Source: Escherichia phage arall
Length of the DNA stretch: 64,000 nt
Sequence record: MN850584.1
Direction: 5' to 3' (one strand)
Positions 1 to 64,000 of this stretch are shown here, piece by piece. The notes under the pieces were generated by a model. The model worked only from the letters and a program-made list of their open reading frames with translations, searched no databases and had not been told where the DNA came from. The stretch's first letter is position 1; each line of letters begins with the position of its first letter. The translations under genes were made by a program, and so were the position numbers.

Positions 1-784
1 AGTACGGCAGCACAGGAGAACAGATAATAGGAAGACCCTTTGCACCTGCTTCCAAAATCTTCAAATTGCTTTTACAGTTGTTGAAGTCATTATCTACTAG
101 GGGAGCAATTGCAATACTGTGACCGTCATACACAGACATATACTCACCTAAATTTTTAATAGCTGGTTTATACTGTGCATTTGGAATTTTACGTTTTATT
201 TTAACCCACTCCGCAGTAGTTAGATACTGACTATTATTTCCAACAGGTGCAGAAGGATACACTTCATACCCTGCAATTGTCAATAGTGTATCATCAAATG
301 TATTAGCTACAAGAGATAAATCAGGCTCATGGCTTGCTCCTCCAGCCCAGATAATAGGTGTGTCAGAACTACGGTCTTTTGTCAAAGTAAATTGACCTTC
401 GTCGTAAGGTAGTGCGTTTCTAATAACGACAACATTACGATTTAAATGACGAATTTTGTAAGCTAGGTATTCTGTTGTTACAGTAACCACATCTGCTAAC
501 TTAATCATCTCTACAATAGTCTTTGAGTGATTAGTAAATACGCCAGCCATATAATGTTCAGGATTAAGCGAATAAAAATCATCTAAATCAACAATAATCT
601 TAACACCTTGTGCCTTCAGGCGTTTAACTTCGTCTGATCCACGAGAATACACTCTATTAAAAACTAAAACGTCTTTCTTAGGTTTAAACGTATTTCCAGC
701 AAATGGCATTACAATACGATGGTAATCACAACCACTGCCTAACTTATTATCACACTTAAGTACAGGAGTATTAGGATTTACCAT
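1..784 (-). CDS. Glycosyltransferase-like protein, N-terminal part (gene runs off window start)
   Basis: Open minus-strand frame from ATG at 784-782 to position 1, translated by eye; segment KILEAGAKGLPIICS resembles the GT-B family 1/4 EAxAxGxPVI motif. Not in ORF track because no stop lies in window. Confidence 0.4.
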   Translation of the reverse strand, partial: MVNPNTPVLKCDNKLGSGCDYHRIVMPFAGNTFKPKKDVLVFNRVYSRGSDEVKRLKAQGVKIIVDLDDFYSLNPEHYMAGVFTNHSKTIVEMIKLADVVTVTTEYLAYKIRHLNRNVVVIRNALPYDEGQFTLTKDRSSDTPIIWAGGASHEPDLSLVANTFDDTLLTIAGYEVYPSAPVGNNSQYLTTAEWVKIKRKIPNAQYKPAIKNLGEYMSVYDGHSIAIAPLVDNDFNNCKSNLKILEAGAKGLPIICSPVLPY

Positions 785-1457
785 ATTTTTGAGCCTCCTC
801 ATAAGAGATAAAAGTTTTACCATTGCGAAGATCCTCCAGTGATTGTTTATATTGTTCCCAGTTTACACCAATCCCCTGTTCTTTCTCTTCTTTTGACAGA
901 TTCGCAAAAGGTAAAGGATTATCTCCAAACACATCGTCAGGATGGATAAACGCCATAATTCGAATAGGACATGGTACACCGAGAATGCCTCGGTTCAAAC
1001 CTGCCAGTGGAACGCGCTGAATCCACTCTGCATCTTCATATCCATAACCGTGGGTGTATGAGCGGAAATAGCCAGCTTTCTCAATAACTGCACGGGAATA
1101 CATACCAAACTGGCACATACCTAGTTCCCAAATAACCACCTCCCCTTCAATACCTTTTACTTTATCTTTAAAGTATTCAGGCATACCAAAGAAATCCCAA
1201 CCATTTTCCTTTGCCTGTTTTACAAAATATGTTTCCCACCCTGGAACAACAGGATAGCAATCATCATCAAAAATAAACCAGTAGTCATACCCTTCATCAT
1301 AAAACTTTTTCATCAGTTCATTACGGGCATATGCAACACCTTTTCGTTCACGATCATACTGTACAACAAAAGTAGCATTAGGATCAGTCACAAGATAATC
1401 TTTAAGAGGACGCTTACCTACAGTAATAACACCAACACCAATTTTTGTATTTTCCAA
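771..1457 (-). CDS. GT-A fold glycosyltransferase-like protein
   Basis: 228 aa ORF; FIFDDDC (DxD) and YGYEDAEW motifs typical of GT-A enzymes; TTG start preceded by AAGGAG. Confidence 0.55.
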   Translation of the reverse strand: MENTKIGVGVITVGKRPLKDYLVTDPNATFVVQYDRERKGVAYARNELMKKFYDEGYDYWFIFDDDCYPVVPGWETYFVKQAKENGWDFFGMPEYFKDKVKGIEGEVVIWELGMCQFGMYSRAVIEKAGYFRSYTHGYGYEDAEWIQRVPLAGLNRGILGVPCPIRIMAFIHPDDVFGDNPLPFANLSKEEKEQGIGVNWEQYKQSLEDLRNGKTFISYEEAQKYGKS

Positions 1458-1466
1458 AATAACTCC

Positions 1467-2030
1467 TTAAATAATTTTATTCATGTCTTGACAATGTAAA
1501 AGGTGTGAAACAGCTTTTCTAGGATCATCATTACCTAAACGGTAGGTGTGAAATAAATATAACCCACGTAATAAACCTAGCCTTTTGTTGTTAGCATGTA
1601 ATGCTTTAGAGAAAATTATATCAAACTGTATTGATCTTTCCTCAAAAGGAATTTCATTCCACAGACTCTTACGAAAGAGAAGAAAGAATCCTGCTAAGAT
1701 AGCATCTGTAGGTACTTCCTCTATTGAGTTTCCCCATTCTAGATGTGCTCTTTTTGCAATCTCAATGTGGTGTAATATATTCGGATCTTCACTTCTTTCA
1801 TTATTAAATAATTGATATGTTGATCCCAATCTGTTACAAGATGCACCAAGAACATCAAAATCAGGATTTGAACGGACAATTGATTCCAGCCAAGCAGGTT
1901 GTTCTGGAAGAAGAAACATTGTATCAATGTCTCTTAGGCAAATCCAACTATCTTCTGGTAAGACACTTATTGTGTCATTGATACCTTTTCCAATATCTCC
2001 AGAAAGATAGGGAGTTATGTGAAATATCAT
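1467..2030 (-). CDS. Putative glycosyltransferase (GT-A-like)
   Basis: 187 aa ORF with CLRDID DxD-like motif; third consecutive glycosyltransferase-like gene. Confidence 0.4.
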   Translation of the reverse strand: MIFHITPYLSGDIGKGINDTISVLPEDSWICLRDIDTMFLLPEQPAWLESIVRSNPDFDVLGASCNRLGSTYQLFNNERSEDPNILHHIEIAKRAHLEWGNSIEEVPTDAILAGFFLLFRKSLWNEIPFEERSIQFDIIFSKALHANNKRLGLLRGLYLFHTYRLGNDDPRKAVSHLLHCQDMNKII

Positions 2031-2087
2031 ACTCCCTCCGTATTATTACTTTAGCATTTTTAGACTAAAAAGTCCAAATGGTTTTAC

Positions 2088-2282
2088 CTATTGATTACGT
2101 TTTGCGAGTTCCATTTGGATAGCTAAACTGTGATCTCGTGCTTCCATATACTCTTTATATGTTTCATTAAGATGATCACGACAAACATCACGCAGTTTAA
2201 TCAGTTTATCTGTAGGGATACCACTAAGATCATCCCAAGATTTTACAACTTCACCAGTATCATTGATCCCAATGGTTTTCAT
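2088..2282 (-). CDS. Hypothetical protein
   Basis: 64 aa ORF co-oriented in minus-strand block. Confidence 0.4.
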   Translation of the reverse strand: MKTIGINDTGEVVKSWDDLSGIPTDKLIKLRDVCRDHLNETYKEYMEARDHSLAIQMELAKRNQ

Positions 2283-2490
2283 CTACAACCTCCTTAATTG
2301 CTACAGCACAGTTTTTGCAGATACACTGCCCTTTACCTTTAGAAATCTGGATGTAAGGTTCATTTTCATTTTCGCCCTTACGTGAGTCATATATTACAGT
2401 ATTGAAGCACACAACGCAAATATTTTTTAAGATTGTATACTTATCAACTTTCTTTTTTGTTTTAAAGTTAACTTCAATAACATCAGCCAT
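2260..2490 (-). CDS. Small Cys-rich (zinc-ribbon-like) protein
   Basis: ATG at 2490 overlaps upstream stop (ATGA); CxxC...CxxC pattern (CVVC, CICKNC). Confidence 0.45.
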   Translation of the reverse strand: MADVIEVNFKTKKKVDKYTILKNICVVCFNTVIYDSRKGENENEPYIQISKGKGQCICKNCAVAIKEVVDENHWDQ

Positions 2491-2768
2491 CAGTGTAACA
2501 CTCCCAGTATGTTGTTTTGTGACATAACCATAGAACATTCAACATTATCGTGACTACGTGAAAAACGTTCCCAAACATCTTCATCGACTCGTAAAGCTAT
2601 ACAAGGATAGACGTTATCATTGATCATTTCAATTGAATAAACATCCACATTGTCTTCGTCTTCGATGAACATCATTGCAAACTGTTCTAAATGTTTCCTA
2701 ATGTAATGTACATCCTCTTCTGTAAGACCAATAACAAGATAACTTGCAACGATAACGCCATCTTTCAT
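2490..2768 (-). CDS. Hypothetical acidic protein
   Basis: 92 aa ORF in gene block. Confidence 0.5.
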   Translation of the reverse strand: MKDGVIVASYLVIGLTEEDVHYIRKHLEQFAMMFIEDEDNVDVYSIEMINDNVYPCIALRVDEDVWERFSRSHDNVECSMVMSQNNILGVLH

Positions 2769-2778
2769 CTATATCTCC

Positions 2779-3288
2779 TTAGCGATAGAATTGATGTTCT
2801 TTGTAGCGGTACACTAGAACCATATCTTTTTCCCAGTGTGCTCTTATTGTAGATTTTTTAAAGTATAATGCTCCTTTTGTAATATCTAATGCAATTCGTA
2901 ATTCTGGAAAATGGTTATCGAGATAAAGTAGACGTTCTGCTATAGCTTTAGCGTCTTTCCACTTATCGTGTTCCATAACGTTGAATGTCTTTGTGTAAGA
3001 GAATTGTCCTTTCTGAAACAAAACTTCTTTTATAGTATCAGGGAAATATGAATCTTTAGCCCTATTCAATACTACATTACCAACAGCAGACATACCGCGC
3101 TTTCCTTGATTACGACTTTCTGCATAGATTGCACAAGCTAATAGATTTTCTTTACTATCACGCTTTGTACACTTGTGAACTACTTTAGCAGTTTTTACGT
3201 TTGCAGCTTCGGCTTGCGCCACAACAGGTGTAAATGTAAAAGCAGTTAAGGATAGTAACGCAATTGCGACAAAGGTTTTTATTGACAA
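2779..3288 (-). CDS. Secreted SleB-like cell wall hydrolase
   Basis: N-terminal signal peptide (ALLSLTAFTFTPVVAQA); ACAIYAESRNQ...VGNVVLNRAKD...QKGQFS matches cell-wall hydrolase (Hydrolase_2/SleB) signature. Confidence 0.7.
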   Translation of the reverse strand: MSIKTFVAIALLSLTAFTFTPVVAQAEAANVKTAKVVHKCTKRDSKENLLACAIYAESRNQGKRGMSAVGNVVLNRAKDSYFPDTIKEVLFQKGQFSYTKTFNVMEHDKWKDAKAIAERLLYLDNHFPELRIALDITKGALYFKKSTIRAHWEKDMVLVYRYKEHQFYR

Positions 3289-3380
3289 ACTTGCCTCCTA
3301 TTTTGTTAAACGAACTTTTATTGTAACACAGAAGAGGCTATTTTGCAAGTGGAGGGGGACTATCCCCCTCTTACACTCTG

Positions 3381-3983
3381 TTAGATATTGTAAACCTTTG
3401 TATGAGTTACTACACCATCTTCTACAAAATCAATACGTTCTTGATCCGTGACTAGTGCAGACAACACTTTAAATTTAATTTTTACACGTTCAAAAGCTGG
3501 TTGACCATCTTTAAGATAATTATGTTCGGTTGTCACTGTCTTGTTTACAAAATCAACTTTTGCTTTACCGTTTTCGCGTAGGTGGAATGTTTTTCCTGCT
3601 TTATACACAATTTCAACATTACCTTCGAGAGTAATTCCTTCAAAAAGTTCACCCTCTTCTTCATTTTCTTCGCTTTTGAACAGACGACGAAACTCTTCCA
3701 TATCAAGATAAACAACATCTTCAGAATAACTATCAGTAAGGTATGTCTTACCATCCATTAACCCGAAATATTGCCAGATCGCAGAATAAACATCACTAGT
3801 TGATCCAAGGGTATCTCTGAGTTTAGTTCCACGGATTACTTCATAAACTTCAAAATTGAAACCAGACTGCAAAGCATCAAACAGCACATCACTAACTTCT
3901 AAAGCATAATCTTCATTGTTGTCAATATCTACAAGAAAATTGCCGCTACGAATAAGTTTTTGACCTTCTAAAGTAATACTCAT
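3381..3983 (-). CDS. Hypothetical protein
   Basis: 200 aa ORF in gene block. Confidence 0.55.
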   Translation of the reverse strand: MSITLEGQKLIRSGNFLVDIDNNEDYALEVSDVLFDALQSGFNFEVYEVIRGTKLRDTLGSTSDVYSAIWQYFGLMDGKTYLTDSYSEDVVYLDMEEFRRLFKSEENEEEGELFEGITLEGNVEIVYKAGKTFHLRENGKAKVDFVNKTVTTEHNYLKDGQPAFERVKIKFKVLSALVTDQERIDFVEDGVVTHTKVYNI

Positions 3984-4035
3984 TGTTTTCTCCTCTTCTA
4001 TTTAAAATATGCGCCCCGAAGGGCACTATGATTTA

Positions 4036-4632
4036 TTACTCGAACCAATCGTCGCCAGCGCCAAACGCTTTAACTACATCATAAATGTCAAGTCCAGCTT
4101 TACCTACACCATATGCTTTCAGTTTCCATTCACTATCTTCCCGCACCAGGGAGGCAACGTGGCAAATGGTATTACCTGCAAGTTCTGGAGCCAAGAAGTC
4201 AAAATCCAGCAGTTCAACGTTACGTTCATCATCGAAGATTTTAAGGAAACCTTCGGTAGCGTGACCAAGGCGTTTCTTACCCGTTTCGTCATCAATAGTA
4301 ATTACGAATGCAATTTCCTGTGCTTCAGCAGAGATATTATCCAGTGTAACATCAATCTGCTCCATTTGTCCTACACCGTCACGAACATCTTCACCTGCAA
4401 AAGTAGAACGTTCAGGGTCAAATTTCTGTGCGTAGCATACCAGGTGGCGAGGAGACAACAGTTCCGGCAGACCAGATGCATTGTGTCGGCAAATCAGAGC
4501 ACTAACATCCAGATCCAGTTTTTCGTTAGATTTCCAAGAGAATTCCAGACGAATGCGTTTCAGTGCTGGTGCAATCTTTTTCAGAGAAACTTTTTCGCTA
4601 GAACCTTTTTTCAGGGAAATTTTCTGAGTCAT
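4036..4632 (-). CDS. TerD-domain protein (tellurite resistance TerD/TerE/KlaB family)
   Basis: ISLKKG...VSLKK N-terminus, DLDVSA, AFVITIDD and SEWKLKAYGVGKAGL segments align by eye with E. coli TerD. Confidence 0.8.
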   Translation of the reverse strand: MTQKISLKKGSSEKVSLKKIAPALKRIRLEFSWKSNEKLDLDVSALICRHNASGLPELLSPRHLVCYAQKFDPERSTFAGEDVRDGVGQMEQIDVTLDNISAEAQEIAFVITIDDETGKKRLGHATEGFLKIFDDERNVELLDFDFLAPELAGNTICHVASLVREDSEWKLKAYGVGKAGLDIYDVVKAFGAGDDWFE

Positions 4633-4704
4633 AATTTATTATCTCCTTTGTTGTTAATTTACGTTATCTATTTTACTAATCTTTTCTACAAAGTCAAGCG
4701 TTTT

Positions 4705-5499
4705 TTACGCTTTTGCTCCGAATTTTTTAACCCACTCGCCAAACTCTTCGGATAGCAGTTTATCGTAAAGTTCTTCGTCAGACAAGGACAAATCTGCAAT
4801 ACCGATAAAGTCAACGTTATCGTATTCTTTTGCCAAGTCTTTCAGGAATTTAAAGTTTGCATTACCTACACCAACCATAAACCAGTAAACAGGAGTGTTG
4901 CGGTGTTTGTTCAGCAAACTACGTACTGCTGAAGTATCCATGTTCTCCCCGTCAGTTTGGAAGAAAATCATTGCAGGAGTACGATCAACTTGTGCATCAG
5001 TATCTACAACCTGTTCTACAACAGTACGTGTAACTTCTACAAGTTCTTTTTTACCAGTTAGTTTAGCAAGGAAACCCTTAGCCGGAACTTCTTCATACTC
5101 AACGACTTCGCGTGTAATATTTTTCATAGGTACACTACCGAAGTATGTATCATAGATCTCTTGCATTACTGGAGCATAAGCTGTACCACCATTGATGCAA
5201 ACGTTAGACATACAAGAGCCGACATAATCATCATATACATCAGCCGTAGCAGGAGGCAGTTCAAAAGAAGAACTATTGAAAGCCCACATGTCAATCTGTG
5301 CATTATCATCAAACTTCATACCAAACGGCAGCAGCTTACCTACAAAATCACTAACAGTGCCATCACGATACAGCTCACACATACTACCCGAAATATCTAA
5401 GGCGCTACCGACACGAAGAACAACATCGTTAATCTTTTTCTTACGCAGAGATACGGTAAGAGTTTCTTGACGTTTTTTAAGACTGATTTTATTGGACAT
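4705..5499 (-). CDS. vWA-domain protein (TerY/TerF-like)
   Basis: MIDAS-like LDISGSM motif; TerD-like ISLKK...VSLRKK leader; adjacent to TerD gene. Confidence 0.6.
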   Translation of the reverse strand: MSNKISLKKRQETLTVSLRKKKINDVVLRVGSALDISGSMCELYRDGTVSDFVGKLLPFGMKFDDNAQIDMWAFNSSSFELPPATADVYDDYVGSCMSNVCINGGTAYAPVMQEIYDTYFGSVPMKNITREVVEYEEVPAKGFLAKLTGKKELVEVTRTVVEQVVDTDAQVDRTPAMIFFQTDGENMDTSAVRSLLNKHRNTPVYWFMVGVGNANFKFLKDLAKEYDNVDFIGIADLSLSDEELYDKLLSEEFGEWVKKFGAKA

Positions 5500-5500
5500 A

Positions 5501-5770
5501 TTATTTCTCCTTTCTGAGTGTAATGTTAGTAACTTCTAAATCCACTTCTACCATTTCTGTATCATACGAAATACAGCTAAGTTGACCTCTTTGCGAACCG
5601 TTCAGACACATTGCTTGGTTTGTATTAACTTTAATAAACACTAAGTTTCTGAATGTATCTAAACCAGAATCTTGATAGGCAACATAATATACAAATGTAT
5701 CACCTGCGTCAAGTTCTCCAAAACATTTAGGTTCATCTGATTTGTCGTCTTTGATATTAAATTTAAGCAC
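5501..5770 (-). CDS. Hypothetical protein
   Basis: 89 aa ORF in block. Confidence 0.45.
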   Translation of the reverse strand: MLKFNIKDDKSDEPKCFGELDAGDTFVYYVAYQDSGLDTFRNLVFIKVNTNQAMCLNGSQRGQLSCISYDTEMVEVDLEVTNITLRKEK

Positions 5771-6326
5771 TGTCTTCTCCTTTACCTGCTCTCAAGCCTA
5801 AATAGAAAGCCTCTCTGGTGATCTTTTGCAACTCGTTTAAAGAGATAGTTACAACTAAATCATCTTCAATTTCTAGCTTTGAGTCTTCTTCTGTCTCAAT
5901 GCAAGTATTATGCACTTTGTGGTAAGGATTGTCAACACGTTTAAATTTATTATTTTCAGTGCTGAAGAAGCAATCTGGATCTTCTTCCCCATCACCCCAA
6001 CCCTGGTTAGGATCTTCTTCAGATCTTTCTGTTGGGATCTCGCCTGTAAAGTGCTCTTCTAATACCAGAGCAATCCCATCTCCAAGATCGGAAGAGAACA
6101 TCAAATTACAAACTTCTTCCCAAGGCATAGACCACTTAAATCTTTTACGATTGCCATGTTTATCTTCTTCGTTAGAGAAAACACTACCATAACTATCATA
6201 ATTCCCATACATCTCTTCGACAACCTTACCACCTTTCAAAAGAAATAGGTAGCAAGGAGAGCCATCGAAAGAGGTAGAAAGAGCAGCATTACCAGACTCT
6301 TTGCACAAGAAACTAAAACACCCCAT
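5763..6326 (-). CDS. Hypothetical acidic protein
   Basis: 187 aa ORF in block. Confidence 0.5.
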   Translation of the reverse strand: MGCFSFLCKESGNAALSTSFDGSPCYLFLLKGGKVVEEMYGNYDSYGSVFSNEEDKHGNRKRFKWSMPWEEVCNLMFSSDLGDGIALVLEEHFTGEIPTERSEEDPNQGWGDGEEDPDCFFSTENNKFKRVDNPYHKVHNTCIETEEDSKLEIEDDLVVTISLNELQKITREAFYLGLRAGKGEDSA

Positions 6327-6526
6327 TATACACCAGCCTTAAGATCAATTAAAGCCAAAGTTGTTTCAGAGTGTGTTTGCTCGTCTACAGGTGCAGTCAT
6401 ATGATAATACAAAAAATCTTCGGCATCATACCAATCTGATTCTTGACCTTGTTTCCAACCATCAATGAAAGCATCTTCCATAATGGTTTGCAATTCTTCA
6501 CGAGTTAAGTGAATATCTTTACTCAT
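6326..6526 (-). CDS. Hypothetical protein
   Basis: 66 aa ORF, start/stop overlap with neighbours. Confidence 0.4.
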   Translation of the reverse strand: MSKDIHLTREELQTIMEDAFIDGWKQGQESDWYDAEDFLYYHMTAPVDEQTHSETTLALIDLKAGV

Positions 6527-6759
6527 TACACATTCTCCTCTTTTACCAATTCCATCGTTGAATTGTCAAAACCATCTTTAGAAGAATAGGTATAGACAGA
6601 ACGTAGTTCTCGCAGGACAGTGAATACATTAGGATCATCTAACCAAGCATCCTGGAGGAGAACATAACGATCTTCATTGTCATACTGAACAGCAATCATA
6701 GAACCAGACAGTTTGTAAATTTTAATATTCATAATATATTTCTCCTTAAAGTAGACCAC
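6526..6759 (-). CDS. Hypothetical protein
   Basis: 77 aa ORF in block. Confidence 0.4.
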   Translation of the reverse strand: MVYFKEKYIMNIKIYKLSGSMIAVQYDNEDRYVLLQDAWLDDPNVFTVLRELRSVYTYSSKDGFDNSTMELVKEENV

Positions 6760-7849
6760 GTTTAACAGTTTGAATCATACCATCTTCAAGAGATTGCACT
6801 TCTTGAATGTAATCAATACGAGCAGCACGGGCTTCAGTGTTGATTCGGTTAGTTTCTTCCAACATTTTAACTAAGTTTTCTTGATCACGACGCAATGTTT
6901 CAATATCCAATACTTGACGATTAGCAAGTTGTGTAGCTTCAATCTGGTTTTGTGCAGCCAGATCACTACCCATTGCAATAGCAGCATTAAATTCATTCAG
7001 TACGTTGTTCTGTGTATCGGCTGCTTTCTTCTGGCGTAGACTTTCAATATACATAGAAAAGTTTGCAGAGTAAGCAGGAATAACATTATTCACAATATTA
7101 CGGGCTGATCGCATCAAACTTGCAGATACTTTCTGCATACTTTGTACACGTGGCCCCATCTGAACACATAGTAAGCGTAGGGCTTTCAGGTCTGCAATAC
7201 GAATTTCAAGCAGATCCATAGTATCACGAGTACGTTGACGCTCTTCTACCTCATTTTCAGGTAGTGTATTAAGGCGAATTTCTTCTTTTTCATAAGTAGC
7301 TGTTAGAAGCTCTATATCCCTGTTTAAGCTAAGGGCATATTTTGCAATAGCCTCTTCTAAACGTTGCAGATATCGTAAAGAATCTTCTTCTTTTTTCAAG
7401 TCTGTTTGGAGTGTCTTTACCAAACCTTCAATACGGTTATTGATGGTGTCAAATTCTCCAAACAAATCTTCTTTCATACCTAAAACTTTCTTAACTAGTT
7501 TACCTAAACCTTTAGATTGTTTAATAGAGTTAGGATCAAGTTGCTTTGCTTGCTTAATAAGTGCAGTTAAACGTTCACTCATTTCATCTCCCTGAGATGA
7601 ACGCTGGTGTTTAAGCACTTCAGCATTAAGGTTACGAAGAGTAAGTCCTGCATCAGCACCAACCTGTTCAATCTCTTCACGAGACATTGGAGGCAGCATT
7701 TGTACAGGGCGTGCAACAGCAGGGGCATATACAGGGCTTGCATCCATAGCACTTGGAGCAAACAAAGACTTACTTTTTTCTGTTGTTGCCGTGAATACAC
7801 TCATTTCAGACGGTTTGCTTTTTACGGCACTGATAAAAGGACTGGACAT
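6746..7849 (-). CDS. TelA/KlaA-like toxic-anion-resistance protein (tentative)
   Basis: 367 aa, strongly coiled-coil, size and context match TelA, which pairs with TerD-like KlaB in kilA-type operons; assignment is by context and composition. Confidence 0.4.
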   Translation of the reverse strand: MSSPFISAVKSKPSEMSVFTATTEKSKSLFAPSAMDASPVYAPAVARPVQMLPPMSREEIEQVGADAGLTLRNLNAEVLKHQRSSQGDEMSERLTALIKQAKQLDPNSIKQSKGLGKLVKKVLGMKEDLFGEFDTINNRIEGLVKTLQTDLKKEEDSLRYLQRLEEAIAKYALSLNRDIELLTATYEKEEIRLNTLPENEVEERQRTRDTMDLLEIRIADLKALRLLCVQMGPRVQSMQKVSASLMRSARNIVNNVIPAYSANFSMYIESLRQKKAADTQNNVLNEFNAAIAMGSDLAAQNQIEATQLANRQVLDIETLRRDQENLVKMLEETNRINTEARAARIDYIQEVQSLEDGMIQTVKRGLL

Positions 7850-7917
7850 TCAATTTCCTCCATATTCTTTAGTAGATGGTGATACCTCTGTACCACCATC
7901 ATAACACAAATTAAGTA

Positions 7918-8769
7918 TTAAACAAACATATCTAAATAATTTGTAGTAATAAATGCTCCATCTGCTTCCAGATTAACATAACCCGTGGTATTAGCAGTTA
8001 AGAAATCCAGATCGAAGGACTCTTTAACACCCCGTACCTCAACACGAGAGATATCGAATACAGGTAGTGTAACAGCCTCTTCGTGCAATACCGTACCTTT
8101 GTAGGTTGCCTTAATGATAAACTTGATATTACCTGTTCCAGCATCATATAAAACACTTTCAAACCCTTTGAGAGTATATTTATCACCAGAAGTGAAGTGC
8201 AAAGTTGCTTTGTTTACAGTACGTTTCTTACGAGGAGTTCCTTTCACACATTTATGATCACTACGTTTTTTGTATTTAGGAATGAATACAAACGATACAC
8301 TCTCAAGAAAGGTATCAACATCAAGGATTTTAATATCCTCTGTTGCAGCAAATTTTGAAGTCGTTGCATCAAAATGCTTTTCCCTGCGATCATACATAAA
8401 GATATCAAACCGATCTTCTAAATCAAACAAATTATGTATTTTAATTTCAGAATGCTTGCGCATTGCAGCAACCTTGAACTCTTCAAAACGTGGGTGTTCT
8501 ACAAGTTCTTCAAGTTTTACACCAAAGATAGTATATTGCTTCGAAGTCTTTTCTGGTGTTGGCATTACAGAAGCATAGTCCCCGATTGCGCTCTTAAAGC
8601 AAAATTGTTCTTGACCTGTATTTTTACCAACGAATTTACAGTATTCGTCATCGTGCATACTTTCCTTGGTAGTACCAACAAACTCAAAACCATCTTTATT
8701 CTTCTCAAGGATTTCTTGATTAAAGATCCAACCTTCCAGGCGATATACTTTACCAACTTCTAGTTTCAT
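7918..8769 (-). CDS. Hypothetical protein
   Basis: 283 aa ORF in block. Confidence 0.55.
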   Translation of the reverse strand: MKLEVGKVYRLEGWIFNQEILEKNKDGFEFVGTTKESMHDDEYCKFVGKNTGQEQFCFKSAIGDYASVMPTPEKTSKQYTIFGVKLEELVEHPRFEEFKVAAMRKHSEIKIHNLFDLEDRFDIFMYDRREKHFDATTSKFAATEDIKILDVDTFLESVSFVFIPKYKKRSDHKCVKGTPRKKRTVNKATLHFTSGDKYTLKGFESVLYDAGTGNIKFIIKATYKGTVLHEEAVTLPVFDISRVEVRGVKESFDLDFLTANTTGYVNLEADGAFITTNYLDMFV

Positions 8770-8804
8770 CTGTTTCTCCTTCTTATTTAATCTGTATTAA
8801 ATTA

Positions 8805-9395
8805 TTAACGACGACGTGAGCTACTAAAACTACGTTTCGACGAAGAATAACTTTTCGAAGACTTACTATAAGAGCTAATAGGGCTTGAGTAAGACTTACG
8901 AGCAGAGTAATCACTATTCACTTTTGTTGTTGACGGGCGTGAATACGTTTGTACACTTTGCTGCTTAATTGTGTTTTGTTTAGTGGTTGTATATGTATTT
9001 CCTTGTTTATCATAAAAACTATGCTTTTGTGTTGTATATGCTTTACTGTTAGTTGTAGGAGCAGCGTTGTTATTAATAATTGTTGTGCTGCTACCACCAT
9101 CTCTATAACCGCCACCGCCACTATTACCACTCAACATATGACCAAGAAGCATACCTGTAGCAAACTCACCTACACCAGACGAACCACTGCCGCCTCCTTG
9201 CACAACAACTGTTGAAGGTTGTGCAGGTGCTGCTTGAACAACTTGAGGTGCAGGCTGGTTTACATATTGTTCATCTACCATCTGATTTGGTGTTTGTTGG
9301 TAACGTTGATTTTGTACATTTTCAGAATCATCACAACCTACCAGCAATGCACTACCTAAAACAACTGCAACAATAAAAGATTTAATGTTTTTCAT
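8805..9395 (-). CDS. Lipoprotein with Gly/Ser/Tyr-rich low-complexity region
   Basis: ATG at 9395; signal peptide plus lipobox (LLVGC); glycine-zipper and S/T/Y-rich tail. Confidence 0.55.
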   Translation of the reverse strand: MKNIKSFIVAVVLGSALLVGCDDSENVQNQRYQQTPNQMVDEQYVNQPAPQVVQAAPAQPSTVVVQGGGSGSSGVGEFATGMLLGHMLSGNSGGGGYRDGGSSTTIINNNAAPTTNSKAYTTQKHSFYDKQGNTYTTTKQNTIKQQSVQTYSRPSTTKVNSDYSARKSYSSPISSYSKSSKSYSSSKRSFSSSRRR

Positions 9396-9588
9396 TTGTA
9401 ACCCTCTCATTTAAAGTCTCAACACAATTTTTAAAATCCCTAGAGAAACAATACATCTGTTCTCCGTTCCTGTTGATAGTAATTGTATGGTTATCAATAT
9501 ATGTTGTCAAGATAAAAATCAAACAAAACAACCCTAGAGCAAAACAAATATTTTCAAACAGAATCCAAAGAACACGTAAAACCACCAT
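9382..9588 (-). CDS. Small putative membrane protein
   Basis: 68 aa ORF with hydrophobic N-terminus; overlaps start of downstream gene. Confidence 0.3.
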   Translation of the reverse strand: MVVLRVLWILFENICFALGLFCLIFILTTYIDNHTITINRNGEQMYCFSRDFKNCVETLNERVTNEKH

Positions 9589-9628
9589 CAGATCACCTCA
9601 ACAAAGCCCCCCGAAGGGGCTTAATGAA

Positions 9629-10606
9629 TTAAGCAACAGTCTGGTCTTCTTTTTCAGGGAAGATTAAACTTGCAAGAACACCCAGCCCAAGAGTACCTAA
9701 CACAATATACATACTGATCGTCGGGTCAATGTGTGCTGGCAGGAAACTCATTTTTGCGTGCAGAGTTTCTGCAAACGGATGATACATCAGTTTTACACCA
9801 ACAAATACCAGGACTACGATAACTGCTTTCTCCAGATGAACCAAATACTTCAGTGCAACACTAAGAACAAAGAACAGAGCACGTAAACCTAAGATTGCAC
9901 AGAGCATCGAAGAGAACACCAGCAGAGGTTCTTGTGTCACTGCAATTACTGCTGGAACAGAGTCTACTGCAAAGATTACGTCAACCATTTCCATTACAAA
10001 CACACAAACCAGAGCCGGAGTTGCTACACGAACACCATTTTTTATTGTGAAGAACTTCTCACCATTCATCTGATCAGATACAGGGAACAGCTTACGAACA
10101 ATGCGAGTAGCCCAGTGTTTAGAGTAATCAACTTCTGCATCATCATCCCCAGCGAATACCATTTTAGCCGCACAGAAAAGGATGACAGCACCGAAGAAGA
10201 TATTAACATACCAGCCCAAACTCAACAAGTAAGTACCTACTGCTACAAACACACCTCGGAAGACAATCGCACCTGCAATACCCCAAAGTAGAATTTTGTG
10301 CTGCAAGTGTGTGCTTTTAATACCAAAACTTGCGAAGACTGCCACAAATACTACTAAGTTATCTACAGAAAGAGATTTCTCCAACACATACCCACTCAAG
10401 AACAAGCTCGCAAAATCAGCACCGTGTTGGAAGTATACAAAACCATAGTAGGCTAATGATACCCCAATCCAGAAAATTGACCAGCCAATTGCAGATTTAA
10501 ATGAAATTTCTTTGTTTTCTCTGTGTCCAAAGAAGTCAATACAAATCGACAAGACTAAAATACCCACTAAAACAACCACATCAATAATTGGGAAACCCAG
10601 TTGCAT
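9629..10606 (-). CDS. TerC-family integral membrane protein
   Basis: Multi-pass membrane protein with LSVDNLVVF TerC signature. Confidence 0.8.
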   Translation of the reverse strand: MQLGFPIIDVVVLVGILVLSICIDFFGHRENKEISFKSAIGWSIFWIGVSLAYYGFVYFQHGADFASLFLSGYVLEKSLSVDNLVVFVAVFASFGIKSTHLQHKILLWGIAGAIVFRGVFVAVGTYLLSLGWYVNIFFGAVILFCAAKMVFAGDDDAEVDYSKHWATRIVRKLFPVSDQMNGEKFFTIKNGVRVATPALVCVFVMEMVDVIFAVDSVPAVIAVTQEPLLVFSSMLCAILGLRALFFVLSVALKYLVHLEKAVIVVLVFVGVKLMYHPFAETLHAKMSFLPAHIDPTISMYIVLGTLGLGVLASLIFPEKEDQTVA

Positions 10607-10683
10607 TCTTTTCTCCTCTTTAATGCGGAGGACAATCCTCCGCTCTATGTCTTATACTATAAACTGTTTTTAAAGAAAGTCAA

Positions 10684-10932
10684 CTAGTTCAGTTCTGTAA
10701 TTTTAAGTTTATCTTCTTTGTTAATGATAGGGAAAGCTACAGCATCACCTACGTCATCAATAAAGCAAATAGCAAGACCACCTTCCACTTTGCTAATCTG
10801 ACCATTAAAGGCGTGATACGGGGCAGGAACTTGATCTCCATCTTCAAGGAGAATAGCCTCGTAAACCTTGCCGATAGTACAATCACGAGTGTTTCTAAAT
10901 TTTTCAAGCACTTCAACATTTACTTTACGCAT
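10684..10932 (-). CDS. Hypothetical protein
   Basis: 82 aa ORF in block. Confidence 0.45.
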   Translation of the reverse strand: MRKVNVEVLEKFRNTRDCTIGKVYEAILLEDGDQVPAPYHAFNGQISKVEGGLAICFIDDVGDAVAFPIINKEDKLKITELN

Positions 10933-10946
10933 ATAAAAATCCTCTC

Positions 10947-11153
10947 TTATTTGTTAGATTGAAAGATACCACGGAGTACCGCAAGAATGAACGTCACACA
11001 GACTACACTCCAAAACGTTACAGGAACATGATGCCAGTCTAAGCCGATAATGTCAATCATATAGTTGTATGCTAAAAGCAGTAGCCAACTAGGGATTAAC
11101 ACAATCAAAAACACAACAATAAAACAACCTAATACTGCTAAAACACCTGCCAT
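10947..11153 (-). CDS. Small membrane protein
   Basis: 68 aa, two hydrophobic segments. Confidence 0.45.
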   Translation of the reverse strand: MAGVLAVLGCFIVVFLIVLIPSWLLLLAYNYMIDIIGLDWHHVPVTFWSVVCVTFILAVLRGIFQSNK

Positions 11154-11162
11154 ACTTTCTCC

Positions 11163-11879
11163 TTATTTCAGTTTGTAAACAATTACATTTAAACCTTTGT
11201 TTACTAGAGTTTCTTCGATCATAAGTTTTACAATATTCCAAGAACCTCCAGCCAAACCACAACCAAGCATTGGTAAACCTACAATTTTACCGCCTGAAGA
11301 TACAACATCGTCTCCCATACTATCTAACGCATTGTAGATAGCTTCATAATTCAGGTCACGCTTACCTTCCTCACGACGACTATAACCATATTGTCCATAT
11401 AAATTATAAATTGTCAAATTGTTTTCTGTATACTTAGTAAACGTACCTAATTTTTTATAATCACCACGTTTAGTGGCACAATCTGCTTTAAACGCACCAG
11501 GCCACTTGCTTTTAATTTTTGGTGCAATACCACTACCCATAGTGCAAAAACAGTTACAGCAGTGTGCTATAGCGTCTATATCGCCTCTCTCGGCTGCTGC
11601 TAAAAGATCACCGTATACCTCAATGATACCTGCTAGATAACTTGTTACAATTTCATCTTCCCAGTACATTTGCTCTACACCACCGATCAGTGCAAAGTTT
11701 TGTGTAAGGCGATCATCAATATAGTTAAGACCTGAAACATACACAGCATATTCATCCTGTGCTGTAATACCTTGTACACGAATTCTTAAGACACCATCTT
11801 TATCTGTTGCTACACGCCCAAAATCTTTTTCTGTAATATTGGTGATAGGATCTCCGAAAGTCATTACTTTATTAGACAT
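11163..11879 (-). CDS. Macro-domain protein (putative ADP-ribose binding/hydrolase)
   Basis: ATG at 11879 overlapping upstream stop; GDIDAIAHCCNC...GSGIA...VGLPMLGCGLAGG follows macro-domain motif order. Confidence 0.5.
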   Translation of the reverse strand: MSNKVMTFGDPITNITEKDFGRVATDKDGVLRIRVQGITAQDEYAVYVSGLNYIDDRLTQNFALIGGVEQMYWEDEIVTSYLAGIIEVYGDLLAAAERGDIDAIAHCCNCFCTMGSGIAPKIKSKWPGAFKADCATKRGDYKKLGTFTKYTENNLTIYNLYGQYGYSRREEGKRDLNYEAIYNALDSMGDDVVSSGGKIVGLPMLGCGLAGGSWNIVKLMIEETLVNKGLNVIVYKLK

Positions 11880-12729
11880 AATAATCCCCTTTAACATTAG
11901 ATTTGTTGATAATGTTGCTTTCAAAAAATTGACGTAGGAAATCAAAGTTCTCTTTATATTTTTCAATGTTATTGTAGCCTTCTGCAAGGCAACCAAAGAA
12001 CAGTTGTTCTACATAATACAAAGGAAGCTGTGAAAGTGCAATTTTAAAATCAACTTCGCTTTGACTCATTAGATACTTAATAGGACGAACCAAACATTTA
12101 GCATCAGTTTCTTGCTTAATCATTTTAATAAAAGCTGCCAGGTTATTGATATAGTTGAAGTTAAGTGCAGCTTCGGTATTGGCTTCTGTACCTTCATACT
12201 TTGCAAAGTACAGGAAAAACGTATCGTTTTCAACACCTTCTTTGTCTAAAATTTCAATAAGTTTTTCTTCGTGCGTTCCTGTAATATTAACATCATCAAT
12301 GAAAATCAGAGTTTTATTACCCCAGAAATCACGATTGATAGAGAAAGTGTCACCATCGATCAAAGCCTTACGATCTTCTTTGCTAAGAAATCCATAATCA
12401 TTGATATAGCTCACTTTACGATGAACGATATCCCACTCCACTGCTTTACCTCCTTTGATAGAGATTAGGTAGTTGAGGTGATCTACAAAATGTTCAGATA
12501 ACACTGTAGCTGCATTTTTCACATAGTTATATGGAGATGGAATAACAACAAAACTTTCATTTACCAGTCGTTCTTCATACTTGGAAAAGAAACTTTCAGC
12601 CAGAATGCGTCCCATTCTTTTTGCTGCTTGGTTACTACCAAACTTTAGTTTGGAATAATCTGCAATGTTAAATTTTGCTTCCTTCAGGTTAGTAAAAGTA
12701 TTAGCAAAATGTTGAATTTGATTACGCAT
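11872..12729 (-). CDS. Type I phosphoribosyltransferase-fold protein
   Basis: KTLIFIDDVNITGTHEE matches the PRPP-binding loop of type I PRTases; unusual N- and C-terminal extensions. Confidence 0.55.
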   Translation of the reverse strand: MRNQIQHFANTFTNLKEAKFNIADYSKLKFGSNQAAKRMGRILAESFFSKYEERLVNESFVVIPSPYNYVKNAATVLSEHFVDHLNYLISIKGGKAVEWDIVHRKVSYINDYGFLSKEDRKALIDGDTFSINRDFWGNKTLIFIDDVNITGTHEEKLIEILDKEGVENDTFFLYFAKYEGTEANTEAALNFNYINNLAAFIKMIKQETDAKCLVRPIKYLMSQSEVDFKIALSQLPLYYVEQLFFGCLAEGYNNIEKYKENFDFLRQFFESNIINKSNVKGDYYV

Positions 12730-13378
12730 TAATAAGTTCCTCTTTTTTAAGTTTAGCCAACAAGTCTTCTGGATTAATAATATGACAGAACTTCATCCCT
12801 ATGTCAACAGCTTTTCCATCATAAATCAAACTATCCCCAACGTGTAAAATCTCCTCTGGTGCGAGATCAAACGTTACCATTTCATCAAAAGAGAGTTTAA
12901 AAAACCTAGGATCTGGTTTACACAAGCAAAACTCATCAGAAAAATGCATAAAGTCAAATGGTAATTTTGTCAAGCCAGAATATACAGCTAAGAAACTACC
13001 AGGTACAAAATTGGTATTGCTTTTAATACTCAAAGAATAGGTTGAACTTAGCTCTTCCAACTTCTTGCAAAGTTCAGGGTTTAATATTGGAGGATGTTTT
13101 ATAAACATTGCTAAACAGTCTCTTTTTAACCCATCTACTTTATCAAGATCAATGTTCAAATGAGCAGAAAGTGTTTCCCAAGCATTTCTAGATGTTCCAC
13201 AAATGCCTTTTTCTGCTCTTAAATCCAGGAGAGTTTTTACTTCTTTATATACGGTAGCTGCTTCTACCTCAGAACAAGAGGCATACTCGGCAATAACCTT
13301 GTTGCGTTCTTCTGCATACAAAGGATTAGCAGTAATAAGAGTATTCCATACATCAAAAGAAATATGCTTAACAGTCAT
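12722..13378 (-). CDS. HAD-superfamily hydrolase-like protein
   Basis: ISFDVWNTL (motif I-like), KPDP (motif III), HVGDSLIYDGKA (motif IV); ATG at 13378; overlaps downstream gene. Confidence 0.55.
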   Translation of the reverse strand: MTVKHISFDVWNTLITANPLYAEERNKVIAEYASCSEVEAATVYKEVKTLLDLRAEKGICGTSRNAWETLSAHLNIDLDKVDGLKRDCLAMFIKHPPILNPELCKKLEELSSTYSLSIKSNTNFVPGSFLAVYSGLTKLPFDFMHFSDEFCLCKPDPRFFKLSFDEMVTFDLAPEEILHVGDSLIYDGKAVDIGMKFCHIINPEDLLAKLKKEELINA

Positions 13379-13547
13379 TTTTAATCCTCCGTCCAAAAGA
13401 ATATCATCTGCTTAATTTTATTGATCTCTTGATGTAGTAACTTTCCAGCATGTGATTGATCTTTAATATTGACAGCAAGAATTTCAAGCTCCGTTAGTTT
13501 TTCTTGGATAGCTTTATATTCATCATCTGTAAGCATTTTCTTCCCCT

Positions 13548-13751
13548 TTAGAATGGTAATCTTTGTATGTCACTTATCCCCACACCAAGAAGTCTAGCAA
13601 TATCCTTATCTAAAAGCAACTCTTTTTGTTCTAAAATGTTAATCAGATCTCCTAATACTTCTTTAATGTCACGATCATTTTTAGCAACGTGACCACCTGC
13701 GGTATCAACTTTATCTTTAAAAACAAAATAATGATCCATAATACCCTCCAT
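13548..13751 (-). CDS. Hypothetical protein
   Basis: 67 aa ORF. Confidence 0.4.
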   Translation of the reverse strand: MEGIMDHYFVFKDKVDTAGGHVAKNDRDIKEVLGDLINILEQKELLLDKDIARLLGVGISDIQRLPF

Positions 13752-13785
13752 ATAAATAAAGGAGGCTTTCGCCTCCTTTTATCAC

Positions 13786-14946
13786 TTAGTAAGAACGACC
13801 ACCAAACACATACTCTGTGTAGTTTTTACGTTCTTTGTTTTTAATAACAACTTCAATGTTGTTACCTTTATCATCGGTGAACATAAAGTGATAGCCGTCA
13901 CCACCCATTGTACGAATGTGTTTTTCATCATACGTTAGCAAGATACGGTCTACACCCCAGTAGTAGTCACCTTCTTCATCTTTATCTTCTACGGTAACAA
14001 TCCCTTCCATTTCAGGAAGATGCTCTTCACCTAGTTTATGGTCTACAGCTACAACATAACGATTACCGCTAAACAAACCTTGTGCTGTCATACCGTCAAT
14101 ATCGGTATCTGACGAAACATCTCCTGTACGATCTACACCGTTAACTTTCAGAAGTTTAACCTCTTTTGCAGCATAGCGGTGTTCAGTAATACTGATACCC
14201 ATCAATGCAAGTGCATCAGAGAATTTGTCATTAGGGTAACGGTTAAGTTCTTCTACTAATGACTGAACAATATCAAAGTTCAAATCCACGGAGAGATTAT
14301 AAAGCGTTTCAAAATCTGGTAAGAAGGCTTTGTTCTCCAGATTTTTAGCCAGATAATCATCCATAGTAGCTTTAGGTAGTTTCTTATAGCTAAAACTGTA
14401 GAAAATACGGCTAGGACGATTACGCAAAAATTCTGATACATAACCATCATTTTTAGTCAATACAAACAGTTTGTCGTAGCCACCAACACCATCCAGCAGG
14501 GTAAGCAAACCATCTTGTGCATCTTTTTCAGCATACAGTTTATCAAATTCATCGATCATAATCATCACAGGTTGTGTGATTTTAGACATAAAATTGATAA
14601 AGCCTTCACCATTAAAAGCACTACCGATAGAAATAGTAGGAATACCCATTTCACGAAGAGCAGAAGACAGCATTTTAGCTTGCAAAGTTTTACCGCTACC
14701 TTTCGTACCTTCAAGGAGAACACCTGTGTTTTTACCTTTGCGGCTAAGGAACGTTTTGATAATACGTTCTGATTTATCATCAGTATCACCGTATGTTACT
14801 GAAGGGACTTCCATATCGTTTTTAGGATACAGGAAGAACTCACCACTTTGAGTAACACCTACACCAAAAGTTCCTGCTGGAATTTCTTCAATATCTGTAC
14901 CAGATTTCTGACGCAGAAAGATTTGATTGCCGAATACTGTAAACAT
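13786..14946 (-). CDS. AAA+/P-loop ATPase-like protein (paralog of 30965-32092)
   Basis: Walker A GTKGSGKT and Walker B MIMIDEFD; clearly alignable with the plus-strand ORF at 30965-32092. Confidence 0.6.
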   Translation of the reverse strand: MFTVFGNQIFLRQKSGTDIEEIPAGTFGVGVTQSGEFFLYPKNDMEVPSVTYGDTDDKSERIIKTFLSRKGKNTGVLLEGTKGSGKTLQAKMLSSALREMGIPTISIGSAFNGEGFINFMSKITQPVMIMIDEFDKLYAEKDAQDGLLTLLDGVGGYDKLFVLTKNDGYVSEFLRNRPSRIFYSFSYKKLPKATMDDYLAKNLENKAFLPDFETLYNLSVDLNFDIVQSLVEELNRYPNDKFSDALALMGISITEHRYAAKEVKLLKVNGVDRTGDVSSDTDIDGMTAQGLFSGNRYVVAVDHKLGEEHLPEMEGIVTVEDKDEEGDYYWGVDRILLTYDEKHIRTMGGDGYHFMFTDDKGNNIEVVIKNKERKNYTEYVFGGRSY

Positions 14947-14966
14947 AGTTTTCTCCTCTATTTAAT

Positions 14967-15437
14967 TTAGTCAGATTCCCAAATGTTGTCTTTCTTAACC
15001 CACATTCGTTGATTATCTGAACCTCTATAACGTTTCGTTGTTGGTTGATTCATATCATACTTACCATCTATCACTATGTCAACCAGTTTTTTAATTTTCT
15101 CTGGAATTTCTTCAAAAAGATATCCTGTATATAAGACAATATCTTTTTTGTTTCCAAAACAATCTCTTACCTTCTCAAGAACATACTCTACAGTGTCAAT
15201 GTTCTCTTTGTCAAGAGGTTCACCACCTAAAACTGTTAATCCTTTAATGAAAGGTCGAGATAAATCTTCCAAGATAAGATCTAATGTTTCAGCAGTGAAC
15301 TCTTGTCCGTAGTTATACGACCAGGCTTTCTGGTTAAAGCAGCCACGGCAACCGTGGCTACAACCGCTCACCCACAAAGAGCATCTTACACCGTCACCGT
15401 TGAGCATGTCAACAGGTTCATATCCGGCGTAATTCAA
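14967..15437 (-). CDS. nrdG: Anaerobic ribonucleotide reductase activating protein (radical SAM)
   Basis: CSHGCRGC cysteine motif, about 156 aa, immediately downstream of nrdD. Confidence 0.85.
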   Translation of the reverse strand: MNYAGYEPVDMLNGDGVRCSLWVSGCSHGCRGCFNQKAWSYNYGQEFTAETLDLILEDLSRPFIKGLTVLGGEPLDKENIDTVEYVLEKVRDCFGNKKDIVLYTGYLFEEIPEKIKKLVDIVIDGKYDMNQPTTKRYRGSDNQRMWVKKDNIWESD

Positions 15438-16375
15438 AAGTGTTTCTCCCTTTCTAGTACCTCTTGCATTTTACCTTTATTATAAGGGCGAGAGTTAGGG
15501 GCAGAAAGGTATCCTGACACTCTTCTGATCACAGATATGGATTCTTCTTCGTGATTACCGCAACTTGGACACTCGAAGCCTTTAGCTGTTGCCTTAAATT
15601 CACCATGAAAACCACATTTGAAACACTGATCTACAGGTTGGTTCACGCCAAAATAAGGGATTTTGTTGTAGGCATAATCTACAAGAGTTTCCAGTGCTTG
15701 CAAGTTATTTTTAAGGTTCGGTGTTTCTACATAACCTATGTTCCCACCATTACTAATTTGTGCAAAACCTTCCTCATAATCCCACTTTTGGAACGGGGTA
15801 GTGTGCATCCATACAGGTTGATGGAAAGAGTTTGTCAAGTAGTCACGATCAATAGAGCCAGGATAGCGATCATTTAACGCTTTGGCAAATTTATAGCACA
15901 AGGATTCTGCTGGTGTTCCATACAAACTAAAAGCTAAACCAGAACGTTCTTTAAATGTGCAACAGATATCCTTCATATATTGAAGGATGTTTTTACCCAT
16001 TGCTTTTGGATTGGTGTTACCTGGGTATAAAATCTCCATAGCTTCTGCTAAACCTACATAACCGATACTAATAGAGGCATAACCACCTTCGAATAGCTTA
16101 CCAATCTCTTCATTAGCTTCTAGTCGAGCTAAAGCCCCTTCCATAAACAATGTAGGGTTTTGAGATGCTTTGGTATGTCTAATACGGTTAACACGTAGCA
16201 TATGTGCCTTATACGCCATCTCCATATGTTGTTCCAACAGTTCAGTAAATAAGATGCCCTTTTCACGGGACTCTGCTGCAATGATAGGTAAGTTTAAAGA
16301 AACTACGCCTAAGTTGAAACGACCATCATATTTTTCACCTTGCTCTGTTGCATAGTATGACAAGAAACTTCTACA
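15434..16375 (-). CDS. nrdD: Anaerobic ribonucleoside-triphosphate reductase, exon 2
   Basis: Begins CRSFL..., contains C-terminal zinc-ribbon cysteines (CFKCG...CPSCG) and ends with the RVSGYL glycyl-radical-region motif; upstream part of the track ORF is intron sequence. Confidence 0.85.
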   Translation of the reverse strand, partial: CRSFLSYYATEQGEKYDGRFNLGVVSLNLPIIAAESREKGILFTELLEQHMEMAYKAHMLRVNRIRHTKASQNPTLFMEGALARLEANEEIGKLFEGGYASISIGYVGLAEAMEILYPGNTNPKAMGKNILQYMKDICCTFKERSGLAFSLYGTPAESLCYKFAKALNDRYPGSIDRDYLTNSFHQPVWMHTTPFQKWDYEEGFAQISNGGNIGYVETPNLKNNLQALETLVDYAYNKIPYFGVNQPVDQCFKCGFHGEFKATAKGFECPSCGNHEEESISVIRRVSGYLSAPNSRPYNKGKMQEVLEREKHF

Positions 16376-17144
16376 CATTATGTTCAAAGTGGCTCGCAAG
16401 GCCACTCCCGCACCATTACGTGCTGCTGCATGTCACCATGCAGATCAGACTATATCTTCATGCTTAAAGCATGTCTACCATTTGGGGTGTCATAGGCTTA
16501 CACCCTACGCTGCTACATTCATCACAGCTAGTCGTTAGGCATTTCGTAACAGAACTCATAATCATAATTATTTGGTGCTCCGCGCTTTAAGATTGCAGAT
16601 ATTCTTTTTCTGTCCAACCCTAAAGCGTCAGCACAACATCTCAGACTTTTAAAGTAAAAAACTTCACCAGTAGCCTTATGAGTAGCTTTTACACTGTGAC
16701 ACCTTGTGTAGAAAGCATAACAGTTATTATCGTAACCCTCTTGCGTGTTGTCTGGACAAGATCCCCACTCAAGATTGTATACACTGTTGTCTTTCCTATT
16801 GTCACCTTTATGCTTCACATAAGGTAAATTGTCTGGATTGGGTAAAAACGCTTCAGCTACAAGTCTGTGCACCCGAAAGCAAACAGTTTTCTTGTTTTTA
16901 CGTATTCTGACAAGTTGGTATCCTGTGTTTATTTCTTCCCACGAGCGAAGGATTCTTTCATCCTTATACCTGGTACAATAAACATTTCCAAGCTCGTCAA
17001 TTTCATACCCTTCAAAATCACGAATTTGTTTTCTCATACCAGTACCCCCTTCTTCTGTGTTGGGAGTTCTGTTACGTTTAGCACGGGATTGTCTCGTTGA
17101 GAGTTCCCCCGTTTAGGCAGATTTTACATGAGCAGTTATAGTTT
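16376..17144 (-). mobile_element. Group I intron interrupting nrdD, carrying an HNH endonuclease ORF
   Basis: Exon 1 frame stops 2 codons after ...VTSMG; exon 2 resumes CRSFL; intron has the group I core recalled from T4 td-type introns (CTAAACGGGG...GACAATCCCGTGCTAAA), exon ends in U, intron ends in G. Confidence 0.75.
16528..17037 (-). CDS. HNH homing endonuclease (intron-encoded)
   Basis: VHRLVAEAF...VKHKGDNRKDNSVYNLEW matches the HNH_3 motif; lies inside the nrdD intron. Confidence 0.8.
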   Translation of the reverse strand: MRKQIRDFEGYEIDELGNVYCTRYKDERILRSWEEINTGYQLVRIRKNKKTVCFRVHRLVAEAFLPNPDNLPYVKHKGDNRKDNSVYNLEWGSCPDNTQEGYDNNCYAFYTRCHSVKATHKATGEVFYFKSLRCCADALGLDRKRISAILKRGAPNNYDYEFCYEMPND

Positions 17145-18002
17145 ACCCATGCTTGTGACGCGACCATCTGAAGATCCTGTAACTTCTTTGTTTAAAGGTA
17201 CAGAGATAAAATCAGGATAAATGCGTTCAGCACAACACTCCATTGCCAGTTGCTTCAAATCATAGTTTGGATCGCCAGCTTTCATGTTAACACCATCTTC
17301 CAAGAAGAAGATAACTTTAGGAAACACAGGAGTTACCCTATCTTTTCCTAATCCTTGTTTGTGCACCATTAGGTAGTTTTTAGTGATCATTCTACCAAAA
17401 GCAGAGGTATCCAAACCTAAACTAATTGTTATAAAAGGTGACTGACCATTTACACTCATTAGAGTGTTCACCTGGTAGATTAAAGTTTGCATTGCATCAT
17501 AGACCTGTTTATCTACCATACGCATAGCAATATCATAATCGCCAACATCGGCATATATTTTATTAAAACTTGCTTTAACGTATTGACTAAGCCCAGTATC
17601 AACATGTGCACAAGTTTGTCCACCATATTGGCTAGAAGCTACTGCTTGAATAATTTGAGTTAGGACAGTAGTCGCTACACCGATAGATTTTGGTTTTTCA
17701 ATATGTGCATTACCAATACGGAAACCGTTCTCAAGCATATCTTGGTAATTTACCAGGCAACAATTAGTTAAAGGTGAGAGTAAATAATCTAAATCGTGAA
17801 TGTGACCATACCCACTTTTATGCCATTCTGCCAGATCTTCCGGTAAAATATGGGTCATTGCCATGTGCTTGCTTAGGATACCTGCTAGTAAGTCTCGGTG
17901 AGTATTAACAATCATTGCAGGTTTGTTTGCATTTTCACGAGTAAATTCTTCGGATGTTTGTTCGAGGAATCCGATTACATCCTCATATAGTTTTTGGGTC
18001 AT
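17145..18002 (-). CDS. nrdD: Anaerobic ribonucleoside-triphosphate reductase, exon 1
   Basis: 286 aa N-terminal NrdD portion ending ...EVTGSSDGRVTSMG; exon1+exon2 about 600 aa, typical NrdD size. Confidence 0.85.
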
Positions 18003-18091
18003 TAATCCTCCGTGGAAAATAAAAGCCAGCTTAATGCTGGCTTTAGGGTGGATCTTTATTTTAAATCTTTTTCGTAAGATTGTCCTTGATC

Positions 18092-19042
18092 TTAGTCAAG
18101 GTTTTTGGTAATACGTGTACAACCGTCAGAAGTCAAACCGTCAACTTGAGTTTCCCAAGTGCCATGAATATTTCGGAACAATGTTGTTACACCTTTTGGT
18201 TCATTAATAATGATTGCCATAACAAGTTTAGGATCGATAACAGACATAATCTTTTCCTCAATACCCTCTGTAATAACATTATTGCGCACAATATTAATTG
18301 CATCTTCTTGTACAGTAAGAGCACTTACATTCTTAAGAGTATATACCTGCTGTGTAGTGTAAATGATACGAACATAGCTTACAGAACGAGTAGGCACAGG
18401 TTTACGCGGTCGGCGAAAACGTGGTTTTGGTGAAGATTCAGTCTTACTTTCATTTTTTGAATAATACTCCTCAAACAGTTTAGTAAATGTTTTTACATCA
18501 ACTACAAACCGATCTTTCCTATATGGAGAATTCTTATGTGCACCATTAATACCACTGTTTTCATCGAAGAAAGTAATGTTTTCTTCAGTTGAATACATTA
18601 GATAATGATCTGCATTTTTCCAATGTGGTTGTGGACAACGAGGATTACAAACGGAAAGCAGATAACTAATATCTTCTTCCGTGGCATCAGTATCCAGGAA
18701 ACACGTATTATGCACAGTCAGTTGTACTTTTTCAGCCATATCTTTTTCTTTATCCTCTTTAGCAAGATATTCAGTACGAATAATCTCCAGAAAACCTTCA
18801 GGTGTTACTTCCATAAATTTATATTCAGGATGAAGCTCCATATATTCAAATCCACAACCATCTAATTGCTGTAGGAAGTTAGGGTAGAAGAACAAATCAT
18901 TAACACTGTGAATCAGATCATTGATTTCTGCTTCAGTTGTGTAACCAAAACTCTTGTGAATTGCTTCGTTAAGAATATGCAGGATACCCATCTCTTCTGC
19001 TGCTTTTTTAACTTCCAGTTTATTAGCGTAAAATGCAATCAT
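18092..19042 (-). CDS. Hypothetical protein
   Basis: 316 aa ORF. Confidence 0.55.
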   Translation of the reverse strand: MIAFYANKLEVKKAAEEMGILHILNEAIHKSFGYTTEAEINDLIHSVNDLFFYPNFLQQLDGCGFEYMELHPEYKFMEVTPEGFLEIIRTEYLAKEDKEKDMAEKVQLTVHNTCFLDTDATEEDISYLLSVCNPRCPQPHWKNADHYLMYSTEENITFFDENSGINGAHKNSPYRKDRFVVDVKTFTKLFEEYYSKNESKTESSPKPRFRRPRKPVPTRSVSYVRIIYTTQQVYTLKNVSALTVQEDAINIVRNNVITEGIEEKIMSVIDPKLVMAIIINEPKGVTTLFRNIHGTWETQVDGLTSDGCTRITKNLD

Positions 19043-19059
19043 TATGTTCTCCTTCTAAA

Positions 19060-19494
19060 TTAGTTTAAAATTTCTTTGGCAATGGTAGAAGCAAGTTTTC
19101 CATCATATTGATTAGGATACTCTGCTTTAAGGTGTTTCATCATATCTGGCATTTTCTTGCCTGTCAAGGCAAATTCTTCAGCAATCGCTCGAAGGTCATC
19201 TTCAGATAGCATTTCTGGTAAATATTTTTCCAGGGTGGTGATATCCCGCATAGCTCGCTCACATTTGCTAATGGAGGCATTAACTTTCTTAAGCGAGTCT
19301 AGTTCCTCTTTAGCGTGTGCAATACCAATCTTAACAATGTTAATCATAATATCATCTTCTGATTTATTCAGATTTGCCTTTTGAGTACGAGCAAGGTCAA
19401 ACTCACCAATAATATTAGTTAACAAAGCAAAAGCACCCTTATCGGTTGTACGTGCTAAGATACGATCTGCTTTCATTTGTGTCACAATAGACAT
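19060..19494 (-). CDS. GatB/YqeY-domain protein
   Basis: 144 aa; YLPEMLSEDDLRAIAEE...DGKLASTIAKEIL resembles YqeY-family C-terminus. Confidence 0.55.
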   Translation of the reverse strand: MSIVTQMKADRILARTTDKGAFALLTNIIGEFDLARTQKANLNKSEDDIMINIVKIGIAHAKEELDSLKKVNASISKCERAMRDITTLEKYLPEMLSEDDLRAIAEEFALTGKKMPDMMKHLKAEYPNQYDGKLASTIAKEILN

Positions 19495-19506
19495 TCTATT
19501 CTCCTC

Positions 19507-20079
19507 TTATTTGCCAATGCTTTGAATCTTATTTACAACACGGTTTATTGCCAGTGAAGCCCTAGGCTCCGCAATACCTGTTGCATAGATATAAGGATGA
19601 CCTTTTGGAGACTCCCTCATACCGAATGAACCTAATTCTAAACCATATTCATCCTCTACGTCAACCCCAATATTAGTGGGTACTAAATATGTTTTAACTC
19701 CATAATAAGTAGAGAAGAAACAGCGCATAGAGTTAGCATACTCTTCAATTGTAGCATCAGGGTAGAACTCAATCAACTCCAATTTCAAGAAAATATTAAA
19801 ATGGGTATCATCTAAATTTTCTTCTGTACGGTAACATGGCGTTAGTGCCATATACGGATTACCTGCTGCAAATTCAAAACCATCCTTCTCCATTTGCAGG
19901 AAAGATTGTTCTGCACTAGCTACATAGTATTTACCGTTAGGATGCCCTAATGGGCGATCCTCTTTATTTTCTGGTAGTGTGTACGCCAGTATATCAGCAT
20001 CCACGAGATATGGAACTTCTAACATTTGTGCAAATCGACCATAGTACTCAATAGCTTGAGCTATTACTGCAACATTCAT
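19507..20079 (-). CDS. Hypothetical protein
   Basis: 190 aa ORF. Confidence 0.55.
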   Translation of the reverse strand: MNVAVIAQAIEYYGRFAQMLEVPYLVDADILAYTLPENKEDRPLGHPNGKYYVASAEQSFLQMEKDGFEFAAGNPYMALTPCYRTEENLDDTHFNIFLKLELIEFYPDATIEEYANSMRCFFSTYYGVKTYLVPTNIGVDVEDEYGLELGSFGMRESPKGHPYIYATGIAEPRASLAINRVVNKIQSIGK

Positions 20080-20327
20080 GATCGACCTCCATTGCGGAAT
20101 GCACGTTTAGTAATGTTTGACATAGTGATCAAATCTTGAAGCGTCATATCAGGAAAATGCTGTTCAAGAACACCTTCAACAGCGCCTACAATATCTGATA
20201 ACTCAATAAGTTGCATCAGCTTGCAATCTTGATCAATAGCATCTTGAAGTTCATAAAGCTCTTCTTGAATCTTAGCAACAGAACCATATTCCTCTTTGCT
20301 AATCTCCTTCAAATGATACCCTGCCAC
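20076..20327 (-). CDS. Small acidic helical protein (possibly MazG-like NTP pyrophosphatase)
   Basis: 83 aa; EELYELQDA...ELSDIVGAVE resembles the EExxE...D pattern of all-alpha NTP-PPases; weak. Confidence 0.35.
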   Translation of the reverse strand: MAGYHLKEISKEEYGSVAKIQEELYELQDAIDQDCKLMQLIELSDIVGAVEGVLEQHFPDMTLQDLITMSNITKRAFRNGGRS

Positions 20328-20337
20328 TTTAACCCCC

Positions 20338-23112
20338 TTAGTTTACCAGTTTATTTATATCTGGTAAAAGATTTATTTCACCTAAGAAATCACCTTCACC
20401 TTCCTCTAGCCAACTCTCATATGCTTGTGCATGATTATAGTTACCATCAAAAGAATCTGCAACAAATTTTTCTACAGTTTTTCGAGATGTGCCAGCGCCA
20501 AATACACCAAGTTTAATACCATTGATCGGTAAAGTGGTGCTTGTGGGTACTTTCTCTGTTGCAACACGGTTGATATCTATAATCTCCTGTACGGTTGTAT
20601 TCCATTGTAAGCATTTAACACAACGGGTGTGCGCTACATACAGTAGGTTTCGCTCTGCCTCTTCCAGTCCTACCCATTCACCAGTCTTTTTATCATAGTT
20701 GGAAGGAAAATCATTAGCAACAATAACCTGATCCCACTCCAAACCTTTAGACTTGTGTGCTGTAGTAAGTGTGACTTTTGCTGTAGGAGAATTTCTATGC
20801 GTTCTAAGTGTATGTGCTATAGTGTTTGCCTTACCAGAAACTACGATGTTTAACAAGCGTTTAGCATCTGGATCAGCCTCTGCACACTCAACAAATTCAT
20901 CCCAGTCTGCGTAAGGTAATACAGTTTCATGTTTTACTTTCTCAATATCTCCTCTCCGAAGAGCATTAACACTATCTACCATAGAGATAAAATCCCTGGT
21001 ATCTACGTTAATAATAATTTCTTCCCCATCTGCAATACGATCCATTGCCTCCATAAGCAAGGTTAAATTCTTGCGAAAGATGATAGTGTAAGGTTTTGTA
21101 TAGTCTACAACATCTGATTTGTAGCTACCTACTACAGTATCAAAGCCTTTACCAACCAAAGGGTGACGCAAAGGTTCTTTATCGCTTAAAATCATATTGG
21201 CAATGTTTGCCACTTTGGGGCCAAAACGGAAGCAAGCAGTTAATGGAAGCTCTGCCCCATACTTAGCTGTTTCAATCATCATATTAGAGCTACCTCTAAA
21301 TTGATAAATGCAGTTGTGGCTAAGAATTTCATTGCCAAAGAAGTTAGCAGTATCCTCTACTTCAATATCATAATAGATACCCTCACTATCTACAATGTCC
21401 ACAATCTCTTCTGCCGTTACAGTATCACCATCTTTTACCAACACAGACATGCCTTTAAACAAACCCGCTGCCGGAATTAAGTTATATTTGGCACTGTTCA
21501 CAGAGGACATGCATTCTTTTAAAGATGCAAACGGAACTATTTCAAGGATCTTTTGTGCAAAACTCAATGCTTCACGATAAGAATTGAAATATTTACGTAC
21601 ACGGTAACGACCTTCCAATTTAGCAGCACTTACGCTTACACCTGCTTTAATCAGTGAAGAATAGATCGGCATTTCACTTTCTGTCCACTCAAAACTAACT
21701 TGTGTTCCTTTACAACTTTGTGCTCGCAAAGTCACTGTTAGCATTTTTCTTTCATCTACTGCACAATTGATGCTGTGCCAGTGTGGATAAGCAAAATGAT
21801 AATCTTTATCCTCTAAAAGTTTAAAACCATTTTGTCCGAATTGTTCAAAGATGTTATTGATCCTTTCTTGATTAATGCCGCGTGAACTTGCTTCAAATAC
21901 ACAAGTAGGAATGCCATATTGTAAACTGTATGCCATTTCTTTTTCCATAGCAGCTTCACGGTTTTCAACAATATCCAACACCCATAATTTCTGTGCTTTT
22001 TCAGAACGTGTACGTTGCCCCAGTTTAGAAAAACCTTCTTTATCATCGAATTTGTTAGTGATCCCTACTCGGAAACCTAAATCTTTCCTCCACATTAGGT
22101 ATACCACCATCTGATCATCTTTCAGAACATAGGATGAAGCCCAAATACGATGGTTATGTGTCATATCTAAAGTTTTACCTGTGGCAGTAATAATATTCCT
22201 ACCTTTTGTACGTGTAGATAAAGTCTTATTTGTTACTTTTCTAAATGTAACTTTACCATTAGAGTAAGACTCTACCTTATCACCGATTTGCAGGTCTTTC
22301 ATTGTAACCTGACCATTCTCGGTATTAAGTACCGTGTTTTCCGACACACATTGGAATTCATCGCCCACTACCACAATTTGTTTTGCAGATTTAGCATTTC
22401 GCAGAATAGACAAGAATGCAGGGTTAACATCCTGGAATTCATCACCAAAAATAATATCATAACCAAGATCAGCACCAGACAATTCAAACAATTTTACATA
22501 GGTGTCATGCGTCATCAAAGTATCTGTATTAGGATCAATGCGCTCTCGCCACAATTGTTTTGCATACTTAACTACTTCTGTAATTAGTTTGTGTTCGTTA
22601 ATACCTTTTCTTTTAATATCTGCAAGATGTACACTAGGAAAATGTTTACGGCTGATAAAAGGATCATCCGAAAATTCAAACTTACCTACGGTTTGTTTGA
22701 TCATTAAACCAATCATAGCACGAGTTAACAGTGTTTTCCCTCGTTTATCAATAAGATTATTAATCTTAAATTTCTTTGCTATCTCGCTACCTGTACCTGC
22801 AACGTTAACATACTGTCCTTCTGGTCGTGACAGTTTTGCACGTAAACGATGATCCAGGAATTGATAGCAAATAGAATGCAATGTACGGCATTCTACATTT
22901 AGTGGCATCTTACGTCGTGCTTCTTCTGCCATGCTTTTATTGAAAGCTAAGTAAAGAATGCGATCTTCTGTACTGTTAGCCAGCAAATAAAGTGTTGACG
23001 TTTTGCCTGATCCAGATTTAGCTTGGATAGTTAAAAAGCGATGGTCTGGAAAAGCCTCCTTAATAGCTGTTTGCTCTTCTGTTGGAGTGAAGCTCAACTC
23101 TTTCTTAGCCAT
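20338..23112 (-). CDS. UvrD/Rep-like SF1 DNA helicase interrupted by an intein
   Basis: Walker A AKSGSGKTS, motif II FGDEFQD, motif III VGDEFQ|CIYQFRG split by insert, motif VI TTAHKSKGLEWD; likely ATG start at 23112. Confidence 0.8.
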   Translation of the reverse strand: MAKKELSFTPTEEQTAIKEAFPDHRFLTIQAKSGSGKTSTLYLLANSTEDRILYLAFNKSMAEEARRKMPLNVECRTLHSICYQFLDHRLRAKLSRPEGQYVNVAGTGSEIAKKFKINNLIDKRGKTLLTRAMIGLMIKQTVGKFEFSDDPFISRKHFPSVHLADIKRKGINEHKLITEVVKYAKQLWRERIDPNTDTLMTHDTYVKLFELSGADLGYDIIFGDEFQDVNPAFLSILRNAKSAKQIVVVGDEFQCVSENTVLNTENGQVTMKDLQIGDKVESYSNGKVTFRKVTNKTLSTRTKGRNIITATGKTLDMTHNHRIWASSYVLKDDQMVVYLMWRKDLGFRVGITNKFDDKEGFSKLGQRTRSEKAQKLWVLDIVENREAAMEKEMAYSLQYGIPTCVFEASSRGINQERINNIFEQFGQNGFKLLEDKDYHFAYPHWHSINCAVDERKMLTVTLRAQSCKGTQVSFEWTESEMPIYSSLIKAGVSVSAAKLEGRYRVRKYFNSYREALSFAQKILEIVPFASLKECMSSVNSAKYNLIPAAGLFKGMSVLVKDGDTVTAEEIVDIVDSEGIYYDIEVEDTANFFGNEILSHNCIYQFRGSSNMMIETAKYGAELPLTACFRFGPKVANIANMILSDKEPLRHPLVGKGFDTVVGSYKSDVVDYTKPYTIIFRKNLTLLMEAMDRIADGEEIIINVDTRDFISMVDSVNALRRGDIEKVKHETVLPYADWDEFVECAEADPDAKRLLNIVVSGKANTIAHTLRTHRNSPTAKVTLTTAHKSKGLEWDQVIVANDFPSNYDKKTGEWVGLEEAERNLLYVAHTRCVKCLQWNTTVQEIIDINRVATEKVPTSTTLPINGIKLGVFGAGTSRKTVEKFVADSFDGNYNHAQAYESWLEEGEGDFLGEINLLPDINKLVN
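21313..22350 (-). mobile_element. Intein (about 346 aa) within helicase motif III
   Basis: Insert starts with Cys (CVSENTVL...), has block B TxxH (MTHNH) and ends ...FFGNEILSHN followed by Cys; flanks rejoin as GDEFQ-CIYQFRG. Confidence 0.7.
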
Positions 23113-23113
23113 T

Positions 23114-23590
23114 TCAACCTCTCTTAATTTGTTTAACAAGCATAGGAACAAAATCTCGTTTTAAAATTTGTTCAATAATATGATCAGGTAGCTGTTGGAA
23201 ATTATAATTAAAAGCTACTGTCTCACCTTTAGGTGTTTCTACCCGCACATATAACATGTTACGAAGTTTATCCACTTGTGCTGTGTATTCTAAACCATGT
23301 AATTGATGCATTGCAAACATCAAATCATCAGTTTCAGTTTGGAATCTATCATTTGCTTGCATTAAGGACAAGGTAAAAGGTAGATTTTCCCTAAGAGCCA
23401 CCTTCTTAGGAACTAGTGAAGGAAAATACTCACCAATAACTTCCTGTGTAAGCTGGATACACTCTTTTTCAAGTTGGTTTTGTTCCTTAAGTTCACAAAC
23501 ACTTTTTTGTAAAGTGTTAACCTCTTTTTGCAAAGCTGCTAGTTGAGCACTTAACTTTCTTTTTTGATTACGACCAAAACGTTTAGACAT
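23114..23590 (-). CDS. Hypothetical coiled-coil protein
   Basis: 158 aa ORF. Confidence 0.5.
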   Translation of the reverse strand: MSKRFGRNQKRKLSAQLAALQKEVNTLQKSVCELKEQNQLEKECIQLTQEVIGEYFPSLVPKKVALRENLPFTLSLMQANDRFQTETDDLMFAMHQLHGLEYTAQVDKLRNMLYVRVETPKGETVAFNYNFQQLPDHIIEQILKRDFVPMLVKQIKRG

Positions 23591-23598
23591 ATTTCCCC

Positions 23599-24114
23599 CT
23601 AGTAAAACCCTTTAACAATCTGTATTAACTCGGCACAACGGTTGACCAACTTTTCCTCATACAATACACGTTGTGGCATATGTTGTATAATATACTCCAT
23701 TTGCTCATGCCATGTCCACTTTTCTTTTTTGTCCGGGATAACATCACTAGCACGAGAATTATCTTTTAATGTTTGTATAATCCAATTGCTTGGAAAGTGC
23801 TCTCCACCTTTCTTAAATGGTTTATAGTGGCCTAGAGTGAATTGAGAATCCCCTGTTAGAGCACCCAATTTATTTAGATGGATAATCAAACTACGAAACA
23901 CATAGTATTCATAGATGTTATCCACCGTATAGCAAGCATAATATTTCAAGATGCCCTTATCTCGCGGATACTTACCAACATCCAGATTGCACCAGTTGAC
24001 ATTTTCTGGATCATAGTGGTGTTCCTTAAGCCATATTTCTCTTTCATCAAAGTCTGGATATATTACCGCTCTGCTTACAGAGTCAACAAGTGGAGATTGA
24101 GCATCAAAAAACAT
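23599..24114 (-). CDS. Hypothetical protein
   Basis: 171 aa ORF. Confidence 0.5.
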   Translation of the reverse strand: MFFDAQSPLVDSVSRAVIYPDFDEREIWLKEHHYDPENVNWCNLDVGKYPRDKGILKYYACYTVDNIYEYYVFRSLIIHLNKLGALTGDSQFTLGHYKPFKKGGEHFPSNWIIQTLKDNSRASDVIPDKKEKWTWHEQMEYIIQHMPQRVLYEEKLVNRCAELIQIVKGFY

Positions 24115-24135
24115 TATATTTTCCTTATTGGTTTG

Positions 24136-24501
24136 TTAAACGTTTTCTAAATCTTTTAAGGCATTACCCAACGTTAGAACAATAACATCGTTTGCTGCCT
24201 CTTCCCCATTGATATTGGTGAAATTTGGTGTGACAAAAGTAACCATATAAAACTCGTCCACCTGGAAGATAGCAATAACACCATCCATCTTAACATCTTG
24301 ACGAAAGGAAAAACCAAGCATCTTCTCTTGCAAAGGCATATCCCCTTCCTTCATTACTGCCAGGGAGTTTTCAGGAATGTTATATTTATCTGCTCCGATG
24401 TAGATGTACGTAATGTTATCTTTATCGTGATGATACAGGGTTGCTTTTTCCATATCTAAACCTGACAGATCAAATACGTTAATTTCTTGTGTAGTCTTCA
24501 T
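24136..24501 (-). CDS. Hypothetical protein
   Basis: Internal ATG (MKTTQEINVF) chosen to limit overlap with upstream gene. Confidence 0.45.
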   Translation of the reverse strand: MKTTQEINVFDLSGLDMEKATLYHHDKDNITYIYIGADKYNIPENSLAVMKEGDMPLQEKMLGFSFRQDVKMDGVIAIFQVDEFYMVTFVTPNFTNINGEEAANDVIVLTLGNALKDLENV

Positions 24502-24865
24502 AAATATCCTCCCAAATCCAATAATCATCTGTGTAAGTAGGATGCCTTTTATCCCACTCTGTTCTAGCCCAAGCAACCGCTGCTACCAACACATCACCAT
24601 GACAAGGTTGAGGTGCGCAGAAGCAAACTAAGTCTTTCCCTTCTAATTCTAACAAATCCTCAAGAGTGATTTTACCACAACGAATTTGTTCCCACAACCA
24701 CTCTTTATATCTTTGTATAGTTGATCCTCGTGGTTCATCATCCTTTAACTTAAAAGGATTTGCAAACTTTGAGGCTTTTAACCCCATATGAGGCATAGCT
24801 CTGCCAATGTAAACTGCACCTTCAGGTATTACTTTACCTAAGTGGTAAAAATTTAATACTTTCAT
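24479..24865 (-). CDS. DUF4326-like protein
   Basis: MKVLNFYHLGK...ANPF...CFCAPQPCHGDVL pattern; ATG at 24865. Confidence 0.5.
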   Translation of the reverse strand: MKVLNFYHLGKVIPEGAVYIGRAMPHMGLKASKFANPFKLKDDEPRGSTIQRYKEWLWEQIRCGKITLEDLLELEGKDLVCFCAPQPCHGDVLVAAVAWARTEWDKRHPTYTDDYWIWEDIYEDYTRN

Positions 24866-24866
24866 A

Positions 24867-25217
24867 TTAACCCAAACACATCTGTGCAATCAAGCCCTGT
24901 ATAAATTTATTAGCTTCTTTACTGTCGTAGTCAGTCTCTTCTGGATATCCATCTTCATCGTACACAACTGTACCTTCAATATACCCTGCCTCAATTAAGG
25001 CGCGGATCATATCAAATTGCCAGCATGAGTTACCAAATGGACGTTTACCATTAAAACACTCTTCTTCTCTCCATAACGTAGAGAGTAGTTGTCGGAAATA
25101 TTCCCGTACAGTGACAGTACCAAGATCTGAATCCTCAAACATAACATCCAGGGCATCAGGATTGCTTTTCTCTACATAAGGGATATATTTAACACCGTTA
25201 ATAGTTACATCAAGCAT
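24867..25217 (-). CDS. Hypothetical protein
   Basis: 116 aa ORF. Confidence 0.5.
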   Translation of the reverse strand: MLDVTINGVKYIPYVEKSNPDALDVMFEDSDLGTVTVREYFRQLLSTLWREEECFNGKRPFGNSCWQFDMIRALIEAGYIEGTVVYDEDGYPEETDYDSKEANKFIQGLIAQMCLG

Positions 25218-25580
25218 TTATTTCTCCTTATCATCATATTCTAAGAACATATCTGCACGATATGCTTTACGCTCTTCAAACTTAGCAGGATCTACAACAA
25301 TAAGCAATACAAGGTTAATATCTAAATACTTCTTAACAAATAGAAATAAATCTTTTCCACAGTTAAAACCTACACCAGTATAGGCATCCCCATATTGATC
25401 TACTGATTTAATCTTCTTACTAACCGTACACTCTATGCTATTCTTTTCTTCTTGGTATAAGGCTTTCCCACCCCAATATGTAAAGAATTTAGTACCGTCA
25501 GCACCAAGTTTAAAACCCTCTGTTGCATGTCCCGCAAATGAAAGTAAGCATAACCAAGTGATCATCAGGTACTTTAGCAT
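25218..25580 (-). CDS. Putative secreted protein
   Basis: ATG at 25580 gives N-terminal signal peptide (MLKYLMITWLCLLSFAGHA). Confidence 0.5.
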   Translation of the reverse strand: MLKYLMITWLCLLSFAGHATEGFKLGADGTKFFTYWGGKALYQEEKNSIECTVSKKIKSVDQYGDAYTGVGFNCGKDLFLFVKKYLDINLVLLIVVDPAKFEERKAYRADMFLEYDDKEK

Positions 25581-25581
25581 T

Positions 25582-26064
25582 TTAACCACCCAATTGCAAA
25601 TGTTTAGAAAGAACAATATCCCACTGATCACCACAACCGTTATCTATGCGGAACATAATGTACGTATCATCTTCTTCTACGACATATAATACCTCATAGG
25701 AATTACAACAGCCTTCCCAATTTTTAACAGCTTCTGGTGTATCATGTGTAAAAATTTCATTACCATCATATGACCAAAACAAAGGGGTAAGGTTTTCGAA
25801 GGTCAGTGAAGTAGGGTTTACTTCATCTTTAACTGCTTCCTCATATTCTTTATGCGTTTGTACTGCTTTAGTTAGTGTACTCATGTCTATCTCCTTTTCT
25901 CCTTCTTGACTATGGAGGATAGCAAACTCTCTAAACTCCACTTCACGCCATGTTTTCAGGTAGTGCTTTATAATTTTATCAACATCTGCCTGTTCAACAT
26001 TACTTTTCAAGCAATAGTAATCATGGTCTTCGCCCATTCTACCCCATATGCTATACATTGTCAT
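25582..26064 (-). CDS. Hypothetical protein
   Basis: 160 aa ORF. Confidence 0.5.
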   Translation of the reverse strand: MTMYSIWGRMGEDHDYYCLKSNVEQADVDKIIKHYLKTWREVEFREFAILHSQEGEKEIDMSTLTKAVQTHKEYEEAVKDEVNPTSLTFENLTPLFWSYDGNEIFTHDTPEAVKNWEGCCNSYEVLYVVEEDDTYIMFRIDNGCGDQWDIVLSKHLQLGG

Positions 26065-26332
26065 CTGATTGATCCTTTACATTGTTCTTGGCATACACAG
26101 GAATAACATCGTCGTGATCTTTATTACTTTCATCTGTTAAAGCCCAAAACAATTTACCTGCTGGATGTTTAAAGATGTAAGCAATAGGTTCCTCTTCCTG
26201 GGCTTCTTTGCTACGGATACCATCCCGCCAGGCAAGCCAAGTGTAGATCATCACTTCTTGACGTTCTTCTTCGTTAGGCCACATATGTGGTGGAAAGTTT
26301 TTATCAAACCATTGCTTAAATTCTTCAGTCAT
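26051..26332 (-). CDS. Hypothetical protein
   Basis: 93 aa ORF. Confidence 0.45.
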   Translation of the reverse strand: MTEEFKQWFDKNFPPHMWPNEEERQEVMIYTWLAWRDGIRSKEAQEEEPIAYIFKHPAGKLFWALTDESNKDHDDVIPVYAKNNVKDQSDDNV

Positions 26333-26342
26333 AGTCTACTCC

Positions 26343-26507
26343 TTAACGTACAAAGTTAACCTCTGCTTCTTTCAGCTTTGACACTTCTACATAACCACCA
26401 TGATCATCTTTAATCCATTCTTTTCCTTTACGGATGATAACAGGATATGTAGAGTGAGTAAGTTTAGGTACAGATCTTTTTGTTTTAGTGATAGAAATGT
26501 TTTGCAT
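26343..26507 (-). CDS. Small hypothetical protein (about 54 aa)
   Basis: ATG preceded by AAGGAG at 6 nt spacing; below ORF-track size cutoff; translated by eye. Confidence 0.35.
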   Translation of the reverse strand: MQNISITKTKRSVPKLTHSTYPVIIRKGKEWIKDDHGGYVEVSKLKEAEVNFVR

Positions 26508-26567
26508 AGTAGTCTCCTTAGTAAATTTTACAAAGAGTCTAGATTATTTAGTAGATAGAGTCAATAA

Positions 26568-26834
26568 CTAATTACTGTTAGATCTGTATTCTGTCTTCCA
26601 TTCACAATGGTAAACTTCAACAGGTTCTAACTTCCAATGTTCAGGAACTAATTCAGGACAATATCTACAAAAGAGAAATAGATAGATAACTAAGACAGGT
26701 ATTAAATAGTAAAATGGTATACGATCATAACCATACTTACGAGATAACATGTAGACGTATAGATAGGGTATAACAATTAATCCTATAACTATAAGTAAGA
26801 AGAGAAGTATAAACCTTAGTGTAGTAACATCCAT
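26568..26834 (-). CDS. Small membrane protein
   Basis: 88 aa, two hydrophobic helices. Confidence 0.45.
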   Translation of the reverse strand: MDVTTLRFILLFLLIVIGLIVIPYLYVYMLSRKYGYDRIPFYYLIPVLVIYLFLFCRYCPELVPEHWKLEPVEVYHCEWKTEYRSNSN

Positions 26835-26998
26835 AGTATTCTCCTATACAGTAATATACTCTGTTCCTGCCCCTCCATGAGTGACAGGAACAATATCTAT
26901 AGAGAATACTAACTCGCTTCGCTCGTCACCTTTCAGGTTTAGGGTAGCATGTTTTTCTGAAAAAGTCAATACTCTCCACAAAACTTTACAAAATACTT

Positions 26999-27271
26999 TT
27001 ACATAGGTACAACAGAGTCTGTTTTGAAGTCGTACATATGATTTACACCTGTGATTTTTGACATAGAGATTGCACGTTTAGCACCTGCAATTACCTGGTC
27101 TGTCTTCTTAATCTCTTCACGGAACTTACGTACAGTTAAAGAGAAGAAACGATGATCCATCCATTGACGATTCACACGATCACGCTTGAAGTGACGGAAA
27201 TCTTCAATCTGTTTATTGCGCAATCGGCGCAGTACATGCAATAGTTGATAGTAAGGGTGTTTATTTTTCAT
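26999..27271 (-). CDS. Hypothetical basic protein
   Basis: 90 aa ORF. Confidence 0.45.
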   Translation of the reverse strand: MKNKHPYYQLLHVLRRLRNKQIEDFRHFKRDRVNRQWMDHRFFSLTVRKFREEIKKTDQVIAGAKRAISMSKITGVNHMYDFKTDSVVPM

Positions 27272-27274
27272 AAA

Positions 27275-27703
27275 TTATTCTCCAAATCGAAAATCGTCAA
27301 TATCATCAAACCATACACAATGGCGAGTCCTTTCTTTTTCTGTTGCAGACATTGTTTCAACAGCTTTAGGACTAAGCACAACAGGAATGTAACGAACAGG
27401 TCGTTCATAATAGTAGCCATACTTTTCTGTATTAGCTGCCTCAAAGACTTTACGGCGTTCTTCAAGATCTTCTATGGTGAATCCTACCATATAACCATCA
27501 TGTTTGCTACCCCATCCTTCCTCACTTTCAACAATCGGGATATAAAAGCCGTTACGAGTCCCTGACACTGGTTTTTCTTGAGCCTGAAGGCAAGCCTCCC
27601 ATCCTGCTTTAAAGACGTTATAGAGCGATTTACGCACATTATGAGTGCCGCTTTCGCTTGCTGGATATAGTTCATTAAATTTGTCTTGAATTTGTTGTGT
27701 CAT
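27275..27703 (-). CDS. Hypothetical protein
   Basis: 142 aa ORF. Confidence 0.5.
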   Translation of the reverse strand: MTQQIQDKFNELYPASESGTHNVRKSLYNVFKAGWEACLQAQEKPVSGTRNGFYIPIVESEEGWGSKHDGYMVGFTIEDLEERRKVFEAANTEKYGYYYERPVRYIPVVLSPKAVETMSATEKERTRHCVWFDDIDDFRFGE

Positions 27704-27846
27704 ACTCGCCCCTTAGTGATTATTTGACCAGCTAAACAAATAGCTTGTAGTACAATAAAGAAGTAGCCTAATTTTACACTACCCAATACCCAAAATGCAA
27801 TGTTTGCAAACAAACAAAAAGCAATATTAAGTCTAAAGAATAACAT

Positions 27847-28047
27847 TTAATCCCCTTCATATTTAGGTAAAGGCATATATGCCACAATAGGAGGGTAATC
27901 AAAGTGAAAATGATGGTTCACCACAATAATCTTACCAGACATACTTTTATGCACTTCACAATACCCTTTTTCACCATCTTCCATTACCACCACATACTCA
28001 CCTAGTGGGATATCGTATGGATCTTCTACTTTTACCCATTCTGTCAT
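27847..28047 (-). CDS. Hypothetical protein
   Basis: 66 aa ORF. Confidence 0.4.
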   Translation of the reverse strand: MTEWVKVEDPYDIPLGEYVVVMEDGEKGYCEVHKSMSGKIIVVNHHFHFDYPPIVAYMPLPKYEGD

Positions 28048-28058
28048 TTTGGAAACAC

Positions 28059-28313
28059 CTATTGTCCATCTTCATGCATTTGTAGTAAAGTTTCACAGAT
28101 TTCATACACATCTTGGTATGTTACAACTGAGAGATCAGAGTCTTGATCTTCGACAAGCATAGCACAAAGAGCTTTAATATCAATACCTTTACAATGTTCC
28201 GTAGCTATACGGTACATTTCACCATCCTCCCAAACAATTGGTTGCGGAAGCAAAACGTCTGTACCATCTTCACAAGTTACAATGTAATCTGCAATATTAT
28301 CACGAATTTTCAT
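28059..28313 (-). CDS. Hypothetical acidic protein
   Basis: 84 aa ORF. Confidence 0.4.
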   Translation of the reverse strand: MKIRDNIADYIVTCEDGTDVLLPQPIVWEDGEMYRIATEHCKGIDIKALCAMLVEDQDSDLSVVTYQDVYEICETLLQMHEDGQ

Positions 28314-28567
28314 TGTACTACCCCCTTAAATCCAGATGTGCTGCCAGTTTTAACTTTTGCTTTAAGATGTTCCAACTCTACCATAGGTGTTGCTACTTGT
28401 ATAGGATTTTCCTCAACCTTATGAATATAATATTCATAATAAGCATACTTACCAATAGAGTGCAGATACTTAATTGCATGTTCAGGCGAATCTGCTTCGA
28501 CATACCCTAAATCTTTTGTGGTACGACCTTCGCAATCACCTTCGGTAGTTACATGATAAAGTGTCAT
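28310..28567 (-). CDS. Hypothetical protein
   Basis: 85 aa ORF. Confidence 0.4.
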   Translation of the reverse strand: MTLYHVTTEGDCEGRTTKDLGYVEADSPEHAIKYLHSIGKYAYYEYYIHKVEENPIQVATPMVELEHLKAKVKTGSTSGFKGVVQ

Positions 28568-28716
28568 AAAACCTCCTCATAGTAAGGTAAAGCCTTGATC
28601 AGTTGTTCTGAAGTGCCATTTTGCACCCACGTAACCCCGTTGTCAACAGAAACATACCCTTTTTTGTCAATAAATTTACGCAGACAGCCAGTGAACTTAT
28701 TTTTGTAGATAACCAT
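28564..28716 (-). CDS. Small hypothetical protein (about 50 aa)
   Basis: ATG with AAGGAG 5 nt upstream; stop overlaps next ATG (ATGA); translated by eye. Confidence 0.35.
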   Translation of the reverse strand: MVIYKNKFTGCLRKFIDKKGYVSVDNGVTWVQNGTSEQLIKALPYYEEVL

Positions 28717-28728
28717 GTTCACTCCTTG

Positions 28729-29082
28729 TTACATCCACAGATTATGAAAATACTTAGCAAACAAAATGCGACCTTCTAAACGATCTTGCCGCTGTTTTTC
28801 ATTAACCTCTTCTGGTGGAGTTGAGTCCTTAAAAGAAGACTCCATTTTTTCAAGAATTTCTAACCAGTGTTCTGCTGCTCGTTCTTCCATATAAGGTAGA
28901 TAGTCACCTTTAGCGTGTGGGTACATCCGACGAAGTAACCCACTAGGAATTTTAACATTGTTTGTGGCTATCACTTTTGCACGATATGCAGAAAGTGCAT
29001 TGTAGATCAGTTTACTTAGTGTCACATCTAGATCAAGAAGATCACTCTCTTCAAATTGAATTTCATCGTGTACAATTTTCAT
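28729..29082 (-). CDS. Hypothetical protein
   Basis: 117 aa ORF. Confidence 0.45.
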   Translation of the reverse strand: MKIVHDEIQFEESDLLDLDVTLSKLIYNALSAYRAKVIATNNVKIPSGLLRRMYPHAKGDYLPYMEERAAEHWLEILEKMESSFKDSTPPEEVNEKQRQDRLEGRILFAKYFHNLWM

Positions 29083-29093
29083 ATCACTCTCCT

Positions 29094-29384
29094 TTATAGT
29101 AAAACACGTTTTGCACTGCTTGGTGCATTGTCGAACATGTTTATCACTTTGTCAAGTTTGTGTATTAACTCGTTCGTAATGTTCCACTCTTTGTATGATC
29201 TCCATTGTTTCTTATTCTCACCTACCTGGTGTAAAACTTTGATGGGTGCATTCAAACGTACATTGCGTTCTTTGTCCTCTTCAAAAGAGGCTAACCATTT
29301 TTCGTTATGCCCATGAACAGCAATAATAATGCCAAAACCATCAAAAGTTTCTGTAATATTCTTAGTTGCTAGTGTGATGTTCAT
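29094..29384 (-). CDS. Hypothetical protein
   Basis: 96 aa ORF; first gene of the minus block at the strand-switch. Confidence 0.45.
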   Translation of the reverse strand: MNITLATKNITETFDGFGIIIAVHGHNEKWLASFEEDKERNVRLNAPIKVLHQVGENKKQWRSYKEWNITNELIHKLDKVINMFDNAPSSAKRVLL

Positions 29385-29443
29385 ATCTAACCTCTTTTGT
29401 TACGATGCACACAGAGTACCAGAAATTAATTTCAGATCAAGTA

Positions 29444-29471
29444 TTGACATACTGTTTTATTGTGCTAATCT
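29444..29471 (+). promoter_or_regulatory. Sigma70-like promoter (TTGACA-16-TAATCT) at the divergent strand-switch
   Basis: Read from sequence; drives plus-strand block starting 29504. Confidence 0.4.
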
Positions 29472-29503
29472 TAATGCATACACAAATGAGAGGAGATAAA
29501 CGA

Positions 29504-30055
29504 ATGCAAAACACCAATCTGACTTGGATAGAAGCCAAAGAAGCAATGTTAAAAGGCAAACGCGTTAAACATAAATACTTTTGCGAAGGAGAATGGTTTG
29601 AAATGCGTAACCGATCCCTTGTAGATGAAAAAGGGAATGACATGGAACAATGGTTCAAAAATGAAATTTGGCAGGGGACAGGTTGGTCTATAGTTGAAGA
29701 GCAGCCTAGCCCAAGCGCACTGTTTAGCCCTATTATGTATCGCGTTATCGGTGCTTTAGTTGTTGATCACGGAATTGCAGTGGAAAAAGAATGCTGGGAA
29801 AAGGTATCTTTTTTCAACCTGGCTTCTTATGCAAAAAGCCATATGCACTTGTTTGAAGAAGGGGATGAATTTGTTCTTCGTATGCGATATGGCAAAGAAT
29901 TCAGATTACCACTTGATAATGATGTAGACACTGTTGTAAAATGGTTAGCAGAGCATTACGCTTACGATGCAATTTGTGGTCGCAGCTTCGGCAACGAACG
30001 CTGGGACATGATTTGTGAAAAATATGATTTTGAGCCAGAGTACGGAGTTTTATAA
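29504..30055 (+). CDS. Hypothetical protein with possible N-terminal DUF2829 (Tad2-like) segment
   Basis: ATG at 29504 with GAGGAG upstream; LTWIEAKEAMLKGKRVKHKYFCEGEWF resembles the W-x-EA-x-K-G-K-x-V-R pattern of DUF2829; weak. Confidence 0.5.
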   Translation: MQNTNLTWIEAKEAMLKGKRVKHKYFCEGEWFEMRNRSLVDEKGNDMEQWFKNEIWQGTGWSIVEEQPSPSALFSPIMYRVIGALVVDHGIAVEKECWEKVSFFNLASYAKSHMHLFEEGDEFVLRMRYGKEFRLPLDNDVDTVVKWLAEHYAYDAICGRSFGNERWDMICEKYDFEPEYGVL

Positions 30056-30306
30056 TGTTAAGTATCAAACCTAAAATGATAACAGAAGACGAAGCAGACT
30101 TTATTTTCAAATGTGGACGTGTATGGAGAGAATTCACAAAAGGGAATGAAGTGGTTGTTGTTGTCGAACACAAGATATCTATCCAGGATCTGTTTGGACA
30201 ATATGTTGATGTTATTAAATTAGGTATTGACAAGGGTTTAGTTGAGGTGTTAACATTAGATCAAGTTGAAGCAGAGCACCTCGATAAAGTGGTGGTTGAA
30301 TTTTAA
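30055..30306 (+). CDS. Hypothetical protein
   Basis: 83 aa ORF. Confidence 0.45.
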   Translation: MLSIKPKMITEDEADFIFKCGRVWREFTKGNEVVVVVEHKISIQDLFGQYVDVIKLGIDKGLVEVLTLDQVEAEHLDKVVVEF

Positions 30307-30326
30307 AATACAGACGGGAGAAAGGT

Positions 30327-30500
30327 ATGAGTTTCTTTGTTACAGTATTTATGGCTATCTGGATTGTAGTCTCACTCGTTCTTTTCCTGGTGGGTTGTCT
30401 GGAAGAGATTAAGAAAGCGGTTATTTGCGGTTTCTTTGGCTTTATTATCTCTCCTGCCTGGATGTGGTTCTTCATTATGATTGGTTTCCTTAAAAGGTAA
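30327..30500 (+). CDS. Small membrane protein (57 aa)
   Basis: ATG after AGGT; two hydrophobic segments; below track cutoff. Confidence 0.35.
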   Translation: MSFFVTVFMAIWIVVSLVLFLVGCLEEIKKAVICGFFGFIISPAWMWFFIMIGFLKR

Positions 30501-30514
30501 GTGAGGAATAAAGA

Positions 30515-30952
30515 ATGAGTAAAACAAACGCAATCGCAGATAAAGCAACGGATGTACTTCTGAACATGGTTAACGTCACTATTCAAACAATGAGTGATGT
30601 TGTGGAGTTTGGAAAACAACAAATTCCAGAAGTAATCCATCAATTATTAGTGTGGAAAGCAGTATCCGCAGGTTTATGGCAACTTTTTAGTATTTGCTTT
30701 ATGTTTATTACTTTTATTGCTGTGCGGAACCTCGTAAAAGCAATTAAAGATAAAGAATGCCTGTGGTCACGAGATCGCTATGGTGAAGTATCTGCTTTAC
30801 CTATTGTTGGTCTTGTTGTCTGTGCTTTCTTTTTCTTTTTAGGATTTGTTATTTTCTTTTCGAATTTTGATTGGCTAAAAATTATTATTGCACCAAAAGT
30901 GTATCTGATTGAATTTGCTGCTGATTTAATTCGTTCATCTCAACAAAGATAA
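30515..30952 (+). CDS. Membrane protein
   Basis: 145 aa with two long hydrophobic helices. Confidence 0.5.
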   Translation: MSKTNAIADKATDVLLNMVNVTIQTMSDVVEFGKQQIPEVIHQLLVWKAVSAGLWQLFSICFMFITFIAVRNLVKAIKDKECLWSRDRYGEVSALPIVGLVVCAFFFFLGFVIFFSNFDWLKIIIAPKVYLIEFAADLIRSSQQR

Positions 30953-30964
30953 AAGGGGGTTAAA

Positions 30965-32092
30965 ATGAAATACACGATTTATGGTGATATTGTAAGTGTA
31001 AATAAAGATATGGGCGTGGAATCTAACTATCTTCCACCTGGATTCTATACTGTTAGTCGTGATCCCCTTGGCAATTACTTTTTAAGCCGTGGTAATCTAA
31101 CAGGTGTACCGGATGTTCTGTATGGTGAAACAGAAAAACGAGCAAATCACGTTATTCGTACATTCCATCGCCGGAGTGCACAAGGTAAAAATACAGGTTT
31201 GCTCCTGACAGGAACTAAGGGCAGTGGTAAAACTATGTTAGCCAAACTCATTAGTCGTGACCTTGTAGAAGAAGGTATTCCAACTATTATGGTTACTCAA
31301 GCCTACAGTGATGCTAATTTCATTGAACTTATTAGCAAGATCACAGACAAAGCAGTCATTATTTTTGACGAGTTTGATAAAGTATATGAGAAGAAACAAG
31401 ATCAAGAAGCACTTCTCACTTTGTTAGATGGTACTGGCAGTGGTAATAAACTGTTTATTCTGACTAAAAACAGTGGTTTTATCTCTGAATTCTTTTTAAA
31501 TCGTCCTAGTCGTGTGTTTTATAATTTTAATTATGATAAAATCTCACTAGAAACTATGATTGACTATTTAGATAAAAACCTGGATAACAAAGCACACTTT
31601 GATAATTTCCAAAGACTTTGGGATGTAAGTTTAGAGTTGTCCTTTGATGTGATCCAAGGTATAGTAGAAGAACTTAATTTCTATCCTGATTTATCCTTTA
31701 AAGAATGCATCTCTATGATGGGCGTTTCTTTGGGTGGTGGTAATAAATGGGATATCAGCAGCGTTGTTATTAATGGAAAACTTCAGAAAGTTAGCTGGGT
31801 ATCTAGTTGGCATAACTTCACACCTGCAATCTTTTTAGGTGGTTCGTGCACACTAGACGTGTACTTGTCATCTCCAAGTGATGCAGACTCTAAAGAAGCC
31901 CTTGCTAATAGCTCTTACGTGGTTTTTGATGATGAAGGCGATGCTCGAATTCCATTGAATGCGACAAAAATGAAAGCAGATCTTATTACAGGCGGTAAAA
32001 TCGTTGTGTTTAGTGATGATCCAGAAGATTCTTTCCGTATTGTTCTGGAACCAACTATCACCAATGGTGCAACTTTGGCAAGTGTGTTTTAA
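30965..32092 (+). CDS. AAA+/P-loop ATPase-like protein (paralog of 13786-14946)
   Basis: Walker A GTKGSGKT, Walker B IIFDEFD; collinear similarity to minus-strand paralog. Confidence 0.6.
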   Translation: MKYTIYGDIVSVNKDMGVESNYLPPGFYTVSRDPLGNYFLSRGNLTGVPDVLYGETEKRANHVIRTFHRRSAQGKNTGLLLTGTKGSGKTMLAKLISRDLVEEGIPTIMVTQAYSDANFIELISKITDKAVIIFDEFDKVYEKKQDQEALLTLLDGTGSGNKLFILTKNSGFISEFFLNRPSRVFYNFNYDKISLETMIDYLDKNLDNKAHFDNFQRLWDVSLELSFDVIQGIVEELNFYPDLSFKECISMMGVSLGGGNKWDISSVVINGKLQKVSWVSSWHNFTPAIFLGGSCTLDVYLSSPSDADSKEALANSSYVVFDDEGDARIPLNATKMKADLITGGKIVVFSDDPEDSFRIVLEPTITNGATLASVF

Positions 32093-32106
32093 GTAAGCCA
32101 GCAAAT

Positions 32107-32131
32107 AAAAACCCGCTTCGGCGGGTTTTCT
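32107..32131 (+). terminator. Rho-independent terminator
   Basis: AACCCGC-TTCG-GCGGGTT hairpin followed by TTTTCTTG; identical hairpin recurs at 57026. Confidence 0.6.
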
Positions 32132-32166
32132 TGCATTAATGCCAGATTTAATAAGAGGAGTAGTAG

Positions 32167-33360
32167 ATGGCAGCACCAAAATCATGGGAACAATATAAAG
32201 AAGAGTGTCAACCTATTGCGAATAATAAAGGGATTGAGATCCTAGGATATGTTGAACCGTTTATAGGTTGTGATACGAAAATGATTCTACGCTGTAGGCA
32301 GGAACATGAATGGAAGACTTGTAGTATTAGTAATTTCAAGCACGGTAACAGTTGTCCTATCTGTTCTGGTAAGAAGCCGTTAACATGGGAAACAGAATTG
32401 CCGATCTTGGAAGAGATAGCACAGAAGAAGGGGTATCAGGTGTTAGGGTACGTTGGAGAATGGAAAGGGAATAAAACAAAACTTGATTTGTTGTGCCATT
32501 GTGGGAATAGATGGCAAAGTACAGCAATTCATCAATTTAAAGGCGGTCGAGGTTGTCCACAATGTAGGGGGGAGAATACAAGGAAGGCACTAACAATGTC
32601 CGACGATCAACATATTGCAGATTTCTTTTCTACAGGGAAATTTAAGGAAGGCACTATCTTCACTAACACAGGAACACGGAGTAAAGGATGCAGGCATAGT
32701 ATCTGGATGGTTGAATGTCCTGTTTGCTCTCATGATGAATATGTTCAAGCAGGTGTTTGTGATGGTAAATTTTACTCTGAAGGAAATAACCTTAAACGAG
32801 GGTGCATTCCGTGTCGTTGTGGGAACTATCGGTATACAGAAGACCAGATCACCTATAGGGTAAAAAAGGAAGTAGAAGGGCAAGGGTATGTCTGGGTAGG
32901 TTGGATCGGTAAACCGTCTAGAAGTCACGGTAAGTTTAAATATCTTTGTCTTGTGCATGGGGAACAGACAGGGAGGGCTAATAACTTATTAAGCCTCGGT
33001 CAAGGTTGTCCACAGTGTGCTGGTCATAATCAACAGCAATTATATATTAATATTGTTAAAGATAATGATATTATAGTGGCTCTTAAGTTTGGTATAGCTA
33101 AAGATAGTGATAGGCGATTAAATAGTCAAAATAGTTGTAATATGTTTTTTATGGAGCGTATTTGTTTATATGATTTTAGCACAGTGAAACAATGTAAGGC
33201 TGCTGAAAGAGCTATAAAGAAAAAATTAAAAACTGGTATTTTAACGGAAAGAGAGTTGAAAGACGGTTATACAGAAACAGTAAGTGTTTCTGATTTGGAA
33301 AATCTTCAAGAAATTATTACACAACATGGTGGCAAATTAGTATATAATAAGGAGATGTAA
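32167..33360 (+). CDS. Zinc-ribbon repeat protein with C-terminal T5orf172/GIY-YIG-like domain (putative free-standing homing endonuclease)
   Basis: Four repeated modules each ending in a CPxC zinc ribbon (CPICSG, GCPQCRG, CPVCSH, GCPQCAG); C-terminal YINIVKDNDIIVALKFGIAKD...RR resembles T5orf172 domain. Confidence 0.45.
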   Translation: MAAPKSWEQYKEECQPIANNKGIEILGYVEPFIGCDTKMILRCRQEHEWKTCSISNFKHGNSCPICSGKKPLTWETELPILEEIAQKKGYQVLGYVGEWKGNKTKLDLLCHCGNRWQSTAIHQFKGGRGCPQCRGENTRKALTMSDDQHIADFFSTGKFKEGTIFTNTGTRSKGCRHSIWMVECPVCSHDEYVQAGVCDGKFYSEGNNLKRGCIPCRCGNYRYTEDQITYRVKKEVEGQGYVWVGWIGKPSRSHGKFKYLCLVHGEQTGRANNLLSLGQGCPQCAGHNQQQLYINIVKDNDIIVALKFGIAKDSDRRLNSQNSCNMFFMERICLYDFSTVKQCKAAERAIKKKLKTGILTERELKDGYTETVSVSDLENLQEIITQHGGKLVYNKEM

Positions 33361-33912
33361 ATGCGGATTACTGATAAGTATGTGTTCTTCTTTTCGGCAA
33401 AAGATGAATTTAGCAACTGGTATCTATCATCTTTTATTGAACCTTTAGCTCCCAAGTATAATAATTCTATCACAAGTTCTGTCGAATTTACTTGTGTGGA
33501 ACAATATATGATGTGGAGAAAAGCATGTTTGTTTTATGATTACAATATTGCATCTTCTATTTTAACCGGAGATCTAAGATATACAGGAGAAAAAGAACAA
33601 GCATATTATAAGCGACTAGGTAGATTAGTTAAAGATTATGATGAAGACACCTGGACTTCTTTACGGGAGAAGATTGTCAAACGTGGTTTGTATCTTAAAT
33701 ACACACAAAATGAAGATCTCAAAAATAAACTTATTGCTTACGCAGATAAGGAGTTCGTAGAGGCAAGCCCTTATGATTCTATTTATGGTATCAAAATGGG
33801 GATGTGGGATCGGGACGTGGAAAATAAGGATTGTTGGAAAGGACAAAATCTTTTAGGAAAATGGCATACAGACCTTGCTGTTTATCTAAAAACACAATCT
33901 GATATTTCCTGA
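33361..33912 (+). CDS. NADAR (DUF1768, YbiA-like) domain protein
   Basis: FFFS..DEFSNWY...EQYMMWRKA...EASPYDSIYGIKMG follows the NADAR pattern. Confidence 0.7.
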   Translation: MRITDKYVFFFSAKDEFSNWYLSSFIEPLAPKYNNSITSSVEFTCVEQYMMWRKACLFYDYNIASSILTGDLRYTGEKEQAYYKRLGRLVKDYDEDTWTSLREKIVKRGLYLKYTQNEDLKNKLIAYADKEFVEASPYDSIYGIKMGMWDRDVENKDCWKGQNLLGKWHTDLAVYLKTQSDIS

Positions 33913-34130
33913 TATTTTGAAAATTTTTATTTTTATAAAAAGGGGTGTGGTTTCATGTACGGAAATCCACCCTCTGAATAATATATCCAGAGTAAATATT
34001 ATTCTGTACTCTGTTAATAAAGTATTTAATTTGTTTGTTGGACTATGGTATCTGATCTTTAAAAGGTATACTATCTCTTAACTACTACTTATAACAGAAC
34101 AGTAAAATCATTTTTATAAAAAGGATAAAA

Positions 34131-34330
34131 TTATTTAAAGTTTTTACAGATTTTTGGATACAAATTTTGAAAATGAAAAGTTCAAGTTTGGTCAAAATTA
34201 TTTAAAGTTTTTGTACGTATTTCTATCCAGATTTTGAAAATGAAAACTTCAATTTTTTAAAAATTCCCCAGTTTATTTAAAGTTTTTTTGCCTTTTTCCG
34301 TAGAAAAATCAAAAATGAAAAGTTCAATTT
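34131..34330. repeat. Three iteron-like direct repeats (period about 66-75 bp)
   Basis: Each unit has TTATTTAAAGTTTTT followed by (A)TTTTGAAAATGAAAAGTTCAA-like motif (34164-34185, 34231-34252, 34308-34327). Confidence 0.6.
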
Positions 34331-34350
34331 CGTGTTTTTATGGGTGTGCG

Positions 34351-34412
34351 GATGATAATCATTCTCACTAAGAGAATGAGAATCATTAGCAAATGAGAAT
34401 TTTTCTCATTTA
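34351..34412. promoter_or_regulatory. Nested palindromes including two Fur-box-like sites
   Basis: GATGATAATCATTCTCAC and GAGAATGAGAATCATTAGC resemble the Fur consensus GATAATGATAATCATTATC; plus perfect palindrome AAATGAGAA-TTT-TTCTCATTT. Confidence 0.4.
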
Positions 34413-34429
34413 GAGAATAACGCGCAGGG

Positions 34430-34641
34430 GTGGTGTTTGTCTCGCGCTCCCGTGTCCCCTCGCCATACAATAAGAATAGCATAACCAACAACAAAAGCAA
34501 GCGATTATTTTTATCTTTACATTTCTTTACAAATTTATTTTAGACGAGCTACCGGCGATCAACCTTCCAACCAGTGCCCCCTGGTATGTTAGCCCCGCCT
34601 TTACGCCGTGGGGGTGGCGTTTCCTCTTCTGTATGTAAAAC
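34430..34641 (-). ncRNA. Candidate structured non-coding RNA downstream of a minus-strand promoter
   Basis: GC-rich segment in AT-rich context, no ORF, directly downstream of TTGACA-17-TATACT; speculative. Confidence 0.2.
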
Positions 34642-34670
34642 AGTATAAGCCCGATCCCTGGGCTTGTCAA
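34642..34670 (-). promoter_or_regulatory. Sigma70-like promoter (TTGACA-17-TATACT), minus strand
   Basis: Consensus -35 and near-consensus -10; spacer contains GC hairpin AAGCCC-AGGGATC-GGGCTT. Confidence 0.45.
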
Positions 34671-34672
34671 GA

Positions 34673-34939
34673 TTATTTTTTGTTTTCTTGCCAGGATAGG
34701 ACACCTAACCAAAAATACATGTCGCCCCGCGCCCCTGGCGGGATCTTGCTTTCCCCGCCGCCACTGCAAGCCCATAGATAACCATTTACGAACGTATCAA
34801 AGTGATCTATCTCTTCCACCTTATGATTGCCCAGGTTGAGAACGGTTTCAACCTTTAAGCCCGTTGCGCTTGCTACCTGGTGCACCGTGCCGCCTTGCCA
34901 GCCCAATGAGTGCATGAGGTGTAAAGTAGTATTTGTCAT
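34673..34939 (-). CDS. Hypothetical protein (88 aa) in GC-rich island
   Basis: ATG with AAAGGGCG SD-like sequence; own promoter and 5' hairpin upstream; local GC content higher than surroundings. Confidence 0.5.
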   Translation of the reverse strand: MTNTTLHLMHSLGWQGGTVHQVASATGLKVETVLNLGNHKVEEIDHFDTFVNGYLWACSGGGESKIPPGARGDMYFWLGVLSWQENKK

Positions 34940-34961
34940 GGTATCGCCCTTTCTTTGATGT

Positions 34962-34977
34962 GCGCCCTGGTTGGCGC
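34962..34977 (-). promoter_or_regulatory. 5'-UTR hairpin (GCGCC-AACCAG-GGCGC) of minus-strand gene
   Basis: Inverted repeat between promoter and start codon. Confidence 0.35.
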
Positions 34978-34986
34978 GGTAGAAAG

Positions 34987-35015
34987 ATAATAGCCCTTTC
35001 CTTTATAGATAGCAA
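34987..35015 (-). promoter_or_regulatory. Sigma70-like promoter (TTGCTA-17-TATTAT), minus strand
   Basis: Back-to-back with plus promoter at 35056; shared A-tract (35016-35050) could act as UP element for both. Confidence 0.45.
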
Positions 35016-35055
35016 GCAAAAAAAAAGAAATGAAAAAAAGATTAAAAAAAAGGGG

Positions 35056-35084
35056 TTGACGTTCCTCACCTGGTAGCGTATTAT
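35056..35084 (+). promoter_or_regulatory. Sigma70-like promoter (TTGACG-17-TATTAT), first plus-strand early promoter
   Basis: Preceded by long A-tract. Confidence 0.5.
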
Positions 35085-35211
35085 TCATCTTGTCGAGGGG
35101 GGCGAGGCACAACGACAATAAACAAAAGGAGGGCGCAATGTAGGACGGGCAAAGGTGAGGATCTCCATAATCCACCGTCACAATAACATTACTTATAAAA
35201 GGTTGATAACG

Positions 35212-35307
35212 ATGATCAAGAAAGAAAACAGCTTGACGGTTGGAACGATTAACGCTATCATTCTAGCCGTTCCATTTTGGGTTGTAGTAGCGGTTATTAT
35301 CTTTTAA
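35212..35307 (+). CDS. Small hydrophobic peptide (31 aa)
   Basis: ATG 9 nt after AAGG; single TM-like segment; low confidence. Confidence 0.25.
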   Translation: MIKKENSLTVGTINAIILAVPFWVVVAVIIF

Positions 35308-35315
35308 AAATATTC

Positions 35316-35343
35316 TTGACAACGTTTTTTAATCTGATAAGAT
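35316..35343 (+). promoter_or_regulatory. Sigma70-like promoter (TTGACA-16-TAAGAT)
   Basis: Upstream of hairpin and gene 35396. Confidence 0.45.
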
Positions 35344-35353
35344 GTATCACATA

Positions 35354-35373
35354 GGGCGGCAATAGTGCCGCTC
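35354..35373 (+). promoter_or_regulatory. Conserved 5'-UTR hairpin (family member 1)
   Basis: CATAGG-GCGGCA-ATAG-TGCCGC; 40-nt element identical to copy at 38448-38487. Confidence 0.6.
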
Positions 35374-35395
35374 ATAACAGAAGAGAGAAATAATC

Positions 35396-35668
35396 ATGGC
35401 ATCATATAGCGCATCAATGATCGTAATGGGTATCACTGGTAAACCTATGCGCGGTGGCGGATCTTTCGCTAACATCAATATTGATGGGCGTTTATCCCTG
35501 GATGCAGCGATCACCGTGGCACGGGAAACATTTAAAAAAGAATGTAATTTCAATAAACAAGATTATCTCGGTTTCGCTATTGAAAAAACCGCGCGCTTTG
35601 TTGATTATAAAAGCCCGAAAATGGTTGATACTACACTAAAAGCGCAAGATGTAGCATTTTTGCTTTAA
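35396..35668 (+). CDS. Hypothetical early protein
   Basis: 90 aa ORF, ATG start. Confidence 0.55.
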   Translation: MASYSASMIVMGITGKPMRGGGSFANINIDGRLSLDAAITVARETFKKECNFNKQDYLGFAIEKTARFVDYKSPKMVDTTLKAQDVAFLL

Positions 35669-35671
35669 GGC

Positions 35672-35701
35672 TTGACACTGAAAAATAATTTGGTAATATA
35701 T
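35672..35701 (+). promoter_or_regulatory. Sigma70-like promoter (TTGACA-17/18-AATATA)
   Basis: Upstream of hairpin and gene 35755. Confidence 0.45.
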
Positions 35702-35710
35702 ACTACATAG

Positions 35711-35732
35711 GGCGGGGAAATGGTTTCCCGCC
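35711..35732 (+). promoter_or_regulatory. Conserved 5'-UTR hairpin (family member 2)
   Basis: GGCGGGGAA-ATGG-TTTCCCGCC, 9-bp stem. Confidence 0.6.
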
Positions 35733-35754
35733 AAATCAAAGAAAGGGTAACACA

Positions 35755-36117
35755 ATGAGCAAGCAAATCAATACTATCATGTTAAACCTGGTATCTTTCC
35801 GCGACGACGTGAAAAATCTTCCACGTGATGCAGTGGATGCACGTATCGAAAGCTATCGCTCACAGATCGCAACGCTACCGCTAAAACGTGATCAACATGC
35901 CGCTAATATGATGCTTAATGCTATGCTTAAAAAGATGATTCAATGTGATCTTACCCTGGCTTATGAATATGCTGGCGATCTCTTTGTAACATATAGCAAG
36001 CCCGTACCAGGTATGAGCACAACCGAAGAATTGCATGCCTTAAATCTGCGACAAGATGCATGGGATAACATGCGCCGTGTTATGGTATGGGTAGAAAGCG
36101 GTAAAATTTACGAATAA
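35755..36117 (+). CDS. Hypothetical early protein
   Basis: 120 aa ORF. Confidence 0.55.
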   Translation: MSKQINTIMLNLVSFRDDVKNLPRDAVDARIESYRSQIATLPLKRDQHAANMMLNAMLKKMIQCDLTLAYEYAGDLFVTYSKPVPGMSTTEELHALNLRQDAWDNMRRVMVWVESGKIYE

Positions 36118-36123
36118 AAACGG

Positions 36124-36151
36124 TTGACATTGCACTAAAACCTGATAAGCT
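36124..36151 (+). promoter_or_regulatory. Sigma70-like promoter (TTGACA-16-TAAGCT)
   Basis: Upstream of hairpin 36158. Confidence 0.4.
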
Positions 36152-36157
36152 ATCTTA

Positions 36158-36178
36158 AAGCGGGAATAGTTCCCGCTT
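36158..36178 (+). promoter_or_regulatory. Conserved 5'-UTR hairpin (family member 3)
   Basis: AAGCGGGAA-TAG-TTCCCGCTT, 9-bp stem, 3-nt loop. Confidence 0.6.
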
Positions 36179-36195
36179 ACATAGGATAAAACTTT

Positions 36196-36342
36196 ATGAA
36201 ACAATATGTAATGAGTATTCACACCAAAAACGGCGCTACTGTTACGACTCCGGCACGGTTTGCACTTGTAAACCGTTGCAAGAGACTAAAACGAGAGCTA
36301 AAAAACAACCGTGCAACGGGCTTTAAACGCTGGGGAGGATAA
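36196..36342 (+). CDS. Small basic protein (48 aa)
   Basis: ATG downstream of hairpin; below track cutoff. Confidence 0.4.
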   Translation: MKQYVMSIHTKNGATVTTPARFALVNRCKRLKRELKNNRATGFKRWGG

Positions 36343-36344
36343 TC

Positions 36345-36605
36345 TTGTTTTTTCTAAAAGTTTTTGATAATGTGATCGCTTTTGAACATGCTGCAACGTT
36401 CAACCTGGCGAGATACGCTATCAGGTTTAAAGATAATGTTTATCCCCGTGCTGGTGGCGGTTACACTATCTTTAATCATCGTAACGCTCAATTAACGGAT
36501 ATAACGAATCCAGATCCTGGAGTGTATCGCATAGGTTGGCTACCGTCAAAAGACGCGGCAAGCATGTTTAAGGTATGTAAACTACTAACAGAAGAGGCAA
36601 ATTAG
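36345..36605 (+). CDS. Hypothetical protein (start uncertain, TTG or GTG)
   Basis: 86 aa ORF with no in-frame ATG near 5' end. Confidence 0.4.
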   Translation: MFFLKVFDNVIAFEHAATFNLARYAIRFKDNVYPRAGGGYTIFNHRNAQLTDITNPDPGVYRIGWLPSKDAASMFKVCKLLTEEAN

Positions 36606-36606
36606 C

Positions 36607-37161
36607 ATGGGGCGTGAGTATGTGATCCAGTCCTGGGTAAAGCATGACGCTAATGATCCGCGCATAATACCAGATGACATGATCGATCACATGGTAGGGT
36701 ATAGCGGGGAGCAGATAGGAAATCGAGCGGCAAAGAGCAACGGCAACACAAAGGCGCGATCCGTTCGCCCTGGTTGGCTGGCAAATGGTAACGCTGACAT
36801 TACAAGCGCCGCAGATCCAAGCGATGACGCTAAAAATAATCCCTTATACAGCATTGATCCGGCTTTTAAGGTGTTAGAAGAATATCCCGCTAAATTAGCC
36901 GCACTAGATAAAGCATACGAAGAAAAACGGGTGGCATGGACTGTATACAACACCGCTAAAATGGTGCTAGATGCAAAATTGATTAAAGCCCAGGAGAAGA
37001 TCAATAAACTTGTTACCATAGCGCAAGAGGAAGACCAGGACGACCAGGAGGAAGAGGAAGAAATCATGCCTATCCTGGAAGAGGAAGAGATCCAGCCATA
37101 CATGCCGACGGAAGAGGAAAAAAGACAAGCCTTAAAAAATTACGAAAATTGTATTGTGTAA
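36607..37161 (+). CDS. Hypothetical protein with acidic C-terminal tail
   Basis: 184 aa ORF. Confidence 0.55.
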   Translation: MGREYVIQSWVKHDANDPRIIPDDMIDHMVGYSGEQIGNRAAKSNGNTKARSVRPGWLANGNADITSAADPSDDAKNNPLYSIDPAFKVLEEYPAKLAALDKAYEEKRVAWTVYNTAKMVLDAKLIKAQEKINKLVTIAQEEDQDDQEEEEEIMPILEEEEIQPYMPTEEEKRQALKNYENCIV

Positions 37162-37164
37162 GGC

Positions 37165-37193
37165 TTGACATATGCAAACAAGCCCCGTAATAT
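37165..37193 (+). promoter_or_regulatory. Sigma70-like promoter (TTGACA-17-TAATAT), first of tandem pair
   Basis: Followed by hairpin but no ORF before second promoter. Confidence 0.4.
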
Positions 37194-37207
37194 GTACCAC
37201 ATAAAGC

Positions 37208-37220
37208 GGGGCAACGCCCC
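37208..37220 (+). promoter_or_regulatory. 5'-UTR-type hairpin (family member 4)
   Basis: GGGGC-AAC-GCCCC. Confidence 0.4.
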
Positions 37221-37242
37221 ATAAGGTGAAATAAAAAATCAC

Positions 37243-37270
37243 TTGACACCTGAAATCAGTAAGCTATAAT
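37243..37270 (+). promoter_or_regulatory. Consensus sigma70 promoter (TTGACA-16-TATAAT)
   Basis: Perfect -35 and -10 hexamers. Confidence 0.6.
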
Positions 37271-37307
37271 GCTTATATAAATTAAAGCGTTACTAAGGAA
37301 TAAAATC

Positions 37308-37673
37308 ATGGCTAAAAATATCAATGTTTCTGCTTATGCTACCCTGGCTAACACTGCTAAAATTGAACTATCCAGCATTGAAGCGGTACATATTAGCGCC
37401 CGTCGCTGGTTTCAAAAGTCTTATGGTAATACTTATTTCTCTTTGATGGTTGACGTTGAGATCGGCGGTAAATTGGTCGAAGTGGTTAACGTTCCGTTTC
37501 AATATGGTTATGGTGATCATTTTGATACCGTCGCCCTGGAAGAGTTTAGCAAGGTTATCAACCTGGAAGGTAAAGACTTTTCAAATTATGCTTACCTTTC
37601 CCGTTTTTGCCGTGACAATGGGATCGCTGTATACAGTCATGCAAGCGATGTTAAACGTAAAAAAGATTTATAA
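37308..37673 (+). CDS. Hypothetical early protein
   Basis: 121 aa ORF. Confidence 0.55.
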   Translation: MAKNINVSAYATLANTAKIELSSIEAVHISARRWFQKSYGNTYFSLMVDVEIGGKLVEVVNVPFQYGYGDHFDTVALEEFSKVINLEGKDFSNYAYLSRFCRDNGIAVYSHASDVKRKKDL

Positions 37674-37679
37674 AAAGCA

Positions 37680-37707
37680 TTGACAGCACGAATAAAAAGC
37701 ATATAAT
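37680..37707 (+). promoter_or_regulatory. Consensus sigma70 promoter (TTGACA-16-TATAAT)
   Basis: Perfect hexamers. Confidence 0.6.
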
Positions 37708-37720
37708 ACTTATATCGAGA

Positions 37721-37737
37721 GCGGGAATAGTTCCCGC
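37721..37737 (+). promoter_or_regulatory. Conserved 5'-UTR hairpin (family member 5)
   Basis: GCGGGAA-TAG-TTCCCGC. Confidence 0.6.
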
Positions 37738-37761
37738 CTCACTGAAAAAGAGATTAACATC

Positions 37762-38001
37762 ATGGCTAAATCTAAAATGTACAACGGTCACAAAAATAAA
37801 ACTCATTGGAATGTAAGCCTTTGGATCAACAACGATGAAGGTTTTTATAATCTTGCGCGTGAATTTATCGCAGCTAACACCAATAAGAATGACGCAGCGC
37901 GTGATATGATGTTATTTCTTGAAAGTATGGATCAAGATAAAACGCCAGACGGATTCAAGTTCAGTAAAACCGCGATCCGTGCCGCTATGGTTGGAATGTA
38001 A
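37762..38001 (+). CDS. Hypothetical early protein
   Basis: 79 aa ORF. Confidence 0.5.
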   Translation: MAKSKMYNGHKNKTHWNVSLWINNDEGFYNLAREFIAANTNKNDAARDMMLFLESMDQDKTPDGFKFSKTAIRAAMVGM

Positions 38002-38014
38002 AGGAGACATAAAA

Positions 38015-38095
38015 ATGAAACATCGTTCGACCTATCTCACAAAACGTTTTAGCTTAGATCATAAATTGGGCTACTACGGAAGAAATAGAAAATAA
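38015..38095 (+). CDS. Small basic peptide (26 aa)
   Basis: AAGGAG 8 nt upstream of ATG; very short. Confidence 0.25.
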   Translation: MKHRSTYLTKRFSLDHKLGYYGRNRK

Positions 38096-38096
38096 T

Positions 38097-38124
38097 TTGA
38101 CAACGTTTTAAATTAGTGTAAGAT
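38097..38124 (+). promoter_or_regulatory. Sigma70-like promoter (TTGACA-16-TAAGAT)
   Basis: Upstream of hairpin 38136. Confidence 0.45.
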
Positions 38125-38135
38125 ATATCACATAA

Positions 38136-38156
38136 GGCGGGAAATGGTTTCCCGCC
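38136..38156 (+). promoter_or_regulatory. Conserved 5'-UTR hairpin (family member 6)
   Basis: GGCGGGAA-ATGG-TTTCCCGCC; near-identical to member 2. Confidence 0.6.
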
Positions 38157-38178
38157 AAATCAAAGAAAGGTTATAATT

Positions 38179-38406
38179 ATGGCTATCGTTATTGTTCGCG
38201 TATCCGGTACGGTTGGAAGCTCCCAGGTAGTAGCAGTTATCACAGAGAAGAAAGGGGATGATCTTCACTCTTCCTTGAATAGCTGGGCGGTCGCTAATTT
38301 TGGTCAGTGGTCGAGCGTCGAGTATATCGAATCCTACCAGGTGCCAACGATTAGCCTGACCGATCTCAACGTTGATCGTCTGTTATGCCTGGATGAATTA
38401 ATCTGA
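38179..38406 (+). CDS. Hypothetical early protein
   Basis: 75 aa ORF. Confidence 0.5.
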   Translation: MAIVIVRVSGTVGSSQVVAVITEKKGDDLHSSLNSWAVANFGQWSSVEYIESYQVPTISLTDLNVDRLLCLDELI

Positions 38407-38415
38407 AAAAGATTG

Positions 38416-38443
38416 TTGACACGGGAAAGAAAAAGAGTAAACT
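38416..38443 (+). promoter_or_regulatory. Sigma70-like promoter (TTGACA-16-TAAACT)
   Basis: Upstream of hairpin 38454. Confidence 0.4.
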
Positions 38444-38453
38444 GTATTACATA

Positions 38454-38473
38454 GGGCGGCAATAGTGCCGCTC
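38454..38473 (+). promoter_or_regulatory. Conserved 5'-UTR hairpin (family member 7)
   Basis: Identical to member 1. Confidence 0.6.
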
Positions 38474-38496
38474 ATAACAGAAGAGAGATTATCACG

Positions 38497-38712
38497 ATGG
38501 CTAATATCCGCACACTGTTAAAAAATGCAAAGCAAGTTTTATTTTCAGATGACGAATATTTTAATAAAGATATCACAGGCGTGAAAAATCTTAAAGATGT
38601 GAAAGATGTGATAGGTATTCGCGGATCTTTACGTAAAGGTGACACATACGGTAACAAGGTGCAATATAAGTTAGATCAGTTTTATGATTTTACTTTGACA
38701 ATTATTTCATAA
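38497..38712 (+). CDS. Hypothetical early protein
   Basis: 71 aa ORF. Confidence 0.5.
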   Translation: MANIRTLLKNAKQVLFSDDEYFNKDITGVKNLKDVKDVIGIRGSLRKGDTYGNKVQYKLDQFYDFTLTIIS

Positions 38713-38718
38713 AACCGC

Positions 38719-38746
38719 TTGCAATCTTAATAAAATAAAGTAAACT
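38719..38746 (+). promoter_or_regulatory. Sigma70-like promoter (TTGCAA-16-TAAACT)
   Basis: Upstream of hairpin 38757. Confidence 0.35.
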
Positions 38747-38756
38747 AAATTCATCA

Positions 38757-38780
38757 AGGCGGTGGAATAGCCCACCGCCT
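38757..38780 (+). promoter_or_regulatory. Conserved 5'-UTR hairpin (family member 8)
   Basis: AGGCGGTGG-AATAGC-CCACCGCCT, 9-10 bp stem, different stem sequence. Confidence 0.55.
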
Positions 38781-38803
38781 AACAAAGAGAAGAGGAAAAT
38801 ATC

Positions 38804-38974
38804 ATGATCACTTTCGCCACCCGTGAAGCCGCTCGCAACGTTGCACGTAAAGTTAACGCCGCCAACCTGGGCGCTACGCTTAAAGCCCCGGTGAAAGATG
38901 AATCAGGTAAATGGATCTTCCCTGGTCTGCGTCACGCTGATAAGCTGGGAACGTTAACGCTAAAAAATAAATAA
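38804..38974 (+). CDS. Small hypothetical protein (56 aa)
   Basis: ATG after AGAGGAAAA; below track cutoff. Confidence 0.45.
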   Translation: MITFATREAARNVARKVNAANLGATLKAPVKDESGKWIFPGLRHADKLGTLTLKNK

Positions 38975-38981
38975 GATCCGC

Positions 38982-39010
38982 TTGACAGTAGCATCATTTA
39001 TAAGTAAAGT
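38982..39010 (+). promoter_or_regulatory. Sigma70-like promoter (TTGACA-17-TAAAGT)
   Basis: Upstream of hairpin 39020. Confidence 0.4.
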
Positions 39011-39019
39011 AACAACAAC

Positions 39020-39040
39020 GGCGGGAAATGGTTTCCCGCC
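39020..39040 (+). promoter_or_regulatory. Conserved 5'-UTR hairpin (family member 9)
   Basis: GGCGGGAAA-TGG-TTTCCCGCC. Confidence 0.6.
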
Positions 39041-39060
39041 ATCAATAAAGAGATAAAATC

Positions 39061-39420
39061 ATGAAATCAGTAAAAGCAATTAAAACCTACATTGTGTCGG
39101 CTATTTCTTTTGAAGGTACTACAACAGAAAAAGAAAAGATCACCGAACTGATGCGCCGTTTTAACTCTGAATACTGGTATCCCGATAATCAAAAACGTTA
39201 CAATTATAACGTGATCAAGGCGATAGCCTCATGGTTACAAGGTTTACCGTCAGACATTAACATCGCCTTTGATTATAACGAGATTGATCATTTATTAATT
39301 GAATGGAAGTACATAAAAGAAACAAGCAAAGAAACAACCGTTACCCGTGAGCGGGAAAATTATTGGTTATATATTGCAAGCATGATCGTAATCCTGGCAA
39401 AACAGCATAACGTGGCGTAA
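39061..39420 (+). CDS. Hypothetical early protein
   Basis: 119 aa ORF. Confidence 0.55.
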   Translation: MKSVKAIKTYIVSAISFEGTTTEKEKITELMRRFNSEYWYPDNQKRYNYNVIKAIASWLQGLPSDINIAFDYNEIDHLLIEWKYIKETSKETTVTRERENYWLYIASMIVILAKQHNVA

Positions 39421-39435
39421 TTAAGAGGAAGAAAC

Positions 39436-39573
39436 ATGAACGCATCACAGCAGATCGAAAAATTCAACCGCAGCAAGGCGCGTAAAGATTGGAACGAAGA
39501 GATCACCAAAAAAGGCGACAAGCGGAACAAAACAAAGAGAGATCGCAGCACAAAAAGATACTGGAACGAATAA
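39436..39573 (+). CDS. Small highly basic protein (45 aa)
   Basis: AAGAGGA SD; Lys/Arg-rich; followed by terminator. Confidence 0.4.
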   Translation: MNASQQIEKFNRSKARKDWNEEITKKGDKRNKTKRDRSTKRYWNE

Positions 39574-39574
39574 C

Positions 39575-39602
39575 AAAAAAGGGCGCAATAAGCGCCCTTT
39601 TA
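39575..39602 (+). terminator. Rho-independent terminator
   Basis: AAAAAAGGGCGC-AATAA-GCGCCCTTTT. Confidence 0.65.
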
Positions 39603-39612
39603 GCTTATATAG

Positions 39613-39654
39613 AGGCTTGTTACCCATAGGCAATGGTAACGCCAGGATAAGCCT
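39613..39654 (+). promoter_or_regulatory. Nested inverted repeats upstream of gene 39693
   Basis: AGGCTT-GTTACC-cataggcaat-GGTAAC-gccaggata-AGCCT. Confidence 0.3.
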
Positions 39655-39692
39655 ATAAATCAACGTTAAACGGCTTTACAGGAGCTTTAAAA

Positions 39693-39875
39693 ATGAAATT
39701 AGACGAAATAAGCAAGGCACTAGCCCAGGGGCAAAGGTTATGCGCCCGATATCGTGATCAATATGGCTTCATAACTAGCGGCGTGATCCTGGGGATTGAA
39801 GGCAATAAGATTTTTATTGACACGTTGAAAAACGTTGTATATAGTGACAATATAATCTCAATAAAACATATATGA
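39693..39875 (+). CDS. Hypothetical protein
   Basis: 60 aa ORF, GGAG SD. Confidence 0.45.
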   Translation: MKLDEISKALAQGQRLCARYRDQYGFITSGVILGIEGNKIFIDTLKNVVYSDNIISIKHI

Positions 39876-39883
39876 GGCAAGAA

Positions 39884-40285
39884 ATGAAAAAATTATTGAT
39901 CGCTGGTTTAATCTCTTTTGGCATGGTTGGAACATCTAGCGCGGCGATATCCTCCACAGTAGCAGAATTAAGCGCCGTTGATGCAATGGAAAACGTCATG
40001 CTTATTAATAATGCGATCCCCGATGAAATCATGGAGGATTCACACATGATCGCTTATGGTGCTGTTACACAACTAACGGCAAAAATAGATAAATCTATTG
40101 TTAACGGCTTAAATGAAGATGTGCCATGTGAAATTATTACCAGTGTGCTGACTACTCAAAATTTTACGCCGTGGTTAAAAAGTATTCAAAAAGTACACAG
40201 TACAGCCGCAGATCGTAGCAATGAAAAACTAGTGTCAGCACTTGCAACGTATACCCTAGCAAAATGCACCGAGATAAAAGATTGA
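39884..40285 (+). CDS. Putative secreted/periplasmic protein
   Basis: Signal peptide MKKLLIAGLISFGMVGTSSA; ATG at 39884 (alternative 39872 overlaps upstream stop). Confidence 0.55.
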   Translation: MKKLLIAGLISFGMVGTSSAAISSTVAELSAVDAMENVMLINNAIPDEIMEDSHMIAYGAVTQLTAKIDKSIVNGLNEDVPCEIITSVLTTQNFTPWLKSIQKVHSTAADRSNEKLVSALATYTLAKCTEIKD

Positions 40286-40310
40286 CAACATAGAAAGCAC
40301 GTTATAAGAT
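40282..40310 (+). promoter_or_regulatory. Sigma70-like promoter (TTGACA-17-TAAGAT)
   Basis: No hairpin in this 5' UTR. Confidence 0.45.
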
Positions 40311-40332
40311 ACACACAACAAAGGAGAACTAC

Positions 40333-40635
40333 ATGAACGGCATAGCTAAAACGTTTTTTCTTTTTTCTGGTGTAAATGATCCATCAATAAAAGTCGATAG
40401 TGTAAAAGAAAACAATACTATCACCGCTAAATTGTTTCAAGATGAAACAAATAACGTGCTAATCATTAATCTTAAAGAAATAACGAAAGGTTATTATACT
40501 ATTGCTTACCATGCGATCTATCATGCGGGTACTAGTGAGGAAGTGCAAACAAGCAACAACGAAAGCGCGGCGCTACCTGGTGATCTGGTGCTGGGCGTTA
40601 TCAGTTTAATTGTCAATGATTTTTTTAAGGAGTAA
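40333..40635 (+). CDS. Hypothetical protein
   Basis: 100 aa ORF, AAGGAG SD. Confidence 0.5.
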   Translation: MNGIAKTFFLFSGVNDPSIKVDSVKENNTITAKLFQDETNNVLIINLKEITKGYYTIAYHAIYHAGTSEEVQTSNNESAALPGDLVLGVISLIVNDFFKE

Positions 40636-40639
40636 AACC

Positions 40640-40735
40640 ATGCCCTATTTACATTTATTTTTCGGTATCTTATTGACAGGATCTTTTTTCTTCTGTATGC
40701 TTGTTTCTATTGTAAACCACGTTTTAAGACATTAA
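40640..40735 (+). CDS. Small hydrophobic peptide (31 aa)
   Basis: AAGGAG 7 nt upstream. Confidence 0.3.
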   Translation: MPYLHLFFGILLTGSFFFCMLVSIVNHVLRH

Positions 40736-40744
40736 GGAAACAGC

Positions 40745-40864
40745 ATGAAAATTATTCCCGTACAGTATAGCGTAATAAATCCAGCATATGAGGAAGGAAG
40801 GAAAACAAGCATGGCTTTATGTTGTATTGCTACTATAGCCATGTTGTTATATATTGTGTTTTAA
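40745..40864 (+). CDS. Small hydrophobic peptide (39 aa)
   Basis: AAGGAA upstream; C-terminal TM segment. Confidence 0.3.
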   Translation: MKIIPVQYSVINPAYEEGRKTSMALCCIATIAMLLYIVF

Positions 40865-40964
40865 TAGGTTTTATAGTTGTACGCTTTAAAGGCTTGACAA
40901 TTTTTTGTTATGCTTTAAAATATATCTTGAAAACGGCAAAGGCCGCAAACAAAAGGGTAAAATT

Positions 40965-41288
40965 ATGAAATCTGTGATCGGTGTTTATTTGGATAACTCT
41001 GATTTTTTCTATCATCGCGCTCGTTTCCTTGATGCGATTGAAATGATAGAATCAGGCTTTAAAGAGTATCGCCTTGCACATGATGACCTAGAAGCATTAC
41101 AGGGCAATAGTGTTTTTACATTGCAAGCGAAAGCACTATGCAAAAGCCGGATCGACATTGCGAGCAAAAAGATAGAACGCGGCATGTCCTGGTTACGCAC
41201 CGCAGAAATCAACATGGGGCAATGGTACGGCGAAAACTTAGAAAATAAACGCACTTTTGTAAATGTAGAAAATCTTAAAGATTATTGA
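40965..41288 (+). CDS. Hypothetical protein
   Basis: ATG at 40965 (track start 40905 is inside the promoter). Confidence 0.5.
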   Translation: MKSVIGVYLDNSDFFYHRARFLDAIEMIESGFKEYRLAHDDLEALQGNSVFTLQAKALCKSRIDIASKKIERGMSWLRTAEINMGQWYGENLENKRTFVNVENLKDY

Positions 41289-41317
41289 TTGACAGCACAC
41301 CTAACAGATAGTATATT
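41289..41317 (+). promoter_or_regulatory. Sigma70-like promoter (TTGACA-17-TATATT)
   Basis: Upstream of hairpin 41330. Confidence 0.5.
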
Positions 41318-41329
41318 GTATCTCATAGA

Positions 41330-41350
41330 GCGGGGAAATGGTTTCCCCGC
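41330..41350 (+). promoter_or_regulatory. Conserved 5'-UTR hairpin (family member 10)
   Basis: GCGGGGAAA-TGG-TTTCCCCGC. Confidence 0.6.
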
Positions 41351-41370
41351 CTTAACAGAAGAGATAAGCT

Positions 41371-41655
41371 ATGAAGATCACAAAAGCACTTTCCAACTAT
41401 GCAGCACGTCGCGGATTATGTTTAACCGTTGAAAATTTAGGGAAAGAAGATTTTTTGTGCTTTTGGGAGCTTGAGAATGATAATGAGTGGATCTTCTCTT
41501 ATTCTATCTGCGAAGATCAAAACGGTTGTTTATTAACCTGGCGCGGTAATATCTATCTACCGGAAGAAATCAAAGAAGAATTACCAGGCACGATCATGAC
41601 TGAGAAACAGCTTAAGGAAGTGATCAATTTTGTAGGGCAAAACATTAAAAAATAA
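41371..41655 (+). CDS. Hypothetical early protein
   Basis: 94 aa ORF. Confidence 0.5.
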   Translation: MKITKALSNYAARRGLCLTVENLGKEDFLCFWELENDNEWIFSYSICEDQNGCLLTWRGNIYLPEEIKEELPGTIMTEKQLKEVINFVGQNIKK

Positions 41656-41656
41656 T

Positions 41657-41685
41657 TTGACACTAGGCAAACAACGTAGTAAAGT
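41657..41685 (+). promoter_or_regulatory. Sigma70-like promoter (TTGACA-17-TAAAGT)
   Basis: Upstream of hairpin 41696. Confidence 0.45.
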
Positions 41686-41695
41686 TTATCACATA

Positions 41696-41718
41696 GGGCG
41701 GGAAATGGTTTCCCGCTC
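41696..41718 (+). promoter_or_regulatory. Conserved 5'-UTR hairpin (family member 11)
   Basis: GCGGGAAA-TGG-TTTCCCGC. Confidence 0.6.
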
Positions 41719-41739
41719 ACAACAGAAGAGAAACAAATC

Positions 41740-41910
41740 ATGATCCCAACTATGTTTTATGTATCGCGCAAAGGTCACAATATTTTTTGGTCTGAAGATT
41801 TAAATGAAGCCATGACGTTTGCCCGTGATCGTGTTGCTATCGGTGGCGTTAACATTACTGTAACCGATGAAAACGGCATTGAATACTATAACGGCGACGA
41901 TGAAGAGTAA
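41740..41910 (+). CDS. Small hypothetical protein (56 aa)
   Basis: ATG after hairpin; below track cutoff. Confidence 0.45.
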   Translation: MIPTMFYVSRKGHNIFWSEDLNEAMTFARDRVAIGGVNITVTDENGIEYYNGDDEE

Positions 41911-41917
41911 TTAATGA

Positions 41918-41939
41918 GGCGGGGGGAGTATTCCCCGCC
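41918..41939 (+). promoter_or_regulatory. Hairpin (family member 12) between co-transcribed genes
   Basis: GGCGGGGGG-AGTA-TTCCCCGCC directly after stop codon, no promoter of its own. Confidence 0.5.
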
Positions 41940-41958
41940 GTCAATAAAGAGGTAAATC

Positions 41959-42228
41959 ATGAAAATATCATTGGACGTTGCAATCAAGGCCATCGAATCC
42001 GGTTACACCCTGGTAAAAGATGATAAGGCTAAAATAGTGCATCATGTTAACAAGGAAACAGGCGAAAGCATGATCACATATAAAGCCGCCTACTTTCTCC
42101 AATCAGTAGCAGATCCGCGCGTACAACGCCAGGTTACAGCGGCTATTGCTAAAAAATTATGTGCTTTACAGGGCACAAGTTTTAACGAGATCGCCCCGTG
42201 TTTTGACTGGTCGAGCTTGAAAAAATAG
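41959..42228 (+). CDS. Hypothetical early protein
   Basis: 89 aa ORF. Confidence 0.5.
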   Translation: MKISLDVAIKAIESGYTLVKDDKAKIVHHVNKETGESMITYKAAYFLQSVADPRVQRQVTAAIAKKLCALQGTSFNEIAPCFDWSSLKK

Positions 42229-42229
42229 T

Positions 42230-42257
42230 TTGATAATATGCTGTTATCTGGTAAAGT
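42230..42257 (+). promoter_or_regulatory. Sigma70-like promoter (TTGATA-16-TAAAGT)
   Basis: Upstream of hairpin 42268. Confidence 0.35.
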
Positions 42258-42267
42258 GTACGACATA

Positions 42268-42291
42268 GGGCGAGGCAATAAGGCAACGCCC
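42268..42291 (+). promoter_or_regulatory. 5'-UTR hairpin variant (family member 13, large loop)
   Basis: GGGCG-(14 nt)-CGCCC. Confidence 0.35.
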
Positions 42292-42310
42292 ATTAATGAG
42301 GGGTAGAATC

Positions 42311-42415
42311 ATGTTAGAGAAAATTTTCACGGTTGTAATAGTGGGCCTGGCGTTATCGGTTGGATTGGTTGCAACTATGGCTAACATGATCCTATCTTCC
42401 CACGGTATCGGCTAA
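42311..42415 (+). CDS. Small membrane peptide (34 aa)
   Basis: Single hydrophobic helix. Confidence 0.3.
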   Translation: MLEKIFTVVIVGLALSVGLVATMANMILSSHGIG

Positions 42416-42429
42416 AAGAGAAACACAAC

Positions 42430-42594
42430 ATGAAAACAGAAATCATTATTGAAATCATCAACGGTTATAAAGAAGCCTTTATTTTTGCCGAACCAGCGAC
42501 GGATAACAATGGGGAATATATTGAGAATCTAGACGATTATGATTTTTCTCCTAGCGCCCTGAAATATACACTACTAACACCGCCAACCGTTTAA
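42430..42594 (+). CDS. Small acidic protein (54 aa)
   Basis: ATG after AAGAG; below track cutoff. Confidence 0.35.
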   Translation: MKTEIIIEIINGYKEAFIFAEPATDNNGEYIENLDDYDFSPSALKYTLLTPPTV

Positions 42595-42671
42595 CTGATG
42601 CAGCTAAATTAATGCCATCGGTGCATGCTTACATTGGTGAAGATAATTTGATTTATATTGAATAAAAAGTA

Positions 42672-42699
42672 TTGACACCGATCCCCAATATGTTATTAT
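42672..42699 (+). promoter_or_regulatory. Sigma70-like promoter (TTGACA-16-TATTAT)
   Basis: Upstream of hairpin 42710. Confidence 0.5.
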
Positions 42700-42709
42700 T
42701 TACCACGTA

Positions 42710-42730
42710 AGCGGGAAATGGTTTCCCGCT
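42710..42730 (+). promoter_or_regulatory. Conserved 5'-UTR hairpin (family member 14)
   Basis: AGCGGGAAA-TGG-TTTCCCGCT. Confidence 0.6.
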
Positions 42731-42753
42731 AGGTAATCAAAAAGGTAAATACT

Positions 42754-43143
42754 ATGCGCAACCTGGTTTCTGTTTCTAACGTTGAAAAATTCCAATCTTT
42801 ACATGGTATCGTTAACAACGTGGCGCCTTTTTTAGTAAACGGCTTGATTGCAAAGATGAAAAATAAACATCATGCGGCATGGTCTGCTTACTGCTTTGAT
42901 AATGATGAAAAAGCGGCTGAAATGATGTTAAATATGCTGTTAGACAGTGTAGAATCATCTTTACCGGAAAACATCGCAGAAGAGATCACCTATCGTTATA
43001 ATATGGCGATCACTTACCAGGAGGTTGCGCAATTCAATATGATGGACGATGACGAACAACAGGATCAGGAAATGTTTTGGGAGTATGCAGATCGTAAATC
43101 GGCTTTTGATGAAAAGTTAGCGATGTATTATAACGAATATTAA
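42754..43143 (+). CDS. Hypothetical early protein
   Basis: 129 aa ORF. Confidence 0.55.
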   Translation: MRNLVSVSNVEKFQSLHGIVNNVAPFLVNGLIAKMKNKHHAAWSAYCFDNDEKAAEMMLNMLLDSVESSLPENIAEEITYRYNMAITYQEVAQFNMMDDDEQQDQEMFWEYADRKSAFDEKLAMYYNEY

Positions 43144-43156
43144 TACACGGTAAAAG

Positions 43157-43184
43157 AAAGGGGCGCACTAAGCGCCCTTTTTTG
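43157..43184 (+). terminator. Rho-independent terminator
   Basis: AAAGGGGCGC-ACTA-AGCGCCCTTTTTT. Confidence 0.65.
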
Positions 43185-43528
43185 TATTCTTTTTTCACAA
43201 TGGAAGCGACACGTAAAGAATAGGCGTAAAGGTGGCGTAAAACCATCTAAAACCGACTGTAACCGCTTAAACAAGGTAGGAATGATTAATCACCTTACCA
43301 GGATGAAAAAGCTGTTATAAAGCTATCTAGGGCGTTTAAAGCACATAGGAAATAATTTGCTTTTTATCTTGCCTTTTATCCTGCTTTTGATTATTATTAT
43401 GGAACGGGCGGCACCTGGGGACAGGGGAAGATAATCACCGGAAGATCCCGCTATATATTAATAGCTAATACCTATTAAACAACAAAACATCAAAGGTATA
43501 AACTATCAAATCTTTACAATTCTACCTA

Positions 43529-43557
43529 TTGACACCGGATCACGCTTACACTATTAT
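43529..43557 (+). promoter_or_regulatory. Sigma70-like promoter (TTGACA-17-TATTAT)
   Basis: No hairpin here. Confidence 0.5.
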
Positions 43558-43603
43558 TTATCACGTAGGGCAAATCATTTTAAACGGTAAACGAGGAATC
43601 ACC

Positions 43604-43987
43604 ATGAGCAATATCATCAACCTGGCAGCGACTGTAAACGGTAAAGATTTTAACGGCGCTGTAGATCGTGATCCTATGTGGTGCTTATCAGTGTTTAAAG
43701 GCGATCTGGTTGAAGTTAGAACAACCGAAGGTTATAGCGACGATTATAAATGCGAGATCCATTTACATAACTGGTACACGGGTAAAACTTATGCGCTGAA
43801 TCATGCGTTTATCGGGAAAATTGAATATCGCGAGATGATCGACGAAGAAACCGGGCAAGATTTTAGCGAAAACGTTTATATTCGTTCAGAAACATTAGCC
43901 GAACGTTTGATCGAGAAAATGAAAGCAAAAAATAAAATTAATTTAACTCATTGGATTGATATAACAAACGATCCAGCTTATCAGTAA
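43604..43987 (+). CDS. Hypothetical protein
   Basis: ATG at 43604 (track start 43529 is the TTG of the -35 hexamer). Confidence 0.55.
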   Translation: MSNIINLAATVNGKDFNGAVDRDPMWCLSVFKGDLVEVRTTEGYSDDYKCEIHLHNWYTGKTYALNHAFIGKIEYREMIDEETGQDFSENVYIRSETLAERLIEKMKAKNKINLTHWIDITNDPAYQ

Positions 43988-44001
43988 ATAACATTCCATA
44001 C

Positions 44002-44029
44002 AAGGGCGCACAAAGCGCCCTTTCTTTTT
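44002..44029 (+). terminator. Rho-independent terminator
   Basis: AAGGGCGC-ACAAA-GCGCCCTTTCTTTTT. Confidence 0.65.
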
Positions 44030-44233
44030 ACCTCAATAAAGATGATAGCTTTTACCTATCAAAAACGTTCACCGAAAAAAGTGAATAGATCGCGGTATCG
44101 AGCTAATCAAGGAGCAGATGAATAACCATACCATGAAGATCATAAGGCGCTTACAACGTGTTTTAGACCGCTTATTTTTAATTTCTTCATGCAACTATCT
44201 GGCAAAAACAGCCTTTTTCTTGTCTTTCCTCTT

Positions 44234-44250
44234 AAATGATAATCATTCTT
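44234..44250. promoter_or_regulatory. Fur-box-like site
   Basis: AAATGATAATCATTCTT; core AATGATAATCATT matches Fur consensus. Confidence 0.35.
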
Positions 44251-44290
44251 ATTTATAGCTGATTATTTATGCAATAAACTGCATAATTCA

Positions 44291-44308
44291 ATAATGATAA
44301 TCATTCTT
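44291..44308. promoter_or_regulatory. Fur-box-like site
   Basis: ATAATGATAATCATTCTT. Confidence 0.35.
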
Positions 44309-44329
44309 AACTTATGACCATCTAACCTA

Positions 44330-44640
44330 TAAAATAATAAGTTATCTAACTAAATTAAAACTAATTATCTTACTTTTATTTATAACTTACTGTTACTATC
44401 TCATTGATAACCTTATATTAAACAACAATAACTAATATAAATCATTACTAAGCTAACTATAATCTATCTAACCCTTAAAACTACAACTATAATCTATCGA
44501 ATTGTTGCACAAAGTAACTATTAAATTGTTAGTAACATTGCTAAATAATTAATATCCTATCTATTTATGATCTAATCTTTACCTTCCTATTTATTACCTA
44601 ACTAATCATTTCATACAGTAATCATTGCATACAGTAACTA
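44330..44640. repeat. G-depleted AT-rich repeat tract
   Basis: Plus strand almost lacks G; repeated CTAACT/AACTATAATCTATC (44454-44467, 44486-44499) and AATCATT-CATACAGTAA (44605-44640) motifs. Confidence 0.5.
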
Positions 44641-44676
44641 TGACAAGAAATATAATTCGCAAGCGTATCATTAGCA

Positions 44677-44845
44677 GCCTATGCCGGACACATAGGCGGC
44701 TAATATTAACGCAACTACACACCCCACATAATAACCATCGGTGATGGTTATTATTTGTGTTTATGTAGCTTGCAACAATTGCAAGCGCAACAATATACAT
44801 GGTATATTGTATTCCCTTACATTGTTGCGGTGCGTTAATATTAGC
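44677..44845. repeat. Cluster of perfect palindromes flanked by an 18-bp inverted repeat
   Basis: Hairpin GCCTATG-ccggaca-CATAGGC (44677-44697); flanking IR GGCTAATATTAACGCAAC / GTTGCG(gtgc)GTTAATATTAGC; internal palindromes ATAACCATC-ggt-GATGGTTAT (44731-44751), CTTGCAA-caa-TTGCAAG (44769-44785), CAATATAC-atg-GTATATTG (44791-44809). Confidence 0.6.
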
Positions 44846-45112
44846 TAATGTTTAGAACATTGGCTATAATATAAGCTGCATATAATAAGCTATACAATAA
44901 TAAACATGGTGAATAATGACCCTGATGATCATAATGCGCCACCCTCCAGGGGGCGCTATGTGTACACAAAAAATCTTTCTTGTCAAGAAAATATTAACAC
45001 TATTGCGCAAAATTATTTACAACTGAATAGATGATTTTTCATACTATTGCCCCTATAACATACCTCATTTGTTGAGCCTACTTTCTTAAAAGCGCAATAA
45101 ATCAGAATTATC

Positions 45113-45141
45113 TTGATTTTTAGGGCGTTTTATAGTATAGA
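45113..45141 (+). promoter_or_regulatory. Candidate promoter (TTGATT-17-TATAGA) with Fur box at predicted start site
   Basis: Weak hexamers; Fur-like 19-mer immediately downstream. Confidence 0.25.
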
Positions 45142-45147
45142 AAATAT

Positions 45148-45166
45148 GCAAATGATAATCATTATC
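45148..45166. promoter_or_regulatory. Fur-box-like operator (best match)
   Basis: GCAAATGATAATCATTATC vs Fur consensus GATAATGATAATCATTATC, 17/19. Confidence 0.45.
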
Positions 45167-45330
45167 AGCTATCTTCCACGGGTGGCACTATTTCACGCCA
45201 GATCATTTCATTTGGCAAGGTGTATATAGATGTTTAGACTTGCCAAGCCATTGATTTACTTAGAATTTATCTGTTTTGTTGTGAGTAGTACCTTTCTTGC
45301 TTAGAAAATAATCAAAAGTCTTATAAGTCA

Positions 45331-45365
45331 TTGAATGATAATGCAAATGATAATTATTCTCATTG
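45331..45365 (+). promoter_or_regulatory. Candidate promoter overlapped by tandem GATAAT Fur-like repeats
   Basis: TTGAATGATAATGCAAATGATAATTATTCTCATTG; -35-like TTGAAT, AT-rich -10 region. Confidence 0.35.
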
Positions 45366-45445
45366 ATATTTGAGGGGGACGGTCGGCAGAAATCGGGGGG
45401 CGCTGAAAATCGCGTTAAGCACCTCTCGCAAGCGAGCAGTGTTTT
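45366..45445 (+). ncRNA. Candidate small RNA (about 80 nt) between Fur-like operator and terminator-like hairpin
   Basis: GC-rich segment with no ORF, ending in CACCTCTCGC-AA-GCGAGCAGTG hairpin followed by TTTT (45420-45445); speculative. Confidence 0.25.
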
Positions 45446-45809
45446 GCGGCAAGTTATTGATATTATTGACTTTACGCTTATGAAAAGGGGGTGTGTCGAA
45501 ATAAATCGGGTATACCGGAAAATTTTTGTGGCATAGATATTTATTTGTCTATATTATGTACAAAGGGGTGTATTAAAAATAATAGGTATATATAGAATAA
45601 TTGATAGGGAAATCCTATACTAAATCCTTCATTAATGATGTTCCTATGTTGCTGTTCTTGTAACAGATGAAAAGACGCTATATGATGTGTGGCATGAGAC
45701 GTAAATTTATAAGATGCAAATAATGCTTGCATTGAATAGAAATGTCTATACACTGTGTTTCATAAGATATGCAATATCGCGCATAACAAACTACTAATGA
45801 GAGGTGTAA

Positions 45810-46127
45810 ATGAGAACCTTAGCTTTGTATATTGATCCTCACTCCATTCGAGAAATGCGAGATGTACAACAGGATTACGAATTCTACCCAGAAATTTGTG
45901 AACGCTATGAAACTATTCTTAGTTCTGTAGAAGATCCAGATACTAGTGAAACAGGTGCTTCCCACTTACTGTGGATGTTGAATGAAATTCAGGATGTGTG
46001 TAATGGTATGTCTGAAACCAAACACCATCGTTGGCTAGGCTATATTCAGGGTGTTATGGTTATGAAAAACCTTATTACAGTGAACGATGAACGTAATGCT
46101 ACACGCCCCGTCTTTAATGGAGCATAA
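45810..46127 (+). CDS. Hypothetical protein
   Basis: 105 aa ORF, ATG with GAGAGG SD. Confidence 0.55.
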   Translation: MRTLALYIDPHSIREMRDVQQDYEFYPEICERYETILSSVEDPDTSETGASHLLWMLNEIQDVCNGMSETKHHRWLGYIQGVMVMKNLITVNDERNATRPVFNGA

Positions 46128-46128
46128 C

Positions 46129-46344
46129 ATGAAAAGCATTCAGGTGTGTATTGAAAATAATTGTGGTTATCTGGGATTGACACACGTTGCTTTCCCTCTT
46201 ATGTTAGATGCCGATATCGCTTACAGCGGAGTTGCTTATGTGTCATTCAAGACAATGAGCCAAGTACCTGGCTGGAAGTGGGGAGTAGTTGATGTTGTTG
46301 AAGGAGAAGATTATGTTTTCCTTCCACACGAATATACTGTTTAA
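46129..46344 (+). CDS. Hypothetical protein
   Basis: ATG at 46129 with GGAG upstream. Confidence 0.5.
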   Translation: MKSIQVCIENNCGYLGLTHVAFPLMLDADIAYSGVAYVSFKTMSQVPGWKWGVVDVVEGEDYVFLPHEYTV

Positions 46345-46359
46345 AGAGAGGAAAAGAAG

Positions 46360-46530
46360 ATGGATAAACAAACTACTGTGTACTTAGTAACAAAGAATAC
46401 CCCAGGCTGGAGCCAATGCAGCACTGTCCCTTACAAGATCTGTGCAACACTAGCACAACGTGCAGAAGCAGAAGTGAATGCCATGCAATACAGCTATGGT
46501 GAGATCATTCCTTTTACTCTTGAACAATAA
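46360..46530 (+). CDS. Small hypothetical protein (56 aa)
   Basis: ATG after GAGAGGAAAAG; below track cutoff. Confidence 0.4.
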   Translation: MDKQTTVYLVTKNTPGWSQCSTVPYKICATLAQRAEAEVNAMQYSYGEIIPFTLEQ

Positions 46531-46541
46531 GGAGTTGTGTA

Positions 46542-46994
46542 ATGTTTGAAATTGGTAAAGTGTATCGTTTTAAGAACGCATCTTATATCCGTAAGTTTGC
46601 TAATGTGTCTGAGTGCAATAGCAGGATTGCTTCTTTCTTAGGTGATTCCTATTTTCGTGTATTAGATGTGGATGACTGGTATGGTGTCACTGCTTTGCAA
46701 TCCTTAGCAGGAGAACAAGAAATTATCGCTCAAAATGAAGGAGACTTTCTTCAGTGTTACACGTTACTTGCAAAAAGTGAGTTTGAGTATTTTGTAGAAG
46801 TCTTAGAGGAAGCACCAAAAAGTAAACACGAAGAGAAATACCTGCTTGTAGTGGATGGAGTTCCGATCATGGAAACCATCTCCCGTGAGGAAGTTGAAAA
46901 AGAGGCAAAACGTTACAAGCTGGATCGTACACAGAGTGTAGTTGAAGTCTATTCTCTTGTTGGTGTTGCAGATATTAATGTGACCATTGTATAA
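46542..46994 (+). CDS. Hypothetical protein
   Basis: 150 aa ORF. Confidence 0.55.
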   Translation: MFEIGKVYRFKNASYIRKFANVSECNSRIASFLGDSYFRVLDVDDWYGVTALQSLAGEQEIIAQNEGDFLQCYTLLAKSEFEYFVEVLEEAPKSKHEEKYLLVVDGVPIMETISREEVEKEAKRYKLDRTQSVVEVYSLVGVADINVTIV

Positions 46995-46997
46995 TAT

Positions 46998-47210
46998 ATG
47001 TGTAATGACAGATACATTCTTCGTGTATCTGATAAGTCTCCTATGTTTGACTGGCGGGGCTGGTGGCTACTAGCTCCGATGCAAGGTCTGACAGACGTGG
47101 AAAAGGAGGCTTATGTGTATACAAAAGAAGAGATAGAAGATAACCTTTATTTGACAGATAACATTAAGAATGGTATCTTTGAGTGTAAATTGAAAGGAGA
47201 GGAAGAATGA
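46998..47210 (+). CDS. Hypothetical protein
   Basis: 70 aa ORF. Confidence 0.45.
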   Translation: MCNDRYILRVSDKSPMFDWRGWWLLAPMQGLTDVEKEAYVYTKEEIEDNLYLTDNIKNGIFECKLKGEEE

Positions 47211-47506
47211 CTATTACAGAAAAACTGCGCTGTATTGCAAAGCAAAGTGGAGAAGGTTTATGGTTTCCTATTGAGGAAATTATTCAGGACTGTTATGATC
47301 AGGCTAAGACTGGCAAATACTCCAAAGCATTTAAACCATCTGTTTTCGGTTTGGATGATTATCCAAAAAATAAACAAGCAAAGAAACGCCAAGTTGATTT
47401 GATTGATCTTGCTATGGAAGCACTACGAGAGCGTGGACTTAGTAAGGTGTATGCTTTAAACACCAAAGAGGGTTTTGTAGATTCAGTGATCGTAGATTGG
47501 CATTAA
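47207..47506 (+). CDS. Hypothetical protein
   Basis: 99 aa ORF, ATGA overlap with upstream. Confidence 0.5.
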   Translation: MTITEKLRCIAKQSGEGLWFPIEEIIQDCYDQAKTGKYSKAFKPSVFGLDDYPKNKQAKKRQVDLIDLAMEALRERGLSKVYALNTKEGFVDSVIVDWH

Positions 47507-47515
47507 GGAGAAACC

Positions 47516-47884
47516 ATGCAAGAGAATAGTAAAGTGTGTAGCATGAAAAGCAGCCCCTATTTGCTACAATTTTATGAGTGGTGGTTAGAACAAGAAGATA
47601 CAAACTTTAGCAAAAAGCATTATGGTCTTTGCACGTGTCTTGTAGACTTTTTGTACAATATTGCTTGGATAAAAGATGTTGAGAATGTATCAAAGCTCCA
47701 ATCCTCTGTACGAGAGGAAATGAAGGAACAATTTAAGAAAGCGGGTTTGAACCATTTACATCCGTTTAATACGGATTTCTCGCACTACTTTACGGAAACA
47801 GAACTAGGCATTGCACACCTTAATAAAGAACGTGTACAATGGGTGATTGATCGTATTCGTGATATGGAGGAATACAATGGTTAA
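47516..47884 (+). CDS. Hypothetical protein (paralog of 48794-49378)
   Basis: Shared LLQFY...HPFN...HLN..R..WV..R pattern with 48794 ORF. Confidence 0.55.
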   Translation: MQENSKVCSMKSSPYLLQFYEWWLEQEDTNFSKKHYGLCTCLVDFLYNIAWIKDVENVSKLQSSVREEMKEQFKKAGLNHLHPFNTDFSHYFTETELGIAHLNKERVQWVIDRIRDMEEYNG

Positions 47885-48086
47885 GTTTAAAACTTTCTGT
47901 GCAATCACTGTTTGTCTTATTCTTGCATACGTGTTATTCTCTAGTATCATTCGTTTAGGTGAGTATATGGCAAGAGAAGCTCGTGAAAGTGAAGCTAAAA
48001 AAGAACAGTGCATCGTGTTAAAGCACCAAAGGGATGCTGAAAAATTTCTTGAACAGGATTGTGGGCGCTATGTGAATTATAATTAG
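47877..48086 (+). CDS. Small membrane-anchored protein (paralog of 52875-53099)
   Basis: ATG at 47877 with GGAGG SD; N-terminal TM; shared KE(K/Q)CI(I/V)LKH...AE.FL...C..Y(I/V).Y with 52875 ORF. Confidence 0.5.
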   Translation: MVKFKTFCAITVCLILAYVLFSSIIRLGEYMAREARESEAKKEQCIVLKHQRDAEKFLEQDCGRYVNYN

Positions 48087-48095
48087 GAGGGAAGT

Positions 48096-48344
48096 ATGTT
48101 AGATATTTTTACCTTTGATCGTGTTGGTACACCGATTACCGAAGAAGAACGTACCAAAATTGAACAAGAATTGGATGCTTTACGTGCGTCTCTTACAGAC
48201 ACAGCCTCACTACAACGTGAAGCTGCACATCTCACAGAGATCACTGGTATTCAGTGGAGCACGGAGTGGGTTGTAATTACAATTGAAGCGGATATTTGGG
48301 GACATGAAGAGACGCTACGTACCGGAGTAGTAACGGTTTGGTGA
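48096..48344 (+). CDS. Hypothetical protein
   Basis: 82 aa ORF. Confidence 0.5.
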   Translation: MLDIFTFDRVGTPITEEERTKIEQELDALRASLTDTASLQREAAHLTEITGIQWSTEWVVITIEADIWGHEETLRTGVVTVW

Positions 48345-48390
48345 TAGATGTTATTCTTTTGTGTTTCTTGATATATAAATAGGAGGGTTT

Positions 48391-48615
48391 ATGGTAAAAC
48401 GTCTGGAATGGGATGCGTGTACTGCTCACGCTTGCCACTGTGATATTGTTGAAGATCCTAATGGAGAGATGGTGTATTATGAAGATTACGAAGCATTGCA
48501 CAATGCTGTGATTGCTTTACTGGATGATATTAGCTCACGCTATCCAGGACAACAATTCACGTGTCCACATATCCAACTATTAGCCGAACTTACGGAGTAT
48601 CCAAGTGTTCCATAA
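48391..48615 (+). CDS. Hypothetical protein
   Basis: 74 aa ORF. Confidence 0.5.
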   Translation: MVKRLEWDACTAHACHCDIVEDPNGEMVYYEDYEALHNAVIALLDDISSRYPGQQFTCPHIQLLAELTEYPSVP

Positions 48616-48793
48616 TATGGGTGTCCCTGAACAACTGCTCTTTATTGTAGGATTAGTAGGCTTATTGGCGGCTGGCGCTAAAGCCGCTTCTCACACGCAT
48701 CACATAATGTTAAGATTTCTGTTCCTACTCCCTTCTATCCTTGTATTATTAGTCATATTGATTGATAACATTTTTCACAATTAAGGAGAGGTT

Positions 48794-49378
48794 ATGAATA
48801 AAATTATACCAAGCAGTTATGAATTATTGCAGTTTTATGTATATTACTTAGACTGGGTTAATAGATCGAATGTTAAAGACAATGCGATGTTTAGTAAAAA
48901 CATCTGTTTAACAGAAAGTATCTTCCGTTATTGGCACACAGGTAGAAAGTGTACACACAGTGAAGCTATGCGCATTGTAGGAGAATATCTGGAGCAATTG
49001 CAAAAAGCAGAGCTACCTGTCCTTCACCCATTCAATGAATCTAAAGAAGAATTAGAACAAGAGTGTAGAGAAGGTAAGTGCCATTTGAATGAAAAACGTA
49101 TCGAATGGGTGAGGCAACGTTTAGCCGATGCAGGAAAGCCTCCTAGTGACTCTGACTATACGTGGTATGATGTAGAGGGTTTAGTTCAAGGTTTTGAGGC
49201 TTGTGCTATAGATAATACCAACTTTGCCAAAGTTTTATGTGAGGCTTATGATCTGGCAGATAAAATCCGAAATCACGGATGGAAACAAGAGCATAAAGAA
49301 TCATATGAACGCCTTGACAAGATTTTCAAACAGATCTATTCTAACCACAAGAAGATGTTCCAAATGGAGGATGTGTAA
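48794..49378 (+). CDS. Hypothetical protein (paralog of 47516-47884)
   Basis: 194 aa ORF. Confidence 0.55.
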   Translation: MNKIIPSSYELLQFYVYYLDWVNRSNVKDNAMFSKNICLTESIFRYWHTGRKCTHSEAMRIVGEYLEQLQKAELPVLHPFNESKEELEQECREGKCHLNEKRIEWVRQRLADAGKPPSDSDYTWYDVEGLVQGFEACAIDNTNFAKVLCEAYDLADKIRNHGWKQEHKESYERLDKIFKQIYSNHKKMFQMEDV

Positions 49379-50064
49379 TGAAAGAGATTATGTTTGAAGG
49401 GCATTGTTACGAAGTTCCAGACAATGCAAATTTCATGGCTCGTGATATCACTGGAGATGTGTTCTGGTTTGAAGATGAACCTATGTTTTCTTCGAACAAA
49501 CACTGGTTTTCACAACAATCTTCTTCGGAAAATATGACTTTTGGCTACGTAGAGCCTAAAGTGCGCTGCAAAGCAGCTTCTTCTTTGGTAAAAATTTCCC
49601 AAGATGATCAAGAAAATACTCAAGATGTTGTTAGTGCGCTACTGAAGTACATTGCAGAACTTGAGAAGAAAATTAAAGAAGCAGAAACTAAGGTGAAAGC
49701 ACGATCAGCAATCATCGAAGCCATGTCTGAACGTATTTTAGAACTAGAAGATTTGTGTGGAGAGGCTTATCAAGTGGTTGGTGCGCTGGCTTGTGAAGCA
49801 CAAATGTTTGAAACTTCAGAACAAGTTTCACATATGTTAGATAATTTGAGTGAATGTAAAATGATTCATGATGATGTATTGCCATTTTGTTGCAATGTTA
49901 ACAAAACAGAGCAAACACAAGATTCAGAAACAGTTTATGTTCCGCTAATGTGTGTTCCAGATCATCTAAAAGGTGTATTCTCTTGTAAATGGTCGCTGTT
50001 GAGCGTTACTAATTGTGGTGAAAACTATTCTGCCAACATTGAATTGCTAAAACACGTTAAATAA
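49378..50064 (+). CDS. Hypothetical protein
   Basis: 228 aa ORF, ATG overlapping upstream stop. Confidence 0.55.
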   Translation: MKEIMFEGHCYEVPDNANFMARDITGDVFWFEDEPMFSSNKHWFSQQSSSENMTFGYVEPKVRCKAASSLVKISQDDQENTQDVVSALLKYIAELEKKIKEAETKVKARSAIIEAMSERILELEDLCGEAYQVVGALACEAQMFETSEQVSHMLDNLSECKMIHDDVLPFCCNVNKTEQTQDSETVYVPLMCVPDHLKGVFSCKWSLLSVTNCGENYSANIELLKHVK

Positions 50065-50074
50065 GGAGAGTAAT

Positions 50075-50479
50075 ATGTGGTCTGTTAAAATCAAATATAA
50101 TGCGCAGTATTATGGTGGAAAGCCTTACGAAGTTGTTATTTGTGACTGTATCTCTAAAGAAGTTGCACAGCTTTGTGGCGCTGGTGTTAGTGAAGCTATG
50201 AACAAAATGCATAACTCTACTGTGCGTTACCTGGATCAAGATATTCCAGAAGATGTAAATGACTATGCTTACGAAATTATTTACAGTGAAGGTAAAAAGC
50301 TCTCTATTGAAGATGCACTTAAAGCACTACCTGCTATGTGCAACCCGACACCAGAAGCAGTTAAAGAGATTTTACCAGAATCCAACCCCGATGAATATGC
50401 CTCTATGGTTGCTTCAGATATGTGGAATCTCTGTCGAGAAACTATGATTAAAAATCTGGTGGAAATGGCGCATGAGTAA
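50075..50479 (+). CDS. Hypothetical protein
   Basis: 134 aa ORF. Confidence 0.55.
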   Translation: MWSVKIKYNAQYYGGKPYEVVICDCISKEVAQLCGAGVSEAMNKMHNSTVRYLDQDIPEDVNDYAYEIIYSEGKKLSIEDALKALPAMCNPTPEAVKEILPESNPDEYASMVASDMWNLCRETMIKNLVEMAHE

Positions 50480-50690
50480 AACGCACTTTATACATCCGTT
50501 TGATCCAAAGAACAAGGCGGTTATACACCGCCGTTGGACTGAAACGCGCATTACAAAATGTCCTGTGCCAGCAGCACAGGAATATAACAAAACATATAAA
50601 GCAGAATTTGTGGAGTACACCTTTGTAAATAACAAAGGGAAGGAGGTTTATGTTCCAGAATACTGCCTTTGGATAAAATGGGAGGAATAA
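50472..50690 (+). CDS. Hypothetical protein
   Basis: 72 aa ORF. Confidence 0.45.
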   Translation: MSKTHFIHPFDPKNKAVIHRRWTETRITKCPVPAAQEYNKTYKAEFVEYTFVNNKGKEVYVPEYCLWIKWEE

Positions 50691-50857
50691 TGCAAACATT
50701 TTTTATCGACAAGTTTAATAAAAATATGAACACGTGGATGGCAACATTCACTATGCAATTTGCGTCATTTAAAGAGGCTCAAGAATGGTGCGATCAGCAC
50801 AAGGATTTTGATTTTTACTATCAAATTAATACAAATCTTTCTCCAGAGGATAAATAA
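50690..50857 (+). CDS. Small hypothetical protein
   Basis: ATG at 50690 with GGGAGG SD, overlapping upstream stop. Confidence 0.45.
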   Translation: MQTFFIDKFNKNMNTWMATFTMQFASFKEAQEWCDQHKDFDFYYQINTNLSPEDK

Positions 50858-50858
50858 T

Positions 50859-51203
50859 ATGTTGGCTGATATTGAAATCCTTATGTACCGCCAAGGTATG
50901 ATCAAAATGTGGCTGGATTCTTTTAGCAACATATACTGCACAGTGCGATCAGCAGAGGAGCGTAAAACGCTTATTTTATCTGCTATTGTTGATAAACAAC
51001 GTTTCTTCAAAGAAGTTTTGCAAACAGGCTTCTCCGATGCAGGAGTAGAGATTGCAACTCTTAGTCTTGGGGTGCTGTCTTACTTGGAATCCGTTGTTTT
51101 ATATGTCTTCTCTTTAGAAGAACACTTGCAATTTGAAGCATTAAAACTTATCTTAGACGCTGCAATTGACATAGAACAAAATCGAATTGATTCTTTTGAA
51201 TAA
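50859..51203 (+). CDS. Hypothetical protein
   Basis: ATG at 50859 just after upstream stop. Confidence 0.5.
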   Translation: MLADIEILMYRQGMIKMWLDSFSNIYCTVRSAEERKTLILSAIVDKQRFFKEVLQTGFSDAGVEIATLSLGVLSYLESVVLYVFSLEEHLQFEALKLILDAAIDIEQNRIDSFE

Positions 51204-51219
51204 AAATAAGGAGAAAACC

Positions 51220-51678
51220 ATGCAAGAGGTTAAACATTATCCACATGGTCGTAGTTTTGTAGCTGTATGGCATGTTCCTGCTCGTAATGAACTGTTTTGT
51301 GCATCTTTTCATTACAAAGATGGACAATATTTCACCTATGACGAGACGATGGATGATTTTATCCCAGAGTGCGATCATGGGTATACACCAATGTTCTTTA
51401 AACGTATGAAAGCTCGTTTCTTCGTTACAGATGTTGATGGTGAACCTACTTGGCACATCGAAGAAGATTGGCAAGATTCTGTGGATATTAAAGAAGCCCC
51501 AGAATGGGCTACACTACTGGTACACGTGAAAACCCCTACCCTTGACATTATGGCGTGGGTTAATCATGATGATACCCATTACCAATACATAAACAGTAGC
51601 ACAGAGATTTCTGGTGAGATTATTGGTCGTTGGAAGCCTACGAATCAGGTTGCTATTGTCGGATATAAGACAGTATAA
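51220..51678 (+). CDS. Hypothetical protein
   Basis: ATG at 51220 with AAGGAG SD. Confidence 0.55.
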   Translation: MQEVKHYPHGRSFVAVWHVPARNELFCASFHYKDGQYFTYDETMDDFIPECDHGYTPMFFKRMKARFFVTDVDGEPTWHIEEDWQDSVDIKEAPEWATLLVHVKTPTLDIMAWVNHDDTHYQYINSSTEISGEIIGRWKPTNQVAIVGYKTV

Positions 51679-51679
51679 T

Positions 51680-51874
51680 ATGAAAAGTAGCGTAGATTGG
51701 GATGATTTATCCGCTTTTGAAAAATGGTTCTTAGGTAGTGGTTGTTATGCAGATGGGGATCTCGAAAGAGATCCTTCTGGAAACTACATTATGCCATTAA
51801 CCCAAGGTTTTTATGAGTGCTGGTGCGCAGCACAAAACAACGTACTGAATAAGGAGACAACACAATGCAATTAA
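51680..51874 (+). CDS. Small hypothetical protein
   Basis: ATG at 51680. Confidence 0.45.
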   Translation: MKSSVDWDDLSAFEKWFLGSGCYADGDLERDPSGNYIMPLTQGFYECWCAAQNNVLNKETTQCN

Positions 51875-52104
51875 ACATCGGACAACCAATTTTTGATGCA
51901 GATACTGGTCAATATGCAGTGATTGTTGCTCGTATGAGCGGTGATGACTTTATTGTTTCAGAACTACTGGAATCAGATCCGCAACTGCGTGTGGTTTGTG
52001 ACCTATATCTTCGAGACGAAAGTGATCGCATTGCACTGAAAGAAGATGGTATGCTTTACTACACCTGGACTAGAGATCCTGGTGTAAAGGAGGTAGAGGT
52101 ATAA
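51865..52104 (+). CDS. Hypothetical protein
   Basis: 79 aa ORF. Confidence 0.5.
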   Translation: MQLNIGQPIFDADTGQYAVIVARMSGDDFIVSELLESDPQLRVVCDLYLRDESDRIALKEDGMLYYTWTRDPGVKEVEV

Positions 52105-52403
52105 TGGTAAGGAATAGGGGTTTACATAAAAGAAGACACCTTACTTACTGGCATCGCAAAGTACATGAACCTGTATCAAAGAAAGAATGGCAATACCTTC
52201 CTTATGGAAAGGAGCGAAGGAAGTATTTGTTAGCTCATTTAAGGGTACATGGTTCGCTTCCTGTTAACAGTAAGTGGCAATTGCAAACAGCTTATGACGA
52301 AGATATGAAATATCTGTTAAAGAGAGGCATTATTTGCCTTGTTAAGATAGGACGATGGAAATCTCGTCAATCTTATATCGTACTTAAACAGGAGAAACGA
52401 TGA
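52104..52403 (+). CDS. Basic protein (possible nucleic-acid binding)
   Basis: 99 aa, Arg/Lys/His-rich. Confidence 0.5.
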   Translation: MVRNRGLHKRRHLTYWHRKVHEPVSKKEWQYLPYGKERRKYLLAHLRVHGSLPVNSKWQLQTAYDEDMKYLLKRGIICLVKIGRWKSRQSYIVLKQEKR

Positions 52404-52651
52404 ATATCAAAGATGTTGTAGCATACGTAGAAGATGAAGTTAAAAACCATACAAGTTTACTGAAAGTAATGGTTGTGGTTAAAGATGGTATTGGACAAGT
52501 AAACGTACAACATGTCTTATCTGACACTGTATATAATGTGTTTGAATGTAAAGAAACACCTCATGGAGTACGTGTGGTTTATATTGATAACAATTTCAAA
52601 GAATGTGTGAGACATACCTTAGAAAATGAACTAAGGATCACAATCTTATGA
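52400..52651 (+). CDS. Hypothetical protein
   Basis: 83 aa ORF. Confidence 0.5.
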   Translation: MNIKDVVAYVEDEVKNHTSLLKVMVVVKDGIGQVNVQHVLSDTVYNVFECKETPHGVRVVYIDNNFKECVRHTLENELRITIL

Positions 52652-52821
52652 GTTATTATGTTGTACCTTATGCCAATAAGTGGAGAGTAAGAGAAACTTG
52701 TTTTCTGTTCTCCTGGTGGGCTACATTCGGAGATGGCTGTGGAAATGATACAGGGAAGCCTGTAGAGTATGACACAAAAGAAGAATGTGAACAGTGGATA
52801 AAATTAACACAAAGATGTTGA
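52648..52821 (+). CDS. Small hypothetical protein (57 aa)
   Basis: ATGA overlap with upstream gene. Confidence 0.35.
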   Translation: MSYYVVPYANKWRVRETCFLFSWWATFGDGCGNDTGKPVEYDTKEECEQWIKLTQRC

Positions 52822-52846
52822 CACGATCTTAACTTCTTGTTAGTAT
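52818..52846 (+). promoter_or_regulatory. Sigma70-like promoter (TTGACA-17-TAGTAT)
   Basis: Upstream of gene 52875. Confidence 0.45.
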
Positions 52847-52874
52847 CAATGTGTACTAACGATAAGGAGGGTTT

Positions 52875-53099
52875 ATGAAGTCTGTAAACAAGTTGCAACA
52901 ATTTTTGTTATCAACAGCAATCTTTTTGCTTTTGTTAATTGGTATTCTGTATGGTGCATCTAACTTATACAATCTACATAATGATGTAGAACAGAATAAA
53001 GAGAAGTGCATCATTCTAAAACACAAGAAACAAGCAGAAGATTTCTTAAAGAATAAGTGTTACAACTACATTGATTATGAGGAGACAAACAATGATTAA
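52875..53099 (+). CDS. Small membrane-anchored protein (paralog of 47877-48086)
   Basis: N-terminal TM; conserved C-terminal motif. Confidence 0.5.
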   Translation: MKSVNKLQQFLLSTAIFLLLLIGILYGASNLYNLHNDVEQNKEKCIILKHKKQAEDFLKNKCYNYIDYEETNND

Positions 53100-53334
53100 A
53101 GAATTAGGTATGCGAGTATACAGTGAGTGGACTCCAAGCAATGGCCCAGGAGTTGTTGCAGCTAAATGTATCAATGGTCGTATTGAGTACCTGGAAGGGT
53201 ATGAAGATAATGAAGAATTAGTAGATTATGCTAAATCTTTTATTGAAGATGATACAGACTTTATTGTATTATATGATACAGGAGAGTTAGAGTATGGATA
53301 TGATGGAGATGGGGATATCTTTGAACTTCAATAA
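53092..53334 (+). CDS. Hypothetical acidic protein
   Basis: ATG at 53092 with GAGGAG SD. Confidence 0.5.
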   Translation: MIKELGMRVYSEWTPSNGPGVVAAKCINGRIEYLEGYEDNEELVDYAKSFIEDDTDFIVLYDTGELEYGYDGDGDIFELQ

Positions 53335-53352
53335 GAGTAGTAAGTAAGGTAT

Positions 53353-53416
53353 AAAGAGTATATAGTTAGTTATAGAGTTAGTAACATTACATATACTCTT
53401 TCCATGTATAACATGG
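53353..53416. repeat. Inverted repeat plus near-palindrome in intergenic gap
   Basis: AAGAGTATAT...ATATACTCTT (10-bp arms) followed by CCATGTATAACATGG. Confidence 0.4.
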
Positions 53417-53541
53417 AATATTCTCTACCTCGCTATCGCTCGGTATATAAGATTAGGGTAGCATGTTTTTTACGAAAAGTAAAACTGTTTATACCGATTG
53501 ATAGCAGGTTTTTAATAGATTCTATCTGTGAGGAGTAGAAA

Positions 53542-53760
53542 GTGTACAAATTATATAAAGGAAAAGATAAGTTTACGGGTAATACATCTGGTTTCTATGT
53601 AACACCACGCGGCGTTGCCGTATTTGATTGGATTCCTGGTACTCCAGATCGTGAAATGATCTCTCTTGTAAAACTGTCGGAACAAGAGTACACTTACGGT
53701 GACATTACAACATTCTATTCTCGTGCAGAAAATCCAAAACTGATTGCGGAGTGGGAATAA
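53542..53760 (+). CDS. Hypothetical protein (GTG start)
   Basis: GAGGAG SD upstream of GTG. Confidence 0.45.
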   Translation: MYKLYKGKDKFTGNTSGFYVTPRGVAVFDWIPGTPDREMISLVKLSEQEYTYGDITTFYSRAENPKLIAEWE

Positions 53761-54023
53761 TGGTTACACGATATGATTTAGAGGTGTACAGCCAAGGTGC
53801 TGCTGGTCAATGTGATATTGTACCAGATCCAGAAGGAGACTATGTTCTTCTTGCTGATTACAACAAGCTAGAAGAAAGACTTCTGGCTGTGTATGCTAAA
53901 GAGAACAAAACAATCTGTCCTTATTGCAATGGAATGGGTTGGGTGGTTGCAGATGTTGGACAAATGTATGAGTGTGTACCTTGTAAAACCACAGGCTTTA
54001 TTGAAAAGGATACTGACAAATGA
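53760..54023 (+). CDS. Cys-containing hypothetical protein
   Basis: ATG at 53760; CPYCNG...CVPC motif suggests zinc ribbon. Confidence 0.5.
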   Translation: MVTRYDLEVYSQGAAGQCDIVPDPEGDYVLLADYNKLEERLLAVYAKENKTICPYCNGMGWVVADVGQMYECVPCKTTGFIEKDTDK

Positions 54024-54268
54024 CTGTAGCAGATAAAATGAGAGAACTGGCAGAAAACGCAGAACTTAACAAAGCAAAGGAGAGTTTACAAAACATCTAC
54101 GCGTATATTGAAAGAGCAGCTAAAGATGGAGACAGAGAAGCCGCTATATACACGCTTTATCCAACTTTTGTAAAAGTTAGTTTGGATGCTGAAGGTTTTT
54201 CAACTTTTATTGATACAGAAACATCTCATTACGATGAAAACTTTACTCGAATAGTTATTCGATGGTAA
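54020..54268 (+). CDS. Hypothetical protein
   Basis: 82 aa ORF. Confidence 0.5.
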   Translation: MTVADKMRELAENAELNKAKESLQNIYAYIERAAKDGDREAAIYTLYPTFVKVSLDAEGFSTFIDTETSHYDENFTRIVIRW

Positions 54269-54373
54269 ATTTCTGATATTTATGCGCCCTGGCTACCTGG
54301 GCGTAATAAATTCAGCTTATATTTGATCCGCGCCTTCGGCGCTTAGGCAAAGCCACGCCACATAGGAGAGTTT

Positions 54374-54784
54374 ATGTTCAAATGGTTAAAAGAGTTTCTA
54401 ACATCTTTGGCAGAACCTAAGCAAGATGTTATTAAAAGCTCTATCACAGGAAAACCGCTTGTTATAGTTACAGGCGTCTTTGGTCATGGGTTTTCTCTTA
54501 AACAAACAGACATAGGTTTACAGGGATGTTTGATTAGTTTTAGAATCACTCAATTAGGAGATAATAGACAAACAATCTTAGACCTTTTCAATGGGGAGTT
54601 TGATGATTATTTATCTAAGAGTGGTAAAGAACGTCTGATCGAACATATAAAACACCGCTATGAGCATGGTGGTTACTACTTAGATACAAAACGTAATGCA
54701 CAAGGTGATCTTGACATAGTTCGTATAGCGTGGGATAATGAATTTAAAACTAAACTTGGTAAACTTCTGGAGGAGTTGTGGTAA
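54374..54784 (+). CDS. Hypothetical protein
   Basis: 136 aa ORF. Confidence 0.55.
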   Translation: MFKWLKEFLTSLAEPKQDVIKSSITGKPLVIVTGVFGHGFSLKQTDIGLQGCLISFRITQLGDNRQTILDLFNGEFDDYLSKSGKERLIEHIKHRYEHGGYYLDTKRNAQGDLDIVRIAWDNEFKTKLGKLLEELW

Positions 54785-54960
54785 ATATTAAAACAGGTGA
54801 TATTGTACGTCTTGCCAGTGAAGAAATGTTAATGACTGTAATGGTATCTACCTATGATACTTGCGAAGTGGTATGGTTTGATGTTAATGAACAACTACAG
54901 AAAGCTACATTTGATAAACGTATGCTTCGTAAAGTTGAAGAAGTGAAGGAGGAAGAATAA
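54778..54960 (+). CDS. Small hypothetical protein (GTG start)
   Basis: 60 aa ORF. Confidence 0.4.
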   Translation: MVNIKTGDIVRLASEEMLMTVMVSTYDTCEVVWFDVNEQLQKATFDKRMLRKVEEVKEEE

Positions 54961-54961
54961 T

Positions 54962-55174
54962 ATGACAATGTTGCTTCGTATGTTTGTGTTTCTTATGTTC
55001 TGGATTATCGTTGGTAACGGTATTGTGTTTTTGATTTTTCCTGAAGTAATGACAGGTAATGAAAATAAGGCAGTGCCTTACATTATGCTTATCGGTTACG
55101 GTATTGGTACACTCGGATTACTGTTTGCTGACTGGTTAGTCAATACTTTGTTCTCTAAGTACAGGAACAACTAA
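54962..55174 (+). CDS. Small membrane protein
   Basis: 70 aa, two TM helices. Confidence 0.45.
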   Translation: MTMLLRMFVFLMFWIIVGNGIVFLIFPEVMTGNENKAVPYIMLIGYGIGTLGLLFADWLVNTLFSKYRNN

Positions 55175-55175
55175 T

Positions 55176-55448
55176 ATGTCGGAAAAATTACCTAATGTTT
55201 TCTTTTGTTTTGTAGATTGTGTTACACAAGAAATTATAGTTGACGAAGAAGGTATGTTTACTTATTTTGCATCTGAAGAAGAGGCAAAACTGTCAGCTAT
55301 GAAATGTATAAGCCAATTGTCAGTACCTGCTGTCAACAGGTTCGGTATTGCACAGGTGTATAAAACAGTAACAGAGTTTACACCAGATCGAAAACTAACT
55401 TTTCTTAACGTTCACTTTGTTTGTAAGTTTAGTGAACTACGACATTAA
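55176..55448 (+). CDS. Hypothetical protein
   Basis: 90 aa ORF. Confidence 0.5.
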   Translation: MSEKLPNVFFCFVDCVTQEIIVDEEGMFTYFASEEEAKLSAMKCISQLSVPAVNRFGIAQVYKTVTEFTPDRKLTFLNVHFVCKFSELRH

Positions 55449-55461
55449 ATCAGGAGTGAAA

Positions 55462-56061
55462 ATGAAAGAATATTGGAGTGGTGAGAAGGGCTTACTAAAG
55501 CCAGGAATGCTTTTGCGAGTAAAGAACATGTTGATCACACAGGATTACATAATGCCTAATCCTGGGGCATTAGTAGAATTCCTTACTGCACGAGATCAAC
55601 CTGGGGTTGGTGAAATGTGGATTGTAACGTGGATATCTCTTGATGGTAAGTTGCGCGTTGCTCCTATCGACCCAAAACATTTGGAATCTCCTTACGCCAG
55701 CATTGATTCTCGGATCATAGATTTGGCTAGAGTTTATAAGGCTAGGACTGGTGTAGAATTAGATGTAGAAATTTTAAATCAATGTATTGACTTCTTACCT
55801 GAAAAAGTGCATAATGCACAACAAGAAGATAGCGGTTTAGAAGTTATTCTTCTGAATGATGGGATGTTCTCTGGTTTGGCATCTGTAGATTTTCCAATAA
55901 CATTAAGATTGTTACCTGGGGAATACGTACTGGATGAAACAACTATTGCTATATCCTCTAAAATTTTAGAACTCATTCCAGGTGCAAGGTGTGTTGGTGA
56001 TACCTCTTCCTTGCTGTTTACTCTGAATGAAGAAGCCATTATAGTTAAAAAGGAGAAGTAA
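55462..56061 (+). CDS. Hypothetical protein
   Basis: ATG at 55462 with AGGAG SD. Confidence 0.55.
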   Translation: MKEYWSGEKGLLKPGMLLRVKNMLITQDYIMPNPGALVEFLTARDQPGVGEMWIVTWISLDGKLRVAPIDPKHLESPYASIDSRIIDLARVYKARTGVELDVEILNQCIDFLPEKVHNAQQEDSGLEVILLNDGMFSGLASVDFPITLRLLPGEYVLDETTIAISSKILELIPGARCVGDTSSLLFTLNEEAIIVKKEK

Positions 56062-56166
56062 ATGATGACGTTTATTGTTGGTGTTGTTGTTGGTTATTTT
56101 GGTCACAAGTACCAGGATGTTATCATCGCTAAAGTTGACGAAGTAATCGAAAAATTTAAACACTAA
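56062..56166 (+). CDS. Small peptide (34 aa)
   Basis: ATG immediately after upstream stop; hydrophobic N-terminus. Confidence 0.3.
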   Translation: MMTFIVGVVVGYFGHKYQDVIIAKVDEVIEKFKH

Positions 56167-56176
56167 TTTTCTAAAA

Positions 56177-56196
56177 GGCTGTACTATTGTGCAGCC
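56177..56196 (+). terminator. Possible terminator hairpin
   Basis: GGCTGTAC-TATT-GTGCAGCC followed by TATCTTT; weak U-tract. Confidence 0.3.
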
Positions 56197-56217
56197 TATC
56201 TTTCAAAGGAGAGTAAA

Positions 56218-56391
56218 ATGTTCAAAGATACCAATTATAAATGTGTACATTGTGGTAAATCTTTTGGTGATCACCAAGCTAAAACATTCAATTGTCCACG
56301 AAAAGGGCGAGGTAGCTTTAAAGGTTTTAATCCATCCCACGTTTATTCTCCCAACTACGAGAAACCAGAAGAAGAAAAATTTGTAATCTGA
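56218..56391 (+). CDS. Small zinc-ribbon-like protein (57 aa)
   Basis: AAGGAGAG SD; CVHCG...CPRKG cysteine pairs. Confidence 0.4.
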   Translation: MFKDTNYKCVHCGKSFGDHQAKTFNCPRKGRGSFKGFNPSHVYSPNYEKPEEEKFVI

Positions 56392-56400
56392 GGAGGCAAT

Positions 56401-56688
56401 ATGGAACTAGTACAAGAAGTTTATGAAAAACTAAAAGAAGAGAATCTTGATTGGCCTGAACATGCTCTTATTGTCGTCAAAGATACTAATGGTGAAATAA
56501 AATTCTCAAGTGTAAGTGAAGACGATGTTGTTTTAAGTCCTACAGGATATTATATGAGAGGTGTTACGTGCCTATTCAACACCAAAGTGTATCCTGAAGT
56601 TAAACTTAGTTACGGTGAACCTGATCATCCAGAAATCGTTACACGTAATGAATATGAAAATTATTATTTTGCTCGTGAAAGCAAATAA
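56401..56688 (+). CDS. Hypothetical protein
   Basis: 95 aa ORF. Confidence 0.5.
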   Translation: MELVQEVYEKLKEENLDWPEHALIVVKDTNGEIKFSSVSEDDVVLSPTGYYMRGVTCLFNTKVYPEVKLSYGEPDHPEIVTRNEYENYYFARESK

Positions 56689-56696
56689 GGAAAGCT

Positions 56697-57020
56697 ATGC
56701 AAAAAATAAACACTGGTTCTCGTCCTAAACAGAAGCAAACAAAAGCAAGGGTATCTTATGTTGACAACTCTTGTTATAATTTCAAAAATGTTAAAGAAGT
56801 TATCATTGATGAAAAAGAAGGTTTGATTCACATTTCATCTGAACGTTTGAAAGGTAGTGTTACTCTTCGTGAGAATGTATCTATACCTATGAAAGTTGTG
56901 GCTACACTCTGTGTTGATAAACCAGATGTTGTTAACTACTATGTGTTCCGTGATAGTTGTATTTCATTACATAATAAGATTTTTAAATCTTCGCACGTTA
57001 AAACAAAACACATTGTATAA
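56697..57020 (+). CDS. Hypothetical protein
   Basis: 107 aa ORF. Confidence 0.5.
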   Translation: MQKINTGSRPKQKQTKARVSYVDNSCYNFKNVKEVIIDEKEGLIHISSERLKGSVTLRENVSIPMKVVATLCVDKPDVVNYYVFRDSCISLHNKIFKSSHVKTKHIV

Positions 57021-57025
57021 CACAT

Positions 57026-57047
57026 AAACCCGCTTCGGCGGGTTTTC
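57026..57047 (+). terminator. Rho-independent terminator
   Basis: AAACCCGC-TTCG-GCGGGTTTTCTTG; same hairpin as 32107. Confidence 0.6.
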
Positions 57048-57094
57048 TTGTATGTGTGTTTTTATTTGTCTTAGCATAAACAATAGGAGGTATT

Positions 57095-57316
57095 ATGTCT
57101 GTAGTTGTAGAAGGTAGTATTGGTTTCTTAGTAGATAACCCTCACCCTTTCGTGGTTAAGGTTCATATTCAAGAAAAGGTAAGCAACAATACGTGGTTGT
57201 GCTTGTTAGATAGTAAGATACACTCTTATACAGAGGTTTATCTTCACACTTGGCAAATTGGTACGATAACAGCAGAGGATGAATTGATAATTGAACTATA
57301 TGAACGAGATCTGTAG
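57095..57316 (+). CDS. Hypothetical protein
   Basis: 73 aa ORF; last gene of plus block. Confidence 0.5.
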   Translation: MSVVVEGSIGFLVDNPHPFVVKVHIQEKVSNNTWLCLLDSKIHSYTEVYLHTWQIGTITAEDELIIELYERDL

Positions 57317-57397
57317 ATGACTTTATTAGAGAGTATCGTAGTGTTAATCATCTTTATCATTGTTGTCATAGGATATTTTACAGAAGACTAAAATAAA

Positions 57398-57430
57398 GCC
57401 CCTAGAATCGCTTCTAGGGGCTTTTGTTTG
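57398..57430. terminator. Bidirectional rho-independent terminator at convergence point
   Basis: 11-bp perfect stem AGCCCCTAGAA-tcgc-TTCTAGGGGCT with T-runs on both strands. Confidence 0.6.
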
Positions 57431-57491
57431 CATTAGATAGGGAAACGTATTACTAAAATAAAAAGTGCGTTAGAATGCGTTACAGGAGGTT

Positions 57492-57749
57492 TTAAGAATG
57501 CATAAAATCTTCTTCAGGGCAGGTTGAGAGATAAGAGATGCACGTTGGGACAACAACAACATTATCTTTAAGGTTTGCAACCAAGCCTTTTGTGATTCCA
57601 GCCACTGCCCCGTTAATATCTGCTTGACGGATACCAAAACCTTGTTGTGCGGATAGATAACAAAATCCCTCACCTTTCTGTTGATTATTATTGAAGTAAT
57701 AAACGTAGTGCATCATAAAATGGTCTTTAACGATTTGTTCTGTGGTCAT
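57492..57749 (-). CDS. Hypothetical protein
   Basis: 85 aa ORF. Confidence 0.45.
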   Translation of the reverse strand: MTTEQIVKDHFMMHYVYYFNNNQQKGEGFCYLSAQQGFGIRQADINGAVAGITKGLVANLKDNVVVVPTCISYLSTCPEEDFMHS

Positions 57750-57792
57750 AATATTCTCCTATAAGAAAAGGGGCTTTCGCCCCTTGGTCAAG

Positions 57793-58605
57793 TTACTTAG
57801 TCAAATGATCTTCTATCATTTTTATGAAAGCAGGATTGCTAAAAGCATCTGCTGCCTTTTCTCTGTAAACAAAGACTCCTCTATCTTCGTAAAGAAGAGT
57901 TTCTTCGTAATTAATTCCTGGGTTAACAACAATCATTTTTGTACCCATATTAAGTGCAGGGAATAATTCCCAATTAAAATTGATAACTTGGTTTGAACAT
58001 CCTACTACAACAACCAAATCTTGCATGGTCAAAGTATCAAACAAGTGAGCCATATCTGCATACAAAGGTGCAGCCTCACCAAAAAATACAACATTAGGCT
58101 TCACCCAGTTATAATCATCTATGTTTATACTATTGTAACCAATATCTACCAGTGTTTTGTAATCTCCAGGATGCATACGGTAAACTACTTCAGGAAGATA
58201 CCCGTGCACGTGAATAACAGAATCCCTGTCCACACCTGCTCGCTCTAGTAGATCATCAACGTTTGTTGTCAAGTTTACTACTTGGTTAGGATATTCCTTA
58301 AACCACTTTGCTATTTGAATATGTGCAGCATTAGGTTGTACATCTTTAAGCTCAACACGTCTTTTGTTATAAAATTCGTGTGTTTTGGCATACAAGTCCA
58401 TACCGTTCTCGTCTACACCACCGACCACTGGAAGATCTGGAGATGTTCTCACACGATAACCTGCTTGGAAAGCTCCAATATCGCAGACCTCTTCTAAGTC
58501 ATATTCTTCCCATAAGGCACGACCACTATCTGTGTCTGTTCGGAACGTTCGAATCCCACTGTCTGCACTTAAACCTGCGCCACTAACAAAAATTACTCTT
58601 CGCAT
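57793..58605 (-). CDS. Sir2-family (sirtuin-like) protein lacking the zinc-binding module
   Basis: GAGLSADSGIRTFR, TTNVDDLLERAG, VHG, KPNVVFFGE and VVGCS motifs in sirtuin order; no CxxC...CxxC. Confidence 0.75.
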   Translation of the reverse strand: MRRVIFVSGAGLSADSGIRTFRTDTDSGRALWEEYDLEEVCDIGAFQAGYRVRTSPDLPVVGGVDENGMDLYAKTHEFYNKRRVELKDVQPNAAHIQIAKWFKEYPNQVVNLTTNVDDLLERAGVDRDSVIHVHGYLPEVVYRMHPGDYKTLVDIGYNSINIDDYNWVKPNVVFFGEAAPLYADMAHLFDTLTMQDLVVVVGCSNQVINFNWELFPALNMGTKMIVVNPGINYEETLLYEDRGVFVYREKAADAFSNPAFIKMIEDHLTK

Positions 58606-58616
58606 TCAATATCCTC

Positions 58617-59147
58617 TTAGTAATCATCATCCCAAGAAGATGCGTCGTAACGCTCTTCCTCTTCGAAATCCCAATTAATTTCTACTCCAAAATCTAAAAA
58701 CAATTTAACAATGTTTTCTGTAGAGTAGTATTTATCATAAGCATTAGCTAGTTCCCAATACTTGTCACTCAATTTTTTATATTTAGGATCATTATAGTCA
58801 TAATCTACTTTATAACCATAATCATACATCTCTTGTTTAGCTTTAAGCATAGCTTCTGGTGTAAGAAGATTAGGGAACGGACGATTTCTTTCTTTTAACT
58901 TAGAAGCAATCCAGTTTGCAACATTCGCCACTTCACCATCTCGATTATCACCTAAACAACTTGCATAATCTCCATCTTCGTAAGTGCCTAAATCCCCACA
59001 GACCACATGTACAATACTTGAATACGATCCACACGTTTCACAATCTGAAAAAGTGTCTACTGTTGTAATATCAATAGATAAAACTGGTAAAGCCATAGCT
59101 TCTTTCACACAAGCCTCCTCATATAATAACATATCATCAAAACCCAT
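58617..59147 (-). CDS. Hypothetical acidic protein
   Basis: ATG at 59147 with GGAGG upstream (track start is TTG). Confidence 0.5.
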   Translation of the reverse strand: MGFDDMLLYEEACVKEAMALPVLSIDITTVDTFSDCETCGSYSSIVHVVCGDLGTYEDGDYASCLGDNRDGEVANVANWIASKLKERNRPFPNLLTPEAMLKAKQEMYDYGYKVDYDYNDPKYKKLSDKYWELANAYDKYYSTENIVKLFLDFGVEINWDFEEEERYDASSWDDDY

Positions 59148-59201
59148 ATATCCTCCACACAAATAAAGCCCCTGATTGGGGCTTTGGTTAAGTTTTATGG
59201 A

Positions 59202-59813
59202 TTATACCAGACTTTTAAGGTACTTGTCAAGGGCTTCTTGATCACCTTGACAAACATAGCAACGGAAGTCTTGAGCAGAAGGTTCTTTGTCCTCGTCCCA
59301 ATCCCAATAAACAGTACCTTTATAACGTGAACCTGGGAACTCGAAATATGCCACATGAGTAATATGGTGTGGGCCACCCCAAAATTCTGTAAAAGTAAAT
59401 TGAGGATACGCTGCTTTAACTGTATTCTCAAACCAAGTTTTACGATCTAATGCTTCGTTTATAAAATAAGCATGGCGTTCCATTTCATCCCAATCTTTCC
59501 AAACGCATTTTTCATCCAGAGAAAAAACAAAATCTTCACTGTTAAAATCGTCTGTATCTGATTCCAAAATATCATAATCATGTGCACTAGGTATCCACCA
59601 TCCAGCTTCTAATAGTGCTTTTGCAGGTACAAAACCTTTTTCAGCATATTGATCAAATTCTTTTACTCTACGTACAGTGCAGTATTCATCTTCACCACCA
59701 ATGTCCAGCAGACAAGCACCTTTGCGTCTTGCTGCAAGACCATGTGTATCAAAAACTACAACACTACCTTCACCATCTTCACGATCTACTTGATATGCAA
59801 CTTTTTGAGTCAT
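59202..59813 (-). CDS. Hypothetical protein
   Basis: 203 aa ORF. Confidence 0.5.
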   Translation of the reverse strand: MTQKVAYQVDREDGEGSVVVFDTHGLAARRKGACLLDIGGEDEYCTVRRVKEFDQYAEKGFVPAKALLEAGWWIPSAHDYDILESDTDDFNSEDFVFSLDEKCVWKDWDEMERHAYFINEALDRKTWFENTVKAAYPQFTFTEFWGGPHHITHVAYFEFPGSRYKGTVYWDWDEDKEPSAQDFRCYVCQGDQEALDKYLKSLV

Positions 59814-59936
59814 ATTACCCCCAATGTATATGGGAAATTAACCAAAAGATAAATTCCCAAAAACACCAACCAAGAAAAGTTAATGGAATTATAAAAGCTA
59901 TCAGAGCAGTCTTCCAGCCTTTCCACAATGTTTCCA

Positions 59937-60926
59937 CTATTCCTCCATACATTTAAGAATATGTGCAATGACAGGTATAGTCCAACCGTTGCCTAACATC
60001 TTATATGCTTGTGTGTTACTACTCACTTTAAAGTAATCATCTGGAACACCTTGTAAGCGGCAACACTCTTTAACCGTTAACTTTCTGTAATGTACGCCTT
60101 CACTCAATTTTTCAAAGGCATCTAGATATCTTCCAGGTGGAATGTAAGCTAATAGTACGTCTTTCGGCACAGTCGTGAGGCAACGAGTTTTTTCACTGTC
60201 CTGAACTTCCAAACAATGTACCAAACGATCAGTTTTAGATGTACTACGTTTGCCATTCTCATTAATTCTACGCCCATATATTGCTGCCGGATAAAAAACC
60301 AGTTGTCTGCGACTCTTTTCAAAATACTGTTCTATATTACCACCTTTGGCATAATTTGCATCTATGCAATAAGCCTTATCTCTGTCTACAATACTATCAT
60401 CTTCAATAATATCTTGCAACACTTCATTGGTAATCTCCCAGGGTTTTATTTCCCAGTTGCACCAGTATAAACGTTGTCTATTCTGTGCCGTGAAATCTGC
60501 GGAGTTAATGAATACGGGATCAACACCTAAGTAACTTGTGATCACGTTTTCCCACTCCACTTTCATCTTAACGTTTTCAAGCATGAACTTAACATTAGGA
60601 TTAAACTTTTTAATATGTTCAAGAATTTCAACATATTCGAAGAATAGCTTAGATCGCGGATCTTGAAAGTTCAAACCCTTACCAGAAGAAGAGAAGCCTT
60701 GACACGGACTACCACCTAACAAAAGATCAATTTCTCCCCACGGGATATCCCATTCTCTCCATTTTGTAACATCACCTAACTGAATAATATCTGGAAAATT
60801 TGCTTGGCTTTCAGCTATGGCAAATTTGTCTAATTCTGAAGCATAATATGTATCTACTTCAATACCTGCACTTTTTAGCGCAAGCATTCCTCCTGACATA
60901 CCATCAAAAAGACTTAAAACTTTCAT
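59937..60926 (-). CDS. DNA (cytosine-5)-methyltransferase
   Basis: Motif I LSLFDGMSGG, motif IV GGSPCQGFS, motif VI ENV, motif X GNGWTIPV. Confidence 0.85.
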   Translation of the reverse strand: MKVLSLFDGMSGGMLALKSAGIEVDTYYASELDKFAIAESQANFPDIIQLGDVTKWREWDIPWGEIDLLLGGSPCQGFSSSGKGLNFQDPRSKLFFEYVEILEHIKKFNPNVKFMLENVKMKVEWENVITSYLGVDPVFINSADFTAQNRQRLYWCNWEIKPWEITNEVLQDIIEDDSIVDRDKAYCIDANYAKGGNIEQYFEKSRRQLVFYPAAIYGRRINENGKRSTSKTDRLVHCLEVQDSEKTRCLTTVPKDVLLAYIPPGRYLDAFEKLSEGVHYRKLTVKECCRLQGVPDDYFKVSSNTQAYKMLGNGWTIPVIAHILKCMEE

Positions 60927-60928
60927 TA

Positions 60929-61339
60929 TTACTTCTTCTCCTTAACACTAGCTGGTAATTCTGCCTTGAGGCAGAAGTTTAAACGGTAAGCCTCATTCTC
61001 ATTTAAAAGTACAGATTCACACGATAACCAGAACAAGAGATCCTCAATACCAGGGCTGTTAAGCCAACAGTGCAGAAGAGAATGTTGTTCTATATCAATG
61101 TAATTTAGTAACAAGGCTTGTAAGGCGTAACTAGTTCCTGTCGTTTTTGCTTTTTCAAGGATGATATTGTGTTTACTAACAACTTTCTTCTTAAGACCAA
61201 ACCATTTATTAACAACAACAGTCTCTTCTTGTAGTTGTTTTCTTATTTTCTCACATTCTTTAACTACAATCTGCATCTTATCCACTGCTGATTGAAGTTG
61301 TTCTTTTGTTGGGTTTACAAAATAGTCACTATAGTACAT
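60929..61339 (-). CDS. Hypothetical protein
   Basis: 136 aa ORF. Confidence 0.5.
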   Translation of the reverse strand: MYYSDYFVNPTKEQLQSAVDKMQIVVKECEKIRKQLQEETVVVNKWFGLKKKVVSKHNIILEKAKTTGTSYALQALLLNYIDIEQHSLLHCWLNSPGIEDLLFWLSCESVLLNENEAYRLNFCLKAELPASVKEKK

Positions 61340-61398
61340 GCTAATCTTCTCCTCTTCTGTTTTTCTGTAGTTTATTCGAAAAAACTGGTGTTGTCAAC

Positions 61399-61421
61399 AA
61401 AAAACCCGCCGAAGCGGGTTT
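61399..61421 (-). terminator. Rho-independent terminator (minus strand)
   Basis: On minus strand AACCCGC-TTCG-GCGGGTTTTTTG; same stem as plus-strand terminators at 32107 and 57026. Confidence 0.55.
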
Positions 61422-61424
61422 ATA

Positions 61425-61682
61425 TTATTCTACAGGAACTTCTTCACCAAGAGAAACTTCTAAACGGAATGCTTTACTTTCAATACACTCACTACCTTTT
61501 AGAAAATCAAATTGCACTATAGACTGACTTAATAGGATAGATAGAATCACATCACAATCTTCACTAGGAGCTAGATGTTTGTATTCTTCCTTCAAGGTAA
61601 CATCATAAAAACATAAATCCCCTACTCCTAGTTCATCCCATCCTTCCCACGCATCTACAAAGTTAAACTCTAAACCTTTCAT
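61425..61682 (-). CDS. Hypothetical protein
   Basis: 85 aa ORF. Confidence 0.45.
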   Translation of the reverse strand: MKGLEFNFVDAWEGWDELGVGDLCFYDVTLKEEYKHLAPSEDCDVILSILLSQSIVQFDFLKGSECIESKAFRLEVSLGEEVPVE

Positions 61683-62203
61683 ACAACCTCCTCGTAGTTG
61701 TTATTGTGTTTTACTGTCTCAACATACAATAAAGATTCCATCTGTAATACATTACCAGAAATAATAAACCCGTAAGCCATTTCAGATGTGTCTATATCAT
61801 ATGCCCCGTCTTCCGGTTTAGCAAAGTGTAAAACTATTTCATCTGGGTTTTCTTCATCCCATAGTTTAGAAATTTTCCGAACCAGAATGTTAGCTAAAAT
61901 AGTTGACATTCGGGATAAAGCTGTATCCTCGTATCTTTTAAAACCTAACCAATAGAGGTTAAGAATTTCTACTTCTTCTTGTGTTAAGTTTTTGTCTAAA
62001 GTAATCAGATCTGTAGGATACATCGTTTTTGTTGAACCTACTGTTACAAAACCTGGAGTGTTATGAAAAACAATCTTAACTTTATCACGTATAAAGTTTA
62101 AACCTTGTGCCTCAACTATATATTGTATTGTAGGTACAATATCGTTTGTTACATCAATAAAACTATCTTTAATGACGCTTATATTATTTCTGGACAAGAC
62201 CAT
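61679..62203 (-). CDS. Hypothetical protein
   Basis: 174 aa ORF. Confidence 0.5.
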   Translation of the reverse strand: MVLSRNNISVIKDSFIDVTNDIVPTIQYIVEAQGLNFIRDKVKIVFHNTPGFVTVGSTKTMYPTDLITLDKNLTQEEVEILNLYWLGFKRYEDTALSRMSTILANILVRKISKLWDEENPDEIVLHFAKPEDGAYDIDTSEMAYGFIISGNVLQMESLLYVETVKHNNNYEEVV

Positions 62204-62762
62204 TCTCCTCTAAAATAGGCTTAATAAATTCGAAAATTTGTTTTTTACTTTTATCTCGAATATTAAAACAAGGAACATTAAACTTTTTAGCCAACATCCA
62301 AGCTGTTCTTGTACCACCTAAAGGATCTCCATTTTTATCTGTATTTGCACAAGCTAAAAGAAAACAAGATGGTTTTGGATTCTCAAGATCTCTTCCAAGA
62401 ACTTGGTGGATATTTCTTTGATGTAATTTTTTAGCACCTTGAGATAATCTGTCCCAAGCTGGATGCAATTCTTTTGCATATTGCAAGGTTAGAGCATAGT
62501 TTACACTATCTGGTCTGTCAAGAACAATAACCTCTCCCTCTATTTCATTACCTTTAAACGAGAGCCAAGGGATGTATATTTCTTTCTTTGTATTGTTCCC
62601 ACTATCATATACCCCGCATTCAAATGCGGAATCTGCACCTTCTGCTTTACCAGATCGCAAAATGAACCATGTAGATAACCATTTTGCAACAGATACCATA
62701 GTATCCCATTCTTCGTCTGTAATATCTCTGCTACCAACACCTGTGTAGAATAAATCGCTCAT
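62184..62762 (-). CDS. SLOG-superfamily (DprA/Smf-like) Rossmann-fold protein (tentative)
   Basis: ATG at 62762; YTGVGSRDIT...SGKAEGADSAFE resembles the GSR...G.A.G.D pattern of DprA/SLOG domains; weak. Confidence 0.35.
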   Translation of the reverse strand: MSDLFYTGVGSRDITDEEWDTMVSVAKWLSTWFILRSGKAEGADSAFECGVYDSGNNTKKEIYIPWLSFKGNEIEGEVIVLDRPDSVNYALTLQYAKELHPAWDRLSQGAKKLHQRNIHQVLGRDLENPKPSCFLLACANTDKNGDPLGGTRTAWMLAKKFNVPCFNIRDKSKKQIFEFIKPILEENGLVQK

Positions 62763-62772
62763 GGTTTTCTCC

Positions 62773-63093
62773 TTAACAAGTAATATTGGGAGTAACAATT
62801 GGATTAACAATTGGAGTAATAGGGTACGTAAACCAAGGGCTTCCAATTTCCCAAGGATAATAAGGTCTACGAGGATCGTATGGAGGAGTTACTTCAGGCT
62901 TTTTCCAAATCTCCGCTAATTGTTTCTTCCATTTATCCCTTGCTGTCTCATTATCTTCATCCAACTGTTCATCATTATCTTTTATTTCTGGTTTTGGAAA
63001 TAAAAGCTCTTTGACTAATTCAACATCTTCCGTCTCAATAGTAGTTTCTTTCGTAAGTTCTCCTACTGTTTCTTTAATTGTGATTTTATACAT
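62773..63093 (-). CDS. Pro-rich hypothetical protein
   Basis: 106 aa ORF. Confidence 0.4.
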   Translation of the reverse strand: MYKITIKETVGELTKETTIETEDVELVKELLFPKPEIKDNDEQLDEDNETARDKWKKQLAEIWKKPEVTPPYDPRRPYYPWEIGSPWFTYPITPIVNPIVTPNITC

Positions 63094-63836
63094 TAGTCCT
63101 CCTCTAAAGTAGAATAAAATTGTAACGTATTTGAATCATCAAAATATGCAAAGGTTAAATTACCATTGAAGCAAGATCCTGTGTCCATATATACCCTATT
63201 ACTGCTAATCACAGGTTTAGGAACATAAGAATGCCCGTGAAATACATAATCTACTCCTGAAACCCTAGGAAGAAGAATCCCTTCAAGTGCGCAATCTATC
63301 ATATCACGATCCCACATTAAAGATTCTGTGAATTGAGAAACTTGCTCTTTATTCATATTCAAACAAAATGGCAAAACTTCTGTCACTGGTAAATGTTCCA
63401 AAACTGAAGGATACCCACCGTGAATAAAGCCTAGTTTCATATTACGATAATTGACAACAAGTACAACAGGTAAATCTTCTAGCATCAAAGCAAGAGCAGT
63501 TGCACCCTCTTCTCCACACTCGTCTAGAACTGTATGGCCTCCGTTCTGAAACCAACATTCGTAATATCGTCTATCACCTTCTAACAACCCTTTAATCATC
63601 ATATCTTCATGATTTCCACGAATACCATAACGATTTAGCTTTCTGGTGAATTCAACAACACAACGAAAATTCTGCTTGCCGCGATCTGTAAGATCTCCTA
63701 AAGATACAACAACATCTTGATCTCGGATACCTAAAGTATTAACACCTTTCTGGTACAAATCAAAGCAACCATGTAAATCACCAATAATAAACAGGTCTTG
63801 ATCATCTTTTACACTAATTTCTTGATATACTAACAT
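63093..63836 (-). CDS. PPP-family metallophosphatase (Ser/Thr protein phosphatase-like)
   Basis: GDLHGC, GDLTDRG and GNHE motifs in canonical order; ATG at 63836. Confidence 0.8.
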   Translation of the reverse strand: MLVYQEISVKDDQDLFIIGDLHGCFDLYQKGVNTLGIRDQDVVVSLGDLTDRGKQNFRCVVEFTRKLNRYGIRGNHEDMMIKGLLEGDRRYYECWFQNGGHTVLDECGEEGATALALMLEDLPVVLVVNYRNMKLGFIHGGYPSVLEHLPVTEVLPFCLNMNKEQVSQFTESLMWDRDMIDCALEGILLPRVSGVDYVFHGHSYVPKPVISSNRVYMDTGSCFNGNLTFAYFDDSNTLQFYSTLEED

Positions 63837-64000
63837 CAACTCTCCTCAAAATCCATAAGTATAAAGATATTAACTTTACCTTCTATATTATGTTCTACAA
63901 CAAGATCTGCAAATTCTTTGTAGGCTTTTTCTTCTATTTGTTCAATGTGAGACGCTACATCTTTGTATATAGCGTCACCATCTACTTTAACAAGGAGGAA
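63836..64000 (-). CDS. Hypothetical protein, C-terminal fragment (gene starts beyond window end)
   Basis: Open minus-strand frame ending at TGA overlapping downstream ATG (ATGA). Confidence 0.35.
   Translation of the reverse strand, partial: FLLVKVDGDAIYKDVASHIEQIEEKAYKEFADLVVEHNIEGKVNIFILMDFEES

What the first reader, a model, noticed from the sequence alone, without database searches (positions are those of the whole stretch)
11163..13378. Overlapping operon of phosphoribosyltransferase-fold, HAD-hydrolase and macro-domain proteins
Three genes with overlapping stop/start codons encode a type I PRTase fold with unusual extensions, a HAD-like phosphatase and a macro domain. The same window also encodes a NADAR protein (33361-33912) and a Sir2-like protein without zinc module (57793-58605). 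NADAR, macro and Sir2 domains are all linked to ADP-ribose or NAD+ chemistry, so this may be a phage pathway for NAD+/ADP-ribose turnover, reversal of ADP-ribosylation, or counter-defence against NAD+-depleting immunity. The exact reaction cannot be read from sequence.
Basis: partly seen in the sequence, partly recalled or inferred. Interest (0 to 1): 0.7.

Follow-up and report, generated by a model that had tools for sequence, protein, structure and literature searches.

The report
Ter-linked PRTase–HAD pair plus macrodomain
Three overlapping genes in a phi92-like E. coli phage are real, but they look like a two-gene phosphoribosyl-transfer/hydrolase cassette that travels with Ter (tellurite-resistance-type) stress genes, followed by a common phage ADP-ribose-removing enzyme, not a single NAD+ pathway, and the cassette's product is still unknown.

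Summary
Three minus-strand genes sit at exactly 11163-13378, joined by 8-nt stop/start overlaps: a HAD-fold hydrolase, a ComF-like type I PRTase (Pfam PF15610, 1e-41) and a macrodomain protein. The window is a Justusliebigvirus (phi92-like) coliphage; the genes are Phi92 gp187/186/185.

The NAD+/ADP-ribose pathway reading is only partly supported. HAD+PRTase is an obligate pair, adjacent in 38 of 38 fetched loci. Its most frequent neighbours are Ter genes, and here TerC, TelA, vWA-TerF and TerD lie just downstream. This matches the computationally predicted "nucleoside-like metabolite" arm of Ter systems.

The macrodomain is adjacent only in Stephanstirmvirinae. Its type occurs in about 2,900 phage records, nearly all without the cassette. 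It resembles SCO6735, which removes thymidine-linked ADP-ribose from DNA.

The distant NADAR is 182/183 identical to Bas61's copy of AdfN-Bas60, a proven anti-DarT1 factor, so it needs no link to this operon.

Most likely mechanism, inferred: PRPP-dependent phosphoribosyl transfer to an unknown acceptor, then HAD hydrolysis. The macrodomain probably acts separately as counter-defence.

Two oddities remain. The HAD has an invariant Trp where the general acid/base Asp should be, and the macro protein carries an unexplained 85-aa N-domain.

Verdict: new member of a predicted, biochemically untested kind; moderate interest.

The parts
13758..13779 (-). Terminator-like hairpin upstream of the block, between the AAA ATPase gene and the first small ORF
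   Evidence: 9-bp stem, 5 GC pairs. Phage Paula has terminators annotated at the equivalent place.
13548..13751 (-). 67-aa ORF, first gene of the block; annotated 'putative transcriptional regulator' in phage Paula
   Evidence: No Pfam hit.
13381..13536 (-). 51-aa ORF whose stop lies 2 nt before the HAD start
   Evidence: No Pfam hit.
12722..13378 (-). HAD-fold hydrolase (C1-capped, subfamily IA-like) and obligate partner of the PRTase. Motif I is SFDVWNTL, with an invariant Trp at the Asp+2 position.
11872..12729 (-). ComF-like type I phosphoribosyltransferase (PF15610) with a C-terminal helical domain. The PRPP loop IFIDDVNITGTH is intact.
11163..11879 (-). N-domain (about residues 1-85, unknown) fused to an ALC1-like/SCO6735-type macrodomain (about residues 88-238)
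   Evidence: Macro; DarG models at about 1e-13 but far below cut-off. SCO6735 and BT1257 at 1e-15; TARG1 K84 aligns to Gln and D125 to Ala; the N-domain is separate or absent in sister genera.
10947..11153 (-). 68-aa predicted two-helix membrane protein, conserved directly after the macro gene in sister genera
   Evidence: sequence; 53-59% identical copies at the same position in L026 and L028..
10684..10932 (-). 82-aa ORF, last gene of the block
   Evidence: No Pfam hit.
10625..10643 (.). GC-rich hairpin between the block and terC. A promoter-like site at 10683-10656 (minus strand) precedes terC.
9629..10606 (-). TerC-family integral membrane protein
   Evidence: PF03741, 1.3e-38.
6746..7849 (-). 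TelA (toxic anion resistance) family protein
   Evidence: PF05816, 7.9e-34.
4705..5499 (-). vWA domain of the TerF-C-terminal type
   Evidence: PF10138, 1.2e-38.
4036..4632 (-). TerD-domain protein
   Evidence: PF02342, 5.1e-28. TerD homologues occur in only 143 of 50,697 phage records, with organism tallies that nearly match those of the PRTase.

Best explanation
The locus is a composite of two functional units that one phage subfamily has joined into a single translationally coupled block.

Unit 1 is the HAD hydrolase plus the ComF-like PRTase. It is an obligate two-gene cassette that moves among phages, Rhizobiaceae plasmids and some Bacteroidota, and is preferentially linked to Ter stress-response genes (TerD, TerC, TelA, vWA-TerF). 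This phage carries such a set directly downstream. The inferred chemistry is that the PRTase uses PRPP to put a 5-phosphoribosyl group on an acceptor that is still unknown: a base-like small molecule, or possibly a hydroxyl of an envelope component. The HAD partner then removes the 5'-phosphate, or alternatively hydrolyses the released pyrophosphate. The result would be a riboside (a 'nucleoside-like metabolite') that serves the membrane-associated Ter apparatus, perhaps in superinfection exclusion or envelope-stress management during infection.

Unit 2 is the macrodomain protein. It is a widespread stand-alone phage gene of the SCO6735/TARG1/DarG class. It most likely removes ADP-ribose from nucleic acid (thymidine-linked, DarT2-type) or from protein, as counter-defence. 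That would complement the phage's NADAR, whose orthologue AdfN-Bas60 removes guanine-linked ADP-ribose.

What is shown: gene structure, folds, conserved catalytic motifs and the conserved gene contexts. What is inferred: every reaction, the acceptor, and the biological role.
For: Cassette as a unit:
- A HAD homologue lies immediately upstream of the PRTase, on the same strand, in 38 of 38 loci from phages, IMG/VR contigs, plasmids and MAGs.
- In 21 non-redundant loci the next most frequent neighbour families are TerD (11), TerC (10), vWA (8) and TelA (7). Macro is found in 5.
- In L035 and L036 the pair sits inside a Ter operon: TelA-HAD-PRT-vWA-TerD, and TerC-TerD-vWA-HAD-PRT.
- On a Hymenobacter plasmid the pair is transcribed divergently from three TerD genes, two vWA genes, a PP2C phosphatase and a kinase.

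Genome level:
- TerD occurs in 143 and the PRTase in 156 of 50,697 phage records. The organism tallies nearly coincide. CcrColossus, Brevundimonas phages and XaC1 carry both genes far apart.
- The window itself has TerC, TelA, vWA-TerF and TerD downstream.

Literature: Aravind-lab papers describe PRTase plus HAD as the signal-biosynthesis arm of Ter systems and note Ter systems in phages (PMC7824862 section 22; PMC5512222).

Catalytic competence:
- The PRPP loop DD...TG.H and the flexible-loop residues are invariant.
- The fold is type I PRTase, closest to ComFC.
- The HAD keeps the nucleophile Asp, motif II Ser, motif III Lys and the motif IV Asp residues.

Precedents for coupling a HAD to a PRPP-dependent transferase:
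- ShosT, a fusion of a HAD-like pyrophosphatase with a PRTase (PMC11961720).

Macro as an independent unit:
- 2,909 phage records carry this macro type.
- It is stand-alone in Phapecoctavirus-like L028, and separated from the PRTase by an extra ORF in L026.
- Gln sits at the TARG1 K84 / DarG K80 position, as in SCO6735. SCO6735 cleaves dT-ADPr DNA and rescues cells from DarT (PMC9411070).
- The NADAR is 182/183 identical to the Bas61 copy of AdfN-Bas60, which cannot reverse thymidine ADP-ribosylation (PMC11825919).
Against: - No reaction has been demonstrated for any PF15610 protein. The closest structural relative, ComFC, has no known transferase product, and no acceptor has been found for ShosT.
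- Ter genes were not detected within 10 kb in about half of the lineages. No TerD hit was found among Rhizobium phages, which account for 11 PRTase records (tblastn at 1e-5 is insensitive). The cassette can therefore exist without Ter.
- Within the window, terC is separated from the block by a hairpin and has its own promoter-like site. The link to Ter is one of neighbourhood, not of a proven operon.
- The HAD lacks the Asp+2 general acid/base; Trp is invariant there. A simple phosphomonoesterase role is not guaranteed.
- The macro gene is translationally coupled to the PRTase here and stays next to the cassette in three genera. This could reflect a real functional link.
- SCO6735 Lys34, which is important for DNA activity, is Ser in the phage protein.
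Confidence: 0.55

Rival explanations
1. One reading: PRTase, HAD and macrodomain, together with NADAR and Sir2, form one phage pathway that rebuilds or turns over NAD+/ADP-ribose or counters NAD+-depleting immunity.
For: - The three genes are joined by 8-nt overlaps.
- The cassette-macro adjacency is kept in three Stephanstirmvirinae genera.
- A macro gene lies within 8 kb of the cassette in two unrelated jumbo-phage loci, L005 and L027.
- In Rhizobium phage Y65 the cassette is followed by a Nudix gene.
- The NADAR and SIR2 domains are real.
Against: - The macro gene is absent from 16 of 21 representative cassette loci.
- 2,909 phage records have this macro type, against 156 with the PRTase.
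- The PRTase is a ComF-like type I fold. It is not the type II NadV/NAMPT/PncB class, and no such Pfam or NCBIfam hit appears at E<=1.
- NADAR and Sir2 lie 20 and 45 kb away in other blocks. The NADAR already has a sufficient, experimentally shown role (PMC11825919).
- Macrodomains occur in 41% of myoviruses (PMC9503650), so finding one in this phage is expected.
Confidence: 0.12
2. A ShosT-like metabolic weapon. The PRTase consumes PRPP, transferring it to an abundant metabolite or to water. The HAD hydrolyses pyrophosphate or the product to drive the reaction. This perturbs host nucleotide metabolism for host take-over or to exclude competing phages. No specific signalling product is involved.
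For: - ShosT has the same architecture, a HAD-like pyrophosphatase N-terminal to a PRTase, and its toxicity needs the DD motif and PRPP binding (PMC11961720, PMC12961424).
- A missing general acid is easier to tolerate when the leaving group is good, as with phosphate released from pyrophosphate (inference).
Against: - No PADLOC model, which would include any ShosT model in that library, matches either protein at E<=0.01.
- The similarity to ShosT is weaker than to ComFC or HGPRT.
- This model does not explain the recurrent Ter linkage.
- The HAD-family pyrophosphatase BT2127 keeps its Asp+2 (my own recollection, not checked here).
Confidence: 0.13
3. Envelope or glycan ribofuranosylation. As with CriT/CrpP in capsule and O-antigen synthesis, the PRTase transfers ribofuranose-5-phosphate from PRPP to a hydroxyl of a host envelope glycan or lipid, and the HAD removes the 5-phosphate. 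This would alter the cell surface, for example to block superinfection.
For: - CrpP likewise lacks the second Asp of motif I (PMC10299916).
- The Ter partners are membrane-associated, and glycosyltransferase-like genes and a cell-wall hydrolase lie downstream in the window.
Against: - Neither protein has a membrane anchor, an SH3b-type polymer-binding module or a glycosyltransferase fusion.
- The cassette also occurs in loci without any glycan-synthesis genes.
Confidence: 0.08
4. A non-catalytic or DNA-directed ComFC-like role. The PRTase-fold protein binds single-stranded DNA, as ComFC does, and works with the macrodomain on modified DNA. PRPP would be at most a ligand.
For: - ComF-like motifs are shared in the PPi loop and the flexible loop (direct reading of the sequence against the ComF signature as I recall it; the ComF side was not checked here).
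- A macrodomain of a DNA-de-ADP-ribosylating class lies next to it (PMC9411070).
Against: - The NCBIfam ComF model scores 14.2 bits against a cut-off of 233.55.
- There is no N-terminal 4-Cys zinc finger: the protein has only two Cys, at positions 212 and 247 (sequence).
- The invariant partner is a HAD hydrolase, not a helicase or DprA.
- The macro gene is absent from most cassette loci.
Confidence: 0.05
5. An ordinary nucleotide-salvage enzyme (orotate phosphoribosyltransferase, as many GenBank records annotate it) with a nucleotidase.
For: GenBank product names read 'putative orotate phosphoribosyltransferase'. There is a weak local match of the PRPP loop to human OPRT, E 1.7.
Against: - No hit to PF00156 or to any salvage PRTase equivalog at E<=1.
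- The family profile finds no PDB PRTase below E 0.1.
- The protein has a distinct C-terminal domain and a Ter-linked context.
Confidence: 0.02

Closest known systems
Ter-system 'nucleoside-like metabolite' biosynthetic module (PRTases + HAD phosphoesterase), predicted by Anantharaman, Iyer & Aravind 2012 (not held in the library; known to me from the abstract and from citing papers PMC7824862 and PMC5512222)
   Same: The PRTase + HAD pair is physically linked to TerD, TerC, TelA and vWA-TerF genes, and it occurs on phages and plasmids. [quoted passage not shown]
   Different: That module is a computational prediction; no product or activity is known. Here it is a minimal two-gene form, with no ATP-grasp and no C-C lyase seen. 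It sits in a 146-kb virulent coliphage, with a macro gene appended. About half of the cassette lineages show no Ter gene within 10 kb.
ShosT toxin of the ShosTA defence system (PDB 8zvb; PMC11961720, PMC12961424)
   Same: A HAD-like hydrolase is placed N-terminal to a type I PRTase. The PRPP-binding DD motif is essential. The acceptor is unknown. It acts in phage-host conflict.
PRPP-dependent ribofuranosyltransferase + HAD phosphatase pairs (Bcs3 CriT/CrpP, PDB 8a0c; T. composti enzyme 7shg; PMC10299916)
   Same: Two-step logic: phosphoribosyl transfer from PRPP, then removal of the 5-phosphate by a HAD enzyme. That HAD enzyme lacks the second Asp of motif I. The HAD domains are structural hits of the phage HAD model.
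   Different: The transferase domains are not among the top structural matches of the phage PRTase. Those enzymes are fused multidomain glycan polymerases, and their acceptors are sugars.
ComFC (competence protein; H. pylori structure 7p0h)
   Different: No zinc finger and no ComFA or DprA partner. The NCBIfam ComF model scores far below its cut-off. The phage protein has an extra C-terminal helical domain of about 100 aa.
SCO6735 / BT1257 macrodomains (ALC1-like class), DarG2 and phage AdfM
   Same: The macro fold, with the His-x-x-Asn, Gln (in place of the catalytic Lys) and Gly-x-Gly features of SCO6735, and a long basic mobile loop. SCO6735 removes thymidine-linked ADP-ribose and rescues cells from DarT (PMC9411070). 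AdfM shows that phage macrodomains can be anti-DarT2 factors (PMC13309987).
   Different: The phage protein lacks DarG K80 / AdfM K78 and the DarT-binding C-domain. SCO6735 Lys34 is Ser. It carries an 85-aa N-domain of unknown function. Its activity is untested.
   Same: Phage-encoded PRPP/ribosyl-phosphate chemistry used in conflict with host immunity.
   Different: Those pathways use PRPP-synthetase-like and type II (NAMPT-like) enzymes. The window's PRTase is a ComF-like type I enzyme paired with a HAD, and no adenylyltransferase is present in the block.

Membership tests
Pfam PF15610 PRTase_3 (ComF-like PRTase) | Full-length match above the curated gathering score | tested here: met
   143.5 bits against 28.7, profile positions 14-264 of 264. 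All homologues listed are precomputed as PF15610.
Pfam PF15610 PRTase_3 (ComF-like PRTase) | Type I PRTase fold with an acidic-pair PRPP loop | tested here: met
Pfam PF15610 PRTase_3 (ComF-like PRTase) | PRPP-dependent transferase activity and identity of the acceptor | not testable with these tools
   Needs enzyme assays or metabolomics.
ComFC competence proteins | Match to the NCBIfam ComF model above its cut-off | tested here: not met
   TIGR00201: 14.2 bits against 233.55.
ComFC competence proteins | N-terminal four-cysteine zinc finger | tested here: not met
   The protein has only two Cys (C212, C247) and none in the N-terminal region (sequence).
Salvage PRTases (OPRT, HGPRT, APRT, UPRT, XPRT) | Match to PF00156 or to an NCBIfam equivalog | tested here: not met
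   No such hit at E<=1. The family profile against PDB gives a best E of 0.15, restricted to the PRPP loop.
NAD-salvage PRTases (NadV/NAMPT, PncB; NARP1 Namat/Adps) | Type II PRTase (TIM-barrel) or PRPP-synthetase-like architecture | tested here: not met
   The fold is type I, and no NAPRTase or NAMPT family hit appears at E<=1.
HAD-superfamily phosphatases | Motif I nucleophile Asp; motif II Ser/Thr; motif III Lys; motif IV acidic residues | tested here: met
HAD-superfamily phosphatases | Asp at nucleophile+2 as general acid/base (the DxD motif) | tested here: not met
   Trp11 is invariant, giving motif SFDVWNTL. The same motif is in PH0253. CrpP shows that a 5-phosphoribosyl phosphatase can lack this Asp (PMC10299916).
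Ter stress-response system (sensu Anantharaman et al. 2012) | TerD, TerC, TelA and vWA (TerF/TerY-type) genes present in the neighbourhood | tested here: met
   PF02342, PF03741, PF05816 and PF10138 all match at E<=1e-28 within 9 kb downstream on the same strand.
Ter stress-response system (sensu Anantharaman et al. 2012) | Association of PRTase+HAD with Ter genes recurs across unrelated replicons | tested here: met
   11 of 21 representative loci. The pair is embedded in Ter operons in L035 and L036. A Hymenobacter plasmid shows the link as well. Genome-level co-occurrence holds in the phage collection.
Ter stress-response system (sensu Anantharaman et al. 2012) | Tellurite, colicin or phage-resistance phenotype | not testable with these tools
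   Needs genetics.
SCO6735-type (ALC1-like) macrodomain hydrolases | Macro fold, with Gln replacing the TARG1 K84 / DarG K80 lysine, and His-x-x-Asn and Gly-x-Gly loops | tested here: met
   PF01661: 31.2 bits against 22. The alignments to 5e3b, 2fg1 and 4j5r show AHCCN, YGQYG and GCGLAGG. Residue roles are from PMC9411070.
SCO6735-type (ALC1-like) macrodomain hydrolases | Lys34 (DNA positioning) and hydrolysis of dT-linked ADP-ribose | tested here: inconclusive
   The position aligned with Lys34 is Ser. The mobile loop is long and basic (RREEGKR). Activity cannot be tested here.
DarG2 antitoxin / phage AdfM | Catalytic Lys (DarG K80, AdfM K78), and for DarG2 the DarT-binding C-terminal domain | tested here: not met
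   Gln sits at that position (via the TARG1 K84 equivalence stated in PMC9411070). The protein ends with the macro domain. NCBIfam DarG scores 48.9 bits against 250. The PADLOC DarG match covers only profile positions 6-144 of 329.
ShosT | Match to a defence-system profile, and fusion of hydrolase and PRTase in one protein | tested here: not met
   No PADLOC hit for the HAD or the PRTase at E<=0.01. They are two separate genes. All 120 listed family members are 267-297 aa single-domain proteins.

The most novel reading that the evidence does not exclude
The HAD-PRTase_3 cassette makes a so-far unknown riboside, or a ribosyl adduct on an envelope or nucleic-acid target. This would be the missing small-molecule arm of Ter systems. 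The phage would deploy it together with its own TerD, TerC, TelA and vWA proteins, for example for superinfection exclusion. In Stephanstirmvirinae the translationally coupled macrodomain would edit the same ribosyl chemistry rather than acting only against DarT-type toxins.
Probability: 0.2. Interest if true: 0.75.

Novelty: new member of a known kind. Interest (0 to 1): 0.42.

Why it matters
How Ter gene clusters work has been unclear for decades. They are widespread on virulence plasmids and islands and are linked to tellurite, colicin and phage resistance. Their predicted 'nucleoside-like metabolite' has never been identified.

This window shows the minimal two-gene form of that biosynthetic arm next to a compact Ter set, in a virulent coliphage. 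Near-identical relatives (BASEL phages Bas60-62) grow on E. coli K-12 and are available to laboratories. That makes the product, the acceptor and the phenotype directly testable.

Separately, the macro protein gives a concrete prediction. It may be a SCO6735-type anti-DarT2 factor complementing the proven anti-DarT1 NADAR of the same phage.

If neither prediction holds, the locus is just three annotated accessory genes.

Tried and rejected
- The look-up of encoding contigs failed on every attempt. Neighbourhoods of the roughly 500 metagenomic family members could therefore not be surveyed.
- The afdb50 library was unavailable.
- Anantharaman et al. 2012 (PMC4104200) is not held. Its content is cited from memory and from citing papers.

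Searches that found nothing:
- Literature search for PF15610, PRTase_3 or 'PRTase ComF-like' found no paper.
- The EVADES anti-defence catalogue preprint mentions none of these domains.
- The genome-contig scan found only 15 loci, mostly Rhizobiaceae, because it needs exact peptide patterns. Distant bacterial PF15610 members were not reached.

Ideas rejected or left unsupported:
- My by-eye guess that the C-terminal half of the 188-aa L026 ORF is MazG-like was not supported (no Pfam hit). Only its N-terminal 75 aa resemble the macro N-extension (E 6e-5).
- 'Ordinary OPRT' is rejected.
- DarG2 or AdfM membership of the macro protein is rejected because the catalytic Lys is missing.
- A dehalogenase-type, non-phosphoryl role for the HAD was considered because Asp+2 is absent and dehalogenases are structural neighbours. 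It is judged less likely because the Mg-binding motif IV (GDSxxxD) and motifs II and III are retained.
- Promoter and terminator scans found no more sites than the shuffled controls, so operon boundaries rest on two hairpins and on published annotation only.


Full report
**Identity of the window.** The region 9600-14000 is 98-99% identical to many Justusliebigvirus genomes: phi92-like E. coli myoviruses of about 146 kb, subfamily Stephanstirmvirinae. These include the BASEL phages EmilieFrey (Bas61), JohannJBalmer and PaulScherrer. The three genes correspond to Phi92 gp187, gp186 and gp185. GenBank annotates them variously as 'hydrolase/HAD-like', 'putative (orotate) phosphoribosyltransferase' and 'phosphatase/macrodomain protein'.

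**Observation.** On the minus strand, ORFs lie at 12722-13378 (218 aa), 11872-12729 (285 aa) and 11163-11879 (238 aa). The junctions are ATGCGTAA and ATGTCTAA, both 8-nt overlaps with Shine-Dalgarno-like purine runs. The first gene starts 2 nt after a 51-aa ORF and is preceded by GGAGGA.

Profile searches give the following.
- PRTase: PF15610 PRTase_3 'ComF-like' at 1.1e-41, over the full length of the model.
- Macro: PF01661 at 2.3e-7.
- HAD: PF00702 at 1.2e-5, which is 0.2 bits below the cut-off.
- PHROGs places each protein in a phage family: phrog_14393, phrog_13415 and phrog_335.

AF2 models are confident, with pLDDT 91 for the PRTase and 95 for the HAD.

**The PRTase.**
- At sequence level nothing in the PDB is significant, even with a family profile.
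- No salvage PRTase family or PF00156 hit appears at E<=1. The GenBank 'orotate PRTase' label is therefore unfounded.
- The PRPP loop (IFIDDVNITGTH) and the flexible-loop residues R104, Y108, D111 and R120 are invariant, even among members only about 30% identical. This argues for a working enzyme.
- The protein lacks the ComFC zinc finger, having only two Cys, both C-terminal. It carries a conserved C-terminal helical domain of about 100 aa.
- The family is small, with about 500 clusters at 90% identity among 5.8 billion sequences. The 120 best-scoring members listed are uniformly 267-297 aa. It is mostly viral or metagenomic, plus Rhizobiaceae plasmids and a few Bacteroidota.

**The HAD.**
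- The nucleophile Asp9, Ser120, Lys154, Asp182 and Asp187 are invariant.
- The position two residues after the nucleophile is normally the general acid/base Asp of phosphatases. Here it is an invariant Trp, giving motif SFDVWNTL.
- PH0253, an archaeal structural-genomics protein of unknown function, has the identical FDVWNTL motif. This is a clade feature, not an accident.
- The Bcs3 paper states that its HAD phosphatase CrpP removes the 5-phosphate after PRPP-dependent ribosyl transfer, and that it also conserves only the first Asp of the DxD motif (PMC10299916). A 5-phosphoribosyl phosphatase role therefore remains plausible despite the missing Asp.

**Context: the cassette.** I fetched 38 loci that carry a PRTase homologue. 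They came from isolated phages (Rhizobium, Caulobacter, Xanthomonas), IMG/VR contigs, Rhizobiaceae plasmids, a Hymenobacter plasmid and Bacteroidota MAGs. In all 38, a HAD homologue lies immediately upstream on the same strand, usually overlapping.

I then clustered all ORFs from 21 non-redundant loci. After the pair itself, the most widely shared families were TerD (11 loci), TerC (10), vWA (8) and TelA (7). The macro family was in 5.
- In L035 the gene order is TelA-HAD-PRT-vWA-TerD.
- In L036 it is TerC-TerD-vWA-HAD-PRT.
- On the Hymenobacter plasmid the pair is divergent from three TerD genes, two vWA genes, a PP2C phosphatase and a kinase.

In the window itself, TerC (9629-10606), TelA (6746-7849), vWA-TerF (4705-5499) and TerD (4036-4632) follow on the same strand.

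In the 50,697-record phage collection, TerD is found in 143 records and the PRTase in 156, with nearly the same organism tallies. CcrColossus, Brevundimonas phages and XaC1 have both genes, tens to hundreds of kb apart. No TerD hit was seen among Rhizobium phages, which account for 11 PRTase records.

This is the pattern the Aravind laboratory described computationally. They proposed PRTases plus a HAD phosphoesterase as the biosynthetic arm of Ter systems, and they also noted such systems in phages (PMC7824862 section 22; PMC5512222). The original 2012 paper is not held.

**Context: the macro gene.** It is adjacent to the cassette only in Stephanstirmvirinae.
- In a Phapecoctavirus-like contig (L028) it is a stand-alone 157-aa macro gene 10 nt after the PRTase stop codon.
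- In a Klebsiella-phage-like contig (L026) a 188-aa ORF intervenes. The first 75 residues of that ORF resemble the N-extension of the window protein (29% identity, E 6e-5).
- The window protein is therefore an N-domain/macro fusion specific to Justusliebigvirus; only 61 of the 2,909 records carrying this macro type cover at least 80% of the query.
- 41% of myoviruses encode a macro domain (PMC9503650).

The nearest solved relatives are SCO6735 and BT1257 (1e-15), then TARG1 (1e-10). TARG1 K84 (equivalent to DarG K80) aligns with Gln, and D125 with Ala, exactly as in SCO6735. SCO6735 uses that Gln, removes thymidine-linked ADP-ribose from ssDNA more efficiently than DarG, and rescues E. coli from DarT (PMC9411070).

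The phage protein keeps the His, Asn, Gln and Gly-x-Gly features and a long basic mobile loop. It has Ser at the Lys34 position. It fails the DarG2/AdfM membership test because it lacks the catalytic Lys and the C-terminal domain, and it scores far below the model cut-offs (PMC13309987).

**The other NAD-related genes.**
- The NADAR (33361-33912) is 182/183 identical to Bas61 gp107.
- Johannesman et al. showed that this protein (AdfN-Bas60, encoded by Bas60, Bas61 and Bas62) neutralises DarT1 and restores phage growth on DarTG1 hosts, but cannot reverse thymidine modification by DarT2 (PMC11825919).
- The SIR2 protein (57793-58605) sits near a C5 DNA methylase.
- Both genes are tens of kb away in other blocks. 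Neither needs the operon to be explained.

**Synthesis.** The best-supported reading is a composite. (i) A Ter-linked HAD+PRTase cassette that, by inference, performs PRPP-dependent phosphoribosyl transfer to an unknown acceptor, followed by HAD-catalysed hydrolysis. (ii) A common phage ADP-ribosyl hydrolase, probably a counter-defence enzyme and possibly the thymidine-specific complement of the NADAR.

Experimentally grounded analogues of step (i) exist. CriT/CrpP makes an O-ribofuranoside and then removes the 5-phosphate. ShosT is a fusion of a HAD-like pyrophosphatase with a PRTase, and its toxicity depends on PRPP (PMC11961720, PMC12961424). The phage proteins are not members of either family.

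Terminator-like hairpins at 13779-13758 and 10625-10643 bracket a seven-gene block: two small ORFs, HAD, PRTase, macro, a 68-aa membrane protein and an 82-aa ORF. terC has its own promoter-like site. These scans did not exceed chance overall.

**What remains unexplained.**
- The acceptor and the product of the PRTase.
- The role of the invariant Trp in the HAD.
- The macro N-domain.
- Why three Stephanstirmvirinae genera keep the macro gene glued to the cassette.
- What a virulent phage gains from a Ter set.

**Verdict.** The features are real. It is wrong in scope: the locus is not one NAD+ pathway, and the Ter context was missed. The locus is a new member of a computationally predicted but biochemically untested kind. 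It sits in an experimentally convenient phage. Interest is moderate.

Noticed in passing
window 33361-33912 (+), with neighbour 32167-33360 (+): The NADAR protein is 182/183 identical to Bas61 gp107. It is therefore the published anti-DarT1 factor AdfN-Bas60. The gene immediately upstream encodes a protein with CapR-homology repeats, a treble-clef zinc finger and a T5orf172 domain.
   Followed up: yes
window 57793-58605 (-) and 59937-60926 (-): The SIR2-family protein (PF02146, 1.3e-22) lies 1.3 kb from a C5 cytosine DNA methylase (PF00145, 1e-43). The two ORFs between them have no Pfam hit.
   Followed up: partly
window 771-1457 (-): This ORF is annotated as a glycosyltransferase in Bas61. 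It has a weak, sub-threshold match to PF20691, the TET-associated glycosyltransferase family linked to DNA base hypermodification (E 6.7e-5, 23.3 bits against 27.5).
   Followed up: no
window 13786-14946 (-) and 30965-32092 (+): There are two AAA/nSTAND-like ATPase genes of similar size (386 and 375 aa). The first lies directly upstream of the block and is conserved there in sister genera at 73-74% identity.
   Followed up: no
window 10947-11153 (-): A 68-aa protein with two predicted hydrophobic helices is conserved directly downstream of the macro gene in three Stephanstirmvirinae genera (53-59% identity). Its function is unknown.
   Followed up: partly
L026 4024-4590 (+): In a Klebsiella-phage-like relative, a separate 188-aa ORF sits between the PRTase and macro genes. 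Its first 75 aa are homologous to the N-extension of the window's macro protein, which suggests a deletion or fusion event in Justusliebigvirus. The remainder has no Pfam hit.
   Followed up: partly
PDB 2om6 (PH0253) compared with window 12722-13378: An archaeal structural-genomics HAD protein of unknown function shares the unusual motif I FDVWNTL (Trp in place of the general acid/base Asp). This points to a wider uncharacterised HAD clade.
   Followed up: partly
GenBank MG065645 and MG065650 ('Campylobacter phage A145 / B15'): These records carry PRTase and TerD genes that are 100% or 65-81% identical to those of E. coli Stephanstirmvirinae. The host label looks doubtful.
   Followed up: no
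L003 (Rhizobium phage RHph_Y65) 4070-6406 and 10186-11436: The HAD-PRTase cassette sits next to a Nudix gene and about 5 kb from a PurZ-like adenylosuccinate synthetase, a marker of aminoadenine genomes. No TerD hit was found among Rhizobium phages.
   Followed up: no
window 2779-3288 (-): A cell-wall hydrolase (PF07486 Hydrolase_2, 8.6e-20) lies just downstream of the Ter genes on the same strand.
   Followed up: no

What the first reader, a model, noticed from the sequence alone, without database searches (positions are those of the whole stretch)
13786..32092. Paralogous AAA+-like ATPases on opposite strands
The ORFs at 13786-14946 (minus) and 30965-32092 (plus) share Walker A GTKGSGKT, Walker B (M/I)IDEFDK and a long collinear similarity (LLTLLDG..G...LF(V/I)LTKN.G..SEF..NRPSR.FY.F.Y) but diverge at the C-terminus. 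Duplicated ATPases with different C-terminal domains suggest sub-functionalised partners or a heteromeric machine.
Basis: seen in the sequence. Interest (0 to 1): 0.45.

Follow-up and report, generated by a model that had tools for sequence, protein, structure and literature searches.

The report
Two old AAA ATPase paralogues, phi92-like phage
A phi92-like E. coli phage carries two anciently diverged copies of a widespread but uncharacterised phage AAA ATPase; both are already annotated as "ATPase" in public genomes, so this is an ordinary finding with an open functional question.

Summary
ORF A (13786-14946, minus, 386 aa) and ORF B (30965-32092, plus, 375 aa) are 47% identical over 254 residues (E 2e-81). 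The similarity covers an N-terminal beta domain and the whole AAA module, not only the P-loop.

The window is a Justusliebigvirus (phi92-like myovirus). The genes equal phi92 gp190 and gp221, both already annotated "ATPase / putative Zn metalloprotease".

The C-terminal parts are not different domains. They are the same family-wide beta-rich domain, diverged to about 20% identity. It evolves much faster than the ATPase core in both lineages.

Both proteins belong to PHROG 2376, a large viral family (at least 3,366 clusters at 50% identity). They are classic-clade AAA ATPases: every catalytic motif is intact, the pore-loop aromatic is present, and the best solved matches are Bcs1, Rpt and FtsH. 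There is no protease domain.

B is the ancestral copy, syntenic across the subfamily. A is an extra single-gene insertion found only where B is also present (59 of 59 records).

Most likely both are ring-forming protein remodellers with different client specificities. A mixed ring is possible but unsupported. Function remains untested. Interest is low to moderate.

The parts
13786..14946 (-). ATPase A (386 aa plus stop), equal to phi92 gp190. This is the lineage-specific extra copy.
   Evidence: ORF list; translation; 98.7-100% identical to deposited Justusliebigvirus proteins; PHROG 2376 E 5.8e-104; AlphaFold pLDDT 91.2.
14782..14946 (-). A, N-terminal small beta domain with linker (residues 1-55; five strands in residues 2-42).
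   Evidence: DSSP on the model. 31% identical to the same part of B.
14197..14781 (-). A, AAA module. The large subdomain is residues 56-190 and the four-helix lid is residues 191-250. Motifs: Walker A G80-T87, pore-loop-1 F111-N-G113, Walker B D132-E133, sensor-1 N166, SRH arginines R177 and R180.
13789..14196 (-). A, C-terminal beta-rich domain (residues 251-386) ending in an aromatic tail (..RSY).
   Evidence: Model; hhalign; family alignment A3; only 29-51% identical between A-type orthologues whose AAA large subdomain is 79-91% identical.
30965..32092 (+). ATPase B (375 aa plus stop), equal to phi92 gp221. This is the ancestral copy, syntenic across Stephanstirmvirinae.
   Evidence: ORF list; translation; PHROG 2376 E 6.6e-108; AlphaFold pLDDT 91.5; orthologue at the same locus in Phapecoctavirus ESCO5.
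30965..31129 (+). B, N-terminal small beta domain with linker (residues 1-55).
   Evidence: DSSP on the model.
31130..31723 (+). B, AAA module (residues 56-253). Motifs: Walker A G83-T90, pore-loop-1 Y114-S-D116, Walker B D135-E136, sensor-1 N169, SRH arginines R180 and R183.
   Evidence: Pfam PF00004 E 1.5e-9; invariant columns; Foldseek PDB best match Bcs1, E 3.6e-10.
31724..32089 (+). B, C-terminal beta-rich domain (residues 254-375) ending in an aromatic tail (..SVF).
   Evidence: Model; hhalign; family alignment A3.
13758..13779 (-). Terminator-like hairpin directly after the stop codon of A. It overlaps the ribosome-binding site of the next gene. This is a consensus match only.
   Evidence: The number of such sites in the region is not above the shuffled expectation.

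Best explanation
A and B are two anciently diverged paralogues of one phage-specific family of stand-alone classic-clade AAA ATPases (PHROG 2376). Each consists of a small N-terminal beta domain, a complete AAA module, a fast-evolving C-terminal beta-rich domain and a short aromatic C-terminal tail.

Shown: the homology, the shared architecture, intact catalytic residues in both copies, the family's size and viral distribution, and the copy history. B is the ancestral copy, syntenic across Stephanstirmvirinae. A is an extra one-gene insertion, found in Justusliebigvirus and its Klebsiella-phage relatives.

Inferred: like their nearest structural relatives (Bcs1, proteasomal Rpt/PAN, FtsH, p97), they assemble into rings. 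They hydrolyse ATP at subunit interfaces using the conserved arginines. They pull on or remodel a protein client with the conserved pore-loop aromatic residue. The rapidly diverging C-terminal domain, and to a lesser degree the N-terminal domain, chooses the client. The two copies most likely act as separate homo-oligomers on different clients early or mid infection. The client is unknown.
For: Identity of the genes:
- 47% identity over 254 residues, E 2e-81.
- Both match PHROG 2376 end to end.
- The genome is a phi92-like Justusliebigvirus and the genes equal gp190 and gp221.

Architecture and mechanism:
- Confident models (pLDDT 91) show the same three-domain layout.
- Walker A, Walker B, sensor-1 Asn and both SRH arginines are invariant in 141 and 144 family members, including both clades.
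- The pore-loop-1 aromatic is present in 121 of 141 members, including A (F111) and B (Y114).
- The C-terminal domains are homologous.
- The C-terminal domain evolves 3-5 times faster than the core. A against its Klebsiella-phage orthologue is 91% identical in the AAA large subdomain and 50% in the C-domain. B against its orthologue is 84% and 62%.

Distribution and history:
- The family has 3,366 clusters at E<=1e-30, nearly all full length at 350-400 aa.
- Full-length structural matches appear in many phage lineages.
- B is syntenic in Phapecoctavirus, where no ATPase sits at the A locus.
- A occupies the same locus in a Klebsiella phage.
- All 59 records with an A-type copy hold exactly two copies; 140 other records hold one.
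Against: No experiment on any family member was found. Oligomeric state, ATPase activity and substrate are therefore all inferred.

The middle pore-loop residue is polar rather than hydrophobic, and the B clade replaces the canonical Gly with Asp. This could mean a non-threading mode.

Gene neighbourhoods are not conserved and give no client.

In Staphylococcus phage 6ec and a crAss-like phage the homologue sits in the replication/recombination module, which would fit a DNA-related role equally well.

Tree support for the branching order of A, B and the intermediate clade is only 60-65%.
Confidence: 0.55

Rival explanations
1. A and B co-assemble into one hetero-oligomeric AAA ring, as Pex1/Pex6, Rpt1-6 or the m-AAA protease do. 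In this reading the duplication created obligate partners.
For: A-type copies never occur without a second copy (59 of 59 records). Both keep all catalytic and interface arginine residues. Hetero-hexamers are common among the nearest structural relatives (Rpt subunits, FtsHi).
Against: B-type copies occur alone in 140 phage records, including the sister genus Phapecoctavirus and Citrobacter phage Tr1, so B works without A. The genes are 16 kb apart on opposite strands in different gene blocks. The copies are as distant from each other as from jumbo-phage homologues, about 47% in each case. No interface co-variation was tested.
Confidence: 0.15
2. The proteins are DNA-replication or recombination accessory ATPases, such as loader-type AAA+ proteins acting on a helicase, clamp or junction, rather than protein unfoldases.
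For: There are weak PHROG hits to clamp loader and DnaC-like loader families (E 1e-5 to 1e-8) and to Hda/DnaC-like NCBIfam models far below cut-off. Homologues sit beside a Holliday-junction resolvase, primase, RecJ and Mre11 in Staphylococcus phage 6ec and crAss cr115_1. A lies in a block with nrd genes and a UvrD-like helicase. Some sources name homologues 'DNA replication protein'.
Confidence: 0.15
3. They are FtsH-like ATP-dependent zinc metalloproteases, as the public annotations 'putative ATPase or Zn metalloprotease' and 'FtsH-like protease' suggest.
For: The AAA module resembles that of FtsH. The annotations appear in phi92 and PaulScherrer.
Against: No HExxH motif in either protein. 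No Peptidase_M41 or any protease family hit in Pfam. The region after the AAA module is a beta-rich domain, not the helical M41 fold. No membrane-protein family or transmembrane-type match appeared in any search or model; a dedicated transmembrane predictor was not run.
Confidence: 0.02
4. Copy A is a redundant or decaying duplicate with no distinct role.
For: A is absent from the sister genus, so it is dispensable for the basic life cycle. One record (JLBYU50) holds only 80% of it.
Against: A is 98.7-100% conserved in the 53 full-length E. coli-type records listed; a 54th, JLBYU50, holds only 80% of it. It is retained at 71-75% identity in 5 Klebsiella-phage records at the same locus. All catalytic residues are invariant across the A clade.
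Confidence: 0.05

Closest known systems
PHROG 2376 'ATPase', that is phi92 gp190 and gp221 and their homologues in Stephanstirmvirinae, Rak2/GAP32-like jumbo phages, and Aeromonas, Proteus, Bacillus, Lactococcus, Staphylococcus and crAss-like phages
   Same: Full-length membership: E 1e-104 and 1e-108 over 359 and 357 of 363 profile positions. The proteins are identical or nearly identical to deposited ones. Full-length structural matches exist in BFVD.
   Different: Nothing differs; this is the family. It has a label but no known function.
Bcs1 (mitochondrial AAA translocase of the folded Rieske protein)
   Different: Only 16-18% identity. Bcs1 has a transmembrane anchor and a Bcs1-specific N-domain and forms heptamers. 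The phage proteins have neither of those domains. They carry a distinct N-terminal beta domain and an extra C-terminal beta domain. Their ring size is unknown.
Proteasomal AAA ATPases (Rpt1-6, PAN, Mpa) and FtsH/FtsHi
   Same: Classic AAA module, SRH arginines and aromatic pore loop. A beta domain precedes the ATPase. Foldseek alignments of 320-345 columns to Rpt subunits extend beyond the AAA module. Paralogous subunits exist in these systems.
   Different: No coiled coil, no M41 protease domain, no HbYX motif in the canonical form (A ends RSY, B ends SVF). The C-terminal beta domain has no counterpart. E. coli has no 20S proteasome to dock on.
Bacterial Trip13/Pch2-like ATPase of CBASS operons (PDB 6p8v)
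   Different: 14% identity, a different N-domain, and no HORMA partner nearby. PADLOC models give no significant hit.

Membership tests
Classic-clade AAA ATPases (Pfam PF00004) | Pfam AAA model above gathering score | tested here: met
   A scores 29.4 bits and B 38.9 bits against a cut-off of 21.2.
Classic-clade AAA ATPases (Pfam PF00004) | Walker A GxxGxGK(T/S) and Walker B hhhhDE | tested here: met
   GTKGSGKT in both. MIMIDE in A and IIFDE in B. These residues are invariant in 141 and 144 homologues.
Classic-clade AAA ATPases (Pfam PF00004) | Sensor-1 Asn and a second region of homology with two arginines (RPxR) | tested here: met
   N166/N169. NRPSR with R177 and R180 in A, R180 and R183 in B. 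All are invariant.
Classic-clade AAA ATPases (Pfam PF00004) | Pore-loop-1 aromatic-hydrophobic-Gly between beta2 and alpha2 | tested here: inconclusive
   The aromatic is conserved (F/Y/W in 121 of 141; A F111, B Y114). The middle residue is polar. Gly is present in A (and 95 of 141 members) but is Asp in the B clade.
Classic-clade AAA ATPases (Pfam PF00004) | Nearest solved folds are classic-clade members | tested here: met
Classic-clade AAA ATPases (Pfam PF00004) | Assembly into a ring with inter-subunit ATP sites | not testable with these tools
   Only monomer models could be made. No multimer prediction is available.
FtsH-like Zn metalloprotease (the public annotation) | Peptidase M41 domain with the HExxH zinc site | tested here: not met
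   No HExxH. No M41 hit in Pfam at E<=0.1. The C-terminal part is predicted beta-rich.
FtsH-like Zn metalloprotease (the public annotation) | N-terminal transmembrane anchor | not tested
   No transmembrane predictor was run. The models show a short beta domain at the N-terminus, not long helices.
Clamp-loader or DnaC/DnaA-type loader AAA+ | Family-level profile match. Also clade features: collar domain and SRC motif for clamp loaders, or the initiator-specific helical insert for DnaC/DnaA. | tested here: not met
   PHROG loader families hit only at E 1e-5 to 1e-8, against 1e-104 for PHROG 2376. NCBIfam Hda, DnaC and IstB models score 16-30 bits against cut-offs of 189-215. RFC, DnaA and Cdc6 structures rank below classic AAA members and have larger rmsd. 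The clade-specific inserts were not inspected residue by residue.
PHROG 2376 (phage 'ATPase' family) | Full-length profile match | tested here: met
   A matches residues 1-376 to profile positions 2-359 of 363. B matches residues 1-367 to positions 1-357 of 363.
Known anti-phage defence ATPases (PADLOC) | Significant match to a defence-system model | tested here: not met
   The best hit is mad8 at E about 1e-3 and 16-17 bits, on the P-loop region only.

The most novel reading that the evidence does not exclude
PHROG 2376 proteins could be phage-encoded unfoldases whose rapidly evolving C-terminal domain captures host proteins, for example defence or stress-response factors, for ATP-driven disassembly. 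Phages with two copies (Justusliebigvirus, and independently some Lactobacillus phages) would then carry two targeting specificities. That would make this a large, unrecognised class of enzymatic host-takeover or counter-defence effectors. The evidence does not exclude this: the domain diverges fastest between phages of different host genera, there is no conserved phage partner gene, and B sits at the start of a block of small, mostly unannotated genes (a typical early, host-takeover-like arrangement; no expression data were examined).
Probability: 0.15. Interest if true: 0.7.

Novelty: new member of a known kind. Interest (0 to 1): 0.3.

Why it matters
As a genome feature it matters little. 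The two genes are already deposited and labelled "ATPase" in dozens of phi92-like genomes, and duplicate AAA genes are common.

The useful outcomes are corrections and a lead:
- The "Zn metalloprotease / FtsH-like protease" annotation is unfounded.
- The two C-termini are one fast-evolving domain, not two different ones.
- The family is very large (thousands of 50% clusters), apparently virus-restricted in the named and long-contig members seen here, structurally well predicted and wholly uncharacterised.
- The natural pair (ancestral B, accessory A) in a tractable E. coli phage that is part of the BASEL collection is a convenient system to find the family's client by knockouts, domain swaps and substrate trapping.

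Tried and rejected
- Conserved partner gene: none found. Neighbourhoods were read in Phapecoctavirus ESCO5, Serratia jumbo phage BF, Citrobacter Tr1, four metagenomic contigs, Staphylococcus 6ec, crAss cr115_1 and Bacillus Deep Blue. The large neighbours share no family.
- The gene right after B is a CapR/T5orf172 homing-endonuclease-like gene. It is absent at that place in Tr1, so it was rejected as a partner.
- Link of A to nrdDG: rejected. The Klebsiella-phage orthologue sits at the same locus without nrdDG.
- Informative domain fusions among longer family members: none.
- Identifying the C-terminal domain by sequence: a profile of 23 C-domains against PDB sequences gave nothing below E 0.3. 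Pfam found nothing in that region.
- AFDB50 fold search: the library was unavailable.
- Defence-system and NCBIfam libraries: no meaningful hit.
- Literature: six searches found no paper on these genes or the family, and one paper that was read mentions only the terminase ATPase.
- Promoter and terminator scan: counts were not above the shuffled expectation, so no statement on transcription units is made.
- One bootstrap attempt timed out and was redone with a faster distance method.
- Borderline phmmer hits of B residues 201-291 to the influenza NS1 effector domain (E 8e-4) were judged chance.
Full report
**What the window is.** The 20-kb stretch around the finding is 97-98% identical to Justusliebigvirus genomes (phage alia, phi92, PaulScherrer and others). 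These are 145-150-kb myoviruses of subfamily Stephanstirmvirinae. ORF A (13786-14946, minus strand, 386 aa) corresponds to phi92 gp190. ORF B (30965-32092, plus strand, 375 aa) corresponds to phi92 gp221. In the phi92 RefSeq record both carry the same note, [quoted passage not shown]. In phage PaulScherrer, A is "hypothetical protein" and B is "FtsH-like protease". So the gene pair is already deposited and labelled, but I found no functional work on it.

**Checking the observation.** Both ORFs exist as stated. BLASTP gives 47% identity and 70% positives over 254 residues with two gaps, E 2e-81. The aligned part runs from residue 2 to about 255. It includes an N-terminal beta domain, the AAA large subdomain and the helical lid, so the similarity is not limited to the P-loop. 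The quoted motifs are present. The only slip is that B's Walker B reads IIFDEFDK, not (M/I)IDEFDK. There is no third copy in the window. The last 120-135 residues show no BLAST similarity.

**The C-terminal parts are one domain, not two.**
- Both proteins match the PHROG 2376 profile almost to its end (359 and 357 of 363 positions).
- BLAST with each C-terminus alone finds only its own clade.
- Profile-profile comparison of the two clades' C-termini is collinear over 107 columns (E 2.9e-4, probability 40%).
- Each matches the C-terminus of an intermediate clade (368-aa proteins P0041-P0046) at 95-96% probability, E 7.5e-9 and 6.7e-8.
- The AlphaFold models (pLDDT 91.2 and 91.5, pTM 0.78 and 0.79) show the same order of elements after the lid. 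That order is a long strand, one or two short strands, a short helix, a strand, a variable acidic loop, four strands and a poorly ordered terminal helix.
- A MAFFT alignment of 23 C-termini from across the family, including A and B, is collinear. It shares an N(G)/D(G) turn, an NPL-like motif, an acidic loop, a G-x-h-x-F strand and a terminal aromatic tail.
- I could not superpose the two domains, because no coordinates or further prediction jobs were available. Fold identity is therefore inferred from these lines of evidence.

**What kind of ATPase.**
- Pfam gives only PF00004 above threshold.
- In alignments of 141 and 144 homologues the invariant residues are Walker A (G80, G83, G85, K86 in A numbering), Walker B (D132, E133), K136, the LLTLLDG segment (L148, D152, G153), sensor-1 N166 and the two arginines of NRP(S/G)R (R177, R180). 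Y183, F224, D225 and N235 are invariant too.
- These are hallmarks of the classic AAA clade; LLTLMDG in p97 and RPGR in FtsH are comparisons from my own knowledge.
- The pore-loop-1 position holds F, Y or W in 121 of 141 members, with Gly two residues later in 95 of 141. The A clade reads F-N/S-G and the B clade Y-S/T-D.
- Foldseek with the B model again ranks Bcs1 first (E 3.6e-10), followed by Rpt subunits, YjoB and FtsH.
- Neither protein has an HExxH motif or any protease-family hit. The "Zn metalloprotease / FtsH-like protease" label is therefore unsupported.
- Defence-system models and NCBIfam give nothing meaningful.

**Size and spread of the family.** A profile search over 1.84 billion cluster representatives finds 3,366 clusters at E<=1e-30. 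The best 150 are nearly all 350-400 aa and match the profile end to end. tblastn in the phage collection finds homologues in many lineages. These include Phapecoctavirus, Rak2/GAP32/BF-like jumbo phages, 90-kb Salmonella, Proteus and Aeromonas phages, Bacillus Bastille-like phages, Lactococcus 949-like phages, Lactobacillus, Brochothrix A9, Staphylococcus 6ec and crAss-like phages. BFVD holds full-length structural matches (380-430 aligned columns) from many of these, all without a functional name. The one "bacterial" named hit sits on a 371-kb contig and groups with the jumbo-phage proteins.

**History of the two copies.**
- A and B are as far from each other (47% in the core) as each is from jumbo-phage homologues, so the split is old.
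- In a bootstrapped neighbour-joining tree of the 252-column core, the A clade, the jumbo-phage clade and intermediate clade C each have 100% support, and the B clade has 89%.
- A groups with clade C in 60% of replicates. A+C+B, together with two small B-like groups, form one clade in 65%. That clade plus the jumbo phages is recovered in 80% (full tree).
- B's orthologue in Phapecoctavirus ESCO5 (64-67% identical) sits at the same locus and is followed by the same endonuclease-like gene. Citrobacter phage Tr1 and a clade-C metagenomic phage also have a single copy at a B-like locus.
- At the A locus, ESCO5 has the small gene directly next to nrdG with no ATPase between them. Klebsiella phage phi1_175008 has an A-type gene at the same place relative to the small gene and the hydrolase, but has no nrdDG there.
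- A is therefore a one-gene gain or loss in an otherwise collinear block, and it is not tied to nrdDG.
- In the phage collection all 59 records with an A-type gene (at least 71% identity) contain exactly two copies, and the other 140 records at E<=1e-20 contain one. At the looser cut-off a Lactobacillus phage also shows two places, which suggests independent duplications.

**Rates by domain.** Identities are listed in the order N-domain / AAA large subdomain / lid / C-domain.
- A against its Klebsiella-phage orthologue P0002: 84 / 91 / 88 / 50%.
- A against P0038: 47 / 81 / 73 / 31%.
- B against P0061: 76 / 84 / 83 / 62%.
- B against P0087: 71 / 87 / 77 / 34%.
- A against B: 31 / 55 / 47 / 19%.
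The C-terminal domain is thus the fast-evolving part in both lineages, followed by the N-domain. This pattern is expected for a surface that recognises a variable partner. Within E. coli Justusliebigvirus both proteins are nearly invariant.

**Mechanism proposed.**
- Shown: two catalytically intact classic-AAA paralogues with the same three-domain layout.
- Inferred from the clade: assembly into a ring, ATP hydrolysis at subunit interfaces through R177/R180, and engagement of a polypeptide by the pore-loop aromatic. The N-domain would lie on the entry face, as the OB ring does in PAN/Rpt. Some Rpt alignments extend to 320-345 columns. The C-domain, attached to the lid, would lie at the periphery as a client or adaptor site.
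- The family-wide aromatic C-terminal tail (last residue F, Y or W in 76 of 141; A ends RSY, B ends SVF) may be a docking or packing element. That is speculation.
- The two copies most plausibly serve different clients.
- A mixed ring cannot be excluded, but B's independence in single-copy phages and the separate genomic positions argue against an obligate heteromer.
- A DNA-related loader role is the main alternative, because of the gene's position in replication/recombination modules in 6ec and a crAss-like phage. The sequence and fold evidence point away from loader clades.

**Context that gave no answer.** Neighbours of family members differ from phage to phage, and longer family members carry no recognisable extra domain. 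The gene after B is built of CapR repeats plus a T5orf172 domain (PHROG 681 "endonuclease"). It is most likely a mobile homing-type gene. The consensus promoter and terminator scan is not above background.

**Verdict.** The claim of different C-terminal domains is wrong, and the heteromer idea is unsupported. This is a new instance of a known kind (classic AAA ATPase) that is already annotated in public genomes, and its function is unknown. Interest is modest. It rests on the size of the uncharacterised family and on the convenience of the natural A/B pair for experiments.

Noticed in passing
window 15434-18002 (-): The anaerobic ribonucleotide reductase gene nrdD is split into two ORFs. ORF 17136-18002 covers NRDD model positions 1-263. 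ORF 15434-16405 covers positions 263-562 plus the glycyl-radical domain. Between them lies an HNH / I-HmuI-like endonuclease ORF at 16528-17037. The gene is intact in phage PaulScherrer and split differently in phi92. Rfam finds no intron at gathering score, so whether this is an intron, an intein-less split gene or a disruption is open.
   Followed up: partly
window 20338-23151 (-): The UvrD/Rep-like helicase (937 aa) carries a Hint/intein-type insert at about residues 267-613, between the helicase N- and C-domains. This agrees with the 'intein-containing' annotation in PaulScherrer.
   Followed up: partly
window 32167-33360 (+): The gene directly after ATPase B has four CapR repeats, a treble-clef zinc finger and a T5orf172 domain (PHROG 681 'endonuclease'). 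It is probably a mobile homing-type nuclease. It is present at this place in ESCO5 but absent in Citrobacter phage Tr1.
   Followed up: partly
window about 14300-14400, inside gene A (phi92 record 117581-117668): The phi92 record annotates a 'hypothetical tRNA' antisense within gp190. ARAGORN finds no tRNA anywhere in the window, so that feature is probably spurious.
   Followed up: partly
window about 29000-30500: GC skew changes sign here, negative to the left and positive to the right, with the cumulative minimum near 29-30 kb. This coincides with the point where gene orientation switches from minus to plus. It could reflect transcription direction or a replication landmark.
   Followed up: no
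C-termini of A (13789-13830) and B (32050-32089) and of family members: The family shares a short C-terminal tail rich in aromatics, typically ..Y-N-W-x-x-A-F-COOH. The last residue is F, Y or W in 76 of 141 members. The tail is predicted with low confidence (pLDDT 50-59). It may be a docking or packing motif.
   Followed up: no
window 34000-58000 (+): By comparison with the PaulScherrer annotation, there is a long run of about 70 very small plus-strand genes. Most are hypothetical and many are separated by gaps of about 90 bp. This is a typical early or host-takeover block, and ATPase B sits at its upstream edge.
   Followed up: no
ATPase B residues 201-291 (window 31565-31837): phmmer against PDB sequences gives borderline hits (E about 8e-4) to the influenza A NS1 effector domain. 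This is most likely chance, since the region spans the AAA lid helices and the first C-domain strands. It was not examined further.
   Followed up: no
locus L015 (Klebsiella phage phi1_175008) 1-6143; phage JLBYU50 record OK272470.1: The Klebsiella relative keeps the A-type ATPase at the same locus but lacks nrdD/nrdG beside it. In phage JLBYU50 the A copy covers only 80% of the query, which may be a natural truncation of the C-terminal domain.
   Followed up: no
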